From the NCBI GenBank assembly GCA_009914755.4, contig CP086569.2:48352001-48416000 (forward strand): a stretch of DNA of 64,000 nt. Reading direction: 5' to 3'. Made by a program: the position numbers and the translations under genes. Below the pieces are notes generated by a model. That model was not told the DNA's origin. It searched no databases and was given only the letters and a program-made list of their open reading frames with translations. Within the stretch, counting starts at the first letter, position 1, and each line of letters begins with the position of its first letter. Positions 1-64,000 of the stretch are shown one piece after another. The stretch is from the human T2T-CHM13v2.0 reference genome, Homo sapiens.

Positions 1-53
1 GGAATAAAATAGAATGAAAGAGAATCAAATGGAATTGAATCGAATGGAATCGA

Positions 54-3000
54 ATGGATTGGAAAGGAATAGAATGGAATGGAATGGAATGGACTCAAAT
101 GGAATGGACTAGAATGGAATGGATTCGAATGGAAGGCAAAGGAATGGAATCTATTGGAATGGACTGTAATGGAATGGAATGGAAGGGATTGGAATGGACT
201 CGAATGGAATGGACTGCAATAGAAAGTATTCGAATGGAATGAAAAAGAATTGAATGGAATAGAACAGAATGGAATCAAATCGAATGAAATGGAATGGAAT
301 AGAAAGGAATGGAATGAAATGGAATGGAAAGGATTCGAATGGAATGCAATCGAATGGAATGGAATCGAACGGAATGGAATAAAATGGAAGAAAACTGGCA
401 AGAAATGGAATCGAAATGAATGGAGTGTTATGGAACGGACTCAAAAGGAATTGAATGTAATAGAATGGAGTGGAGTGGACTCGAATATAATGGACTGGAA
501 TGGAATGAAATCACATGGAATGGGAACGAATGGAATGGAAAGGAATGGAATCGAATGGAAAGGAATCGAATGGAAGGGAATGAAATTGAATCAACAGGAA
601 TGGAAGGGAATAGAATAGACGGTAATGGAATGGACTCGAATAGAATGGACACGAATGCTCAAATTGAATGGACTCGAATGGAATGGAAACGAAAGGAATG
701 TCATCGAATGGAATTGAATCGATTGGAATGAAATCGCATAGAATGGAGTGGAATCAAATGGAATTGAATCGAAAGGAAAGGAAGCGAATGGACTGAAATG
801 AAATGGAATGGAATTGAATGGAAAGTAATGCAATGGAATAGAATGGAACGAAATTTCACGGAATGGAATCAAACTGAATGGAATCAAATCAATGGAATCA
901 AATCAAATGGAATGGAAAGGAATTGAATGGAGTAGATTGGATTGGATGGGATTGGAATGAAATGTACTGGAAAGGACTCGAATTTCATGAAACGGAATGG
1001 AATGAATTGGAACGGAATGGACTCGAATGGAATGGAATGTCATGGAATGGCATCAAATGGAATGGCATCAAATGGAATGGAATCGAATGCAATGGAATGC
1101 TATGGAATGGAATGGAATGCATTGGAATGGAATGTCCTCTAATGGAATGGATTCGAGTGGAATGGAATCGAATATAATGGAGTCGAATGAAATGGAATTG
1201 AAAGGAATGGGATCGAATACAATGGAATATACTGGAATGTAATGTAATGAACTAAAATGTAATTGACTGGAATGGAATGTACATGAATGGAATGTAATCG
1301 AATGGAAAGTAATCCAATGGAATAGAATCTAATGCAATAAAATCGACTCAGATAGAGTAGAATGTAATGGAATGGAGTGCAGTGCAATGGAATGGAATGG
1401 AATGGAATGGAATGGAATGGAATGGAATGGGATGGAATGGTATGGAATGGACAGTAATGGACTGGAGTGAAATGGACTGGAAAGGCATGGACTCAAATTG
1501 AAAGGGCTCGAAAGGAATAGAGACAAATGGAATGGTCTGGAATGGAATGAACACGAATGTAATGCAATCCAATAGAATGGAGTCGAATGGCATGGAATAT
1601 AAAGAAATGGAATCGAAGAGAATGGAAACAAATGGAATGGAATTGAATGGAATGGAATTGAATGGAATGGGAACGAATGGAGTGAAATTGTATGCAGTAG
1701 AAGAGAATAGAATGGAATGCAAGCGAAAGGAAAGGAATGGATTGGAATGGAATGGAATTCATTGGAATGGAAGGGAATGTAGTGTAATGGACAGGCCTGG
1801 AATAAAGTGGAATGCTAAGGTCTCGAATGGAATAAAAATGTATGGAATGGAATGCAATGAAACGGAATCGAATGTCATAGAATGTAATGGAATGCAAAAA
1901 AATGGAATCCAAAATCATTGACTGGAAAGGCTGGGTGTCGAAAGGAATTGACTCCAATGGAATGGAATCGAATGGAATGGAAGTGAATAGAATCGAACTA
2001 AATCGAATGGAATGGAATTGATAGGAACGGAATGGAAAGGAATGCAATGATTTGGCATGGAATGGAATCGAATGGCATCGAATGGAATGGAATGGAATGC
2101 AATGGAATGGAATGTATTAGAATGTAATGAACTTTAATGGAATGTACTCGAATGCATTCGACTGGAATGGAATTTTCTGGAAGTGAATGGACTCCAATGG
2201 AATGGATTCAAAAGGAATGGAATCTTACGGAATGGAATCTAATGGAATGGAATTAAATGGAAATGAATCAAATTGAATAGCACGGAATTGAATTGAATGG
2301 AATGGAATGCAATGAAATCTAATGAAACGGAAAGGAAAGGAATGGAATGGAATGGAATGGGCTGGAATGGAAAGGAATCGAAACGAATGGAATGGAATCG
2401 AACTGAAGAGACTGGAATGGAATGCACTGGAATGGAAGGGAGTGTAATGGAAGGTTCTCGAAAAAAATGGAATCGAATGGAATGGAATTGAATGGAAAGG
2501 AATAGAGTCGAATGGAATTGAATGGAATGGAATGGACTAGAGTGAAATGGAATCGAACCACAAGGAATGGACAGGAATAGAATGGTCTCGAATTGAATGG
2601 GATCGTATGGAATGGCATCAAACGGAATGGAATGGACAGCCACGGAATGGAATGCACTCGAATGCAATGGAGTCGAAACTAATGGACTGGAATAGAATGG
2701 ACTCGACTGGTACGGACTCCAATGGAATGGAATCGAATGGAAGGGAATCGAACGGAATGGACTCGAAGGGAAAAGACTGCAATGGAAAGGTCTCGAATGG
2801 AATGGAAATTAATGGAATGGAATGGAATCGAATGAAATGGAGTCAAAAGGAATGGAATCGAATGGCAAGAAATCGAATGTAATGGAATCAAAAGGAATTG
2901 ATGTGAACGGAACGGAATGGAATGGAATCCAAAGGAATGGAATAGAATGGAATGGAATCGAATGGAAAGGACTCGAATGGAAATCACTCGAATAGAATGC

Positions 3001-3577
3001 AATTTAATAAAATAGGATCAAATGTAATGGAATGGAATGGAAGGGAATCGAAACGAAAGGAATGGAGACAGATGGAATGGAATGGAAGAGAGAGCAATGG
3101 TATAGAATGGAATGGAATCATCTGGAATGGAATTGAATGGAATGGAATAATATGAAATGGAATGGAATGGAATGGAATGGAATGCCCTTGAATTAAATGG
3201 ACTGGACTCGAACAGAGTGGAATGGAAAGTGTTGAGATAGAATGGAATGGACTCCTTTGGAATGGTGTAGTATGCAATGCAATCGACTGGCATGGAATCA
3301 AAAGGAATGTAATGGAATGGATTGGACTGGAATGCAATGGACTCGAATAGATTGGAAACGGAATGCAAAGGAATGGAATGGAATAGTATGGAATTTAATG
3401 GAAAGGAATGGAGTGGAATAGACTAGAGTGGAATGGAATGGACTGGAAAGCAATGGACTGGAATGGAACATTCTTGAATGGACTGGAATCAAACGGAATG
3501 GAATGCAATGCAATCAAATGGCATGGAATAAAATAGAATGAAAGAGAATCAAATGGAATTGAATCGAATGGAATCGA
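54..3577 (+). repeat. HSat3 HOR unit 1 (3524 bp; arbitrary phase anchored on motif atggattggaaaggaatagaatgg). Bases 1-53 are the tail of the preceding unit.
   Basis: Anchor motif at 54 and 3578. Slightly short because of pentamer copy-number differences (for example a 5-bp loss near 520-540 relative to unit 2). Confidence 0.75.
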
Positions 3578-6500
3578 ATGGATTGGAAAGGAATAGAATG
3601 GAATGGAATGGAATTGACTCAAATGGAATGGACTAGAATGGAATGGATTCGAATGGAAGGCAAAGGAATGGAATCTACTGGAATGGACTGTAATGGAATG
3701 GAATGGAAGGGATTGGAATGGACTCGAATGGAATGGACTGCAATAGAAAGGATTCGAATGGAATGAAAAAGAATTGAATGGAATAGAACAGAATGGAATC
3801 AAATCGAATGAAATGGAATGGAATAGAAAGGAATGGAATGAAATGGAATGGAAAGGATTCGAATGGAATGCAATCGAATGGAATGGAATCGACCGGAATG
3901 GAATAAAATGGAAGAAAACTGGCAAGAAATGGAATCGAAATGAATGGAGTGTTATGGAACGGACTCAAAAGGAATTGAATGTAATAGAATGGAGTGGAGT
4001 GGACTCGAATATAATGGACCGGAATGGAATGAAATCACATGGAATGGGAACGAATGGAATGGAATGGAAAGGAATGGAATCGAATGGAAAGGAATCGAAT
4101 GGAAGGGAATGAAATTGAATCAACAGGAATGGAAGGGAATAGAATAGACGGTAATGGAATGGACTCGAATAGAATGGACACGAATGCTCAAATTGAATGG
4201 ACTCGAATGGAATGGAAACGAAAGGAATGTCATCGAATGGAATTGAATCGATTGGAATGAAATCGCATAGAATGGAGTGGAATCAAATGGAATTGAATCG
4301 AAAGGAAAGGAAGCGAATGGACTGAAATGAAATGGAATTGAATTGAATGGAAAGTAATGCAATGGAATAGAATGGAACGAAATTTCACGGAATGGAATCA
4401 AACTGAATGGAATCAAATCAATGGAATCAAATCAAATGGAATGGAAAGGAATTGAATGGAGTAGATTGGATTGGATGGGATTGGAATGAAATGTACTGGA
4501 AAGGACTCGAATTTCATGAAACGGAATGGAATGAATTGGAACGGAATGGACTCGAATGGAATGGAATGTCATGGAATGGCATCAAATGGAATGGCATCAA
4601 ATGGAATGGAATCGAATGCAATGGAATGCTATGGAATGGAATGGAATGCATTGGAATGGAATGTCCTCTAATGGAATGGATTCGAGTGGAATGGAATCGA
4701 ATATAATGGAGTCGAATGAAATGGAATTGAAAGGAATGGGATCGAATACAATGGAATATACTGGAATGTAATGTAATGAACTCGAATGTAATTGACTGGA
4801 ATGGAATGTACATGAATGGAATGTAATCGAATGGAAAGTAATCCAATGGAATAGAATCTAATGCAATAAAATCGACTCAGATAGAGTAGAATGTAATGGA
4901 ATGGAGTGCAGTGCAATGGAATGGAAAGGAATGGAATGCAATGGAATGGAATGGAATGGAATGGAATGGAATGGAATGGAATGGAATGGTGTGGAATGGA
5001 TAGTAATGGACTGGAGTGAAATGGACTGGAAAGGAATGGACTCAAATTGAAAGGGCTCGAAAGGAATGGAGTCAAATGGAATGGTCTGGAATGGAATGAA
5101 CACGAATGTAATGCAATCCAATAGAATGGAATCGAATGGCATGGAATATAAAGAAATGGAATCGAAGAGAATGGAAACAAATGGAATGGAATTGAGTGGA
5201 ACGGAATTGAATGGAATGGGAACGAATGGAGTGAAATTGTATGCAGTAGAAGAGAATAGAATGGAATGCAAGCGAAAGGAAAGGAATGGATTGGAATGGA
5301 ATGGAATTCATTGGAATGGAAGGGAATGTAGTGTAATGGACAGGCCTGGAATAAAGTGGAATGCTACGGTCTCGAATGGAATAAAAATGTATGGAATGGA
5401 ATGCAATGAAACGGAATCGAATGTCATAGAATGTAATGGAATGCAAAAAAATGGAATCCAAAATCATTGACTGGAAAGGCTGGGTGTCGAAAGGAATTGA
5501 CTCCAATGGAATGGAATCGAATGGAATGGAAGTGAATAGAATCGAACTAAATCGAATGGAATGGAATTGATAGGAACGGAATGGAAAGGAATGCAATGAT
5601 TTGGCATGGAATGGAATCGAATGGCATCGAATGGAATGGAATGGAATGCAATGGAATGGAATGTATTAGAATGTAATGAACTTTAATGGAATGTACTCGA
5701 ATGGATTCGACTGGAATGGAATGTTCTGGAAGTGAATGGACTCCAATGGAATGGATTCAAAAGGAATGGAATCGTACGGAATGGAATCTAATGGAATGGA
5801 ATTAAATGGAAATGAATCAAATTGAATAGCACGGAATTGAATTGAATGAAATGGAATGCAATGGAATCTAATGAAACGGAAAGGAAAGGAATGGAATGGA
5901 ATGGAATGGGCTGGAATGGAAAGGAATCGAAACGAATGGAATGGAATCGAACTGAAGAGACTGGAATGGAATGCACTGGAATGGAAGGGAGTGTAATGGA
6001 AGGTTCTCGAAAAAAATGCAATCGAATGGAATGGAATTGAATGGAACGGAATAGAGTCGAATGGAATTGAATGGAATGGAATGGACTAGAGTGAAATGGA
6101 ATCGAACCACAAGGAATGGACAGGAATAGAATGGTCTCGAATTGAATGGAATCGTATGGAATGGCATCAAACGGAATGGAATGGACAGCCACGGAATGGA
6201 ATGCACTCGAATGCAATGGAGTCGAAACTAATGGACTGGAATAGAATGGACTCGACTGGTACGGACTCCAATGGAATGGAATCGAATGGAAGGGAATCGA
6301 ACGGAATGGACTCGAAGGGAAAAGACTGCAATGGAAAGGTCTCGAATGGAATGGAAATTAATGGAATGGAATGGAATCGAATGAAATGGAGTCAAAAGGA
6401 ATGGAATCGAATGGCAAGAAATCGAATGTAATGGAATCGCAAGGAATTGATGTGAACGGAACGGAATGGAATGGAATCCAAAGGAATGGAATAGAATGGA

Positions 6501-7136
6501 ATGGAATCGAATGGAAAGGACTCGAATGGAAATCACTCGAATAGAATGCAATTTAATAAAATAGGATCAAATGTAATGGAATGGAATGGAAAGGAATCGA
6601 AACGAAAGGAATGGAGACAGATGGAATGGAATGGAACAGAGAGCAATGGTATAGAATGGAATGGAATCATCTGGAATGGAATTGAATGGAATGGAATAAT
6701 ATGAAATGGAATGGAATGGAATGGAATGGAATGCCCTTGAATTAAATGGACTGGAATGGAATGGACTCGAACAGAGTGGAATGGAAAGTGTTGAGATAGA
6801 ATGGAATGGACTCCTTTGGAATGGTCTAGTATGCAATGCAATCGACTGGCAGGGAATCAAAAGGAATGTAATGGAATGGATTGGACTGGAATGCAATGGA
6901 CTCGAATAGATTGGAAACGGAATGCAAAGGAATGGAATGGAATAGTATGGAATGGAATGGAAAGGAATGGAGTGGAATAGACTAGAGTGGAATGGAATGG
7001 ACTGGAAAGCAATGGACTGGAATGGAACTTTCTTGAATGGACTGGAATCAAACGGAATGGAATGCAATGCAATCAAATGGCATGGAATAAAATAGAATGA
7101 AAGAGAATCAAATGGAATTGAATCGAATGGAATCGA
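3578..7136 (+). repeat. HSat3 HOR unit 2 (3559 bp)
   Basis: Anchor-to-anchor distance; near-identity with neighbouring units. Confidence 0.75.
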
Positions 7137-8590
7137 ATGGATTGGAAAGGAATAGAATGGAATGGAATGGAATTGACTCAAATGGAATGGACTAGAATGG
7201 AATGGATTCGAATGGAAGGCAAAGGAATGGAATCTATTGGAATGGACTGTAATGGAATGGAATGGAAGGGATTGGAATGGACTCGAATGGAATGGACTGC
7301 AATAGAAAGGATTCGAATGGAATGAAAAAGAATTGAATGGAATAGAACAGAATGGAATCAAATCGAATGAAATGGAATGGAATAGAAAGGAATGGAATGA
7401 AATGGAATGGAAAGGATTCGAATGGAATGCAATCGAATGGAATGGAATCGAACGGAATGGAATAAAATGGAAGAAAACTGGCAAGAAATGGAATCGAAAT
7501 GAATGGAGTGTTATGGAACGGACTCAAAAGGAATTGAATGTAATAGAATGGAGTGGAGTGGACTCGAATATAATGGACTGGAATGGAATGAAATCACATG
7601 GAATGGGAACGAATGGAATGGAATGGAAAGGAATGGAATCGAATGGAAAGGAATCGAATGGAAGGGAATGAAATTGAATCAACAGGAATGGAAGGGAATA
7701 GAATAGACGGTAATGGAATGGACTCGAATAGAATGGACACGAATGCTCAATTTGAATGGACTCGAATGGAATGGAAACGAAAGGAATGTCATCGAATGGA
7801 ATTGAATCGATTGGAAAGAAATCGCATAGAATGGAGTGGAATCAAATGGAATTGAATCGAAAGGAAAGGAAGCGAATGGACTGAAATGAAATGGAATGGA
7901 ATTGAATGGAAAGTAATGCAATGGAATAGAATGGAACGAAATTTCACGGAATGGAATCAAACTGAATGGAATCAAATCAATGGAATCTAATCAAATGGAA
8001 TGGAAAGGAATTGAATGGAGTAGATTGGATTGGATGGGATTGGAATGAAATGTACTGGAAAGGACTCGAATTTCATGAAACGGAATGGAATGAATTGGAA
8101 CGGAATGGACTCGAATGGAATGGAATGTCATGGAATGGCATCAAATGGAATGGCATCAAATGGAATGGAATCGAATGCAATGGAATGTTATGGAATGGAA
8201 TGGAATGCATTGGAATGGAATGTCCTCTAATGGAATGGATTCGAGTGGAATGGAATCGAATATAATGGAGTCGAATGAAATGGAATTGAAAGGAATGGGA
8301 TCGAATAGAATGGAATATACTGGAATGTAATGTAATGAACTCGAATGTAATTGACTGGAATGGAATGTACATGAATGGAAGGTAATCGAATGGAAAGTAA
8401 TCCAATGGAATAGAATCTAATGCAATAAAACCGACTCAGATAGAGTAGAATGTAATGGAATGGAGTGCAGTGCAATGGAATGGAATGGAATTGAATGCAA
8501 TGGAATGGAATGGAATGGAATGGAATGGAATGGAATGGGATGGAATGGTATGGAATGGATAGTAATGGACTGGAGTGAAATGGACTGGAA

Positions 8591-10314
8591 AGGAATGGAC
8601 TCAAATTGAAAGGGCTCGAAAGGAATGGAGTCAAATGGAATGGTCTGGAATGGAATGAACACGAATGTAATGCAATCCAATAGAATGGAATCGAATGGCA
8701 TGGAATATAAAGAAATGGATTCGAAGAGAATGGAAACAAATGGAATGGAATTGAATGGAATGGAATTGAATGGAATGGGAACGAATGGAGTGAAATTGTA
8801 TGCAGTAGAAGGGAATAGAATGGAATGCAAGCGAAAGGAAAGGAATGGATTGGAATGGAATGGAATTCATTGGAATGGAAGGGAATGTAGTGTAATGGAC
8901 AGGCCTGGAATAAAGTGGAATGCTACAGTCTCGAATGGAATAAAAATGTATGGAATGGAATGCAATGAAACGGAATCGAATGTCATAGAATGTAATGGAA
9001 TGCAACAAAATGGAATCCAAAATCATTGACTGGAAAGGCTGGGTGTCGAAAGGAATTGACTCCAATGGAATGGAATCGAATGGAATGGAAGTGAATAGAA
9101 TCGAACTAAATCGAATGGAATGGAATTGATAGGAACGGAATGGAAAGGAATGCAATGATTTGGCATGGAATGGAATCGAATGGCATCGAATGGAATGGAA
9201 TGGAATGCAATGGAATGGAATGTATTAGAATGTAATGAACTTTAATGGAATGTACTCGAATGGATTCGACTGGAATGGAATGTTCTGGAAGTGAATGGAC
9301 TCCAACGGAATGGATTCCAAAGGAATGGAATCGTACGGAATGGAATCTAATGGAATGGAATTAAATGGAAATGAATCAAATTGAATAGCACGGAATTGAA
9401 TTGAATGGAATGGAATGCAATGGAATCTAATGAAACGGAAAGGAAAGGAATGGAATGGAATGGAATGGGCTGGAATGGAAAGGAATCGAAACGAATGGAA
9501 TGGAATCGAACTGAAGAGACTGGAATGGAATGCACTGGAATGGAAGGGAGTGTAATGGAAGGTTCTCGAAAAAAATGGAATCGAATGGAATGGAATTGAA
9601 TGGAACGGAATAGAGTCGAATGGAATTGAATGGAATGGAATGGACTAGAGTGAAATGGAATCGAACCACAAGGAATGGACAGGAATAGAATGGTCTCGAA
9701 TTGAATGGAATCGTATGGAATGGCATCAAACGGAATGGAATGGACAGCCACGGAATGGAATGCACTCGAATGCAATGGAGTCGAAACTAATGGACTGGAA
9801 TAGAATGGACTCGACTGGTACGGACTCCAATGGAATGGAATCGAATGGAAGGGAATCGAACGGAATGGACTCGAAGGGAAAAGACTGCAATGGAAAGGTC
9901 TCGAATGGAATGGAAATTAATGGAATGGAATGGAATCGAATGAAATGGAGTCAAAAGGAATGGAATCGAATGGCAAGAAATCGAATGTAATGGAATCGCA
10001 AGGAATTGATGTGAACGGAACGGAATGGAATGGAATCCAAAGGAATGGAATAGAATGGAATGGAATCGAATGGAAAGGACTCGAATGGAAATCACTCGAA
10101 TAGAATGCAATTTAATAAAATAGGATCAAATGTAATGGAATGGAATGGAAAGGAATCGAAACGAAAGGAATGGAGACAGATGGAATGGAATGGAAAAGAG
10201 AGCAATGGTATAGAATGGAATGGAATCATCTGGAATGGAATTGAATGGAATGGAATAATATGAAATGGAATGGAATGGAATGGAATGGAATGCCCTTGAA
10301 TTAAATGGACTGGA
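8591..10314 (+). repeat. Source copy of the 1724-bp intra-HOR tandem duplication
   Basis: Direct comparison: 10291-10314 'tgcccttgaattaaatggactgga' is followed at 10315 by 'aaggaatggactcaaattgaaagggctcgaaaggaatggag', which is the sequence found at 8591. There is 6-bp microhomology 'ctggaa' at both breakpoints (8585-8590 and 10309-10314). Confidence 0.75.
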
Positions 10315-12038
10315 AAGGAATGGACTCAAATTGAAAGGGCTCGAAAGGAATGGAGACAAATGGAATGGTCTGGAATGGAATGAACACGAATGTAATGCAA
10401 TCCAATAGAATGGAGTCGAATGGCATGGAATATAAAGAAATGGAATCGAAGAGAATGGAAACAAATGGAATGGAATTGAATGGAATGGAATTGAATGGAA
10501 TGGGAACGAATGGAGTGAAATTGTATGCAGTAGAAGAGAATAGAATGGAATGCAAGCGAAAGGAAAGGAATGGATTGGAATGGAATGGAATTCATTGGAA
10601 TGGAAGGGAATGTAGTGTAATGGACAGGCCTGGAATAAAGTGGAATGCTACGGTCTCGAATGGAATAAAAATGTATGGAATGGAATGCAATGAAACGGAA
10701 TCGAATGTCATAGAATGTAATGGAATGCAAAAAAATGGAATCCAAAATCATTGACTGGAAAGGCTGGGTGTCGAAAGGAATTGACTCCAATGGAATGGAA
10801 TCGAATGGAATGGAAGTGAATAGAATCGAACTAAATCGAATGGAATGGAATTGATAGGAACGGAATGGAAAGGAATGCAATGATTTGGCACGGAATGGAA
10901 TCGAATGGCATCGAATGGAATGGAATGGAATGCAATGGAATGGAACGTATTAGAATGTAATGAACTTTAATGGAATGTACTCGAATGGATTCGACTGGAA
11001 TGGAATGTTCTGGAAGTGAATGGACTCCAATGGAATGGATTCAAAAGGAATGGAATCGTACGGAATGGAATCTAATGGAATGGAATTAAATGGAAATGAA
11101 TCAAATTGAATAGCATGGAATTGAATTGAATGGAATGGAATGCAATGGAATCTAATGAAACGGAAAGGAAAGGAATGGAATGGAATGGGCTGGAATGGAA
11201 AGGAATCGAAACGAATGGAATGGAATCGAACTGAAGAGACTGGAATGGAATGCACTGGAATGGAAGGGAGTGTAATGGAAGGTTCTCGAAAAAAATGGAA
11301 TCGAATGGAATGGAATTGAATGGAACGGAATAGAGTCGAATGGAATTGAATGGAATGGAATGGACTAGAGTGAAATGGAATCGAACCACAAGGAATGGAC
11401 AGGAATAGAATGGTCTCGAATTGAATGGAATCGTATGGAATGGCATCAAACGGAATGGAATGGACAGCCACGGAATGGAATGCACTCGAATGCAATGGAG
11501 TCGAAACTAATGGACTGGAATAGAATGGACTCGACTGGTACGGACTCCAATGGAATGGAATCGAATGGAAGGGAATCGAACGGAATGGACTCGAAGGGAA
11601 AAGACTGCAATGGAAAGGTCTCGAATGGAATGGAAATTAATGGAATGGAATGGAATCGAATGAAATGGAGTCAAAAGGAATGGAATCGAATGGCAAGAAA
11701 TCGAATGTAATGGAATCGCAAGGAATTGATGTGAACGGAACGGAATGGAATGGAATCCAAAGGAATGGAATAGAATGGAATGGAATCGAATGGAAAGGAC
11801 TCGAATGGAAATCACTCGAATAGAATGCAATTTAATAAAATAGGACCAAATGTAATGGAATGGAATGGAAAGGAATCGAAACGAAAGGAATGGAGACAGA
11901 TGGAATGGAATGGAACAGAGAGCAATGGTATAGAATGGAATGGAATCATCTGGAATGGAATTGAATGGAATGGAATAATATGAAATGGAATGGAATGGAA
12001 TGGAATGGAATGCCCTTGAATTAAATGGACTGGAATGG
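10315..12038 (+). repeat. Duplicate copy of the 1724-bp intra-HOR segment
   Basis: Colinear with 8591-10314. The normal HOR continuation ('ttaaatggactggaatggaatggactcgaacagagtgg') resumes at ~12020-12060. Confidence 0.75.
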
Positions 12039-12415
12039 AATGGACTCGAACAGAGTGGAATGGAAAGTGTTGAGATAGAATGGAATGGACTCGTTTGGAA
12101 TGGTCTAGTAGGCAATGCAATCGACTGGCAGGGAATCAAAAGGAATGTAATCGAATGGATTGGACTGGAATGCAATGGACTCGAATAGATTGCAAACGGA
12201 ATGCAAAGGAATGGAATGGAATAGTATGGAATGGAATGGAAAGGAATGGAGTGGAATAGACTAGAGTGGAATGGAATGGACTGGAAAGAAATGGACTGGA
12301 ATGGAACTTTCTTGAATGGACAGGAATCAAACGGAATGGAATGCAATGCAATCAAATGGCATGGAATAAAATAGAATGAAAGAGAATCAAATGGAATTGA
12401 ATCGAATGGAATCGA

Positions 12416-15400
12416 ATGGATTGGAAAGGAATAGAATGGAATGGAATGGAATTGACTCAAATGGAATGGACTAGAATGGAATGGATTCGAATGGAAGGCA
12501 AAGTAATGGAATCTATTGGAATGGACTGTAATGGAATGGAATGGAAGGGATTGGAATGGACTCGAATGGAATGGACTGCAATAGAAAGGATTCGAATGGA
12601 ATGAAAAAGAATTGAATGGAATAGAACAGAATGGAATCAAATCGAATGAAATGGAATGGAATAGAAAGGAATGGAATGAAATGGAATGGAAAGGATTCGA
12701 ATGGAATGCAATCGAATGGAATGGAATCGAACGGAATGGAATAAAATGGAAGAAAACTGGCAAGAAATGGAATCGAAATGAATGGAGTGTTATGGAACGG
12801 ACTCAAAAGGAATTGAATGTAATATAATGGAGTGGAGTGGACTCGAATATAATGGACTGGAATGGAATGAAATCACATGGAATGGGAACGAATGGAATGG
12901 AATGGAAAGGAATGGAATCGAATGGAAAGGAATCGAATGGAAGGGAATGAAATTGAATCAACAGGAATGGAAGGGAATAGAATAGACGGTAATGGAATGG
13001 ACTCGAATAGAATGGACACGAATGCTCAAATTGAATGGACTCGAATGGAATGGAAACGAAAGGAATGTCATCGAATGGAATTGAATCGATTGGAATGAAA
13101 TCGCACAGAATGGAGTGGAATCAAATGGAATTGAATCGAAAGGAAAGGAAGCAAATGGACTGAAATGAAATGGAATGGAATTGAATGGAAAGTTATGTAA
13201 TGGAATACAATGGAACGAAATTTCACGGAATGGAATCAAACTGAATGGAATCAAATCAATGGAATCAAATCAAATGGAATGGAAAGGAATTGAATGGAGT
13301 AGATTGGATGGGATGGGATTGGAATGAAATGTACTGGAAAGGACTCGAATTTCATGAAACGGAATGGAATGAATTGGAACGGAATGGACTCGAATGGAAT
13401 GGAATGTCAGGGAATGGCATCAAATGGAATGGCATCAAATGGAATGGAATCGAATGCAATGGAATGCTATGGAATGGAATGGAATGCATTGGAATGGAAT
13501 GTCCTCTAATGGAATGGATTCGAGTGGAATGGAATCGAATATAATGGAGTCGAATGAAATGGAATTGAAAGGAATAGGATCGAATACAATGGAATATACT
13601 GGAATGTAATTTAATGAACTCGAATGTAATTGACTGGAATGGAATGTACATGAATGGAATGTAATCGAATGGAAAGTAATCCAATGGAATAGATTCTAAT
13701 GCAATAAAATCGACTCAGATAGAGTAGAATGTAATGGAATGGAGTGCAGTGCAATGGAATGGAATGGAATGGAATGCAATGGAATGGAATGGAATGGAAT
13801 GGAATGGAATGGAATGGAATGGAATGGAATGGAATGGAATGGTGTGGAATGGATAGTAATGGACTGGAGTGAAATGGACTGGAAAGGAATGGACTCAAAT
13901 TGAAAGGGCTCGAAAGGAATGGAATCAAATGGAATGGTCTGGAATGGAATGAACACGAATGTAATGCAATCCAATAGAATGGAATCGAATGGCATGGAAT
14001 ATAAAGAAATGGAATCGAAGAGAATGGAAACAAATGGAATGGAATTGAGTGGAATGGAATTGAATGGAATGGGAACGAATGGAGTGAAATTGTATGCAGT
14101 AGAAGAGAATAGAATGGAATGCAAGCGAAAGGAAAGGAATGGATTGGAATGGAATGGAATTCATTGGAATGGAAGGGAATGTAGTGTAATGGACAGGCCT
14201 GGAATAAAGTGGAATGCTACGGTCTCGAATGGAATAAAAATGTATGGAATGGAATGCAATGAAACGGAATCGAATGTCATAGAATGTAATGGAATGCAAA
14301 AAAATGGAATCCAAAATCATTGACTGGAAAGGCTGGGTGTCGAAAGGAATTGACTCCAATGGAATGGAATCGAATGGAATGGAAGTGAATAGAATCGAAC
14401 TAAATCGAATGGAATGGAATTGATAGGAACGGAATGGAAAGGAATGCAATGATTTGGCACGGAATGGAATCGAATGGCATCGAATGGAATGGAATGGAAT
14501 GCAATGGAATGGAACGTATTAGAATGTAATGAACTTTAATGGAATGTACTCGAATGGATTCGACTGGAATGGAATGTTCTGGAAGTGAATGGACTCCAAT
14601 GGAATGGATTCAAAAGGAATGGAATCGTACGGAATGGAATCTAATGGAATGGAATTAAATGGAAATGAATCAAATTGAATAGCATGGAATTGAATTGAAT
14701 GGAATGGAATGCAATGGAATCTAATGAAACGGAAAGGAAAGGAATGGAATGGAATGGGCTGGAATGGAAAGGAATCGAAACGAATGGAATGGAATCGAAC
14801 TGAAGAGACTGGAATGGAATGCACTGGAATGGAAGGGAGTGTAATGGAAGGTTCTCGAAAAAAATGGAATCGAATGGAATGGAATTGAATGGAACGGAAT
14901 AGAGTCGAATGGAATTGAATGGAATGGAATGGACTAGAGTGAAATGGAATCGAACCACAAGGAATGGACAGGAATAGAATGGTCTCGAATTGAATGGAAT
15001 CGTATGGAATGGCATCAAACGGAATGGAATGGACAGCCACGGAATGGAATGCACTCGAATGCAATGGAGTCGAAACTAATGGACTGGAATAGAATGGACT
15101 CGACTGGTACGGACTCCAATGGAATGGAATCGAATGGAAGGGAATCGAACGGAATGGACTCGAAGGGAAAAGACTGCAATGGAAAGGTCTCGAATGGAAT
15201 GGAAATTAATGGAATGGAATGGAATCGAATGAAATGGAGTCAAAAGGAATGGAATCGAATGGCAAGAAATCGAATGTAATGGAATCGCAAGGAATTGATG
15301 TGAACGGAACGGAATGGAATGGAATCCAAAGGAATGGAATAGAATGGAATGGAATCGAATGGAAAGGACTCGAATGGAAATCACTCGAATAGAATGCAAT

Positions 15401-15984
15401 TTAATAAAATAGGACCAAATGTAATGGAATGGAATGGAAAGGAATCGAAACGAAAGGAATGGAGACAGATGGAATGGAATGGAACAGAGAGCAATGGTAT
15501 AGAATGGAATGGAATCATCTGGAATGGAATTGAATGGAATGGAATAATATGAAATGGAATGGAATGGAATGGAATGGAATGCCCTTGAATTAAATGGACT
15601 GGAATGGAATGGACTCGAACAGAGTGGAATGGAAAGTGTTGAGATAGAATGGAATGGACTCGTTTGGAATGGTCTAGTAGGCAATGCAATCGACTGGCAG
15701 GGAATCAAAAGGAATGTAATCGAATGGATTGGACTGGAATGCAATGGACTCGAATAGATTGCAAACGGAATGCAAAGGAATGGAATGGAATAGTATGGAA
15801 TGGAATGGAAAGGAATGGAGTGGACTAGACTAGAGTGGAATGGAATGGACTGGAAAGAAATGGACTGGAATGGAACTTTCTTGAATGGACAGGAATCAAA
15901 CGGAATGGAATGCAATGCAATCAAATGGCATGGAATAAAATAGAATGAAAGAGAATCAAATGGAATTGAATCGAATGGAATCGA
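12416..15984 (+). repeat. HSat3 HOR unit 4 (3569 bp)
   Basis: Anchor spacing. Contains the longest pure (aatgg)n run in the window, at ~13741-13850. Confidence 0.75.
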
Positions 15985-18900
15985 ATGGATTGGAAAGGAA
16001 TAGAATGGAATGGAATGGAATTGACTCAAATGGAATGGACTAGAATGGAATGGATTCGAATGGAAGGCAAAGGAATGGAATCTATTGGAATGGACTGTAA
16101 TGGAATGGAATGGAAGGGATTGGAATGGACTCGAATGGAATGGACTGCAATAGAAAGGATTCGAATGGAATGAAAAAGAATTGAATGGAATAGAACAGAA
16201 TGGAATCAAATCGAATGAAATGGAATGGAATAGAAAGGAATGGAATGAAATGGAATGGAAAGGATTCGAATGGAATGCAATCGAATGGAATGGAATCGAA
16301 CGGAATGGAATAAAATGGAAGAAAACTGGCAAGAAATGGAATCGAAATGAATGGAGTGTTATGGAACGGACTCAAAAGGAATTGAATGTAATAGAATGGA
16401 GTGGAGTGGACTCGAATATAATGGACTGGAATGGAATGAAATCACATGGAATGGGAACGAATGGAATGGAATGGAAAGGAATGGAATCGAATGGAAAGGA
16501 ATCGAATGGAAGGGAATGTAATTGAATCAACAGGAATGGAAGGGAATAGAATAGACGGTAATGGAATGGACTCGAATTGAATGGACACGAATGCTCAAAT
16601 TGAATGGACTCGAATGGAATGGAAACGAAAGGAATGTCATCGAATGGAATTGAATCGATTGGAATGAAATCGCATAGAATGGAGTGGAATCAAATGGAAT
16701 TGAATCGAAAGGAAAGGAAGCGAATGGACTGAAATGAAATGGAATGGAATTGAATGGAAAGTAATGCAATGGAATAGAATGGAACGAAATTTCACGGAAT
16801 GGAATCAAACTGAATGGAATCAAATCAATGGAATCTAATCAAATGGAATGGAAAGGAATTGAATGGAGTAGATTGGATTGGATGGGATTGGAATGAAATG
16901 TACTGGAAAGGACTCGAATTTCATGAAACGGAATGGAATGAATTGGAACGGAATGGACTCGAATGGAATGGAATGTCATGGAATGGCATCAAATGGAATG
17001 GCATCAAATGGAATGGAATCGAATGCAATGGAATGCTATGGAATGGAATGGAATGCATTGGAATGGAATGTCCTCTAATGGAATGGATTCGAGTGGAATG
17101 GCATCGAATATAATGGAGTCGAATGAAATGGAATTGAAAAGAATGGGATCGAATACAATGGAATATACTGGAATGTAATGTAATGAACTCGAATGTAATT
17201 GACTGGAATGGAATGTACATGAATGGAATGTAATCGAATGGAAAGTAATCCAATGGAATAGAATCTAATGCAATAAAATCGACTCAAATAGAGTAGAATG
17301 TAATGGAATGGAGTGCAGTGCAATGGAATGGAATGGAATGGAATGCAATGGAATGGAATGGAATGGAATGGAATTTAATGGAATGGGATGGAATGGTATG
17401 GAATGGATAGTAATGGACTGGAGTGAAATGGACTGGAAAGGAATGGACTCAAATTGAAAGGGCTCGAAAGGAATGGAGTCAAATGGAATGGTCTGGAATG
17501 GAATGAACACGAATGTAATGCAATCCAATAGAATGGAATCGAATGGCATGGAATATAAAGAAATGGAATCGAAGAGAATGGAAACAAATGGAATGGAATT
17601 GAATGGAATGGAATTGAATGGAATGGGAACGAATGGAGTGAAATTGTATGCAGTAGAAGGGAATAGAATGGAATGCAAGCGAAAGGAAAGGAATGGATTG
17701 GAATGGAATGGAATTCATTGGAATGGAAGGGAATGTAGTGTAATGGACAGGTCTGGAATAAAGTGGAATGCTACGGTCTCGAATGGAATAAAAATGTATG
17801 GAATGGAATGCAATGAAACGGAATCGAATGTCATAGAATGTAATGGAATGCAAAAAAATGGAATCCAAAATCATTGACTGGAAAGGCTGGGTGTCGAAAG
17901 GAATTGACTCCAATGGAATGGAATCGAATGGAATGGAAGTGAATAGAATCGAACTAAATCGAATGGAATGGAATTGATAGGAACGGAATGGAAAGGAATG
18001 CAATGATTTGGCATGGAATGGAATCGAATGGCATCGAATGGAATGGAATGGAATGCAATGGAATGGAATGTATTAGAATGTAATGAACTTTAATGGAATG
18101 TACTCGAATGGATTCGACTGGAATGGAATGTTCTGGAAGTGAATGGACTCCAACGGAATGGATTCCAAAGGAATGGAATCGTACGGAATGGAATCTAATG
18201 GAATGGAATTAAATGGAAATGAATCAAATTGAATAGCACGGAATTGAATTGAATGGAATGGAATGCAATGGAATCTAATGAAACGGAAAGGAAAGGAATG
18301 GAATGGAATGGAATGGGCTGGAATGGAAAGGAATCGAAACGAATGGAATGGAATCGAACTGAAGAGACTGGAATGGAATGCACTGGAATGGAAGGGAGTG
18401 TAATGGAAGGTTGTCGAAAAAAATGGAATAGAATGGAATGGAATTGAATGGAACGGAATAGAGTCGAATGGAATTGAATGGAATGGAATGGACTAGAGTG
18501 AAATGGAATCGAACCACAAGGGATGGACAGGAATAGAATGGTCTCGAATTGAATGGAATCGTATGGAATGGCATCAAACGGAATGGAATGGACAGCCACG
18601 GAATGGAATGCACTCGAATGCAATGGAGTCGAAACTAATGGACTGGAATAGAATGGACTCGACTGGTACGGACTCCAATGGAATGGAATCGAATGGAAGG
18701 GAATCGAACGGAATGGACTCGAAGGGAAAAGACTGCAATGGAAAGGTCTCGAATGGAATGGAAATTAATGGAATGGAATGGAATCGAATGAAATGGAGTC
18801 AAAAGGAATGGAATCGAATGGCAAGAAATCGAATGTAATGGAATCGCAAGGAATTGATGTGAACGGAACGGAATGGAATGGAATCCAAAGGAATGGAATA

Positions 18901-19543
18901 GAATGGAATGGAATCGAATGGAAAGGACTCGAATGGAAATCACTCGAATAGAATGCAATTTAATAAAATAGGACCAAATGTAATGGAATGGAATGGAAAG
19001 GAATCGAAACGAAAGGAATGGAGACAGATGGAATGGAATGGAACAGAGAGCAATGGTATAGAATGGAATGGAATCATCTGGAATGGAATTGAATGGAATG
19101 GAATAATATGAAATGGAATGGAATGGAATGGAATGGAATGCCCTTGAATTAAATGGACTGGAATGGAATGGACTCGAACAGAGTGGAATGGAAAGTGTTG
19201 AGATAGAATGGAATGGACTCGTTTGGAATGGTCTAGTAGGCAATGCAATCGACTGGCAGGGAATCAAAAGGAATGTAATCGAATGGATTGGACTGGAATG
19301 CAATGGACTCGAATAGATTGCAAACGGAATGCAAAGGAATGGAATGGAATAGTATGGAATGGAATGGAAAGGAATGGAGTGGAATAGACTAGAGTGGAAT
19401 GGAATGGACTGGAAAGAAATGGACTGGAATGGATCTTTCTTGAATGGACAGGAATCAAACGGAATGGAATGCAATGCAATCAAATGGCATGGAATAAAAT
19501 AGAATGAAAGAGAATCAAATGGAATTGAATCGAATGGAATCGA
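15985..19543 (+). repeat. HSat3 HOR unit 5 (3559 bp), subfamily 'd'
   Basis: Anchor spacing. Shares private variants with unit 6: 'ggcatcgaatataatgg' (17099-17115), 'ttgaaaagaatggg' (17135-17148), 'ctcaaatagag', and 'gaatgtaattgaatc' (16514-16528). Confidence 0.75.
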
Positions 19544-22500
19544 ATGGATTGGAAAGGAATAGAATGGAATGGAATGGAATTGACTCAAATGGAATGGACT
19601 AGAATGGAATGGATTCGAATGGAAGGCAAAGGAATGGAATCTATTGGAATGGACTGTAATGGAATGGAATGGAAGGGATTGGAATGGACTCGAATGGAAT
19701 GGACTGCAATAGAAAGGATTCGAATGGAATGAAAAAGAATTGAATGGAATAGAACAGAATGGAATCAAATCGAATGAAATGGAATGGAATAGAAAGGAAT
19801 GGAATGAAATGGAATGGAAAGGATTCGAATGGAATGCAATCGAATGGAATGGAATCGAACGGAATGGAATAAAATGGAAGAAAACTGGCAAGAAATGGAA
19901 TCGAAATGAATGGAGTGTTATGGAACGGACTCAAAAGGAATTGAATGTAATAGAATGGAGTGGAGTGGACTCGAATATAATGGACTGGAATGGAATGAAA
20001 TCACATGGAATGGGAACGAATGGAATGGAATGGAAAGGAATGGAATCGAATGGAAAGGAATCGAATGGAAGGGAATGTAATTGAATCAACAGGAATGGAA
20101 GGGAATAGAATAGACGGTAATGGAATGGACTCGAATTGAATGGACACGAATGCTCAAATTGAATGGACTCGAATGGAATGGAAACGAAAGGAATGTCATC
20201 GAATGGAATTGAATCGATTGGAATGAAATCGCATAGAATGGAGTGGAATCAAATGGAATTGAATCGAAAGGAAAGGAAGCGAATGGACTGAAATGAAATG
20301 GAATGGAATTGAATGGAAAGTAATGCAATGGAATAGAATGGAACGAAATTTCACGGAATGGAATCAAACTGAATGGAATCAAATCAATGGAATCTAATCA
20401 AATGGAATGGAAAGGAATTGAATGGAGTAGATTGGATTGGATGGGATTGGAATGAAATGTACTGGAAAGGACTCGAATTTCATGAAACGGAATGGAATGA
20501 ATTGGAACGGAATGGACTCGAATGGAATGGAATGTCATGGAATGGCATCAAATGGAATGGCATCAAATGGAATGGAATCGAATGCAATGGAATGCTATGG
20601 AATGGAATGGAATGCATTGGAATGGAATGTCCTCTAATGGAATGGATTCGAGTGGAATGGCATCGAATATAATGGAGTCGAATGAAATGGAATTGAAAAG
20701 AATGGGATCGAATACAATGGAATATACTGGAATGTAATGTAATGAACTCGAATGTAATTGACTGGAATGGAATGTACATGAATGGAATGTAATCGAATGG
20801 AAAGTAATCCAATGGAATAGAATCTAATGCAATAAAATCGACTCAAATAGAGTAGAATGTAATGGAATGGAGTGCAGTGCAATGGAATGGAATGGAATGG
20901 AATGCAATGGAATGGAATGGAATGGAATGGAATGGAATTTAATGGAATGGGATGGAATGGTATGGAATGGATAGTAATGGACTGGAGTGAAATGGACTGG
21001 AAAGGAATGGACTCAAATTGAAAGGGCTCGAAAGGAATGGAGTCAAATGGAATGGTCTGGAATGGAATGAACACGAATGTAATGCAATCCAATAGAATGG
21101 AATCGAATGGCATGGAATATAAAGAAATGGAATCGAAGAGAATGGAAACAAATGGAATGGAATTGAATGGAATGGAATTGAATGGAATGGGAACGAATGG
21201 AGTGAAATTGTATGCAGTAGAAGGGAATAGAATGGAATGCAAGCGAAAGGAAAGGAATGGATTGGAATGGAATGGAATTCATTGGAATGGAAGGGAATGT
21301 AGTGTAATGGACAGGTCTGGAATAAAGTGGAATGCTACGGTCTCGAATGGAATAAAAATGTATGGAATGGAATGCAATGAAACGGAATCGAATGTCATAG
21401 AATGTAATGGAATGCAAAAAAATGGAATCCAAAATCATTGACTGGAAAGGCTGGGTGTCGAAAGGAATTGACTCCAATGGAATGGAATCGAATGGAATGG
21501 AAGTGAATAGAATCGAACTAAATCGAATGGAATGGAATTGATAGGAACGGAATGGAAAGGAATGCAATGATTTGGCATGGAATGGAATCGAATGGCATCG
21601 AATGGAATGGAATGGAATGCAATGGAATGGAATGTATTAGAATGTAATGAACTTTAATGGAATGTACTCGAATGGATTCGACTGGAATGGAATGTTCTGG
21701 AAGTGAATGGACTCCAACGGAATGGATTCCAAAGGAATGGAATCGTACGGAATGGAATCTAATGGAATGGAATTAAATGGAAATGAATCAAATTGAATAG
21801 CACGGAATAGAATTGAATGGAATGGAATGCAATGGAATCTAATGAAACGGAAAGGAAAGGAATGGAATGGAATGGAATGGGCTGGAATGGAAAGGAATCG
21901 AAACGAATGGAATGGAATCGAACTGAAGAGACTGGAATGGAATGCACTGGAATGGAAGGGAGTGTAATGGAAGGTTGTCGAAAAAAATGGAATCGAATGG
22001 AATGGAATTGAATGGAACGGAATAGAGTCGAATGGAATTGAATGGAATGGAATGGACTAGAGTGAAATGGAATCGAACCACAAGGGATGGACAGGAATAG
22101 AATGGTCTCGAATTGAATGGAATCGTATGGAATGGCATCAAACGGAATGGAATGGACAGCCACGGAATGGAATGCACTCGAATGCAATGGAGTCGAAACT
22201 AATGGACTGGAATAGAATGGACTCGACTGGTACGGACTGCAATGGAATGGAATCGAATGGAAGGGAATCGAACGGAATGGACTCGAAGGGAAAAGACTGC
22301 AATGGAAAGGTCTCCAATGGAATGGAAATTAATGGAATGGAATGGAATCGAATGAAATGGAGTCAAAAGGAATGGAATCGAATGGCAAGAAATCGAATGT
22401 AATGGAATCGCAAGGAATTGATGTGAACGGAACGGAATGGAATGGAATCCAAAGGAATGGAATAGAATGGAATGGAATCGAATGGAAAGGACTCGAATGG

Positions 22501-23106
22501 AAATCACTCGAATAGAATGCAATTTAATAAAATAGGATCAAATGTAATGGAATGGAATGGAAAGGAATCGAAACGAAAGGAATGGAGACAGATGGAATGG
22601 AATGGAACAGAGAGCAATGGTATAGAATGGAATGGAATCATCTGGAATGGAATTGAATGGAATGGAATAATATGAAATGGAATGGAATGGAATGGAATGG
22701 AATGCCTTGAATTAAATGGACTGGAATGGAATGGACTCGAACAGAGTGGAATGGAAAGTGTTGAGATAGAATGGAATGGACTCCTTTGGAATGGTCTAGT
22801 ATGCAATGCAATCGACTGGTAGGGAATCAAAAGGAATGTAATCGAATGGATTGGACTGGAATGCAATGGACTCGAATAGATTGGAAACGGAATGCAAAGG
22901 AATGGAATGGAATAGTATGGAATGGAATGGAAAGGAATGGAGTGGAATAGACTAGAGTGGAATGGAATGGACTGGAAAGCAATAGACTGGAATGGAACTT
23001 TCTTGAATGGACTGGAATCAAACGGAATGGAATGCAATGCAATCAAATGGCATGGAATAAAATAGAATGAAAGAGAATCAAATGGAATTGAATCGAATGG
23101 AATCGA
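19544..23106 (+). repeat. HSat3 HOR unit 6 (3563 bp), subfamily 'd', near-identical to unit 5
   Basis: Same private variants as unit 5 (20653-20669, 20689-20702, 20073-20087), implying a recent single-unit tandem duplication. Confidence 0.75.
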
Positions 23107-26100
23107 ATGGATTGGAAAGGAATAGAATGGAATGGAATGGAATTGACTCAAATGGAATGGACTAGAATGGAATGGATTCGAATGGAAGGCAAAGGAATGG
23201 AATCTATTGGAATGGACTGTAATGGAATGGAATGGAAGGGATTGGAATGGACTCGAATGGAATGGACTGCAATAGAAAGGATTCGAATGGAATGAAAAAG
23301 AATTGAATGGAATAGAACAGAATGGAATCAAATCGAATGAAATGGAATGGAATAGAAAGGAATGGAATGAAATGGAATGGAAAGGATTCGAATGGAATGC
23401 AATCGAATGGAATGGAATCGAACGGAATGGAATAAAATGGAAGAAAACAGGCAAGAAATGGAATCGAAATGAATGGAGTGTTATGGAACGGACTCAAAAG
23501 GAATTGAATGTAATAGAATGGAGTGGAGTGGACTCGAATATAATGGACTGGAATGGAATGAAATCACATGGAATGGGAACGAATGGAATTGAATGGAAAG
23601 GAATGGAATCGAATGGAAAGGAATCGAATGGAAGGGAATGAAATTGAATCAACAGGAATGGAAGGGAATAGAATAGACGGTAATGGAATGGACTCGAATA
23701 GAATGGACACGAATGCTCAAATTGAATGGACTCGAATGGAATGGAAACGAAAGGAATGTCATCGAATGGAATTGAATCGATTGGAATGAAATCGCATAGA
23801 ATGGAGTGGAATCAAATGGAATTGAATCGAAAGGAAAGGAAGCGAATGGACTGAAATGAAATGGAATGGAATTGAATGGAAAGTAATGCAATGGAATAGA
23901 ATGGAACGAAATTTCACGGAATGGAATCAAACTGAATGGAATCAAATCAATGGAATCTAATCAAATGGAATGGAAGGGAATTGAATGGAGTAGATTGGAT
24001 TGGATGGGATTGGAATGAAATGTACTGGAAAGGACTCGAATTTCATGAAACGGAATGGAATGAATTGGAACGGAATGGACTCGAATGGAATGGAATGTCA
24101 TGGAATGGCATCAAATGGAATGGCATCAAATGGAATGGAATCGAATGCAATGGAATGTTATGGAATGGAATGGAATGCATTGGAATGGAATGTCCTCTAA
24201 TGGAATGGATTCGAGTGGAATGGAATCGAATATAATGGAGTCGAATGAAATGGAATTGAAAGGAATGGGATCGAATAGAATGGAATATACTGGAATGTAA
24301 TGTAATGAACTCGAATGTAATTGACTGGAATGGAATGTACATGAATGGAATGTAATCGAATGGAAAGTAATCCAATGGAATAGAATCTAATGCAATAAAA
24401 TCGACTCAGATAGAGTAGAATGTAATGGAATGGAGTGCAGTGCAATGCAATGGAATGGAATGGAATGCAATGGAATGGAATGGAATGGAATGGAATGGAA
24501 TGGAATGGAATGGAATGGAATGGGATGGAATGGTATGGAATGGATAGTAATGGACTGGAGTGAAATGGACTGGAAAGGAATGGACTCAAATTGAAAGGGC
24601 TCGAAAGGAATGGATTCAAATGGAATGGTCTGGAATGGAATGAACACGAAAGTAATGCAATCCAATAGAATGGAATCGAATGGCATGGAATATAAAGAAA
24701 TGGAATCGAAGAGAATGGAAACAAATGGAATGGAATTGAATGGAATGGAATTGAATGGAATGGGAACGAATGGAGTGAAATTGTATGCAGTAGAAGGGAA
24801 TAGAATGGAATGCAAGCGAAAGGAAAGGAATGGATTGGAATGGAATGGAATTCATTGGAATGGAAGGGAATGTAGTGTAATGGACAGGCCTGGAATAAAG
24901 TGGAATGCTACGGTCTCGAATGGAATAAAAATGTATGGAATGGAATGCAATGAAACGGAATCGAATGTCATAGAATGTAATGGAATGCAACAAAATGGAA
25001 TCCAAAATCATTGACTGGAAAGGCTGGGTGTCGAAAGGAATTGACTCCAATGGAATGGAATCGAATGGAATGGAAGTGAATAGAATCGAACTAAATCGAA
25101 TGGAATGGAATTGATAGGAACGGAATGGAAAGGAATGCAATGATTTGGCATGGAATGGAATCGAATGACATCGAATGGAATGGAATGGAATGCAATGGAA
25201 TGGAATGTATTAGAATGTAATGAACTTTAATGGAATGTACTCGAATGGATTCGACTGGAATGGAATGTTCTGGAAGTGAATGGACTCCAATGGAATGGAT
25301 TCCAAAGGAATGGAATCGTACGGAATGGAATCTAATGGAATGGAATTAAATGGAAATGAATCAAATTGAATAGCACGGAATTGAATTGAATGGAATGGAA
25401 TGCAATGGAATCTAATGAAACGGAAAGGAAAGGAATGGAATGGAATGGAATGGGCTGGAATGGAAAGGAATCGAAACGAATGGAATGGAATCGAACTGAA
25501 GAGACTGGAATGGAATGCACTGGAATGGAAGGGAGAGTAATGGAAGGTTCTCGAAAAAAATGGAATGGAATGGAATGGAATTGAATGGAACGGAATAGAG
25601 TCGAATGGAATTGAATGGAATGGAATGGACTAGAGTGAAATGGAATCGAACCACAAGGAATGGACAGGAATAGAATGGTCTCGAATTGAATGGAATCGTA
25701 TGGAATGGCATCAAACGGAATGGAATGGACAGCCACTGAATGGAATGCACTCGAATGCAATGGAGTCGAAACTAATGGACTGGAATAGAATGGACTCGAC
25801 TGGTACGGACTCCAATGGAATGGAATCGAATGGAAGGGAATCGAACGGAATGGACTCGAAGGGAAAAGACTGCAATGGAAAGGTCTCCAATGGAATGGAA
25901 ATTAATGGAATGGAATGGAATCGAATGAAATGGAGTCAAAAGGAATGGAATCGAATGGCAAGAAATCGAATGTAATGGAATCGCAAGGAATTGATGTGAA
26001 CGGAACGGAATGGAATGGAATCCAAAGGAATGGAATAGAATGGAATGGAATCGAATGGAAAGGACTCGAATGGAAATCACTCGAATAGAATGCAATTTAA

Positions 26101-26680
26101 TAAAATAGGATCAAATGTAATGGAATGGAATGGAAAGGAATCGAAACGAAAGGAATGGAGACAGATGGAATGGAATGGAACAGAGAGCAATGGTATAGAA
26201 TGGAATGGAATCATCTGGAATGGAATTGAATGGAATGGAATAATATGAAATGGAATGGAATGGAATGGAATGGAATGCCCTTGAATTAAATGGACTGGAA
26301 TGGAATGGACTCGAACAGAGTGGAATGGAAAGTGTTGAGATAGAATGGAATGGACTCCTTTGGAATGGTGTAGTATGCAATGCAATCGACTGGCAGGGAA
26401 TCAAAAGGAATGTAATGGAATGGACTGGACTGGAATGCAATGGACTCGAATAGATTGGAAACGGAATGCAAAGGAATGGAATGGAATAGTATGGAATGGA
26501 ATGGAAAGGAATGGAGTGGAATAGACTAGAGTGGAATGGAATGGACTGGAAAGCAATGGACTGGAATGGATCTTTCTTGAATGGACTGGAATCAAACGGA
26601 ATGGAATGCAATGCAATCAAATGGCATGGAATAAAATAGAATGAAAGAGAATCAAATGGAATTGAATCGAATGGAATCGA
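23107..26680 (+). repeat. HSat3 HOR unit 7 (3574 bp)
   Basis: Anchor spacing. Shares the 'gaatagaatggaatatac' (R) and 'gaatgttatgg' variants with unit 3 (8115-8330 versus 24085-24300). Confidence 0.75.
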
Positions 26681-29600
26681 ATGGATTGGAAAGGAATAGA
26701 ATGGAATGGAATGGAATTGACTCAAATGGAATGGACTAGAATGGAATGGATTCGAATGGAAGGCAAAGGAATGGAATCTATTGGAATGGACTGTAATGGA
26801 ATGGAATGGAAGGGATTGGAATGGACTCGAATGGAATGGACTGCAATAGAAAGGATTCGAATGGAATGAAAAAGAATTGAATGGAATAGAACAGAATGGA
26901 ATCAAATCGAATGAAATGGAATGGAATAGAAAGGAATGGAATGAAATGGAATGGAAAGGATTCGAATGGAATGCAATCGAATGGAATGGAATCGAACGGA
27001 ATGGAATAAAATGGAAGAAAACTGGCAAGAAATGGAATCGAAATGAATGGAGTGTTATGGAACGGACTCAAAAGGAATTGAATGTAATAGAATGGAGTGG
27101 AGTGGACTCGAATATAATGGACTGTAATGGAATGAAATCACATGGAATGGGAACGAATGGAATGAAATGGAAAGGAATGGAATCGAATGGAAAGGAATCG
27201 AATGGAAGGGAATGAAATTGAATCAACAGGAATGGAAGGGAATAGAATAGACGGTAATGGAATGGACTCGAATAGAATGGACACGAATGCTCAAATTGAA
27301 TGGACTCGAATGGAATGGAAAGGAAAGGAATGTCATCGAATGGAATTGAATCGATTGGAATGAAATCGCATAGAATGGAGTGGAATCAAATGGAATTGAA
27401 TCGAAAGGAAAGGAAGCGAATGGACTGAAATGAAATGGAATGGAATTGAATGGAAAGTAATGCAATGGAATAGAATGGAACGAAATTTCACGGAATGGAA
27501 TCAAACTGAATGGAATCAAATCAATGGAATCCAATCAAATGGAATGGAGTAGATTGGATTGGATGGGATTGGAATGAAATGTACTGGAAAGGACTCGAAT
27601 TTCATGAAACGGAATGGAATGAATTGGAACGGAATGGACTCGAATGGAATGGAATGTCATAGAATGCCATCAAATGGAATGGCATCAAATGGAATGGAAT
27701 CGAATGCAATGGAATGCTATGGAATGGAATGGAATGCATTGGAATGGAATGTCCTCTAATGGAATGGATTCGAGTGGAATGGAATCGAATATAATGGAGT
27801 CGAATGAAATGGAATTGAAAGGAATGGGATCGAATACAATGGAATATACTGGAATGTAATGTAATGAACTCGAATGTAATTGACTGGAATGGAATGTACA
27901 TGAATGGAATGTAATCGAATGGAAAGTAATCCAATGGAATAGAATCTAATGCAATAAAATCGACTCAGATAGAGTAGAATGTAATGGAATGGAGTGCAGT
28001 GCAATGGAATGGAATGGAATGGAATGCAATGGAATGGAGTGGAATGGAATGGAATGGAATGGAATGGAATGGAATGGGATGGAATGGTATGGAATGGATA
28101 GTAATGGACTGGAGTGAAATGGACTGGAAAGGAATGGACTCAAATTGAAAGGGCTCGAAAGGAATGGAGTCAAATGGAATGGTCTGGAATGGAATGAACA
28201 CGAAAGTAATGCAATCCAATAGAATGGAATCGAATGGCATGGAATATAAAGAAATGGAATCGAAGAGAATGGAAACAAATGGAATGGAATTGAATGGAAT
28301 GGAATTGAATGGAATGGGAACGAATGGAGTGAAATTGTATGCAGTAGAAGGGAATAGAATGGAATGCAAGCGAAAGGAAAGGAATGGATTGGAATGGAAT
28401 GGAATTCATTGGAATGGAAGGGAATGTAGTGTAATGGACAGGTCTGGAATAAAGTGGAATGCTACGGTCTCGAATGGAATAAAAATGTATGGAATGGAAT
28501 GCAATGAAACGGAATCGAATGTCATAGAATGTAATGGAATGCAAAAAAATGGAATCCAAAATCATTGACTGGAAAGGCTGGGTGTCGAAAGGAATTGACT
28601 CCAATGGAATGGAATCGAATGGAATGGAAGTGAATAGAATCGAACTAAATCGAATGGAATGGAATTGATAGGAACGGAATGGAAAGGAATGCAATGATTT
28701 GGCATGGAATGGAATCGAATGGCATCGAATGGAATGGAATGGAATGCAATGGAATGGAATGTATTAGAATGTAATGAACTTTAATGGAATGTACTCGAAT
28801 GGATTCGACTGGAATGGAATGTTCTGGAAGTGAATGGACTCCAACGGAATGGATTCCAAAGGAATGGAATCGTACGGAATGGAATCTAATGGAATGGAAT
28901 TAAATGGAAATGAATCAAATTGAATAGCACGGAATTGAATTGAATGGAATGGAATGCAATGGAATCTAATGAAACGGAAAGGAAAGGAATGGAATGGAAT
29001 GGAATGGGCTGGAATGGAAAGGAATCGAAACGAATGGAATGGAATCGAACTGAAGAGACTGGAATGGAATGCACTGGAATGGAAGGGAGTGTAATGGAAG
29101 GTTGTCGAAAAAAATGGAATCGAATGGAATGGAATTGAATGGAACGGAATAGAGTCGAATGGAATTGAATGGAATGGAATGGACTAGAGTGAAATGGAAT
29201 CGAACCACAAGGGATGGACAGGAATAGAATGGTCTCGAATTGAATGGAATCGTATGGAATGGCATCAAACGGAATGGAATGGACAGCCACGGAATGGAAT
29301 GCACTCGAATGCAATGGAGTCGAAACTAATGGACTGGAATAGAATGGACTCGACTGGTACGGACTCCAATGGAATGGAATCGAATGGAAGGGAATCGAAC
29401 GGAATGGACTCGAAGGGAAAAGACTGCAATGGAAAGGTCTCGAATGGAATGGAAATTAATGGAATGGAATGGAATCGAATGAAATGGAGTCAAAAGGAAT
29501 GGAATCGAATGGCAAGAAATCGAATGTAATGGAATCGCAAGGAATTGATGTGAACGGAACGGAATGGAATGGAATCCAAAGGAATGGAATAGAATGGAAT

Positions 29601-30224
29601 GGAAAGGACTCGAATGGAAATCACTCGAATAGAATGCAATTTAATAAAATAGGACCAAATGTAATGGAATGGAATGGAAAGGAATCGAAACGAAAGGAAT
29701 GGAGACAGATGGAATGGAATGGAACAGAGAGCAATGGTATAGAATGGAATGGAATCATCTGGAATGGAATTGAATGGAATGGAATAATATGAAATGGAAT
29801 GGAATGGAATGGAATGGAATGCCCTTGAATTAAATGGACTGGAATGGAATGGACTCGAACAGAGTGGAATGGAAAGTGTTGAGATAGAATGGAATGGACT
29901 CGTTTGGAATGGTCTAGTAGGCAATGCAATCGACTGGCAGGGAATCAAAAGGAATGTAATCGAATGGATTGGACTGGAATGCAATGGACTCGAATAGATT
30001 GCAAACGGAATGCAAAGGAATGGAATGGAATAGTATGGAATGGAATGGAAAGGAATGGAGTGGAATAGACTAGAGTGGAATGGAATGGACTGGAAAGAAA
30101 TGGACTGGAATGGAACTTTCTTGAATGGACAGGAATCAAACGGAATGGAATGCAATGCAATCAAATGGCATGGAATAAAATAGAATGAAAGAGAATCAAA
30201 TGGAATTGAATCGAATGGAATCGA
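26681..30224 (+). repeat. HSat3 HOR unit 8 (3544 bp), subfamily 'a'
   Basis: 15-bp deletion at 27530/27531 ('aaaggaattgaatgg' missing; 'aatccaatcaaatggaatggagtagattgg'), 'gtcatagaatg' variant at 27656-27666, and a 10-bp deletion at 29592/29593. Confidence 0.75.
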
Positions 30225-33200
30225 ATGGATTGGAAAGGAATAGAATGGAATGGAATGGAATTGACTCAAATGGAATGGACTAGAATGGAATGGATTCGAA
30301 TGGAAGGCAAAGGAATGGAATCTATTGGAATGGACTGTAATGGAATGGAATGGAAGGGATTGGAATGGACTCGAATGGAATGGACTGCAATAGAAAGGAT
30401 TCGAATGGAATGAAAAAGAATTGAATGGAATAGAACAGAATGGAATCAAATCGAATGAAATGGAATGGAATAGAAAGGAATGGAATGAAATGGAATGGAA
30501 AGGATTCGAATGGAATGCAATCGAATGGAATGGAATCGAACGGAATGGAATAAAATGGAAGAAAACTGGCAAGAAATGGAATCGAAATGAATGGAGTGTT
30601 ATGGAACGGACTCAAAAGGAATTGAATGTAATAGAATGGAGTGGAGTGGACTCGAATATAATGGACTGGAATGGAATGAAATCACATGGAATGGGAACGA
30701 ATGGAATGGAATGGAAAGGAATGGAATCGAATGGAAAGGAATCGAATGGAAGGGAATGAAATTGAATCAACAGGAATGGAAGGGAATAGAATAGACGGTA
30801 ATGGAATGGACTCGAATTGAATGGACACGAATGCTCAAATTGAATGGACTCGAATGGAATGGAAACGAAAGGAATGTCATCGAATGGAATTGAATGGATT
30901 GGAATGAAATCGCATAGAATGGAGTGGAATCAAATGGAATTGAATCGAAAGGAAAGGAAGCGAATGGACTGAAATGAAATGGAATGGAATTGAATGGAAA
31001 GTAATGCAATGGAATAGAATGGAACGAAATTTCACAGAATGGAATCAAACTGAATGGAATCAAACCAATGGAAACAAATCAAATGGAATGGAAAGGAATT
31101 GAATGGAGTAGATTGGATTGGATGGGATTGGAATGAAATGTACTGGAAAGGACTCGAATTTCATGAAACGGAATGGAATGAATTGGAACGGAACGGACTC
31201 GAATGGAATGGAATGTCATGGAATGGCATCAAATGGAATGGCATCAAATGGAATGGAATCGAATGCAATGGAATGCTATGGAATGGAATGGAATACATTT
31301 TAATGGAATGTCCTCTAATGGAATGGATTCGAGTGGAATGGAATCGAATATAATGGAGTCGAATGAAATGGAATTGAAAGGAATGGGATCGAATACAATG
31401 GAATATACTGGAATGTAATGTAATGAACTCGAATGTAATTGACTGGAATGGAATGTACATGAATGGAATGTAATCGAATGGAAAGTAATACAATGGAATA
31501 GAATCTAATGCAATAAAATCGACTCAGATAGAGTAGAATGTAATGGAATGGAGTGCAGTGCAATGGAATGGAATGGAATGGAATGCAATGGAATGGAATG
31601 GAATGGAATGGAATGGAATGGAATGGTGTGGAATGGATAGTAATGGACTGGAGTGAAATGGACTGGAAAGGAATGGACTCAAATTGAATGGGCTCGAAAG
31701 GAATGGAGTCAAATGGAATGGTCTGGAATGGAATGAACACGAATGTAATGCAATCCAATAGAATGGAATCGAATGGCATGGAATATAAAGAAATGGAATC
31801 GAAGAGAATGGAAACAAATGGAATGGAATTGAGTGGAATGGAATTGAATGGAATGGGAACGAATGGAGTGAAATTGTATGCAGTAGAAGAGAATAGAATG
31901 GAATGCAAGCGAAAGGAAAGGAATGGATTGGAATGGAATGGAATTCATTGGAATGGAAGGGAATGTAGTGTAATGGACAGGCCTGGAATAAAGTGGAATG
32001 CTACGGTCTCGAATGGAATAAAAATGTATGGAATGGAATGCAATGAAACGGAATCGAATGTCATAGAATGTAATGGAATGCAAAAAAATGGAATCCAAAA
32101 TCATTGACTGGAAAGGCTGGGTGTCGAAAGGAATTGACTCCAATGGAATGGAATCGAATGGAATGGAAGTGAATAGAATCGAACTAAATCGAATGGAATG
32201 GAATTGATAGGAACGGAATGGAAAGGAATGCAATGATTTGGCATGGAATGGAATCGAATGGCATCGAATGGAATGGAATGGAATGCAATGGAATGGAATG
32301 TATTAGAATGTAATGAACTTTAATGGAATGTACTCGAATGGATTCGACTGGAATGGAATGTTCTGGAAGTGAATGGACTCCAATGGAATGGATTCAAAAG
32401 GAATGGAATCGTACGGAATGGAATCTAATGGAATGGAATTAAATGGAAATGAATCAAATTGAATAGCACGGAATTGAATTGAATGGAATGGAATGCAATG
32501 GAATCTAATGAAACGGAAAGGAAAGGAATGGAATGGAATGGAATGGGCTGGAATGGAAAGGAATCGAAACGAATGGAATGGAATCGAACTGAAGAGACTG
32601 GAATGGAATGCACTGGAATGGAAGGGAGTGTAATGGAAGGTTCTCGAAAAAAATGGAATGGAATGGAATGGAATTGAATGGAACGGAATAGAGTCGAATG
32701 GAATTGAATGGAATGGAATGGACTAGAGTGAAATGGAATCGAACAACAAGGAATGGACAGGAATAGAATGGTCTCGAATTGAATGGAATCGTATGGAATG
32801 GCATCAAACGGAATGGAATGGACAGCCACGGAATGGAATGCACTCGAATGCAATGGAGTCGAAACTAATGGACTGGAATAGAATGGACTCGACTGGTACG
32901 GACTCCAATGGAATGGAATCGAATGGAAGGGAATCGAACGGAATGGACTCGAAGGGACAAGACTGCAATGGAAAGGTCTCGAATGGAATGGAAATTAATG
33001 GAATGGAATGGAATCGAATGAAATGGAGTCAAAAGGAATGGAATCGAATGGCAAGAAATCGAATGTAATGGAATCGCAAGGAATTGATGTGAACGGAACG
33101 GAATGGAATGGAATCCAAAGGAATGGAATAGAATGGAATGGAATCGAATGGAAAGGACTCGAATGGAAATCACTCGAATAGAATGCAATTTAATAAAATA

Positions 33201-33773
33201 GGATCAAATGTAATGGAATGGAATGGAAAGGAATCGAAACGAAAGGAATGGAGACAGATGGAATGGAATGGAACAGAGAGCAATGGTATAGAATGGAATG
33301 GAATCATCTGGAATGGAATTGAATGGAATGGAATAATATGAAATGGAATGGAATGGAATGGAATGGAATGCCCTTGAATTAAATGGACTGGAATGGAATG
33401 GACTCGAACAGAGTGGAATGGAAAGTGTTGAGATAGAATGGAATGGACTGGTTTGGAATGGTCTAGTATGCAATGCAATCGACTGGTAGGGAATCAAAAG
33501 GAATGTAATGGAATGGATTGGACTGGAATGCAATGGACTCGAATAGATTGGAAACGGAATGCAAAGGAATGGAATGGAATAGTATGGAATGGAATGGAAA
33601 GGAATGGAGTGGAATAGACTAGAGTGGAATGGAATGGACTGGAAAGCAATGGACTGGAATGGAACTTTCTTGAATGGACTGGAATCAAACGGAATGGAAT
33701 GCAATGCAATCAAATGGCATGGAATAAAATAGAATGAAAGAGAATCAAATGGAATTGAATCGAATGGAATCGA
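30225..33773 (+). repeat. HSat3 HOR unit 9 (3549 bp), subfamily 'b'
   Basis: Private variants 'cattttaatggaatgtcc' (31295-31312), 'caaaccaatgg' (31063-31073), 'ggaacggaacggactcg' (31184-31200). Confidence 0.75.
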
Positions 33774-36700
33774 ATGGATTGGAAAGGAATAGAATGGAAT
33801 GGAATGGAATTGACTCAAATGGAATGGACTAGAATGGAATGGATTCGAATGGAAGGCAAAGGAATGGAATCTATTGGAATGGACTGTAATGGAATGGAAT
33901 GGAAGTGATTGGAATGGACTCGAATGGAATGGACTGCAATAGAAAGGATTCGAATGGAATGAAAAAGAATTGAATGGAATAGAACAGAATGGAATCAAAT
34001 CGAATGAAATGGAATGGAATAGAAAGGAATGGAATGAAATGGAATGGAAAGGATTCGAATGGAATGCAATCGAATGGAATGGAATCGAACGGAATGGAAT
34101 AAAATGGAAGAAAACTGGCAAGAAATGGAATCGAAATGAATGGAGTGTTATGGAACGGACTCAAAAGGAATTGAATGTAATAGAATGGAGTGGAGTGGAC
34201 TCGAATATAATGGACTGGAATGGAATGAAATCACATGGAATGGGAACGAATGGAATGGAATGGAAAGGAATGGAATCGAATGGAAAGGAATCGAATGGAA
34301 GGGAATGAAATTGAATCAACAGGAATTGAAGGGAATTGAATAGACGGTAATGGAATGGAATCGAATAGAATGGACACGAATGCTCAAATTGAATGGACTC
34401 GAATGGAATGGAAACGAAAGGAATGTCATCGAATGGAATTGAATCGATTGGAATGAAATCGCATAGAATGGAGTGGAATCAAATGGAATTGAATCGAAAG
34501 GAAAGGAAGCGAATGGACTGAAATGAAATGGAATGGAATTGAATGGAAAGTAATGCAATGGAATAGAATGGAATGAAATTTCACGGAATGGAATCAAACT
34601 GAATGGAATCAAATCAATGGAATCTAATCAAATGGAATGGAAAGGAATTGAATGGAGTAGATTGGATTGGATGGGATTGGAATGAAATGTACTGGAAAGG
34701 ACTCGAATTTCATGAAACGGAATGGAATGAATTGGAACGGAATGGACTCGAATGGAATGGAATGTCATGGAATGGCATCAAATGGAATGGCATCAAATGG
34801 AATGGAATCGAATGCAATGGAATGCTATGGAATGGAATGGAATGCATTGGAATGGAATGTCCTCTAATGGAATGGATTCGAGTGGAATGGAATCGAATAT
34901 AATGGAGTCGAATGAAATGGAATTGAAAGGAATGGGATCGAATAGAATGGAATATACTGAAATGTAATGTAATGAACTCGAATGTAATTGACTGGAATGG
35001 AATGTACATGAATGGAATGTAATCGAATGGAAAGTAATCCAATGGAATAGAATCTAATGCAATAAAACCGACTCAGATAGAGTAGAATGTAATGGAATGG
35101 AGTGCAGTGCAATGGAATGGAATGGAATTGAATGCAATGGAATGGAATGGAATGGAATGGAATGGAATGGAATGGAATGGAATGGGATGGAATGGTATGG
35201 AATGGATAGTAATGGACTGGAGTGAAATGGACTGGAAAGGAATGGACTCAAATTGAAAGGGCTCGAAAGGAATGGAGTCAAATGGAATGGTCTGGAATGG
35301 AATGAACACGAATGTAATGCAATGCAATAGAATGGAAACGAATGGCATGGAATATAAAGAAATGGAATCGAAGAGAATGGAAACAAATGGAATGGAATTG
35401 AATGGAATGGAATTGAATGGAATGGGAACGAATGGAGTGAAATTGTATGCAGTAGAAGGGAATAGAATGGAATGCAAGCGAAAGGAAAGGAATGGATTGG
35501 AATGGAATGGAATTCATTGGAATGGAAGGGAATGTAGTGTAATGGACAGGCCTGGAATAAAGTGGAATGCTACGGTCTCGAATGGAATAAAAATGTATGG
35601 AATGGAATGCAATGAAACGGAATCGAATGTCATAGAATGTAATGGAATGCAAAAAAATGGAATCCAAAATCATTGACTGGAAAGGCTGGGTGTCGAAAGG
35701 AATTGACTCCAATGGAATGGAATCGAATGGAATGGAAGTGAATAGAATCGAACTAAATCAAATGGAATGGAATTGATAGGAACGGAATGGAAAGGAATGC
35801 AATGATTTGGCATGGAATGGAATCGAATGGCATCGAATGGAATGGAATGGAATGCAATGGAATGGAATGTATTAGAATGTAATGAACTTTAATGGAATGT
35901 ACTCGAATGGATTCGACTGGAATGGAATGTTCTGGAAGTGAATGGACTCCAATGGAATGGATTCAAAAGGAATGGAATCGTACGGAATGGAATCTAATGG
36001 AATGGAATTAAATGGAAATGAATCAAATTGAATAGCACGGAATTGAATTGAATGGAATGGAATGCAATGGAATCTAATGAAACGGAAAGGAAAGGAATGG
36101 AATGGAATGGAATGGGCTGGAATGGAAAGGAATCGAAACGAATGGAATGGAATCGAACTGAAGAGACTGGAATGGAATGCACTGGAATGGAAGGGAGTGT
36201 AATGGAAGGTTCTCGAAAAAAATGGAATGGAATGGAATGGAATTGAATGGAACGGAATAGAGTCGAATGGAATTGAATGGAATGGAATGGACTAGAGTGA
36301 AATGGAATCGAACCACAAGGAATGGACAGGAATAGAATGGTCTCGAATTGAATGGAATCGTATGGAATGGCATCAAACGGAATGGAATGGACAGCCACGG
36401 AATGGAATGCACTCGAATGCAATGGAGTCGAAACTAATGGACTGGAATAGAATGGACTCGACTGGTACGGACTCCAATGGAATGGAATCGAATGGAAGGG
36501 AATCGAACGGAATGGACTCGAAGGGAAAAGACTGCAATGGAAAGGTCTCGAATGGAATGGAAATTAATGGAATGGAATGGAATCGAATGAAATGGAGTCA
36601 AAAGGAATGGAATCGAATGGCAAGAAATCGAATGTAATGGAATCGCAAGGAATTGATGTGAACGGAACGGAATGGAATGGAATCCAAAGGAATGGAATAG

Positions 36701-37343
36701 AATGGAATGGAATCGAATGGAAAGGACTCGAATGGAAATCACTCGAATAGAATGCAATTTAATAAAATAGGATCAAATGTAATGGAATGGAATGGAAAGG
36801 AATCGAAACGAAAGGAATGGAGACAGATGGAATGGAATAGAACAGAGAGCAATGGTATAGAATGGAAAGGAATCATCTGGAATGGAATTGAATGGAATGG
36901 AATAATATGAAATGGAATGGAATGGAATGGAATGGAATGCCCTTGAATTAAATGGACTGGAATGGAATGGACTCGAACAGAGTGGAATGGAAAGTGTTGA
37001 GATAGAATGGAATGGACTCGTTTGGAATGGTCTAGTATGCAATGCAATCGACTGGCAGGGAATCAAAAGGAATGTAATCGAATGGATTGGACTGGAATGC
37101 AATGGACTCGAATAGATTGCAAACGGAATGCAAAGGAATGGAATGGAATAGTATGGAATGGAATGGAAAGGAATGGAGTGGAATAGACTAGACTGGAATG
37201 GAATGGACTGGAAAGCAATGGACTGGAATGGAACTTTCTTGAATGGACTGGAATCAAACGGAATGGAATGCAATGCAATCAAATGGCATGGAATAAAATA
37301 GAATGAAAGAGAATCAAATGGAATTGAATCGAATGGAATCGAA
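33774..37343 (+). repeat. HSat3 HOR unit 10 (3570 bp)
   Basis: Anchor motif at 33774 (no ORF call there because of the 'ggaagtgattgg' variant at 33901-33912). Confidence 0.7.
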
Positions 37344-40300
37344 TGGATTGGAAAGGAATAGAATGGAATGGAATGGAATGGACTAGAATGGAATGGATTC
37401 GAATGGAAGGCAAAGGAATGGAATCTATTGGAATGGACTGTAATGGAATGGAATGGAAGTGATTGGAATGGACTCGAATGGAATGGACTGCAATAGAAAG
37501 GATTCGAATGGAATGAAAAAGAATTGAATGGAATAGAACAGAATGGAATCAAATCGAATGAAATGGAATGGAATAGAAAGGAATGGTATGAAATGGAATG
37601 GAAAGGATTCGAATGGAATGCAATCGAATGGAATGGAATCGAACGGAATGGAATAAAATGGAAGAAAACTGGCAAGAAATGGAATGGAAATGAATGGAGT
37701 GTTATGGAACGGACTCAAAAGGAATTGAATGTAATAGAATGGAGTGGAGTGGACTCGAATATAATGGACTGGAATGGAATGAAATCACATGGAATGGGAA
37801 CGAATGGAATGGAATGGAAAGGAATGGAATCGAATGGAAAGGAATCGAATGGAAGGGAATGAAATTGAATCAACAGGAATGGAAGGGAATAGAATAGACG
37901 GTAATGGAATGGAATCGAATAGAATGGACACGAATGCTCAAATTGAATGGACTCGAATGGAATGGAAACGAAAGGAATGTCATCGAATGGAATTGAATCG
38001 ATTGGAATGAAATCGCATAGAATGGAGTGGAATCAAATGGAATTGAATCGAAAGGAAAGGAAGCGAATGGACTGAAATGAAATGGAATGGAATTGAATGG
38101 AAAGTAATGCAATGGAATAGAATGGAACGAAATTTCACGGAATGGAATCAAACTGAATGGAATCAAATCAATGGAATCCAATCAAATGGAATGGAGTAGA
38201 TTGGATTGGATGGGATTGGAATGAAATGTACTGGAAAGGGCTCGAATTTCATGAAACGGAATGGAATGAATTGGAACGGAATGGACTCGAATGGAATGGA
38301 ATGTCATAGAATGGCATCAAATGGAATGGCATCAAATGGAATGGAATCGAATGCAATGGAATGCTATGGAATGGAATGGAATGCACTTTAATGGAATGTC
38401 CTCTAATGGAATGGATTCGAGTGGAATGGAATCGAATATAATGGAGTCGAATGAAATGGAATTGAAAGGAATGGGATCGAATACAATGGAATATACTGGA
38501 ATGTAATCTAATGAACTCGAATGTAATTGACTGGAATGGAATGTACATGAATGGAATGTAATCGAATGGAAAGTAATCCAATGGAATAGAATCTAATGCA
38601 ATAAAATCGACTCAGATAGAGTAGAATGTAATGGAATGGAGTGCAGTGCAATGGAATGGAATGGAATGGAATGCAATGGAATGGAATGGAATGGAATGGA
38701 ATGGAATGGAATGGAATGGAATGGGATGGAATGGTATGGAATGGATGGTAATGGACTGGAGTGAAATGGACTGGAAAGGAATGGACTCAAATTGAAAGGG
38801 CTGGAAAGGAATGGAGTCAAATGGAATGGTCTGGAATGGAATGAACACGAAAGTAATGCAATCCAATAGAATGGAATCGAATGGCATGGAATATAATGAA
38901 ATGGAATCGAAGAGAATGGAAACAAATGGAATGGAATTGAATGGAATGGAATTGAATGGAATGGGAACGAATGGAGTGAAATTGTATGCAGTAGAAGGGA
39001 ATAGAATGGAATGCAAGCGAAAGGAAAGGAATGGATTGGAAAGGAATGGAATTCATTGGAATGGAAGGGAATGTAGTGTAATGGACAGGCCTGGAATAAA
39101 GTGGAATGCTACGGTCTCGAATGGAATAAAAATGTATGGAATGGAATGCAATGAAACGGAATCGAATGTCATAGAATGTAATGGAATGCAAAAAACTGGA
39201 ATCCAAAATCATTGACTGGAAAGGCTGGGTGTCGAAAGGAATTGACTCCAATGGAATGGAATCGAATGGAATGGAAGTGAATAGAATCGAACTAAATCGA
39301 ATGGAATGGAATTGATAGGAACGGAATGGAAAGGAATGCAATGATTTGGCACGGAATGGAATCGAATGGCATCGAACGGAATGGAATGGAATGCAATTGA
39401 ATGGAACGTATTAGAATGTAATGAACTTTAATGGAATGTACTCGAATGGATTCGACTGGAATGGAATGTTCTGGAAGTGAATGGACTCCAATGGAATGGA
39501 TTCAAAAGGAATGGAATCGTACGGAATGGAATCTAATGGAATGGAACTAAATGGAAATGAATCAAATTGAATAGCATGGAATTGAATTGAATGGAATCGA
39601 ATGCAATGGAATCTAATGAAACGGAAAGGAAAGGAATGGAATGGAATGGAATGGGCTGGAATGGAAAGGAATCGAAACGAATGGAATGGAATCGAACTGA
39701 CGAGACTGGAATGGAATGCACTGGAATGGAATGGAGTGTAATGGAAGGTTCTCGAAAAAAATGGAATGGAATGGAATGGAATTGAATGGAACGGAATAGA
39801 GTCAAATGGAATTGAATGGAATGGAATGGACTAGAGTGAAATGGAATCGAACCACAAGGAATGGACAGGAATAGAATGGTCTCGAATTGAATGGAATCGT
39901 ATGGAATGGCATCAAACGGAATGGAATGGACAGCCACGGAATGGAATGCACTCGAATGCAATGGAGTCGAAACTAATGGACTGGAATAGAATGGATTCGA
40001 CTGGTACGGACTCCAATGGAATGGAATCGAATGGAAGGGAATCGAACGGAATGGACTCGAAGGGAAAAGACTGCAATGGAAAGGTCTCGAATGGAATGGA
40101 AATTAATGGAATGGAATGGAATCGAATGAAATGGAGTCAAAAGGAATGGAATCGAATGGCAAGAAATCGAATGTAATGGAATCGCAAGGAATTGATGTGA
40201 ACGGAACGGAATGGAATGGAATCCAAAGGAATGGAATAGAATGGAATGGAATCGAATGGAAAGGACTCGAATGGAAATCACTCGAATAGAATGCAATTTA

Positions 40301-40881
40301 ATAAAATAGGATCAAATGTAATGGAATGGAATGGAAAGGAATCGAAACGAAAGGAATGGAGACAGATGGAATGGAATGGAACAGAGAGCAATGGTATAGA
40401 ATGGAATGGAATCATCAGGAATGGAATTGAATGGAATGGAATAATATGAAATGGAATGGAATGGAATGGAATGGAATGCCCTTGAATTAAATGGACTGGA
40501 ATGGAATGGACTCGAACAGAGTGGAATGGAAAGTGTTGAGATAGAATGGAATGGACTCGTTTGGAATGGTCTAGTATGCAATGCAATCGACTGGCAGGGA
40601 ATCAAAAGGAATGTAATGGAATGGATTGGACTGGAATGCAATGGACTCGAATAGATTGGAAACGGAATGCAAAGGAATGGAATGGAATAGTATGGAATGG
40701 AATGGAAAGGAATGGAGTGGAATAGACTAGAGTGGAATGGAATGGACTGGAAAGCAATAGACTGGAATGGAACTTTCTTGAATGGACTGGAATCAAACGG
40801 AATGGAATGCAATGCAATCAAATGGCATGGAATAAAATAGAATGAAAGAGAATCAAATGGAATTGAATCGAATGGAATCGA
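37344..40881 (+). repeat. HSat3 HOR unit 11 (3538 bp), subfamily 'a'
   Basis: Carries the same 15-bp deletion (38177/38178) and 'gtcatagaatg' variant as unit 8, plus a ~20-bp deletion at 37377/37378. Confidence 0.75.
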
Positions 40882-43800
40882 ATGGATTGGAAAGGAATAG
40901 AATGGAATGGAATGGAATTGACTCAAATGGAATGGACTAGAATGGAATGGATTCGAATGGAAGGCAAAGGAATGGAATCTATTGGAATGGACTGGAATGG
41001 AATGGAAGGGATTGGAATGGACTCGAATGGAATGGACTGCAATAGAAAGGATTCGAATGGAATGAAAAAGAATTGAATGGAATAGAACAGAATGGAATCA
41101 AATCGAATGAAATGGAATGGAATAGAAAGGAATGGAATGAAATGGAATGGAAAGGATTCGAATGGAATGCAATCGAATGGAATGGAATCGAACGGAATGG
41201 AATAAAATGGAAGAAAACTGGCAAGAAATGGAATCGAAATGAATGGAGTGTTATGGAACGGACTCAAAAGGAATTGAATGTAATAGAATGGAGTGGAGTG
41301 GACTCGAATATAATGGACTGGAATGGAATGAAATCACATGGAATGGGAACGAATGGAATGGAATGGAAAGGAATGGAATCGAATGGAAAGGAATCGAATG
41401 GAAGGGAATGAAATTGAATCAACAGGAATGGAAGGGAATAGAATAGACGGTAATGGAATGGACTCGAATTGAATGGACACGAATGCTCAAATTGAATGGA
41501 CAAGAATGGAATGGAAACGAAAGGAATGTCATCGAATGGAATTGAATCGATTGGAATGAAATCGCATAGAATGGAGTGGAATCAAATGGAATTGAATCGA
41601 AAGGAAAGGAAGCGAATGGACTGAAATGAAATGGAATGGAATTGAATGGAAAGTAATGCAATGGAATAGAATGGAACGAAATTTCACGGAATGGAATCAA
41701 ACTGAATGGAATCAAATCAATGGAATCTAATCAAATGGAATGGAAAGGAATTGAATGGAGTAGATTGGATTGGATGGGATTGGAATGAAATGTACTGGAA
41801 AGGACTCGAATTTCATGAAACGGAATGGAATGAATTGGAACGGAATGGACTCGAATGGAATGGAATGGCATCAAATGGAATGGCATCAAATGGAATGGAA
41901 TCGAATGCAATGGAATGCTATGGAATGGAATGGAATGCATTGGAATGGAATGTCCTCTAATGGAATGGATTCGAGTGGAATGGAATCGAATATAATGGAG
42001 TCGAATGAAATGGAATTGAAAAGAATGGGATCGAATACAATGGAATATACTGGAATGTAATGTAATGAACTCGAATGTAATTGACTGGAATGGAATGTAC
42101 ATGAATGGAATGTAATCGAATGGAAAGTAATCCAATGGAATAGAAACTAATGCAATAAAATCGACTCAAATAGAGTAGAATGTAATGGAATGGAGTGCAG
42201 TGCAATGGAATGGAATGGAATTGAATGCAATGGAATGGAATGGAATGTTATGGAATGGAATGGAATGGATTGGAATGGGATGGAATGGTATGGAATGGAT
42301 AGTAATGGACTGGAGTGAAATGGACTGGAAAGGAATGGACTCAAATTGAAAGGGCTCGAAAGGAATGGAGTCAAATGGAATAGTCTGGAATGGAATGAAC
42401 ACGAATGTAATGCAATCCAATAGAATGTAATCGAATGGCATGGAATATAAAGAAATGGATTCGAAGAGAATGGAAACAAATGGAATGGAATTGAATGGAA
42501 TGGAATTGAATGGAATGGGAACGAATGGAGTGAAATTGTATGCAGTAGAAGAGAATAGAATGGAATGCAAGCGAAAGGAAAGGAATGGATTGGAATGGAA
42601 TGGAATTCATTGGAATGGAAGGGAATGTAGTGTAATGGACAGGCCTGGAATAAAGTGGAATGCTACGGTCTCGAATGGAATAAAAATGTATGGAATGGAA
42701 TGCAATGAAACGGAATCGAATGTCATAGAATGTAATGGAATGCAACAAAATGGAATCCAAAATCATTGACTGGAAAGGCTGGGTGTCGAAAGGAATTGAC
42801 TCCAATGGAATGGAATCGAATGGAATGGAAGTGAATAGAATCGAACTAAATCGAATGGAATGGAATTGATAGGAACGGAATGGAGAGGAATGCAATGATT
42901 TGGCATGGAATGCAATCGAATGGCATCGAATGGAATGGAATGGAATGCAATGGAATGGAATGTATTGGAATGTAATGAACTTTAATGGAATGTACTCGAA
43001 TGGATTCGACTGGAATGGAATGTTCTGGAAGTGAATGGACTCCAATGGAATGGATTCCAAAGGAATGGAATCGTACGGAATGGAATCTAATGGAATGGAA
43101 TTAAATGGAAATGAATCAAATTGAATAGCACGGAATTGAATTGAATGGAATCGAATGCAATGGAATCTAATGAAACGGAAAGGAAAGGAATGGAATGGAA
43201 TGGAATGGGCTGGAATGGAAAGGAATCGAAACGAATGGAATGGAATCGAACTGAAGAGACTGGAATGGAATGCACTGGAATGGAAGGGAGTGTAATGGAA
43301 GGTTCTCGAAAAAAATGGAATCGAATGGAATGGAATTGAATGGAACGGAATAGAGTCGAATGGAATTGAATGGAATGGAATGGACTAGAGTGAAATGGAA
43401 TCGAACCACAAGGAATGGACAGGAATAGAATGGTCTCGAATTGAATGGAATCGTATGGAATGGCATCAAACGGAATGGAATGGACAGCCACGGAATGGAA
43501 TGCACTCGAATGCAATGGAGTCGAAACTAATGGACTGGAATAGAATGGACTCGACTGGTACGGACTCCAATGGAATGGAATCGAATGGAAGGGAATCGAA
43601 CGGAATGGACTCGAAGGGAAAAGACTGCAATGGAAAGGTCTCGAATGGAATGGAAATTAATGGAATGGAATGGAATCGAATGAAATGGAGTCAAAAGGAA
43701 TGGAATCGAATGGCAAGAAATCGAATGTAATGGAATCGCAAGGAATTGATGTGAACGGAACGGAATGGAATGGAATCCAAAGGAATGGAATAGAATGGAA

Positions 43801-44430
43801 TGGAATCGAATGGAAAGGACTCGAATGGAAATCACTCGAATAGAATGCAATTTAATAAAATAGGATCAAATGTAATGGAATGGAATGGAAAGGAATCGAA
43901 ACGAAAGGAATGGAGACAGATGGAATGGAATGGAACAGAGAGCAATGGTATAGAATGGAATGGAATCATCTGGAATGGAATTGAATGGAATGGAATAATA
44001 TGAAATGGAATGGAATGGAATGGAATGCCCTTGAATTAAATGGACTGGAATGGAATGGACTCGAACAGAGTGGAATGGAAAGTGTTGAGATAGAATGGAA
44101 TGGACTCGTTTGGAATGGTCTAGTAGGCAATGCAATCGACTGGCAGGGAATCAAAAGGAATGTAATGGAATGGATTGGACTGGAATGCAATGGACTCGAA
44201 TAGATTGGAAACGGAATGCAAAGGAATGGAATGGAATAGTATGGAATGGAATGGAAAGGAATGCAGTGGAATAGACTAGAGTGGAATGGAATGGACTGGA
44301 AAGCAATGGACTGGAATGGAACTTTATTGAATGGACTGGAATCAAACGGAATGGAATGCAATGCAATCAAATGGCATGGAATAAAATAGAATGAAAGAGA
44401 ATCAAATGGAATTGAATCAAATGGAATCGA
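40882..44430 (+). repeat. HSat3 HOR unit 12 (3549 bp), subfamily 'd'
   Basis: 'ttgaaaagaatggg' (42015-42028), 'agaaactaatgcaat' (42140-42154), 'ctcaaatagag'. 5-bp deletion at 40994/40995 and 10-bp deletion at 41867/41868. Confidence 0.75.
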
Positions 44431-47400
44431 ATGGATTGGAAAGGAATAGAATGGAATGGAATGGAATTGACTCAAATGGAATGGACTAGAATGGAATGGA
44501 TTCGAATGGAAGGCAAAGGAATGGAATCTATTGGAATGGACTGTAATGGAATGGAATGGAAGGGATTGGAATGGACTCGAATGGAATGGACTGCAATAGA
44601 AAGGATTCGAATGGAATGAAAAAGAATTGAATGGAATAGAACAGAATGGAATCAAATCGAATGAAATGGAATGGAATAGAAAGGAATGGAATGAAATGGA
44701 ATGGAAAGGATTCGAATGGAATGCAATCGAATGGAATGGAATCGAACGGAATGGAATAAAATGGAAGAAAACTGGCAAGAAATGGAATCGAAATGAATGG
44801 AGTGTTATGGAACGGACTCAAAAGGAATTGAATGTAATAGAATGGAGTGGAGTGGACTCGAATATAATGGACTGGAATGGAATGAAATCACATGGAATGG
44901 GAACGAATGGAATGGAATGGAAAGGAATGGAATCGAATGGAAAGGAATCGAATGGAAGGGAATGAAATTGAATCAACAGGAATGGAAGAGAATAGAATAG
45001 ACGGTAATGGAATGGACTCGAATAGAATGGACACGAATGCTCAAATTGAATGGACTCGAATGGAATGGAAACGAAAGGAATGTCATCGAATGGAATTGAA
45101 TCGATTGGAATGAAATCGCATAGAATGGAGTGGAATCAAATGGAATTGAATCGAAAGGAAAGGAAGCGAATGGACTGAAATGAAATGGAATGGAATTGAA
45201 TGGAAAGTAATGCAATGGAATAGAATGGAACGAAATTTCACGGAATGGAATCAAACTGAATGGAATCAAACCAATGGAATCAAATCAAATGGAATGGAAA
45301 GGAATTGAATGGAGTAGATTGGATTGGATGGGATTGGAATGAAATGTACTGGAAAGGACTCGAATTTCATGAAACGGAATGGAATGAATTGGAACGGAAC
45401 GGACTCGAATGGAATGGAATGTCATGGAATGGCATCAAATGGAATGGCATCAAATGGAATGGAATCGAATGCAATGGAATGCTATGGAATGGAATGGAAT
45501 GCATTTTAATGGAATGTCCTCTAATGGAATGGATTCGAGTGGAATGGAATCGAATATAATGGAGTCGAATGAAATGGAATTGAAAGGAATGGGATCGAAT
45601 ACAATGGAATATACTGGAATGTAATGTAATGAACTCGAATGTAATTGACTGGAATGGAATGTACATGAATGGAATGTAATCGAATGGAAAGTAATCCAAT
45701 GGAATAGAATCTAATGCAATAAAATCGACTCAGATAGAGTAGAATGTAATGGAATGGAGTGCAGTGCAATGGAATGGAATGGAATGGAATGCAATGGAAT
45801 GGAATGGAATGGAATGGAATGGAATGGAATGGAATGGTGTGGAATGGATAGTAATGGACTGGAGTGAAATGGACTGGAAAGGAATGGACTCAAATTGAAT
45901 GGGCTCGAAAGGAATGGAGTCAAATGGAATGGTCTGGAATGGAATGAACACGAATGTAATGCAATCCAATAGAATGGAATCGAATGGCATGGAATATAAA
46001 GAAATGGAATCGAAGAGAATGGAAACAAATGGAATGGAATTGAGTGGAATGGAATTGAATGGAATGGGAAGGAATGGAGTGAAATTGTATGCAGTAGAAG
46101 AGAATAGAATGGAATGCAAGCGAAAGGAAAGGAATGGATTGGAATGGAATGGAATTCATTGGTATGGAAGGGAATGTAGTGTAATGGACAGGCCTGGAAT
46201 AAAGTGGAATGCTACGGTCTCGAATGGAATAAAAATGTATGGAATGGAATGCAATGAAACGGAATCGAATGTCATAGAATGTAATGGAATGCAACAAAAT
46301 GGAATCCAAAATCATTGACTGGAAAGGCTGGGTGTCGAAAGGAATTGACTCCAATGGAATGGAATCGAATGGAATGGAAGTGAATAGAATCGAACTAAAT
46401 CGAATGGAATGGAATTGATAGGAACGGAATGGAAAGGAATGCAATGATTTGGCATGGAATGGAATCGAATGGCATCGAATGGAATGGAATGGAATGCAAT
46501 GGAATGGAATGTATTAGAATGTAATGAACTTTAATGGAATGTACTCGAATGGATTCGACTGGAATGGAATGTTCTGGAAGTGAATGGACTCCAATGGAAT
46601 GGATTCAAAAGGAATGGAATCGTACGGAATGGAATCTAATGGAATGGAATTAAATGGAAATGAATCAAATTGAATAGCACGGAATTGAATTGAATGGAAT
46701 GGAATGCAATGGAATCTAATGAAACGGAAAGGAAAGGAATGGAATGGAATGGAATGGGCTGGAATGGAAAGGAATCGAAACGAATGGAATGGAATCGAAC
46801 TGAAGAGACTGGAATGGAATGCACTGGAATGGAAGGGAGTGTAATGGAAGGTTCTCGAAAAAAATGGAATGGAATGGAATGGAATTGAATGGAACGGAAT
46901 AGAGTCGAATGGAATTGAATGGAATGGAATGGACTAGAGTGAAATGGAATCGAACCACAAGGAATGGACAGGAATAGAATGGTCTCGAATTGAATGGAAT
47001 CGTATGGAATGGCATCAAACTGAATGGAATTGACAGCCACGGAATAGAATGCACTCGAATGCAATGGAGTCGAAACTAATGGACTGGAATAGAATGGACT
47101 CGACTGGTACGGACTCCAATGGAATGGAATCGAATGGAAGGGAATCGAACGGAATGAACTCGAAGGGACAAGACTGCAATGGAAAGGTCTCGAATGGAAT
47201 GGAAATTAATGGAATGGAATGGAATCGAATGAAATGGAGTCAAAAGGAATGGAATCGAATGGCAAGAAATCGAATGTAATGGAATCGCAAGGAATTGATG
47301 TGAACGGAACGGAATGGAATGGAATCCAAAGGAATGGAATAGAATGGAATGGAATCGAATGGAAAGGACTCGAATGGAAATCACTCGAATAGAATGCAAT

Positions 47401-47984
47401 TTAATAAAATAGAATCAAATGTAATGGAATGGAATGGAAAGGAATCGAAACGAAAGGAATGGAGACAGATGGAATGGAATGGAACAGAGAGCAATGGTAT
47501 AGAATGGAATGGAATCATCTGGAATGGAATTGAATGGAATGGAATAATATGAAATGGAATGGAATGGAATGGAATGGAATGCCCTTGAATTAAATGGACT
47601 GGAATGGAATGGACTCGAACAGAGTGGAATGGAAAGTGTTGAGATAGAATGGAATGGACTCCTTTGGAATGGTTTAGTATGCAATGCAATCGACTGGTAG
47701 GGAATCAAAAGGAATGTAATCGAATGGATTGGACTGGAATGCAATGGACTCGAATAGATTGGAAACGGAATGCAAAGGAATGGAATGGAATAGTATGGAA
47801 TGGAATGGAAAGGAATGGAGTGGAATAGACTAGAGTGGAATGGAATGGACTGGAAAGCAATGGACTGGAATGGAACTTTCTTGAATGGACTGGAATCAAA
47901 CGGAATGGAATGCAATGCAATCAAATGGCATGGAATAAAATAGAATGAAAGAGAATCAAATGGAATTGAATCGAATGGAATCGA
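44431..47984 (+). repeat. HSat3 HOR unit 13 (3554 bp), subfamily 'b'
   Basis: Shares 'cattttaatggaatgtcc' (45492-45509), 'caaaccaatgg' (45269-45279), 'ggaacggaacggactcg' (45390-45406) with unit 9. Confidence 0.75.
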
Positions 47985-50900
47985 ATGGATTGGAAAGGAA
48001 TAGAATGGAATGGAATGGAATTGACTCAAATGGAATGGACTAGAATGGAATGGATTCGAATGGAAGGCAAAGGAATGGAATCTATTGGAATGGACTGTAA
48101 TGGAATGGAATGGAAGGGATTGGAATGGACTCGAATGGAATGGACTGCAATAGAAAGGATTCGAATGGAATGAAAAAGAATTGAATGGAATAGAACAGAA
48201 TGGAATCAAATCGAATGAAATGGAATGGAATAGAAAGAATGGAATGAAATGGAATGGAAAGGATTCGAATGGAATGCAATCGAATGGAATGGAATCGAAC
48301 GGAATGGAATAAAATGGAAGAAAACTGGCAAGAAATGGAATCGAAATGAATGGAGTGTTATGGAACGGACTCAAAAGGAATTGAATGTAATAGAATGGAG
48401 TGGAGTGGACTCGAATATAATGGACTGGAATGGAATGAAATCACATGGAATGGGAACGAATGGAATGGAATGGAAAGGAATGGAATCGAATGGAAAGGAA
48501 TCGAATGGAAGGGAATGAAATTGAATCAACAGGAATGGAAGGGAATAGAATAGACGGTAATGGAATGGACTCGAATAGAATGGACACGAATGCTCAAATT
48601 GAATGGACTCGAATGGAATGGAAACGAAAGGAATGTCATCGAATGGAATTGAATCGATTGGAATGAAATCGCATAGAATGGAGTGGAATCAAATGGAATT
48701 GAATCGAAAGGAAAGGAAGCGAATGGACTGAAATGAAATGGAATGGAATTGAATGGAAAGTAATGCAATGGAATAGAATGGAACGAAATTTCACGGAATG
48801 GAATCAAACTGAATGGAATCAAATCAATGGAATCTAATCAAATGGAATGGAAAGGAATTGAATGGAGTAGATTGGATTGGATGGGATTGGAATGAAATGT
48901 ACTGGAAAGGACTCGAATTTCATGAAACGGAATGGAATGAATTGGAACGGAATGGACTCGAATGGAATGGAATGTCATGGAATGGCATCAAATGGAATGG
49001 CATCAAATGGAATGGAATCGAATGCAATGGAATGCTATGGAATGGAATGGAATGCATTGGAATGGAATGTCCTCTAATGGAATGGATTCGAGTGGAATGG
49101 AATCGAATATAATGGAGTCGAATGAAATGGAATTGAAAAGAATGGGATCGAATACAATGGAATATACTGGAATGTAATGTAATGAACTCGAATGTAATTG
49201 ACTGGAATGGAATGTACATGAATGGAATGTAATCGAATGGAAAGTAATCCAATGGAATAGAAACTAATGCAATAAAATCGACTCAAATAGAGTAGAATGT
49301 AATGGAATGGAGTGCAGTGCAATGGAATGGAATGGAATGGAATGCAATGGAATGGAATGGATTGGAATGGAATGGGATGGAATGGTGTGGAATGGATAGT
49401 AATGGACTGGTGTGAAATGGACTGGAAAGGAATGGACTCAAATTGAAAGGGCTCTAAAGGAATGGAGTCAAATGGAATGGTCTGGAATGGAATGAACACG
49501 AATGTAATGCAATCCAATAGAATGGAATCGAATGGCATGGAATATAAAGAAATGGAATCGAAGAGAATGGAAACAAATGGAATGGAATTGAATGGAATGG
49601 AATTGAATGGAATGGGAAGGAATGGAGTGAAATTGTATGCAGTATTAGAGAATAGAATGGAATGCAAGTGAAAGGAAAGGAATGGATTGGAATGGAATGG
49701 AATTCATTGGAATGGAAGGGAATGTAGTGTAATGGACAGGCCTGGAATAAAGTGGAATGCTACGGTCTCGAATGGAATAAAAATGTATGGAATGGAATGC
49801 AATGAAACGGAATCGAATGTCATAGAATGTAATGGAATGCAACAAAATGGAATCCAAAATCATTGACTGGAAAGGCTGGGTGTCGAAAGGAATTGACTCC
49901 AATGGAATGGAATCGAATGGAATGGAAGTGAATAGAATCGAACTAAATCGAATGGAATGGAATTGATAGGAACGGAATGGAAAGGAATGCAATGATTTGG
50001 CATGGAATGGAATCGAATGGCATCGAATGGAATGGAATGGAATGCAATGGAATGGAATGTATTAGAATGTAATGAACTTTAATGGAATGTACTCGAATGG
50101 ATTCGACTGGAATGGAATGTTCTGGAAGTGAATGGACTCCAATGGAATGGATTCAAAAGGAATGGAATCGTACGGAATGGAATCTAATGGAAGGGAATTA
50201 AATGGAAATGAATCAAATTGAATAGCACGGAATTGAATTGAATGGAATGGAATGCAATGGAATCTAATGAAACGGAAAGGAAAGGAATGGAATGGAATGG
50301 AATGGGCTGGAATGGAAAGGAATCGAAACGAATGGAATGGAATCGAACTGAAGAGACTGGAATGGAATGCACTGGAATGGAAGGGAGTGTAATGAAGGTT
50401 CTCGAAAAAAATGGAATCGAATGGAATGGAATTGAATGGAACGGAATAGAGTCGAATGGAATTGAATGGAATGGAATGGACTAGAGTGAAATGGAATCGA
50501 ACCACAAGGAATGGACAGGAATAGAATGGTCTCGAATTGAATGGAATCGTATGGAATGGCATCAAACGGAATGGAATGGACAGCCACGGAATGGAATGCA
50601 CTCGAATGCAATGGAGTCGAAACTAATGGACTGGAATAGAATGGACTCGACTGGTACGGACTCCAATGGAATGGAATCGAATGGAAGGGAATCGAACGGA
50701 ATGGACTCGAAGGGAAAAGACTGCAATGGAAAGGTCTCGAATGGAATGGAAATTAATGGAATGGAATGGAATCGAATGAAATGGAGTCAAAAGGAATGGA
50801 ATCGAATGGCAAGAAATCGAATGTAATGGAATCGCAAGGAATTGATGTGAACGGAACGGAATGGAATGGAATCCAAAGGAATGGAATAGAATGGAATGGA

Positions 50901-51532
50901 ATCGAATGGAAAGGACTCGAATGGAAATCACTCGAATAGAATGCAATTTAATAAAATAGGATCAAATGGAATGGAATGGAATGGAAAGGAATCGAAACGA
51001 AAGGAATGGAGACAGATGGAATGGAATGGAACAGAGAGCAATGGTATAGAATGGAATGGAATCATCTGGAATGGAATTGAATGGAATGGAATAATATGAA
51101 ATGGAATGGAATGGAATGGAATGGAATGCCCTTGAATTAAATGGACTGGAATGGAATGGACTCGAACAGAGTGGAATGGAAAGTGTTGAGATAGAATGGA
51201 ATGGACTCCTTTGGAATGGTGTAGTATGCAATGCAATCGACTGGCAGGGAATCAAAAGGAATGTAATGGAATGGATTGGACTGGAATGCAATGGACTCGA
51301 ATAGATTGGAAACGGAATGCAAAGGAATGGAATGGAATAGTATGGAATGGAATGGAAAGGAATGGAGTGGAATAGACTAGAGTGGAATGGAATGGACTGG
51401 AAAGCAATGGACTGGAATGGAACTTTCTTGAATGGACTGGAATCAAACGGAATGGAATGCAATGCAATCAAATGGCATGGAATAAAATAGAATGAAAGAG
51501 AATCAAATGGAATTGAATCGAATGGAATCGAA
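47985..51532 (+). repeat. HSat3 HOR unit 14 (3548 bp), subfamily 'd'
   Basis: Shares the subfamily-'d' variants with unit 12 (49131-49144, 49259-49273). Confidence 0.75.
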
Positions 51533-54500
51533 TGGATTGGAAAGGAATAGAATGGAATGGAATGGAATTGACTCAAATGGAATGGACTAGAATGGAATGG
51601 ATTCGAATGGAAGGCAAATGAATGGAATCTATTGGAATGGACTGTAATGGAATGGAATGGAAGGGATTGGAATGGACTCGAATGGAATGGACTGCAATAG
51701 AAAGGATTCGAATGGAATGAAAAAGAATTGAATGGAATAGAACAGAATGGAATCAAATCGAATGAAATGGAATGGAAGAGAAAGGAATGGAATGAAATGG
51801 AATGGAAAGGATTCGAATGGAATGCAATCGAATGGAATGGAATCGAACGGAATGGAATAAAATGGAAGAAAACTGGCAAGAAATGGAATCGAAATGAATG
51901 GAGTGTTATGGAACGGACTCAAAAGGAATTGAATGTAATAGAATGGAGTGGAGTGGACTCGAATATAATGGACTGGAATGGAATGAAATCACATGGAATG
52001 GGAACGAATGGAATGGAATGGAAAGGAATGGAATCGAATGGAAAGGAATCGAATGGAAGGGAATGAAATTGAATCAACAGGAATGGAAGGGAGTAGAATA
52101 GACGGTAATGGAATGGACTCGAATAGAATGGACACGAATGCTCAAATTGAATGGACTCGAATGGAATGGAAACGAAAGGAATGTCATCGAATGGAATTGA
52201 ATCGATTGGAATGAAATCGCATAGAATGGAGTGGAATCAAATGGAATTGAATCGAAAGGAAAGGAAGCGAATGGACTGAAATGAAATGGACTGGAATTGA
52301 ATGGAAAGTTATGTAATAGAAAAGAATGGAACGAAATTTCACGGAATGGAATCAAACTGAATGGAATCAAATCAATGGAATCAAATCAAATGGAATGGAA
52401 AGGAATTGAATGGAGTAGATTGGATTGGATGGGATTGGAATGAAATGTACTGGAAAGGACTCGAATTTCATGAAACGGAATGCAATGAATTGGAACGGAA
52501 CGGACTCGAATGGAATGGAATGTCATGGAATGGCATCAAATGGAATGGCATCAAATGGAATGGAATCGAATGCAATGGAATGCTATGGAATGGAATGGAA
52601 TGCATTGGAATGGAATGTCCTCTAATGGAATGGATTCGAGTGGAATGGAATCGAATATAATGGAGTCGAATGAAATGGAATTGAAAGGAATGGGATCGAA
52701 TACAATGGAATATACTGGAATGTAATGTAATGAACTCGAATGTAATTGACTGGAATGGAATGTACATGAATGGAATGTAATCGAATGGAAAGTAATCCAA
52801 TGGAATAGAATTTAATGCAATAAAATCGACTCAGATAGAGTAGAATGTAATGGAATGGAGTGCAGTGCCATGGAATGGAATGGAATGGAATGCAATGGAA
52901 TGGAATGGAATGCAATGGAATGGAATGGAATGGAATGGAATGGAATGGGATGGAATGGTGTGGAATGGATAGTAATGGACTGGAGTGAAATGGACTGGAA
53001 AGGAATGGACTCAAATTGAAAGGGCTCGAAAGGAATGGAGTCAAATGGAATGGTCTGGAATGGAATGAACACGAATGTAATGCAATCCAATAGAATGGAA
53101 TCGAATGGCATGGAATATAAAGAAATGGAATCGAAGAGAATGGAAACAAATGGAATGGAATTGAATGGAATGGAATTGAATGGAATGGGAACGAATGGAG
53201 TGAAATTGTATGCAGTAGAAGAGAATAGAATGGAATGCAAGCGAAAGGAAAGGAATGGATTGGAATGGAATGGAATTCATTGGAATGGAAGGGAATGTAG
53301 TGTAATGGACAGGCCTGGAATAAAGTGGAATGCTACGGTCTCGAATGGAATAAAAATGTATGGAATGGAATGCAATGAAACGGAATCGAATGTCATAGAA
53401 TGTAATGGAATGCAAAAAAATGGAATCCAAAATCATTGACTGGAAAGGCTGGGTGTCGAAAGGAATTGACTCCAATGGAATGGAATCGAATGGAATGGAA
53501 GTGAATAGAATCGAACTAAATCGAATGGAATGGAATTGATAGGAACGGAATGGAAAGGAATGCAATGATTTGGCATGGAATGCAATCGAATGGCATCGAA
53601 TGGAATGGAATGGAATGCAATGGAATGGAATGTATTAGAATGTAATGAACTTTAATGGAATGTACTCGAATGGATTCGACTGGAATGGAATGTTCTGGAA
53701 GTGAATGGACTCCAATGGAATGGATTCAAAAGGAATGGAATCGTACGGAATGGAATCTAATGGAATGGAATTAAATGGAAATGAATCAAATTGAATAGCA
53801 CGGAATTGAATTGAATGGAATCGAATGCAATGGAATCTAATGAAACGGAAAGGAAAGGAATGGAATGGAATGGAATGGGCTGGAATGGAAAGGAATCGAA
53901 ACGAATGGAATGGAATCGAACTGAAGAGACTGGAATGGAATGCACTGGAATGGAAGGGAGTGTAATGGAAGGTTCTCGAAAAAAATGGAATCGAATGGAA
54001 TGGAATTCAATGGAACGGAATAGAGTCGAATGGAATTGAATGGAATGGAATGGACTAGAGTGAAATGGAATCGAACCACAAGGAATGGACAGGAATAGAA
54101 TGGTCTCGAATTGAATGGAATCGTATGGAATGGCATCAAACGGAATGGAATGGACAGCCACGGAATGGAATGCACTCGAATGCAATGGAGTCGAAACTAA
54201 TGGACTGGAATAGAATGGACTCGACTGGTACGGACTCCAATGGAATGGAATCGAATGGAAGGGAATCGAACGGAATGGACTCGAAGGGAAAAGACTGCAA
54301 TGGAGAGGTCTCGAATGGAATGGAAATTAATGGAATGGAATGGAATCGAATGAAATGGAGTCAAAAGGAATGGAATCGAATGGCAAGAAATCGAATGTAA
54401 TGGAATCGCAAGGAATTGATGTGAACGGAACGGAATGGAATGGAATCCAAAGGAATGGAATAGAATGGAATGGAATCGAATGGAAAGGACTCGAATGGAA

Positions 54501-55100
54501 ATCACTCGAATAGAATGCAATTTAATAAAATAGGATCAAATGTAATGGAATGGAATGGAAAGGAATCGAAACGAAAGGAATGGAGACAGATGGAATGGAA
54601 TGGAACAGAGAGCAATGGTATAGAATGGAATGGAATCATCTGGAATGGAATTGAATGGAATGGAATAACATGAAATGGACTGGAATGGAATGGAATGCCC
54701 TTGAATTAAATGGACTGGAATGGAATGGACTCGAACAGAGTGGAATGGAAAGTGTTGAAATAGAATGGAATGGACTGGTTTGGAATGGTCTAGTATGCAA
54801 TGCAATCGACTGGCAGGGAATCAAAAGGAATGTAATCGAATGGATTGGACTGGAATGCAATGGACTCGAATAGATTGGAAACGGAATGCAAAGGAATGGA
54901 ATGGAATAGTATGGAATGGAATGGAAAGGAATGGAGTGGAATAGACTAGAGTGGAATGGAATGGACTCGAAAGCAATGGACTGGAATGGAACTTTCTTGA
55001 ATGGACTGGAATCAAACGGAATGGAATGCAATGCAATCAAATGGCATGGAATAAAATAGAATGAAAGAGAATCAAATGGAATTGAATCGAATGGAATCGA
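51533..55100 (+). repeat. HSat3 HOR unit 15 (3568 bp)
   Basis: Anchor motif at 51533 and 55101. Confidence 0.7.
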
Positions 55101-56366
55101 ATGGATTGGAAAGGAATAGAATGGAATGGAATGGAATTGACTCAAATGGAATGGACTAGAATGGAATGGATTCGAATGGAAGGCAAAGGAATGGAATCTA
55201 TTGGAATGGACTGTAATGGAATGGAATGGAAGGGATTGGAATGGACTCGAATGGAATGGACTGCAATAGAAAGGATTCGAATGGAATGAAAAAGAATTGA
55301 ATGGAATAGAACAGAATGGAATCAAATCGAATGAAATGGAATGGAATAGAAAGGAATGGAATGAAATGGAATGGAAAGGATTCGAATGGAATGCAATCGA
55401 ATGGAATGGAATCGAACGGAATGGAATAAAATGGAAGAAAACTGGCAAGAAATGGAATCGAAATGAATGGAGTGTTATGGAACGGACTCAAAAGGAATTG
55501 AATGTAATAGAATGGAGTGGAGTGGACTCGAATATAATGGACTGGAATGGAATGAAATCACATGGAATGGGAACGAATGGAATGGAATGGAAAGGAATGG
55601 AATCGAATGGAAAGGAATCGAATGGAAGGGAATGAAATTGAATCAACAGGAATGGAAGGGAATAGAATAGACGGTAATGGAATGGACTCGAATAGAATGG
55701 ACACGAATGCTGAAATTGAATGGACTCGAATGGAATGGAAACGAAAGGAATGTCATCGAATGGAATTGAATCGATTGGAATGAAATCGCATAGAATGGAG
55801 TGGAATCAAATGGAATTGAATCGAAAGGAAAGGAAGCGAATGGACTGAAATGAAATGGAATGGAATTGAATGGAAAGTAATGCAATGGAATAGAATGGAA
55901 CGAAATTTCACGGAATGGAATCAAACTGAATGGAATCAAATCAATGGAATCAAATCAAATGGAATGGAAAGGAATTGAATGGAGTAGATTGGATTGGATG
56001 GGATTGGAATGAAATGTACTGGAAAGGACTCGAATTTCATGAAACGGAATGGAATGAATTGGAACGGAATGGACTCGAATTGAATGGAATGTCATGGAAT
56101 GGCATCAAATGGAATGGCATCAAATGGAATGGAATCGAATGTAATGGAATGGAATGCATTGGAATGGAATGTCCTCTAATGGAATGGATTCGAGTGGAAT
56201 GGAATCGAATATAATGGAGTCGAATGAAATGGAATTGAAAGGAATGTGATCGAATACAATGGAATATACTGGAATGTAATGTAATGAACTCGAATGTATT
56301 TGACTGGAATGGAATGTACATGAATGGAATGTAATCGAATGGAAAGTAATCCAATGGAATAGAATC
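55101..56366 (+). repeat. HSat3 HOR unit 16, truncated after 1266 bp at the junction with the AT-rich array
   Basis: Colinear with the first ~1.27 kb of other units (including a 15-bp deletion at 56135/56136). It ends at '...ggaaagtaatccaatggaatagaatc', whereas complete units continue with 'taatgcaataaaatcgactcag'. Confidence 0.85.
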
Positions 56367-56372
56367 ATATAT
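56361..56372. other. HSat3 (DYZ1-type) to AT-rich (DYZ2-type) array junction, breakpoint between 56366 and 56367
   Basis: '...ccaatggaatagaatc|atatatgatatataatatatgtataatattgttttacatcctg'. The left side is phased to the HSat3 HOR. The right side is phased to an internal position of the AT-rich segment (equivalent to ~58019). Confidence 0.85.
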
Positions 56373-57116
56373 GATATATAATATATGTATAATATTGTTT
56401 TACATCCTGCATCTTATGTTATATATATTGTATAAAATATAATAATTGATTATATATACTTTTATAACATAATTTACATAAAATATCATAATATAATATA
56501 TATTATATTATTTCATATTACATAATATATATTACATATCACCCAATATAAGTAACATACATAATATTATAATGTAGATTATATTATGTTATATTAAATA
56601 TCATATATATTATGTATCATATATTCTATAATATATATTATACATTATATAATATGTATGTTGTCTATTATGTGATATATATAACTATACATATAATTAT
56701 ATTATTATACGTATAACTAGATAAACATGTAATTCTACATATTTTCATTTATAATATATAGAATTATATAATCATATATAATTATGTATATTCTATAAAA
56801 AATTATATCATTATATAAATTATAATATATAAAAATTATAATATGTACTACAAATATATATATTATATATCATATATGATATAGTACCTTTGTTATATAT
56901 CATAATACATATAAATGTGTATTATGTTATCTATAATTATATAATTTCATATATAAGTTGTATAATATGTATTATATATTATATATGTTATGTAATATAT
57001 ATAGTATATATAAGATGACACAGGATAAATATTATATACTATGACATATAAGATATATGAGGTTATATGTTTCATATAAGGCATAGCACATAACATGTAA
57101 TATATATCATATATAA

Positions 57117-57414
<298 letters not shown>

Positions 57415-57984
57415 ATATTTTTTAAATGAAAAAAAATTTCAAAGGTACTCTGCTTGGTACAATAATCAAATGTATAAACTGAGGAATAAAACATAACCAT
57501 GAAACCTATTTATAACTGCATATGGAAAATACAGAGGATAATTTTTTAAATAACATATTGTTAAAGCCTTAACTAGTAATTTGAAGAGTTGGCATTTGAA
57601 AGGCCAGTATGAATATACCTTCACAGCAGCAACACAGGTTCCCCATGAGAAAAAGCAAACTCAGGGAAAATAAAACCACAAAGGTTCAATCTCTTCTGAC
57701 CTTTGAAAGACACAGCACAGACAGTGGTCCTTAGGACGAAGAGCAGGAGACCCCTAATTCCGTCACCATGGCGATAGGGCATAAACATTGCTGGGTGAGG
57801 GCACAATCCACATTGTGAGGTCCAACTGCTGCCAGGAAGACAGGAGTGCTTTTACATAGACCGAAAGGTCATTGAAGGCTCAGAGTTTTGTTTCAAGAAC
57901 TGAATCCCAAGCCCACACGTTATTAGGCTGCGCTTCTTAAAACAAGTTATGAGATGGGAAAAAGGGCACCCACAAACATACGTA
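57415..57984. other. ~570-bp normal-GC, non-Alu module of the DYZ2-type unit; origin unrecognised
   Basis: Sequence 'atattttttaaatgaaaaaaaatttcaaaggtactctgcttggtacaataatcaaatg...ccatggcgatagggcataaacattgctgggtgagggcacaatccacattgtgagg...gggcacccacaaacatacg' recurs at 59836-60405 and 62254-62823. It is not pentameric, not AT-rich and not Alu. Confidence 0.6.
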
Positions 57985-62823
<4,839 letters not shown>

Positions 62824-64000
62824 TACATTATGTATATAATAATATACAGTATCATATATATAATATATATAACCTATGTATAATATGGTTTTACATCCTG
62901 CATCTTATATTATATATATTGTATAAAATATAATTATTGATAATATATAAATTTTATATTTATACAATATGACATATAGTATATATTATAATTTATGACA
63001 TATATAATATATGTTATATATCATATATAGAATATATTATACGGTTAATATACGTATTAAATATAAATTATACATTATATATATTATATATAATATTTCT
63101 GTTATATATAATACCCATTATGCATAATATATATATTATGTGTATGTTATATATAGTATAAAACAACATATAATAATATATAATTGTATATATAAAATGC
63201 GACATATAATATATATTATATTTTATGACATATGTTATAAATATTATATATTATATATAATACGTTGCATGTATAATACCTATATTAAATATATATTATA
63301 TGACTATGTTATTAATTACATGTCACATATGTTATATATTATATATTTTACATAGAATATACCGGTTACTTACAATATATAATATGTTACCTATAATGTA
63401 TAATATATTACATGTAAAATATAGAATGCAATATATTATGTGTAATTTATAATATACAATATGTGGAATGTGATATATATAACATATAATATATGATATA
63501 TGATATACAGTATATGATATATAATATAGAATATATGATACATAATATATATGGTATACAATATATATTTTATGATATGTATTCTATATGTTTTATATTC
63601 TGTTATATATAACTATTTGAAATTATATATAACTGTATAATATTTTATGTAAATATGTAATATAATATATAACTATGTAATATATTATATATAGCTATAT
63701 ATTATGTTATATATACTTTTATAACATAATTTACATAAAATATCATTATATAATATATATTATATTATTTCATATTACATAATATATATAACATATCACC
63801 CAATATAAGTAACATACATAATATTATAATATAGATTATATTATGTTATATTAAATATCATATATATCATGTATCATATATTCTATAATATATATTATAC
63901 ATTATATAATATGTATGTTGTCTATTATGTGATATATATAACTATATATATAATTACATTATTATACATATAACTAGATAAACATGTAATTCTGCATATT
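62824..64000. repeat. Partial DYZ2-type unit (AT-rich segment only, cut by the window end)
   Basis: Colinear with 57985-59160 and 60406-61585. Confidence 0.8.

What the first reader, a model, noticed from the sequence alone, without database searches (positions are those of the whole stretch)
8591..12038. 1.72-kb intra-HOR tandem duplication creates a 5.28-kb variant HSat3 unit
Segment 8591-10314 is repeated immediately at 10315-12038 with 6-bp 'ctggaa' microhomology at the breakpoint. Unit 3 is therefore 5279 bp instead of ~3559. Such length variants are how new HOR forms arise by out-of-register exchange between the pentamer-rich parts of neighbouring units. It may also be a polymorphic marker within the array.
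Basis: seen in the sequence. Interest (0 to 1): 0.5.

Follow-up and report, generated by a model that had tools for sequence, protein, structure and literature searches.

The report
One-off length variant in DYZ1 satellite
One unit of the human Y-chromosome DYZ1 (HSat3) satellite carries its 1.72-kb second half twice, joined at a 13-bp shared motif; this is an ordinary by-product of out-of-register exchange between repeat units and is seen only once here.

Summary
The window contains about 15.8 units of a 3.54-3.57 kb GGAAT-rich repeat (1-56366). These units are 98.2-99.3% identical to a published 3,564-bp DYZ1 unit. They are followed by a 2.42-kb AT-rich DYZ2-like repeat. Exactly one unit is 5,279 bp long (6757-12035), because its second half (the 'B' part) occurs twice in tandem.

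Three details of the finding need correcting:
- The copies are 8591-10315 (1,725 bp) and 10316-12035 (1,720 bp), not 1,724 bp each.
- They differ by 13 substitutions and one 5-bp indel (99.24% identity).
- The junction homology is 13 bp exact (AAATGGACTGGAA, 10303-10315), or 26 of 28 when extended, not 6 bp.

The two copies are as different from each other as any two units of the array. Eleven of the 13 substitutions are variants also seen in other units. The copies therefore derive from two different parent units. This fits out-of-register, homology-mediated exchange, and the result is formally either a 1.72-kb gain of B or a 1.84-kb loss of A.

The variant is not propagated. It occurs once among roughly 15 units here, and the hybrid junction appears at none of 54 equivalent sites in public contaminant contigs. 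Read support could not be checked. This is a routine satellite structural variant of low interest.

The parts
1..56366 (-). DYZ1 (HSat3A6) array, about 15.8 units of 3,539-3,574 bp. The classical TTCCA/HaeIII-unit orientation is on the minus strand.
   Evidence: Units are 98.2-99.3% identical to the published 3,564-bp DYZ1 unit. Periods come, the HaeIII/EcoRI ladder and the HSat3A6 24-mer.
6757..12035 (.). The variant 5,279-bp unit, arranged A - B(copy 1) - B(copy 2).
   Evidence: Anchor spacing 6757->12036. K-mer next-occurrence distance is 5279 for 7044-8257.
6757..8577 (.). A part of the variant unit (single copy).
   Evidence: Colinear with the A parts of neighbouring units.
8578..8590 (.). 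x site: the 13-mer AAATGGACTGGAA at the A->B transition. It corresponds to positions 314-326 of the published DYZ1 unit on the opposite strand.
8591..10315 (.). Copy 1 of the B segment (1,725 bp).
   Evidence: Offsets 1725/1720 to copy 2 at 98-100% identity per 100 bp. Nearest other units are U04 and U07, at 9 differences each.
9449..9453 (.). The 5-bp AATGG present in copy 1 and absent from copy 2 and from the next unit. It is the only indel between the copies.
10303..10315 (.). Hybrid junction. The 13-bp exact homology AAATGGACTGGAA has y-type sequence to its left and x-type sequence to its right, so the crossover lies within these 13 bp.
   Evidence: alignments; the 41-mer hybrid junction occurs once, against 13 canonical x and 13 canonical y sites.
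10316..12035 (.). Copy 2 of the B segment (1,720 bp).
   Evidence: The nearest unit is the following one (U03), at 4 differences, all within 10355-10480.
12023..12035 (.). y site: the same 13-mer at the normal B->A transition after copy 2. It corresponds to positions 2153-2165 of the published DYZ1 unit on the opposite strand.
10481..12255 (.). A 1,775-bp patch with no difference from the sequence one unit downstream (14050-15824). It runs across the copy 2 -> A boundary and points to recent in-register conversion or exchange.

Best explanation
The feature is a single structural variant inside a human Yq12 DYZ1 (HSat3A6) array. Each DYZ1 unit carries the 13-mer AAATGGACTGGAA twice, and the surrounding sequence matches at 26 of 28 positions. 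One copy (x) lies where the unit's first half (A, about 1.84 kb) meets its second half (B, about 1.72 kb). The other copy (y) lies at the end of B.

A homology-mediated exchange joined the y site of one unit to the x site of a different unit. Candidate processes are unequal sister-chromatid exchange, intrachromatid recombination or single-strand annealing, and template switching. The arrays were misaligned by +1,720 bp, or equivalently by -1,839 bp, modulo whole units. The product is ...A-B|B-A..., that is, one 5,279-bp unit.

Shown: the structure, the junction, the motif at both parental sites in all units, and the different-unit origin of the two copies.

Inferred: the molecular pathway, and whether the net change was a gain of B or a loss of A.

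The variant has no evident function and has not been amplified. Copy 2 has since taken part in ordinary in-register homogenisation with the next unit.
For: - Structure and coordinates.
- The junction is y-type on the left and x-type on the right, with 13 bp of exact overlap.
- A random junction in this unit has 13 bp or more of homology with P = 0.0044 and a mean of 1.2 bp, so the event was homology-guided.
- The copies differ at 13 substitutions and 1 indel. Canonical unit pairs have a median of 15 and adjacent pairs a mean of 14.6.
- At 11 of the 13 substitutions, both alleles are also seen in third units. Copy 1 has 2 private substitutions and copy 2 has none. This holds even if the next unit is ignored.
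- DYZ1 identity.
- Unequal exchange, sister-chromatid exchange and interlocus gene conversion are documented for Yq12 (bioRxiv 10.1101/2022.12.01.518724; PMC12240836).
Against: - No reads are available, so the junction is not independently validated.
- Gene conversion is active here: a 1,775-bp patch is identical to the next unit. It could have overwritten an originally identical copy, which weakens the 'two parents' inference.
- The x/y pair is not special. About 2,550 long-range position pairs per unit share 13 bp or more, and 97 share 20 bp or more, so nothing explains why this pair was used.
- The reciprocal A-A product is not in the window.
Confidence: 0.72

Rival explanations
1. This was a true tandem duplication of the B segment of one single unit, by replication slippage or microhomology-mediated break-induced replication at the 13-bp motif. 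The copies were identical at birth and were later made different by gene conversion from other units plus a few point mutations.
For: The structure and microhomology are equally compatible with this. Conversion-like identity patches do exist, one of them covering 90% of copy 2. Interlocus gene conversion in Yq12 is documented (PMC12240836).
Against: Conversion would have to explain 11 shared-polymorphism differences spread over the whole 1.72 kb. Three of them lie in the first 165 bp of copy 2, outside the identity patch, and copy 1 carries alleles of yet other unit types. Only 2 differences look like new mutations. Several independent conversion events are less parsimonious than a single exchange between two units.
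Confidence: 0.17
2. This is an assembly artefact: a false join or false expansion in a highly repetitive array, with a normal 3.56-kb unit in the real chromosome.
For: Yq12 is among the hardest regions to assemble (10.1101/2022.12.01.518658). The junction 41-mer was found in no public contig.
Against: - The two copies are not identical, and neither is an exact copy of any other unit in the window. Copy 1 is at least 9 differences from every unit. Copy 2 combines two variants otherwise seen only in U00 with a U03-like remainder.
- A hybrid y/x junction across only 13 bp of identity cannot be made by overlap collapse and must exist in at least one read.
- Short-read public contigs collapse to the consensus, so rare junctions would not be expected in them.
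Confidence: 0.08
3. This is chance similarity from the pentameric background, not a real duplication.
For: None beyond the roughly 66-70% identity that any in-phase offset gives.
Against: The copies are 99.24% identical over 1,720 bp, against a 66% background.
Confidence: 0

Closest known systems
DYZ1 / HSat3A6, the 3.56-kb human Yq12 satellite unit (Nakahori-type 3,564-bp HaeIII unit; Altemose 2014; Rhie 2023; Hallast 2023)
   Same: The units match a published DYZ1 unit at 98.2-99.3% identity. They show the 3.54-3.57 kb HaeIII and EcoRI periodicity, about 38-39% GC, the HSat3A6 24-mer and adjacency to a DYZ2-like repeat.
   Different: One unit is 5,279 bp with the B half doubled. On virtual HaeIII or EcoRI digestion it yields an extra 1,725-bp fragment. 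The papers searched describe only small DYZ1 indels of 5-35 bp (PMC3925983) and whole-unit changes. None mentions a 5.28-kb form.
Structural variants of higher-order repeats produced by unequal crossing-over, such as alpha-satellite HOR length variants. One example is the Y-centromere DYZ3 36-mer versus 34-mer forms noted in Hallast 2023.
   Same: A unit-length change is created by exchange between non-equivalent but similar positions of a tandem repeat. The junction is a hybrid and lies in shared sequence.
   Different: Those alpha-satellite variants are amplified and define array subtypes or haplogroups. This one is a singleton in 56 kb. Its exchange sites share only 13 bp exactly (26 of 28), not a whole homologous monomer.
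The 2.7-kb repeat next to DYZ18, 77% of which is derived from DYZ1 (Hallast 2023)
   Same: It is a non-canonical unit length built from DYZ1 sequence by rearrangement.
   Different: The 2.7-kb repeat is a DYZ18/DYZ1 chimera that has been amplified into its own array. The present variant is pure DYZ1 and is not amplified.

Membership tests
DYZ1 / HSat3A6 satellite | High sequence identity to a published DYZ1 3.56-kb unit | tested here: met
   All 14 full units align end-to-end at 98.2-99.3% to the 3,564-bp MZT1a unit from PMC3925983 Additional file 1.
DYZ1 / HSat3A6 satellite | About 3.56-kb HaeIII (and EcoRI) periodicity | tested here: met
   Virtual digests give 3,539-3,573-bp fragments. Exceptions are the variant, which gives 1,725 bp, and three units that have lost the HaeIII site. 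Hallast 2023 reports 3,569 bp as the commonest HaeIII fragment.
DYZ1 / HSat3A6 satellite | Subfamily-specific 24-mer listed for HSat3A6 (TCGTTTCGATTCCTTTCCATTCCA; Altemose 2014, PMC4022460) | tested here: met
   There are 31 exact matches, two per unit and four in the variant unit. None is expected by chance.
DYZ1 / HSat3A6 satellite | Classical DYZ1 PCR primer pair giving a 154-bp product (primers recalled from memory, not found in the paper library) | tested here: met
   Both primers match once per unit, spanning 154 bp, and twice in the variant unit. The text search for the primer found nothing.
DYZ1 / HSat3A6 satellite | Location in Yq12, in blocks alternating with DYZ2/HSat1B | tested here: inconclusive
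   The array abuts a 2.42-kb repeat of 20-30% GC. That repeat gives 2.1-kb HaeIII fragments and has an Alu-like piece, as described for DYZ2. Chromosomal position itself cannot be read from the window.
Satellite length variant made by out-of-register (unequal) exchange | Colinear tandem repeat of an internal segment, with a hybrid junction in sequence shared by the two parental sites | tested here: met
   Junction homology of 13 bp has P = 0.0044 for a random junction.
Satellite length variant made by out-of-register (unequal) exchange | The two copies descend from different parental units | tested here: met
   The copy 1 to copy 2 distance equals the typical inter-unit distance. Eleven of 13 substitutions are shared polymorphisms. 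Caveat: gene conversion could mimic this pattern.
Satellite length variant made by out-of-register (unequal) exchange | Junction supported by spanning reads, or present in related chromosomes | not testable with these tools
   No reads or human assemblies are available. Only contaminant contigs could be scanned.
New HOR form (amplified variant unit) | The variant unit recurs, in tandem or elsewhere, as a repeating unit in its own right | tested here: not met
   The hybrid junction occurs once in about 15 units. There were no exact hits in genome or metagenome contigs. All 54 sampled y sites in 53 public contigs are canonical.

The most novel reading that the evidence does not exclude
The x/y 13-mer pair may be a recurrent exchange hotspot. 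Alternatively, the A-B-B unit may have been amplified in other DYZ1 blocks or in particular Y haplogroups. In either case the 5.28-kb unit, and its 1,725-bp HaeIII/EcoRI fragment, would be an emerging new DYZ1 HOR form and a lineage marker for Yq12 evolution.
Probability: 0.08. Interest if true: 0.3.

Novelty: new member of a known kind. Interest (0 to 1): 0.12.

Why it matters
It matters little on its own. It is a clean, base-resolved example of how satellite unit-length variants arise: a hybrid junction in a 13-bp motif, with two copies traceable to different parent units. The junction 41-mer and the 1,725-bp HaeIII/EcoRI fragment give a simple handle for asking, in the many complete Y assemblies now available, how often such out-of-register events occur in Yq12 and whether they spread. 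If the variant turns out to be unique to one chromosome, it is just one more private structural variant in the most mutable part of the Y.

Tried and rejected
The correct offsets are 1725 and then 1720.
- The repeat finder on 8000-12600 was swamped by the pentamer background and did not report the 1.72-kb pair.
- A text search for the DYZ1 primer sequence found no paper. The primers therefore rest on memory, and identity was established from a published DYZ1 sequence instead.
- I tested whether x and y are equivalent positions of an older half-unit periodicity, and rejected it. Whole-unit identity at offsets 1715-1845 is 0.33-0.35, no better than background. Similarity around x/y falls from 83% (+-15 bp) to 66% (+-200 bp), which is the pentamer background.
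- I tested whether the x/y motif is the longest available out-of-register homology, and rejected it. Ninety-seven long-range pairs share 20 bp or more, up to 35 bp.
- Exact scans of genome contigs and metagenome contigs for the hybrid junction found nothing. The relaxed control pattern recovered 53 DYZ1-bearing contaminant contigs, all canonical. This gives only a weak upper bound, because short-read assemblies collapse satellites.
- Several Yq12 papers were searched or read. None mentions a 5.28-kb DYZ1 variant.
- One paper search failed on a term that was too short.

Full report
**What the window is**

Positions 1-56366 are strongly G-over-C skewed at 38-40% GC, and the rest is 20-30% GC. 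A 40-mer next-occurrence scan shows a period of 3,524-3,574 bp up to about 52.6 kb and a period of 2,416-2,421 bp from 56.4 kb onward.

The 3.5-kb units align end-to-end, on the minus strand, at 98.2-99.3% identity to a published 3,564-bp DYZ1 HaeIII unit. That unit is MZT1a blood, taken from Additional file 1 of PMC3925983.

Further evidence points the same way:
- The HSat3A6 marker 24-mer of Altemose 2014 (PMC4022460) occurs twice per unit.
- A classical DYZ1 primer pair, recalled from memory, brackets 154 bp once per unit.
- Virtual HaeIII and EcoRI digests give the classical ladder of about 3.56 kb, and 2.1-kb HaeIII fragments in the AT-rich repeat.

This matches the published description of Yq12. 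DYZ1/HSat3A6 units of about 3.5-3.6 kb at 38% GC alternate with DYZ2/HSat1B units of about 2.4 kb at 24% GC, and 3,569 bp is the commonest DYZ1 HaeIII fragment.

**Checking the observation**

With a 40-mer just after the end of the duplicated segment as anchor, successive units start at 6757, 12036, 15605, 19164 and so on. One interval is 5,279 bp. The other 13 intervals between successive unit starts (3198 to 54721) are 3,539-3,574 bp.

Within the long unit, 8591-9450 matches the sequence 1,725 bp downstream and 9454-10315 matches the sequence 1,720 bp downstream. Identity is 98-100% per 100 bp, while other in-phase offsets give about 66%.

The correct copies are 8591-10315 (1,725 bp) and 10316-12035 (1,720 bp). 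They are colinear and differ by 13 substitutions and one 5-bp indel at 9449-9453.

**The junction**

Every unit carries the 13-mer AAATGGACTGGAA at two places: at the start of the duplicated segment (site x) and at its end (site y). The flanks extend the match to 26 of 28 positions. On the published DYZ1 unit these sites are positions 314-326 and 2153-2165 of the opposite strand.

At 10303-10315 the sequence to the left is y-type (…CCCTTGAATT) and the sequence to the right is x-type (AGGAATGGACTCAAATTG…). The crossover therefore lies inside the 13-mer.

For random junctions within a unit, the mean homology is 1.2 bp and P(13 bp or more) = 0.0044. The event was therefore homology-guided.

The site is not exceptional, however. 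About 2,550 long-range position pairs per unit share 13 bp or more, and 97 share 20 bp or more. There is also no trace of an older half-unit periodicity that would make x and y equivalent positions.

**Where the two copies came from**

In an alignment of all units, the two copies differ by 13 substitutions. Canonical B parts differ by a median of 15, and adjacent units by a mean of 14.6.

At 11 of those 13 sites, both alleles are also present in other units of the array. Copy 1 has only two private substitutions and copy 2 has none. Copy 1 shares alleles with U04-U07, U11 and others. Copy 2 shares alleles with U10, U03 and, in its first 165 bp, U00.

This is the pattern expected if the junction joined two different units, that is, an unequal or out-of-register exchange. 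It is not expected if one unit's segment was copied in place and then mutated.

One consequence follows. In a tandem array ...A-B-A-B..., joining the y site of unit i to the x site of unit j always gives the local structure A-B-B-A. The structure alone therefore cannot say whether the net change was +1,720 bp (a gain of B), -1,839 bp (a loss of A), or either of these plus whole units. 'Duplication' is a description, not a demonstrated history.

**Later history**

From 10481 to 12255 (1,775 bp) the sequence is identical to that one unit downstream. Only three differences follow in the next 700 bp, after which the density returns to normal.

The patch crosses the boundary between copy 2 and the following A part as if it were an ordinary B->A transition. 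Copy 2 has therefore since taken part in normal in-register homogenisation. Similar patches link U04 and U05.

This fits published evidence for unequal exchange, sister-chromatid exchange and interlocus gene conversion in Yq12. It is also the main caveat: conversion could in principle have overwritten an originally identical copy. I rate that rival at about 0.17. It would need several tracts, including changes outside the identity patch and in copy 1.

**Is the variant common?**

The 41-mer hybrid junction occurs once in the window, against 13 canonical x and 13 canonical y sites. The reciprocal A-A junction is absent.

Exact scans of the bacterial/archaeal genome collection and the metagenome collection found no hybrid junction. 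A relaxed pattern that accepts both canonical y and hybrid junctions recovered 53 human-contaminant contigs with 54 sites, all canonical. Many of these contigs are DYZ1 at 96-99% identity.

Because short-read assemblies collapse satellites to their consensus, this shows only that the variant is not the predominant form. The papers searched describe small DYZ1 indels of 5-35 bp, whole-unit DYZ2 de novo changes and a DYZ18/DYZ1 chimeric 2.7-kb repeat. None describes a 5.28-kb DYZ1 unit.

**Artefact?**

Read support cannot be checked here. Internal evidence argues against a false duplication. Neither copy is an exact copy of anything else in the window. A hybrid junction across only 13 bp of identity cannot arise from overlap collapse. 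I leave 0.08 for mis-assembly.

**Verdict**

The feature is a real-looking, singleton A-B-B length variant of the DYZ1 unit, made by out-of-register homology-mediated exchange between two units. It is one more instance of a well-known process in a region already known to evolve this way, so interest is low (0.12). Its only practical use is as a junction marker to survey across complete Y assemblies.

Noticed in passing
window 56340-56400 (boundary at about 56366/56367): There is an abrupt DYZ1 -> AT-rich DYZ2-like transition. The last DYZ1 unit is truncated at position 492 of the published 3,564-bp unit.
   Followed up: partly
window 56367-64000: This is a 2,416-2,421-bp AT-rich repeat (20-30% GC) with clustered HaeIII sites giving 2,144-2,147-bp fragments. 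It has one sub-threshold hit per unit to the Rfam family mir-1268 on the minus strand (57221-57287, 59642-59708, 62060-62126). From my own knowledge mir-1268 is Alu-derived, so the hits would fit the Alu fragment described for DYZ2/HSat1B.
   Followed up: partly
window 17745-17767, 21309-21331, 28436-28458: Three units (U04, U05, U07) have lost the diagnostic HaeIII site (GGCC->GACC), giving virtual fragments of 10,691 and 7,093 bp. The same three units form a tight group in the B part, 2-5 differences apart, and are interrupted by the unrelated U06.
   Followed up: partly
window 15876-18245 versus 19435-21809: Long, nearly perfect identity patches link neighbouring units U04 and U05, with exact runs of 1,460 and 859 k-mer positions. 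Their A parts differ at only 2 sites. This indicates very recent local homogenisation or unit duplication.
   Followed up: no
window 1-3197 (U00) and 36963-40501 (U10): Two units are clearly more divergent than the rest in the B part, at 18-35 differences from all others, with 14 and 12 private substitutions.
   Followed up: no
window 12289, 15858, 19417, 30098 (and 52284, 54673): A third, polymorphic copy of the breakpoint 13-mer AAATGGACTGGAA is present in only some units, about 266 bp after the y site.
   Followed up: no
window, e.g. 9471-9494 and 10141-10164: The HSat3A6 marker 24-mer occurs twice per unit, 660-670 bp apart, and 25-35-bp exact repeats occur at spacings of 666-710 bp. This hints at an older internal duplication within the DYZ1 unit.
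   Followed up: no
loci L001-L053: Human DYZ1 sequence sits as contamination in public bacterial genome assemblies and in many metagenome contigs. Examples are Actinomadura cremea JCM 3308, several Streptomyces and Streptosporangium JCM strains, Ornithinimicrobium laminariae and some MAGs. Several contigs are about 3.6 kb, that is, one collapsed unit.
   Followed up: partly

What the first reader, a model, noticed from the sequence alone, without database searches (positions are those of the whole stretch)
15985..51532. HOR units fall into at least four subfamilies that recur at 1-, 2-, 3- and 4-unit spacings, implying block-wise amplification above the 3.56-kb HOR
Private indels and substitutions are shared between non-adjacent units. 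Units 8 and 11 share a 15-bp deletion plus 'gtcatagaatg' (3 units apart). Units 9 and 13 share 'cattttaatgg', 'caaacc' and 'ggaacggaacgg' (4 units apart). Units 5/6 and 12/14 share 'aaaagaatggg' and 'ctcaaatagag', and units 12 and 14 additionally share 'agaaactaatgc'. Units 3 and 7 share 'gaatagaatggaatatac' and 'gaatgttatgg'. This mosaic is not explained by simple one-unit tandem duplication. It suggests multi-unit segmental duplications or conversion tracts, i.e. a local super-HOR layer.
Basis: seen in the sequence. Interest (0 to 1): 0.5.

Follow-up and report, generated by a model that had tools for sequence, protein, structure and literature searches.

The report
Mosaic variant units in Y-chromosome DYZ1 satellite
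The shared "private" variants between non-adjacent 3.56-kb repeat units are real, but they mark short exchanged patches inside a human Y-chromosome satellite (DYZ1) that is evolving by ordinary unequal exchange and gene conversion, not a new repeat layer above the known unit.

Summary
Positions 1-56366 are a (GGAAT)n-derived satellite with a 3.56-kb unit. It abuts a 2.4-kb AT-rich, Alu-bearing repeat. This is the human Yq12 DYZ1/DYZ2 junction.

Sharing far exceeds chance: 60 shared substitutions against 5.2 expected.

Every quoted marker lies in alignment columns 836-1303, about 13% of the unit. The four groups are recovered only in that part. Elsewhere the groupings change. For example, U08 pairs with U11, then with U05/U06, then with U03b/U04/U05.

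- One third of informative site pairs fail the four-gamete test, and neighbouring sites are more compatible than distant ones (0 of 5000 permutations).
- No two copies agree at all informative sites for more than 2.47 kb.
- There is no identity minimum at lags 2-8.
- No three-unit block stands out.

External DYZ1 copies, found as human contamination in public assemblies, carry the U08/U11 haplotype and several other markers, so these are not private. Variants absent from external copies cluster within about 3 units. Variants seen externally show no clustering.

Verdict: this is ordinary concerted evolution, meaning short-range unequal exchange and gene conversion acting on old unit variants. 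There is no super-HOR. Interest is low.

The parts
1..56366 (+). DYZ1-type (HSat3, GGAAT-derived) satellite array. It holds 15 units of 3524-3574 bp, one 5279-bp unit (U03) and a final unit truncated at column 1281.
   Evidence: TRF pentamer-based consensus. K-mer lags 3539-3574. BLAST of one unit against the window, EcoRI once per unit, HaeIII spacing 3539-3573. GC 38-40%.
15985..51532 (+). The span of the finding, which is units U05-U14.
   Evidence: Unit boundaries.
27532..27661 (+). Group 'a' tract in U08: 852C, the 15-bp deletion at columns 862-876, and 996A. Its partner in U11 is 38179-38308. The maximum extent is columns 588-1075 (27268-27740 in U08, 37915-38387 in U11).
   Evidence: The same haplotype occurs in external contigs L016, L021, L045 and L050.
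30819..33449 (+). Group 'b': U09 columns 595-3255, the near-whole-unit relative of U13 (45025-47660, lag 4). Shared markers are 841C, 970C, 1076T, 1077T, 1423A, 1434G, 1495T, 1639G, 2466G and 2764C. The pair also shares 3293T, just beyond this stretch. The group-defining markers 841C, 1077T and 2764C are absent from the external copies, and 970C, 1076T and 1495T occur in one external copy each. 1423A, which U02 and U04 also carry, is in 8 of 39.
   Evidence: (96% bootstrap).
46071..46295 (+). A patch inside U13 (columns 1666-1890) that carries the alleles of neighbouring U14 (1666G, 1890C) in an otherwise U09-like unit. It is flanked on both sides by U09-type markers, which is a conversion-like patch. 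The maximum extent is 46045-46870.
7988..8492 (+). Group 'c' markers in U03a: 852T, 1052T, 1172G, 1295C, 1356T. They are shared in part with U07 (23958-24278) and U10 (34945-35129).
   Evidence: (69% in the head region).
16836..17287 (+). Group 'd' markers (852T, 1156A, 1303A) in U05. They also occur in U06 (20395-20846), U12 (41728-42169) and U14 (48835-49286). U12 and U14 add 1280A.
   Evidence: (73% in the head region). 1156A and 1303A are each seen in 5 external copies.
17660..18522 (+). Mid-unit group 'f' (1696G, 1788T, 2190C, 2202C, 2449G, 2558G) in U05. It also occurs in U06 (21224-22086) and U08 (28351-29213). 1788T destroys the unit's HaeIII site.
   Evidence: (93%). Apart from 1696G, which is in 5 of 29 external copies, these markers are absent from the 23-27 external copies that cover them.
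10891..11116 (+). Mid-unit group 'g' (2050C, 2105C, 2275T) in U03b. It also occurs in U04 (14460-14685) and U11 (39352-39577).
   Evidence: Absent from 24-26 external copies.
11846..12322 (+). Tail group 'h' (3010C, 3275G, 3357C, 3453A, 3486A) in U03b. It also occurs in U04 (15415-15891), U05 (18974-19450) and U08 (29655-30131).
   Evidence: (96%). Absent from about 30 external copies, except 3010C, which is in one.
15987..18239 (+). U05 columns 3-2275 are identical to U06 (19546-21803) at 156 consecutive polymorphic sites. All 14 differences between the two units lie downstream. The switch point is between columns 2558 and 2787 (18522-18751 in U05, 22086-22315 in U06).
   Evidence: (global p<0.0005).
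10303..10316 (+). An out-of-register junction inside U03. Column about 3193 is joined to column about 1469 through a short shared stretch. This gives a 1725-bp partial duplication and a 5279-bp unit.
   Evidence: Base-by-base comparison with U02 and U04. K-mer lags 1720, 1725 and 5279.
56367..64000 (.). DYZ2-type (HSat1B) repeat, about 3.15 units of 2.42 kb. Each unit has an AT-rich part, an antisense Alu fragment (first copy 57126-57410) and a less AT-rich part.
   Evidence: GC 20-31%. Lags 2418 and 2421. HaeIII fragments of 2144 and 2147 bp. Sequence. Sub-threshold, Alu-derived mir-1268 hits once per unit.

Best explanation
The window is the edge of a human Yq12 DYZ1 (HSat3A6) array where it meets a DYZ2 (HSat1B) array. 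The pattern of shared variants is the footprint of ordinary concerted evolution inside a tandem array. It has two layers.

1. **Old, chromosome-wide unit variants.** Examples are the 852C + 15-bp-deletion haplotype, 779T+783T, 1156A, 1303A, 1172G and 852T. They occur in DYZ1 copies elsewhere and show no positional clustering in this window.
2. **Local variants.** These arose at this array edge and were copied to units a few positions away, on average about 3 units, in tracts of about 0.15-2.6 kb. The copying was by in-register unequal sister-chromatid or intrachromatid exchange with breakpoints inside units, and by gene conversion.

Because the tracts are shorter than a unit, each unit is a mosaic whose nearest relative changes along its length. 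The most recent events are simple one-unit (lag 1) duplications or conversions: U03b/U04/U05 and U05/U06. There is no regular repeat layer above 3.56 kb.

- **Shown:** the variants, their linkage in tracts, the incompatibilities, the absence of multi-unit tracts and of any lag periodicity, and the external occurrence of some haplotypes.
- **Inferred:** the molecular mechanism (exchange against conversion), and the direction and order of the events.
For: **Identity of the locus**

- The consensus is pentamer-based.
- The unit is 3.56 kb, and HaeIII spacings include 3569 bp.
- GC is 38-40% in the satellite and 20-31% in the adjacent repeat.
- The adjacent repeat has a 2.42-kb unit with an Alu fragment.
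- These features match the published descriptions of DYZ1 and DYZ2 (10.1101/2022.12.01.518658; 10.1101/2022.12.01.518724).
- Contigs 99.6-100% identical to the window's consensus occur as contamination in public assemblies, including records titled 'human gut metagenome'.

**Identity by descent**

- There are 60 shared substitutions against 5.2 expected.
- Multi-marker carrier sets recur at neighbouring sites.

**Mosaicism**

- 655 of 1953 informative site pairs fail the four-gamete test, and Hudson-Kaplan Rm is at least 16.
- Incompatibility among neighbouring sites is 0.193 against 0.336 after permutation, with 0 of 5000 permutations as low.
- Region-specific neighbour-joining trees disagree, each with high bootstrap.
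- U05 and U06 are identical at 156 consecutive polymorphic sites, then differ at 14.
- U13 carries a U14-type patch inside a U09-type background.

**No multi-unit layer**

-.

**Two layers of variants**

- For variants not seen in external copies (n=35), carriers lie 3.28 units apart against 5.81 after permutation, with 0 of 3000 permutations as low.
- For variants seen externally (n=19), the figures are 5.56 against 5.83, p=0.36.

**Published mechanism**

- Yq12 rearrangement patterns are consistent with unequal exchange, and sister-chromatid exchanges are seen there.
- Peripheral units of Yq12 arrays are more divergent than central ones.
- 6 of 35 de novo Yq12 single-nucleotide events in father-son pairs fit intra-array gene conversion (PMC13252187).
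Against: - Only 16 units are visible, so the power to see a long or irregular period is limited.
- In the head region the unit types read c-a-b then c-a-d-b (U07-U13). The paired-similarity test there is nominally significant (p=0.02). An old 3-unit duplication later overwritten by other events cannot be excluded.
- Static sequence cannot separate gene conversion from repeated unequal crossovers.
- The external copies are mostly short-read contigs of unknown individuals. They may be consensus-like or chimeric, so the haplotype frequencies taken from them are rough.
- Ancestral states were taken as the majority state. At column 3257 the window's minority allele is the external majority (22 of 31).
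- The Y-chromosomal origin is inferred from the match to published descriptions. The window was not placed on an assembly.
Confidence: 0.8

Rival explanations
1. Blocks of several units were amplified together (for example a 3-unit block of types c-a-b). This created a local super-HOR layer of 7-14 kb above the 3.56-kb unit.
For: - Head-region types of U07-U13 read c-a-b-c-a-d-b.
- The paired-similarity test in columns 1-1468 gives 10 against 5.4, p=0.02.
- Lag 3 in columns 1469-3193 is marginally low (p=0.057).
Against: - No tract at a lag above 1 exceeds 1.9-2.6 kb, whereas an unequal exchange at lag k should leave k units of contiguous similarity.
- There is no identity minimum at lags 2-8.
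- The paired-similarity test is absent or reversed in the other 60% of the unit.
- U07-U09 against U10-U12 ranks 10th of 45 three-unit diagonals.
- Between the c tract (U07/U10) and the a tract (U08/U11) there are at least 8 informative mismatches.
- The a haplotype is a widespread DYZ1 variant, not a local product.
Confidence: 0.1
2. Homoplasy. The shared states are independent recurrent mutations at hypermutable pentamer or CpG positions, and replication slippage produced the same indels.
For: - Column 852 is tri-allelic.
- Columns 1363-1392 are a multi-allelic pentamer copy-number hotspot.
- All indels but three are multiples of 5 bp.
- 34% of head-region singletons are also seen in some external copy.
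Against: - There are 60 shared substitutions against 5.2 expected.
- Only 7 of 60 are at CpG, and 22 of 60 are transitions.
- Three- and four-member carrier sets recur at three or more linked sites each.
- Compatibility is spatially clustered, with 0 of 5000 permutations as extreme.
- L050 matches U08 exactly across the 165 columns compared, including all three a-type markers.
Confidence: 0.03
3. Assembly artefact. The mosaic units are chimeras made when a long-read assembler mis-joined near-identical repeat copies.
For: Satellite arrays are the hardest regions to assemble. Nothing in the window itself can exclude this.
Against: - Units differ by about 1%, roughly 40 events per 3.6 kb. That should be enough for accurate long reads spanning several units to be placed uniquely (inference).
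- The switch points are many (Rm at least 16 within one unit length) and are shared among several units.
- Partial haplotypes of the same kind occur in independent external contigs.
Confidence: 0.05

Closest known systems
Human DYZ1 (HSat3A6) / DYZ2 (HSat1B) arrays of Yq12
   Same: - A pentamer-derived 3.56-kb unit, with HaeIII spacing that includes 3569 bp.
- GC of 38-40%.
- An adjacent 2.4-kb AT-rich repeat with an old Alu fragment.
- Units about 98-99% alike, with more divergence at array edges.

Sources: and the papers read.
   Different: Nothing structural. The window is simply one array edge. One 5279-bp unit with an out-of-register junction is a local irregularity.
HOR-haplotypes (HOR-haps) of alpha-satellite arrays (Altemose et al., 10.1101/2021.07.12.452052)
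   Same: Units of one array share sets of variant positions that define variant classes, and these classes reflect the history of expansion.
   Different: - HOR-haps occupy contiguous layers or zones of an array.
- Here the classes hold only for segments of the unit.
- They are interleaved unit by unit, and a unit belongs to different classes along its length.
- The same authors call multi-kilobase HSat2/3 units 'nested tandem repeats' rather than HORs.
superHORs (CentromereArchitect, PMC8336445)
   Same: Both concern a recurring ordered string of unit types above the basic higher-order unit.
   Different: - Their types are structural HOR variants with different monomer content, not substitution haplotypes.
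- Here no ordered string of whole-unit types recurs.
- There is no lag periodicity.
Concerted evolution of tandem arrays by unequal sister-chromatid exchange and gene conversion (Smith's crossover-fixation model, from my own knowledge; Yq12 evidence in 10.1101/2022.12.01.518724 and PMC13252187)
   Same: - Short-range spread of new variants.
- Hybrid units at exchange points.
- Recent lag-1 duplicates.
- Patches flanked on both sides by another haplotype.

Sources.
   Different: None. The window is a worked example at single-unit resolution.

Membership tests
Human DYZ1 (HSat3A6) satellite | Derived from the pentamer GGAAT/CATTC | tested here: met
   TRF consensus AATGGAATGG and AATGGAATCGAATGG over 28-56366.
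Human DYZ1 (HSat3A6) satellite | A unit of about 3.5-3.6 kb. The commonest virtual HaeIII fragment is 3,569 bp (10.1101/2022.12.01.518658). | tested here: met
   K-mer lags 3539-3574. HaeIII spacings of 3549, 3559, 3569, 3539, 3554, 3548 and 3573 bp. Paper text.
Human DYZ1 (HSat3A6) satellite | GC of about 38%, alternating with DYZ2 arrays (about 2.4 kb; AT-rich part, Alu fragment and HSATI part; about 24% GC) | tested here: met
   GC 0.38-0.40 against 0.20-0.31. Period 2418/2421. Antisense Alu fragment at 57126-57410. Paper text.
Human DYZ1 (HSat3A6) satellite | Location on the human Y long arm (Yq12) | not testable with these tools
   No human genome is searchable here. Indirect support only: copies 99.6-100% identical to the window consensus occur as contaminants in 57 public contigs, some titled 'human gut metagenome'.
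Super-HOR (a regular repeat layer above the unit) | Higher identity at one fixed lag k>1 than at other lags | tested here: not met
   Lag profiles in three regions show only lag 1 low (p=0.008, columns 1469-3193). Lags 2-8 are not distinguishable from permuted order.
Super-HOR (a regular repeat layer above the unit) | Contiguous similarity tracts of at least k units at lag k, as expected from block duplication | tested here: not met
   The longest tract free of informative mismatches is 2474 columns at lag 1, and 1919 columns at lag 3. The longest exact repeat is 1775 bp. Three-unit diagonals are unremarkable.
Super-HOR (a regular repeat layer above the unit) | A recurring ordered string of unit types | tested here: inconclusive
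   With head-region types only, 'c-a' occurs twice (U07-U08, U10-U11), followed by 'b' after 0 or 1 unit. The paired-similarity test gives p=0.02 in the head and is negative elsewhere. With whole-unit types no string recurs. Only 16 units are visible.
HOR-haplotypes (variant classes of units within one array) | Whole units cluster into classes by shared variants | tested here: not met
The whole-unit neighbour-joining tree supports only U09+U13 (96%), U05+U06 (82%) and U05+U06+U08 (72%).
HOR-haplotypes (variant classes of units within one array) | Classes occupy contiguous zones or layers of the array | tested here: not met
   The classes are interleaved unit by unit. However, carriers of local variants lie closer together than chance, 3.28 against 5.81 units.
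Intra-array recombination (unequal exchange or gene conversion) footprint | Phylogenetic incompatibility between sites, lower between neighbouring sites than between distant ones | tested here: met
   655 of 1953 pairs are incompatible. The neighbour value is 0.193 against 0.336 permuted, with 0 of 5000 as low. Rm is at least 16.
Intra-array recombination (unequal exchange or gene conversion) footprint | Direct observation of an exchange or conversion event (donor and acceptor, before and after) | not testable with these tools
   This needs pedigree or population assemblies. Published father-son data report conversion-like events in Yq12 (PMC13252187).

The most novel reading that the evidence does not exclude
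The head-region order c-a-b / c-a-(d)-b (U07-U13) may be the eroded trace of a real block duplication of about 10.7 kb (3 units). In addition, the a-type unit (852C + 15-bp deletion) is present in 2 of 16 units here and in about 4 of 44 external copies. If it is spaced quasi-regularly through Yq12, DYZ1 would have a weak, chromosome-wide super-repeat that has not been described.
Probability: 0.08. Interest if true: 0.35.

Novelty: already known. Interest (0 to 1): 0.15.

Why it matters
It matters little as a discovery. The locus is the well-known human Yq12 DYZ1/DYZ2 heterochromatin. The pattern is what unequal exchange plus gene conversion are expected to leave, and both are already reported for this region.

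The modest value is as a single-unit-resolution example:
- Exchange tracts here are shorter than a unit, about 0.15-2.6 kb.
- New variants spread over about 3 units.
- Some 'unit subfamily' markers are chromosome-wide polymorphisms.

These numbers could help calibrate models of satellite homogenisation. They are also a caution for unit-level 'subfamily' calls made from a short segment of a repeat.

Tried and rejected
- **First split of unit 3.** I placed the junction at 10584. This produced 74 false 'singletons' in U03a. Base-by-base comparison moved the junction to 10303-10316, and I rebuilt the alignment.
- **Harsher homoplasy null.** I confined all mutations to the 210 observed variable columns. 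It gave 65 shared events against 60 observed. I set it aside as uninformative, because it forces sharing by construction. The tests of spatial linkage answer the same worry properly.
- **GENECONV-like longest-run test using all polymorphic sites.** Only U05/U06 was globally significant.
- **Search of the 57 external loci for the U03 junction and the DYZ1/DYZ2 junction.** There were no matches. Few of those loci cover these positions, so this says little.
- **Rfam scan of the DYZ2 part.** It gave only sub-threshold, Alu-derived mir-1268 hits.
- **GC-biased spread of shared variants.** There is a trend only. AT-to-GC against GC-to-AT changes are 19:18 among shared variants and 34:67 among singletons, Fisher p=0.075.
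- **Looking for the a-b-c-a-d-b-d order elsewhere in the array.** This was not possible. No human assembly is searchable with these tools, and only 2-3 consecutive units were available from external long contigs (L018, L030, L048).
Full report
**What the window is**

- Positions 1-56366 are a pentamer-based satellite. The TRF consensus is AATGGAATGG or AATGGAATCGAATGG, GC is 38-40%, and there is strong G-over-C skew.
- 24-mers recur mainly at 3539-3574 bp. There is one EcoRI site per unit, and HaeIII sites are spaced 3539-3573 bp apart.
- From 56367 the sequence changes to 20-31% GC with a 2418/2421-bp period. HaeIII fragments there are 2144 and 2147 bp, and each unit holds an antisense Alu fragment.
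- This matches the published descriptions (10.1101/2022.12.01.518658 and 10.1101/2022.12.01.518724).
  - DYZ1 (HSat3A6) has a unit of about 3.5-3.6 kb, its commonest HaeIII fragment is 3,569 bp, and its GC is 38%.
  - DYZ2 (HSat1B) has a unit of about 2.4 kb made of an AT-rich part plus an old Alu fragment, with 24% GC.
- A 26-mer that is invariant in the window found 57 external contigs. Eleven are in bacterial genome assemblies and 46 in metagenomes, and some are titled 'human gut metagenome'. Several are 99.6-100% identical to the window's majority consensus.
- I therefore treat the window as the edge of a human Yq12 DYZ1 array at a DYZ2 boundary. The chromosomal placement itself could not be tested.

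**Units**

- The finding's span, 15985-51532, is exactly U05-U14.
- 'Unit 3' is 5279 bp. It joins column about 3193 to column about 1469 at 10303-10316. I split it into U03a and U03b.
- The MAFFT alignment has 3579 columns. It holds 235 variant events, of which 68 are shared by two or more units. Of the 19 indels, 16 are multiples of 5 bp.
- About ten of U11's 'singletons' (columns 3-44) are one register shift caused by a 15-bp indel at the U10/U11 boundary.

**Checking the observation**

- U08 and U11 share 852C, an identical 15-bp deletion (columns 862-876) and 996A.
- U09 and U13 share 841C, 970C, 1076T/1077T and more.
- U05, U06, U12 and U14 share 1156A and 1303A. U12 and U14 add 1280A.
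- U03a and U07 share 1052T and 1172G.
- Two markers are less private than stated: 1172G is also in U10, and 970C is also in U15.
- Sharing is well above chance. There are 60 shared substitutions against 5.2 +/- 2.2 expected if each unit's changes are placed on random columns. Only 7 of the 60 are at CpG.
- Carrier sets of three and four units recur at three linked sites each.

**The groups are not subfamilies of units**

- Neighbour-joining with bootstrap recovers these groups in columns 1-1468:
  - U05/U06 (100%)
  - U09/U13 (97%)
  - U05/06/12/14 (73%)
  - U03a/07/10 (69%)
  - U04/15 (67%)
  - U08/11 (62%)
- Columns 1469-2800 instead give U05/06/08 (93%) and U03b/04(/11).
- Columns 2801-3579 give U03b/04/05/08 (96%).
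- On whole units only U09+U13 (96%), U05+U06 (82%) and U05+U06+U08 (72%) survive.
- 655 of 1953 informative site pairs fail the four-gamete test, and Hudson-Kaplan Rm is at least 16. Incompatibility among the five nearest sites is 0.193 against 0.336 after permuting site order, with 0 of 5000 permutations as low.
- Worked examples:
  - U05 and U06 are identical over columns 1-2280 apart from one 5-bp copy-number change. They then differ at 14 sites.
  - U13 is U09-like, with a U14-type patch at columns 1666-1890.
  - The U08/U11 tract is at most 488 bp, and overall this pair is one of the most different in the array, with 56 differences.

**Is there a layer above the unit?**

An unequal exchange at lag k duplicates k contiguous units, so a block model predicts long tracts at that lag. 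The data do not show this.

- The longest stretch over which any two copies agree at all informative sites, following the array across unit boundaries, is 2474 columns at lag 1 (U03b/U04 into U04/U05).
- The best-supported tract at a higher lag is U05/U08, 1919 columns at lag 3.
- The longest exact repeat is 1775 bp.
- Mean differences against lag show no minimum at lags 2-8. Only lag 1 in columns 1469-3193 is low (p=0.008), and lag 3 there is marginal (p=0.057).
- A test for similarity of both (i,j) and (i+1,j+1) is nominally positive in the head region only (10 against 5.4, p=0.02). It is absent or reversed elsewhere.
- The head types read: -, b', c, e, d, d, c, a, b, c, a, d, b, d, e, -. 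The c-a-b / c-a-d-b stretch is the only hint of a block.
- U07-U09 against U10-U12 ranks 10th of 45 three-unit diagonals, with 60 informative mismatches against a median of 68.

**Are the markers private?**

I scored 77 in-register external copies at the window's variant sites.

- The a-type haplotype (852C plus the same 15-bp deletion) is in L016, L021, L045 and L050. L050 also carries 996A and matches U08 exactly across the 165 columns compared.
- 779T+783T is in L035.
- Several other markers recur externally: 852T in 20 of 52 copies, 1172G in 7 of 50, 1156A in 5 of 52, 1303A in 5 of 47, and 1052T in 4 of 53.
- The b-type markers of U09/U13 are absent or seen once.
- Of the 34 mid- and tail-region shared substitutions, 24 are absent from the external copies, including nearly all the markers that define groups f, g and h.
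- For variants not seen externally (n=35), carriers lie 3.28 units apart on average, against 5.81 after permuting unit order (0 of 3000 as low). For variants seen externally (n=19) the figures are 5.56 against 5.83, p=0.36.
- So old, widely dispersed unit variants are overlaid by local variants that have spread only a few units.

**Explanation**

- The pattern is what intra-array recombination leaves. In-register unequal sister-chromatid exchange with breakpoints inside units makes hybrid units. Gene conversion copies short patches.
- Both processes are reported for Yq12.
  - Rearrangement patterns are consistent with unequal exchange, and sister-chromatid exchanges have been seen.
  - Units at array edges are more divergent than central ones.
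  - 6 of 35 de novo single-nucleotide events in father-son pairs fit intra-array conversion (PMC13252187).
- The split between conversion and repeated crossover cannot be decided from one static sequence. Patches flanked on both sides, such as the one in U13, favour conversion for at least some events.

**Comparison with what is known**

- The nearest concept is the HOR-haplotype of alpha-satellite arrays. Those form contiguous layers and are defined on whole units. Here the classes are segmental and interleaved.
- 'superHOR' refers to recurring strings of structural HOR variants, and the criteria I could test were not met.
- The authors of the human satellite maps call multi-kilobase HSat2/3 units 'nested tandem repeats' rather than HORs.

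**Verdict**

The 'block-wise amplification / super-HOR' half does not.
- The locus and the process are already known, so interest is low.

Noticed in passing
window 7137-12415 (junction 10303-10316): Unit 3 is 5279 bp. Column about 3193 is joined to column about 1469 through a short shared stretch, which gives a 1725-bp partial duplication. The two copies of the duplicated segment are of different types: U03a is like U05/U06, and U03b is identical to U04 for 1775 bp. This looks like an out-of-register exchange between different units, not an in-place duplication. It was not found in the 57 external loci.
   Followed up: partly
window 56366/56367 and 56367-64000: The DYZ1-to-DYZ2 boundary cuts a DYZ1 unit at column 1281 with no intervening sequence. 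About 3.15 DYZ2 units of 2.42 kb follow. Each has an antisense Alu fragment (first copy 57126-57410) that gives sub-threshold mir-1268 Rfam hits. TRF also reports 230-bp internal repeats at 60488-60921 and 62913-63343.
   Followed up: partly
window about 17750, 21314 and 28441 (column 1788 in U05, U06, U08): The shared C>T at column 1788 destroys the single HaeIII site of these three units. HaeIII spacings there become 10691 and 7093 bp instead of about 3.56 kb. Virtual HaeIII digestion, as used in published DYZ1 analyses, would merge these units.
   Followed up: yes
L001-L011 (genome contigs), for example BMRF01000076.1 Actinomadura cremea JCM 3308, NZ_SATR01000280.1 Vibrio ouci, NZ_BAFU01000147.1 Nocardia brevicatena, and several Streptomyces: Eleven contigs in species-representative bacterial genome assemblies are human DYZ1 satellite, up to 99.6-100% identical to the window consensus. 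This is human male DNA contamination in deposited prokaryotic assemblies.
   Followed up: partly
window 37328-37372 (U11 columns 3-44) and the U10/U11 boundary 37328-37342: A cluster of 11 apparent substitutions at the start of U11 is a register shift caused by a 15-bp indel at the unit boundary. The same states occur in 1-6 external copies each, so this boundary variant is widespread in DYZ1.
   Followed up: partly
alignment columns 1363-1392 of every unit (for example window 1381-1440 in U01): An (AATGG)n run inside the unit is a multi-allelic pentamer copy-number hotspot, with at least five different shared 5-bp indel patterns. I left it out of the linkage tests. Overall, 16 of 19 indel events are multiples of 5 bp.
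   Followed up: partly
whole array 1-56366: Shared variants are relatively richer in AT-to-GC changes (19 AT-to-GC against 18 GC-to-AT) than singletons (34 against 67). The odds ratio is 2.1 and Fisher p=0.075. This is a non-significant hint of GC-biased spread, as expected for biased gene conversion.
   Followed up: partly
U01 (54-3577) and U11 (37328-40881): These two units carry the most private changes: 24 in U01 and about 18 real ones in U11, against 1-16 in the others. U01 also has private 15-bp, 10-bp and 5-bp deletions. Why these two units have escaped homogenisation more than their neighbours is not explained.
   Followed up: no

What the first reader, a model, noticed from the sequence alone, without database searches (positions are those of the whole stretch)
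56300..56460. Precise DYZ1->DYZ2 breakpoint: abrupt, mid-unit on both sides, no transposable element and no target-site duplication
The HSat3 HOR is cut 1266 bp into a unit, and the AT-rich array starts at an internal position of its own unit. No filler, duplicated flank or TE end is present. The two sides share only the short 'ata'/'gaat'-like low-complexity context. If this same breakpoint recurs at the other DYZ1->DYZ2 transitions along Yq12, the alternating pattern arose by amplifying one composite DYZ1+DYZ2 super-block rather than by independent invasions.
Basis: seen in the sequence. Interest (0 to 1): 0.6.

Follow-up and report, generated by a model that had tools for sequence, protein, structure and literature searches.

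The report
Compound DYZ1-to-DYZ2 satellite boundary, Yq12

Summary
The boundary is real and lies at 56364-56367. A 3.55-kb GGAAT-based array (DYZ1/HSat3) follows its own consensus up to base 56366. A 2.42-kb array made of an AT-rich part, an Alu fragment and a GC-rich part (DYZ2/HSat1B) follows it. No transposon end or poly-A lies within 750 bp, and the two sides share no long homology, only ATC (3 bp, 6% expected by chance).

The join is not a clean two-piece cut:
- The first 23 nt (56364-56386) are an exact reverse-complement copy of a site conserved in every DYZ2 unit of the window. Only 0.2% of AT-rich 23-mers have such an off-register copy.
- 56384-56450 are in-register DYZ2.
- At 56450/56451 the register jumps by 768-769 bp, so the first DYZ2 unit is 1,648 bp instead of 2,420.

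The best reading is non-homologous joining with serial template switching, or a simple join patched later.

I could not test it, because every collection scan came back empty. Published assemblies already show multi-block tandem duplications in Yq12, so the super-block idea is plausible but not new. The compound signature would be a sharp marker for that test. Interest is low to moderate.

The parts
1..56366 (+). DYZ1 / HSat3 array. The GGAAT-type strand is on +. It holds 15 full units of 3529-3569 bp, one of which (8036-13314, 5,279 bp) also carries an extra 1,725-bp partial unit, plus partial units at both ends.
   Evidence: k-mer periods 3539-3574. In-register BLAST anchors. Units differ from their consensus by 0.31-0.87%. 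HaeIII ladder.
56000..56366 (+). Last, truncated DYZ1 stretch. It matches the array consensus up to the final base. Over its 367 bases it has 4 substitutions (1.09%) and one 15-bp deletion.
   Evidence: MAFFT alignment against the 15 units.
56364..56366 (+). ATC, shared by the DYZ1 consensus (GAATC|TAATG), the in-register DYZ2 site (GTATC|ATATAT) and the inverted DYZ2 site (CTATATC|ATATATG). This is the 3-bp microhomology at the first join.
   Evidence: The chance of >=3 bp microhomology for random DYZ1/DYZ2 joins is 6%.
56364..56386 (+). 23 nt, ATCATATATGATATATAATATAT. An exact reverse-complement copy of a conserved DYZ2 site. Probably a templated patch or filler, of which 14-20 nt are not explained by the in-register sequence.
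   Evidence: Exact reverse-complement copies at 56858-56880, 59279-59301 and 61697-61719. Only 3 of 1402 AT-rich 23-mers have any off-register exact copy.
56858..56880 (-). Nearest candidate template for the 23-nt patch. The same site is at 59279-59301 and 61697-61719 in the next units.
56384..56450 (+). In-register DYZ2 piece 'A', equivalent to 58036-58102 and 60457-60523. It overlaps the patch by TAT (56384-56386). 56387-56450 is 64/64 identical to unit 3.
56450..56451 (+). Second register jump. The sequence continues at the equivalent of 58872, 61292 and 63708, skipping 768-769 bp of the AT-rich part, with a 1-bp (T) overlap.
   Evidence: Offsets change from 1652 to 2421. Sequences compared.
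56364..58011 (+). First DYZ2 unit, shortened to 1,648 bp. Beyond the jump it is 97.9-98.2% identical to the next two units.
   Evidence: Hallast et al. report 93.7% of DYZ2 units at 2,420 bp and a range of 1,275-3,719 bp.
58012..64000 (+). Canonical DYZ2 units at 58012-60432 (2,421 bp) and 60433-62850 (2,418 bp), and a partial unit at 62851-64000. Each unit runs AT-rich part (~1,430 bp), Alu fragment (minus strand), GC-rich part.
57118..57408 (-). Diverged Alu fragment that is an integral part of the DYZ2 unit. Other copies are at 59539-59829 and 61957-62247. It lies 750 bp from the junction and is not a junction feature.
   Evidence: Weak mir-1268 (Alu-derived) Rfam hits lie inside it.

Best explanation
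This is one of the boundaries between a DYZ1 (HSat3) array and a DYZ2 (HSat1B) array in human Yq12 heterochromatin.

It was made by non-homologous joining of two unrelated satellites. Homologous exchange and transposition were not involved.

The join carries the marks of serial template switching. These are replication-based (MMBIR/FoSTeS-like) or polymerase-theta-type end joining. In order along the sequence:
1. DYZ1 ends at ...AATAGAATC.
2. Synthesis continues through an ATC microhomology on an inverted DYZ2 template for about 20 nt.
3. It switches through TAT to the forward DYZ2 unit near the start of its AT-rich part, for about 65 nt.
4. It switches again through a single T to a point 768-769 bp further along the same unit. 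From there the DYZ2 array runs normally.

Shown: the four segments, their coordinates, the microhomologies, and the absence of TE ends and of extended homology.

Inferred: that the three joins arose in one event, the enzymology, and that the junction is afterwards carried passively when Yq12 blocks are duplicated by unequal sister-chromatid exchange.
For: - DYZ1 identity: periods and HaeIII ladder.
- DYZ2 identity: 2,418-2,421-bp period and three-part composition, matching the published descriptions.
- DYZ1 follows its consensus to base 56366.
- All in-register DYZ1 alignments end at 56364-56366.
- 23-nt exact inverted copy, with a background of 0.2% for AT-rich 23-mers.
- The in-register alternative needs 4 mutational events in 14 bp. 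The next 64 bp are identical to unit 3 and unit-to-unit substitution divergence is about 1.3-2.1%.
- Register jump of 768-769 bp with a 1-bp overlap.
- The AT-rich part has no 768-bp subrepeat that could explain the jump by homologous slippage. Self-alignments reach about 66% at many different offsets.
- No TE end or poly-A near the join.
- Both edges are only mildly diverged. That fits a junction carried inside recently duplicated blocks, as reported for Yq12.
Against: - The 23-mer match was found after looking, in very AT-rich low-complexity sequence, so the 0.2% figure is an empirical background and not a formal P value.
- Only three canonical DYZ2 units are available. Units elsewhere in Yq12 might carry this 23-mer in register as an ordinary variant, and 1.6-kb short units exist elsewhere (range 1,275-3,719 bp).
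- All three pieces keep unit order, and two keep orientation. A simple join followed by a later templated patch and a later 768-bp deletion explains the sequence equally well.
- Ectopic gene conversion is frequent in Yq12: 29% of de novo SNVs match non-orthologous sites. That makes later patching plausible.
- 3-bp, 3-bp and 1-bp microhomologies are not beyond chance.
- No reads were available to verify the assembly.
Confidence: 0.6

Rival explanations
1. A simple two-piece non-homologous (NHEJ/MMEJ) join of DYZ1 to in-register DYZ2 at ATC. Two unrelated events followed in the first unit. One was a short templated or ectopic-conversion patch, primed on the 9-nt ATCATATAT shared with the inverted site. 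The other was a 768-bp deletion in the AT-rich part.
For: - The first 9 nt (ATCATATAT) fit the in-register site as well as the inverted site.
- Unit order is preserved across all pieces.
- The length of the AT-rich part varies among units in published assemblies (SD 383 bp).
- Non-orthologous identical matches for 29% of de novo Yq12 SNVs indicate frequent ectopic conversion.
Against: It requires three independent events within 90 bp of the array edge, while the remaining 1,561 bp of the unit shows only substitutions at about 2% and no indels.
Confidence: 0.3
2. This is the primordial edge of DYZ2. The DYZ2 unit was first formed by tandem duplication of a segment lying next to HSat3. The array would therefore start almost exactly where the unit 'closes', at the intersection of the GC-rich/HSATI part and the AT-rich part.
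For: The junction-equivalent position (58012) is 30 bp after ACATACG at 57976. That is the motif Hallast et al. place at the HSATI/AT-rich intersection. A random breakpoint would fall within +/-30 bp of that point in about 2.5% of cases. That figure is my own arithmetic, 60/2420.
Against: - The coincidence was noticed after the fact and there are several possible landmarks per unit.
- The inverted patch and the 768-bp skip are not predicted.
- The flanking units are only about 1-2% diverged, not ancient-looking.
- About 40 such boundaries exist per Y, so most cannot be primordial.
Confidence: 0.05
3. An assembly artefact: a chimeric join of a DYZ1 contig and a DYZ2 contig.
For: No reads could be examined. 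Yq12 is the hardest part of the Y to assemble.
Against: - The two sides share no overlap that an assembler could have used, only 3 bp.
- DYZ1/DYZ2 alternation, with dozens of boundaries, is established by several independent assemblies and by FISH.
- The internal structure is coherent on both sides.
Confidence: 0.03
4. Transposon- or retrotransposition-mediated insertion of DYZ2 into DYZ1.
For: DYZ2 carries an Alu fragment in every unit. Rhie et al. propose AluY-related seeding of HSat1B.
Against: - The nearest Alu sequence and its T9 tail are 750 bp from the join and are in phase with every other unit.
- There is no TE terminus or poly-A at the join.
- A target-site duplication could not be checked, because the far end is outside the window.
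Confidence: 0.02

Closest known systems
Alternating DYZ1 (HSat3A6) / DYZ2 (HSat1B) arrays of human Yq12 (Rhie et al. 2023 preprint 10.1101/2022.12.01.518724; Hallast et al. 2023 preprint 10.1101/2022.12.01.518658)
   Same: Unit periods, HaeIII ladder, three-part DYZ2 unit with a roughly 20% diverged Alu, and arrays abutting directly with no other sequence between them.
   Different: Nothing differs in kind. In the text I could search, those papers describe block sizes, divergence gradients and large duplications, and nucleotide-level breakpoints only for the two Yq12 inversions. They do not describe the base-level anatomy of ordinary DYZ1->DYZ2 boundaries. T2T-Y boundaries were 'manually refined' in the annotation.
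Complex breakpoints with short templated insertions and microhomology (MMBIR/FoSTeS, polymerase-theta end joining). General knowledge, not tested against a database.
   Same: Several joins within about 90 bp, microhomologies of 1-3 bp, a short inverted templated stretch copied from nearby sequence, and no long homology.
   Different: Here all the templates lie in one highly repeated AT-rich satellite unit. The source copy and the timing therefore cannot be identified, and later ectopic conversion is a live alternative.
Large tandem multi-block duplications and unequal sister-chromatid exchange in Yq12 (Rhie et al.; PMC13252187)
   Same: It fits the low divergence of both edge units here.
   Different: The window contains one junction only, so propagation is not observed here.
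Centromeric alpha-satellite array edges flanked by progressively diverged monomeric layers (general knowledge)
   Same: A boundary of a homogenised higher-order array.
   Different: There is no decayed or layered edge here. The last DYZ1 stretch is 1.09% from consensus, against 0.31-0.87% for the interior units. The first DYZ2 unit is about 98% identical to its neighbours.

Membership tests
DYZ1 / HSat3A6 | About 3.56-kb higher-order period built from GGAAT/CATTC pentamers | tested here: met
   Periods 3539-3574. TRF pentamer consensus AATGG up to 56365. 59 GGAAT per kb left of the join, 0 per kb in the next kb.
DYZ1 / HSat3A6 | One HaeIII (GGCC) site per unit, giving a ~3.56-kb ladder. 3,569 bp is the commonest fragment in Hallast et al. 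| tested here: met
   Spacings are 3549, 3559, 3569, 3569, 3539, 3554, 3549, 3548 and 3573. There is also one 1,725-bp fragment, and two multi-unit fragments where sites are lost (literature).
DYZ2 / HSat1B | About 2.42-kb period | tested here: met
   Periods 2418-2421. Units of 2,421 and 2,418 bp.
DYZ2 / HSat1B | Three-part unit: a >85% AT part of ~1.4 kb, a ~290-bp Alu about 20% diverged, and a more GC-rich part of ~570 bp | tested here: met
   Composition in 100-bp bins. Published values.
TE-mediated insertion junction | A TE terminus or poly-A tail at the join | tested here: not met
   The nearest Alu-derived sequence and T9 run are at 57117-57408. No homopolymer of >=8 lies closer.
TE-mediated insertion junction | Target-site duplication flanking the inserted block | not testable with these tools
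   The distal end of the DYZ2 block lies beyond base 64000. DYZ1 does not resume in the window.
Homologous (NAHR / unequal crossover) junction | Extended sequence identity between the two parents across the crossover | tested here: not met
   Only ATC is shared (5 of 6 with AG[A/T]ATC). The DYZ1 continuation and the sequence that precedes the DYZ2 site are unrelated.
Microhomology / template-switch junction (MMEJ, TMEJ, MMBIR) | Short (1-10 bp) microhomology at each join | tested here: inconclusive
   Overlaps of 3, 3 and 1 bp are present. However, >=3 bp is expected in 6% of random joins and >=1 bp in 48%.
Microhomology / template-switch junction (MMEJ, TMEJ, MMBIR) | A templated insertion traceable to nearby sequence | tested here: met
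   23-nt exact inverted copy of a site 471 bp downstream in the same unit, conserved in all units. Background is 0.2%. Caveats: the test was post hoc and only three reference units were available.
   The window holds a single transition. There were 0 matches to the junction in genome contigs, metagenome contigs and viral contigs. The protein routes were empty.

The most novel reading that the evidence does not exclude
The 87-bp compound signature is DYZ1 | ATC | 20-nt inverted patch | TAT | 65 nt of DYZ2 | T | DYZ2 +768 bp. It would be identical by descent at most or all DYZ1->DYZ2 boundaries of Yq12 and across Y haplogroups. That would prove that the whole alternating pattern descends from one complex template-switch event whose product was then amplified as a composite block. 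It would also provide a ready marker for dating and tracing those amplifications.
Probability: 0.3. Interest if true: 0.45.

Novelty: already known. Interest (0 to 1): 0.25.

Why it matters
[quoted passage not shown] Its DYZ1:DYZ2 unit ratio stays near 1:1 for reasons that are not understood.

Boundaries are the only positions in these arrays that carry unique sequence, so they are natural markers for reconstructing how the blocks were duplicated. A compound junction such as this one is very unlikely to arise twice. Its presence or absence at the other ~40 boundaries would therefore give a clean answer to 'one amplified composite block or many independent joins'.

By itself, one boundary of a known pair of satellites, with a non-homologous join, is ordinary. 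It adds a detail to a mechanism already proposed (unequal exchange and multi-block tandem duplication).

Tried and rejected
1. External copies of the junction.
- The exact 26-mer across the join gave 0 hits in genome contigs and in metagenome contigs.
- A gapped pattern tolerant of changes at the join (GGAAT N5-35 TGTATAATATTGTTTTACATCCTG) gave 0 hits in both.
- A DYZ2 24-mer gave 0 hits in viral contigs.

2. Protein route.
- The minus-strand ORF 56120-56368 starts exactly at the join. It has no exact record.
- It has only three weak relatives, from 423-573-bp NCBI contigs.
- Human satellite DNA is essentially absent from those collections.

3. Homologous slippage as the cause of the 768-bp skip. 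Self-alignment of the AT-rich part gives about 66% matches at many offsets and on both strands, with no 768-bp subrepeat. Rejected.

4. Cruciform or palindrome hotspot at the breakpoints. Inverted repeats are everywhere in the AT-rich part, and nothing specific marks the breakpoints. Not pursued.

5. Significance of the microhomology. 3 bp is within chance.

6. RNA families. Only sub-threshold mir-1268 hits inside the Alu parts. Irrelevant to the junction.

7. Literature.
- I found no description of ordinary DYZ1/DYZ2 boundaries at base level in the held text of Rhie 2023, Hallast 2023 (main text and supplement), Porubsky 2025 or the 2026 population preprint.
- The journal version of Rhie et al. 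is not held.
- The 2026 preprint has no held supplements.

Full report
**What the window is.**
- Bases 1-56366 are a tandem array with k-mer periods of 3539-3574 bp. It is built from GGAAT-type pentamers (TRF).
- It has one HaeIII site per unit, spaced 3539-3573 bp.
- Bases 56367-64000 are a tandem array with periods of 2418-2421 bp. Each unit has about 1.43 kb of >85% AT sequence, a 291-bp Alu fragment on the minus strand, and a GC-richer part.
- These features match the published descriptions of DYZ1/HSat3A6 and DYZ2/HSat1B of human Yq12 (Rhie et al. preprint; Hallast et al. preprint and supplement).
- Composition changes sharply in the 56001-57000 bin.

**Checking the observation.**
- BLAST of 56000-56900 against the window shows that every in-register DYZ1 alignment ends at 56364-56366.
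- In a multiple alignment of all units, the last partial unit follows the array consensus to ...CCAATGGAATAGAATC at 56366. The consensus goes on TAATGCAATAAAATCGAC.
- That continuation, and any GGAAT run, is absent from 56367-64000.
- On the other side, 56367 aligns to 58019, 60440 and 62858. With a gapped alignment, ATCATATAT at 56364-56372 equals 58012-58020, 60433-60441 and 62851-62859.
- The DYZ1 phase given as '1266' is approximate. The junction corresponds to position 1329 of the first unit in the window and lies 3,054 bp after the HaeIII site at 53312.
- No TE end is present. The closest Alu-derived sequence and its T9 run begin at 57117, 750 bp away, and recur in phase in every unit.

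The DYZ2 side is not one piece.
- High-identity in-register homology with the next units (offset 2420-2421, 97%) starts only near 56419-56451. The first ~85 bp match at offset 1652.
- Exact word matches put the change between 56450 and 56451. AAATATAATAATTGAT equals 58087-58102 and 60508-60523. TATATATACTTTTATAACAT equals 58872, 61292 and 63708. Only a T could belong to either side.
- So 768-769 bp of the AT-rich part are missing, and the first unit is 1,648 bp long instead of 2,418-2,421.
- The AT-rich part has no 768-bp internal repeat. Self-alignments reach about 66% at many offsets on both strands. This is therefore not a homologous slip.

**The first 23 nt.**
- The 19 nt right after ATC fit the in-register sequence poorly. 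They need a 4-bp deletion and three substitutions in 14 bp. The following 64 nt, by contrast, are identical to unit 3.
- The 23-mer 56364-56386 (ATCATATATGATATATAATATAT) is an exact reverse-complement copy of a site conserved in all DYZ2 units present: 56858-56880, 59279-59301 and 61697-61719.
- Only 3 of 1402 23-mers of the AT-rich part have any off-register exact copy on either strand.
- The patch overlaps the in-register piece by TAT (56384-56386).
- The anatomy is therefore: DYZ1 | ATC | ~20 nt inverted DYZ2 | TAT | DYZ2 58036-58102-equivalent | T | DYZ2 from 58872-equivalent onward.

**How it most likely arose.**
- No homology longer than 3 bp links the parents, and there is no TE.
- Three joins lie within 90 bp, one of them with a short inverted templated stretch. 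This is the pattern of template-switching repair (MMBIR/FoSTeS, or polymerase-theta end joining with templated insertion). That comparison rests on general knowledge and is an inference.
- The microhomologies do not exceed chance. >=3 bp is expected in 6% of random DYZ1/DYZ2 joins.
- I cannot separate a single complex event from a simple ATC join that was later patched and later lost 768 bp. A later patch could be primed on the 9 nt ATCATATAT that the forward and inverted sites share.
- Ectopic conversion is frequent in Yq12: 29% of de novo SNVs match non-orthologous sites. AT-rich length variants are also known.
- I give about 0.85 to 'non-homologous, non-TE join of the two arrays', and about 0.45 to 'one complex event'.

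**Age and context.**
- Neither edge is decayed. The last DYZ1 stretch differs from consensus by 1.09%, against 0.31-0.87% for the full units.
- The first DYZ2 unit is 97.9-98.2% identical to the next two, which are 98.7% identical to each other.
- This is only a mild version of the edge-divergence gradient that Hallast et al. describe. It fits a boundary carried inside recently duplicated blocks.

Whether the same breakpoint recurs at the other transitions could not be tested.
- The window has one transition.
- The junction 26-mer and a tolerant gapped pattern gave no match in the genome and metagenome collections.
- A DYZ2 word gave none in the viral collection.
- The ORF that begins at the join is not on record and has only three weak relatives.

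At the scale of blocks, the idea is already published.
- Rhie et al. describe iterative tandem duplications up to 5 Mb that span several DYZ1 and DYZ2 blocks, attributed to unequal exchange.
- A 2026 preprint reports that Yq12 length tracks the number of arrays (rho 0.78) and not their size.
- In the held texts I found nucleotide-level breakpoints only for the two Yq12 inversions. [quoted passage not shown]
- T2T-Y boundaries were manually refined for annotation.

**Verdict.**
- This is a real feature of a known kind, with an ordinary non-homologous mechanism.
- The useful addition is that the junction is compound. It therefore makes a much sharper identity-by-descent marker than a bare breakpoint phase.
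- The decisive test is simple on public assemblies but was impossible with the tools available here.
- Interest 0.25. Novelty: already known.

Noticed in passing
window 8691-10415: An extra 1,725-bp partial DYZ1 unit makes one 5,279-bp repeat (8036-13314). It also produces a 1,725-bp HaeIII fragment (8902-10627). The piece is 99.3% identical to 5132-6768 and about 97.9% identical to the next units.
   Followed up: partly
window 14196-31980: HaeIII (GGCC) sites are missing from three consecutive-phase DYZ1 units. This gives fragments of 10,691 bp (14196-24887, three units) and 7,093 bp (24887-31980, two units) in an otherwise regular ~3.56-kb ladder.
   Followed up: no
window 57976-58012 (also 60397, 62815): The DYZ2 position equivalent to the junction lies 30 bp after the ACATACG motif. 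Hallast et al. place that motif at the HSATI/AT-rich intersection where their consensus unit closes. The array therefore begins almost at the conventional unit boundary and not 'mid-unit'. This may be coincidence (about 2.5% for +/-30 bp).
   Followed up: partly
window 56142-56143 (between GAATGT and AATGGAATGG): The last partial DYZ1 unit lacks 15 bp (three pentamers) that are present in all 15 full units of the window. Unit 12 has a different 10-bp deletion about 55 bp upstream, in the same region of the unit.
   Followed up: no
window 56364-56386 and 56858-56880: The patch creates a perfect 23-bp inverted repeat with a 471-nt spacer inside the first DYZ2 unit. In canonical units the corresponding forward site is not complementary to the inverted site beyond 9 nt.
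   Followed up: partly
window 57221-57287, 59642-59708, 62060-62126 (minus strand): Sub-threshold Rfam mir-1268 matches (34-38 bits against a gathering score of 83) lie inside the Alu part of each DYZ2 unit. This is the expected Alu-derived similarity and not evidence for a miRNA gene.
   Followed up: no
proteins P0001-P0003 (NCBI, contigs of 423-573 bp): The only database relatives of the DYZ1 ORF are three 90-124-aa 'proteins' from very short NCBI contigs. They mix HSat3-type peptides (IPFHS/MEWNG runs) with what look to me like Alu-type peptides. They are probably human repeat contamination in deposited assemblies, as Rhie et al. report for HSat1B/HSat3.
   Followed up: no
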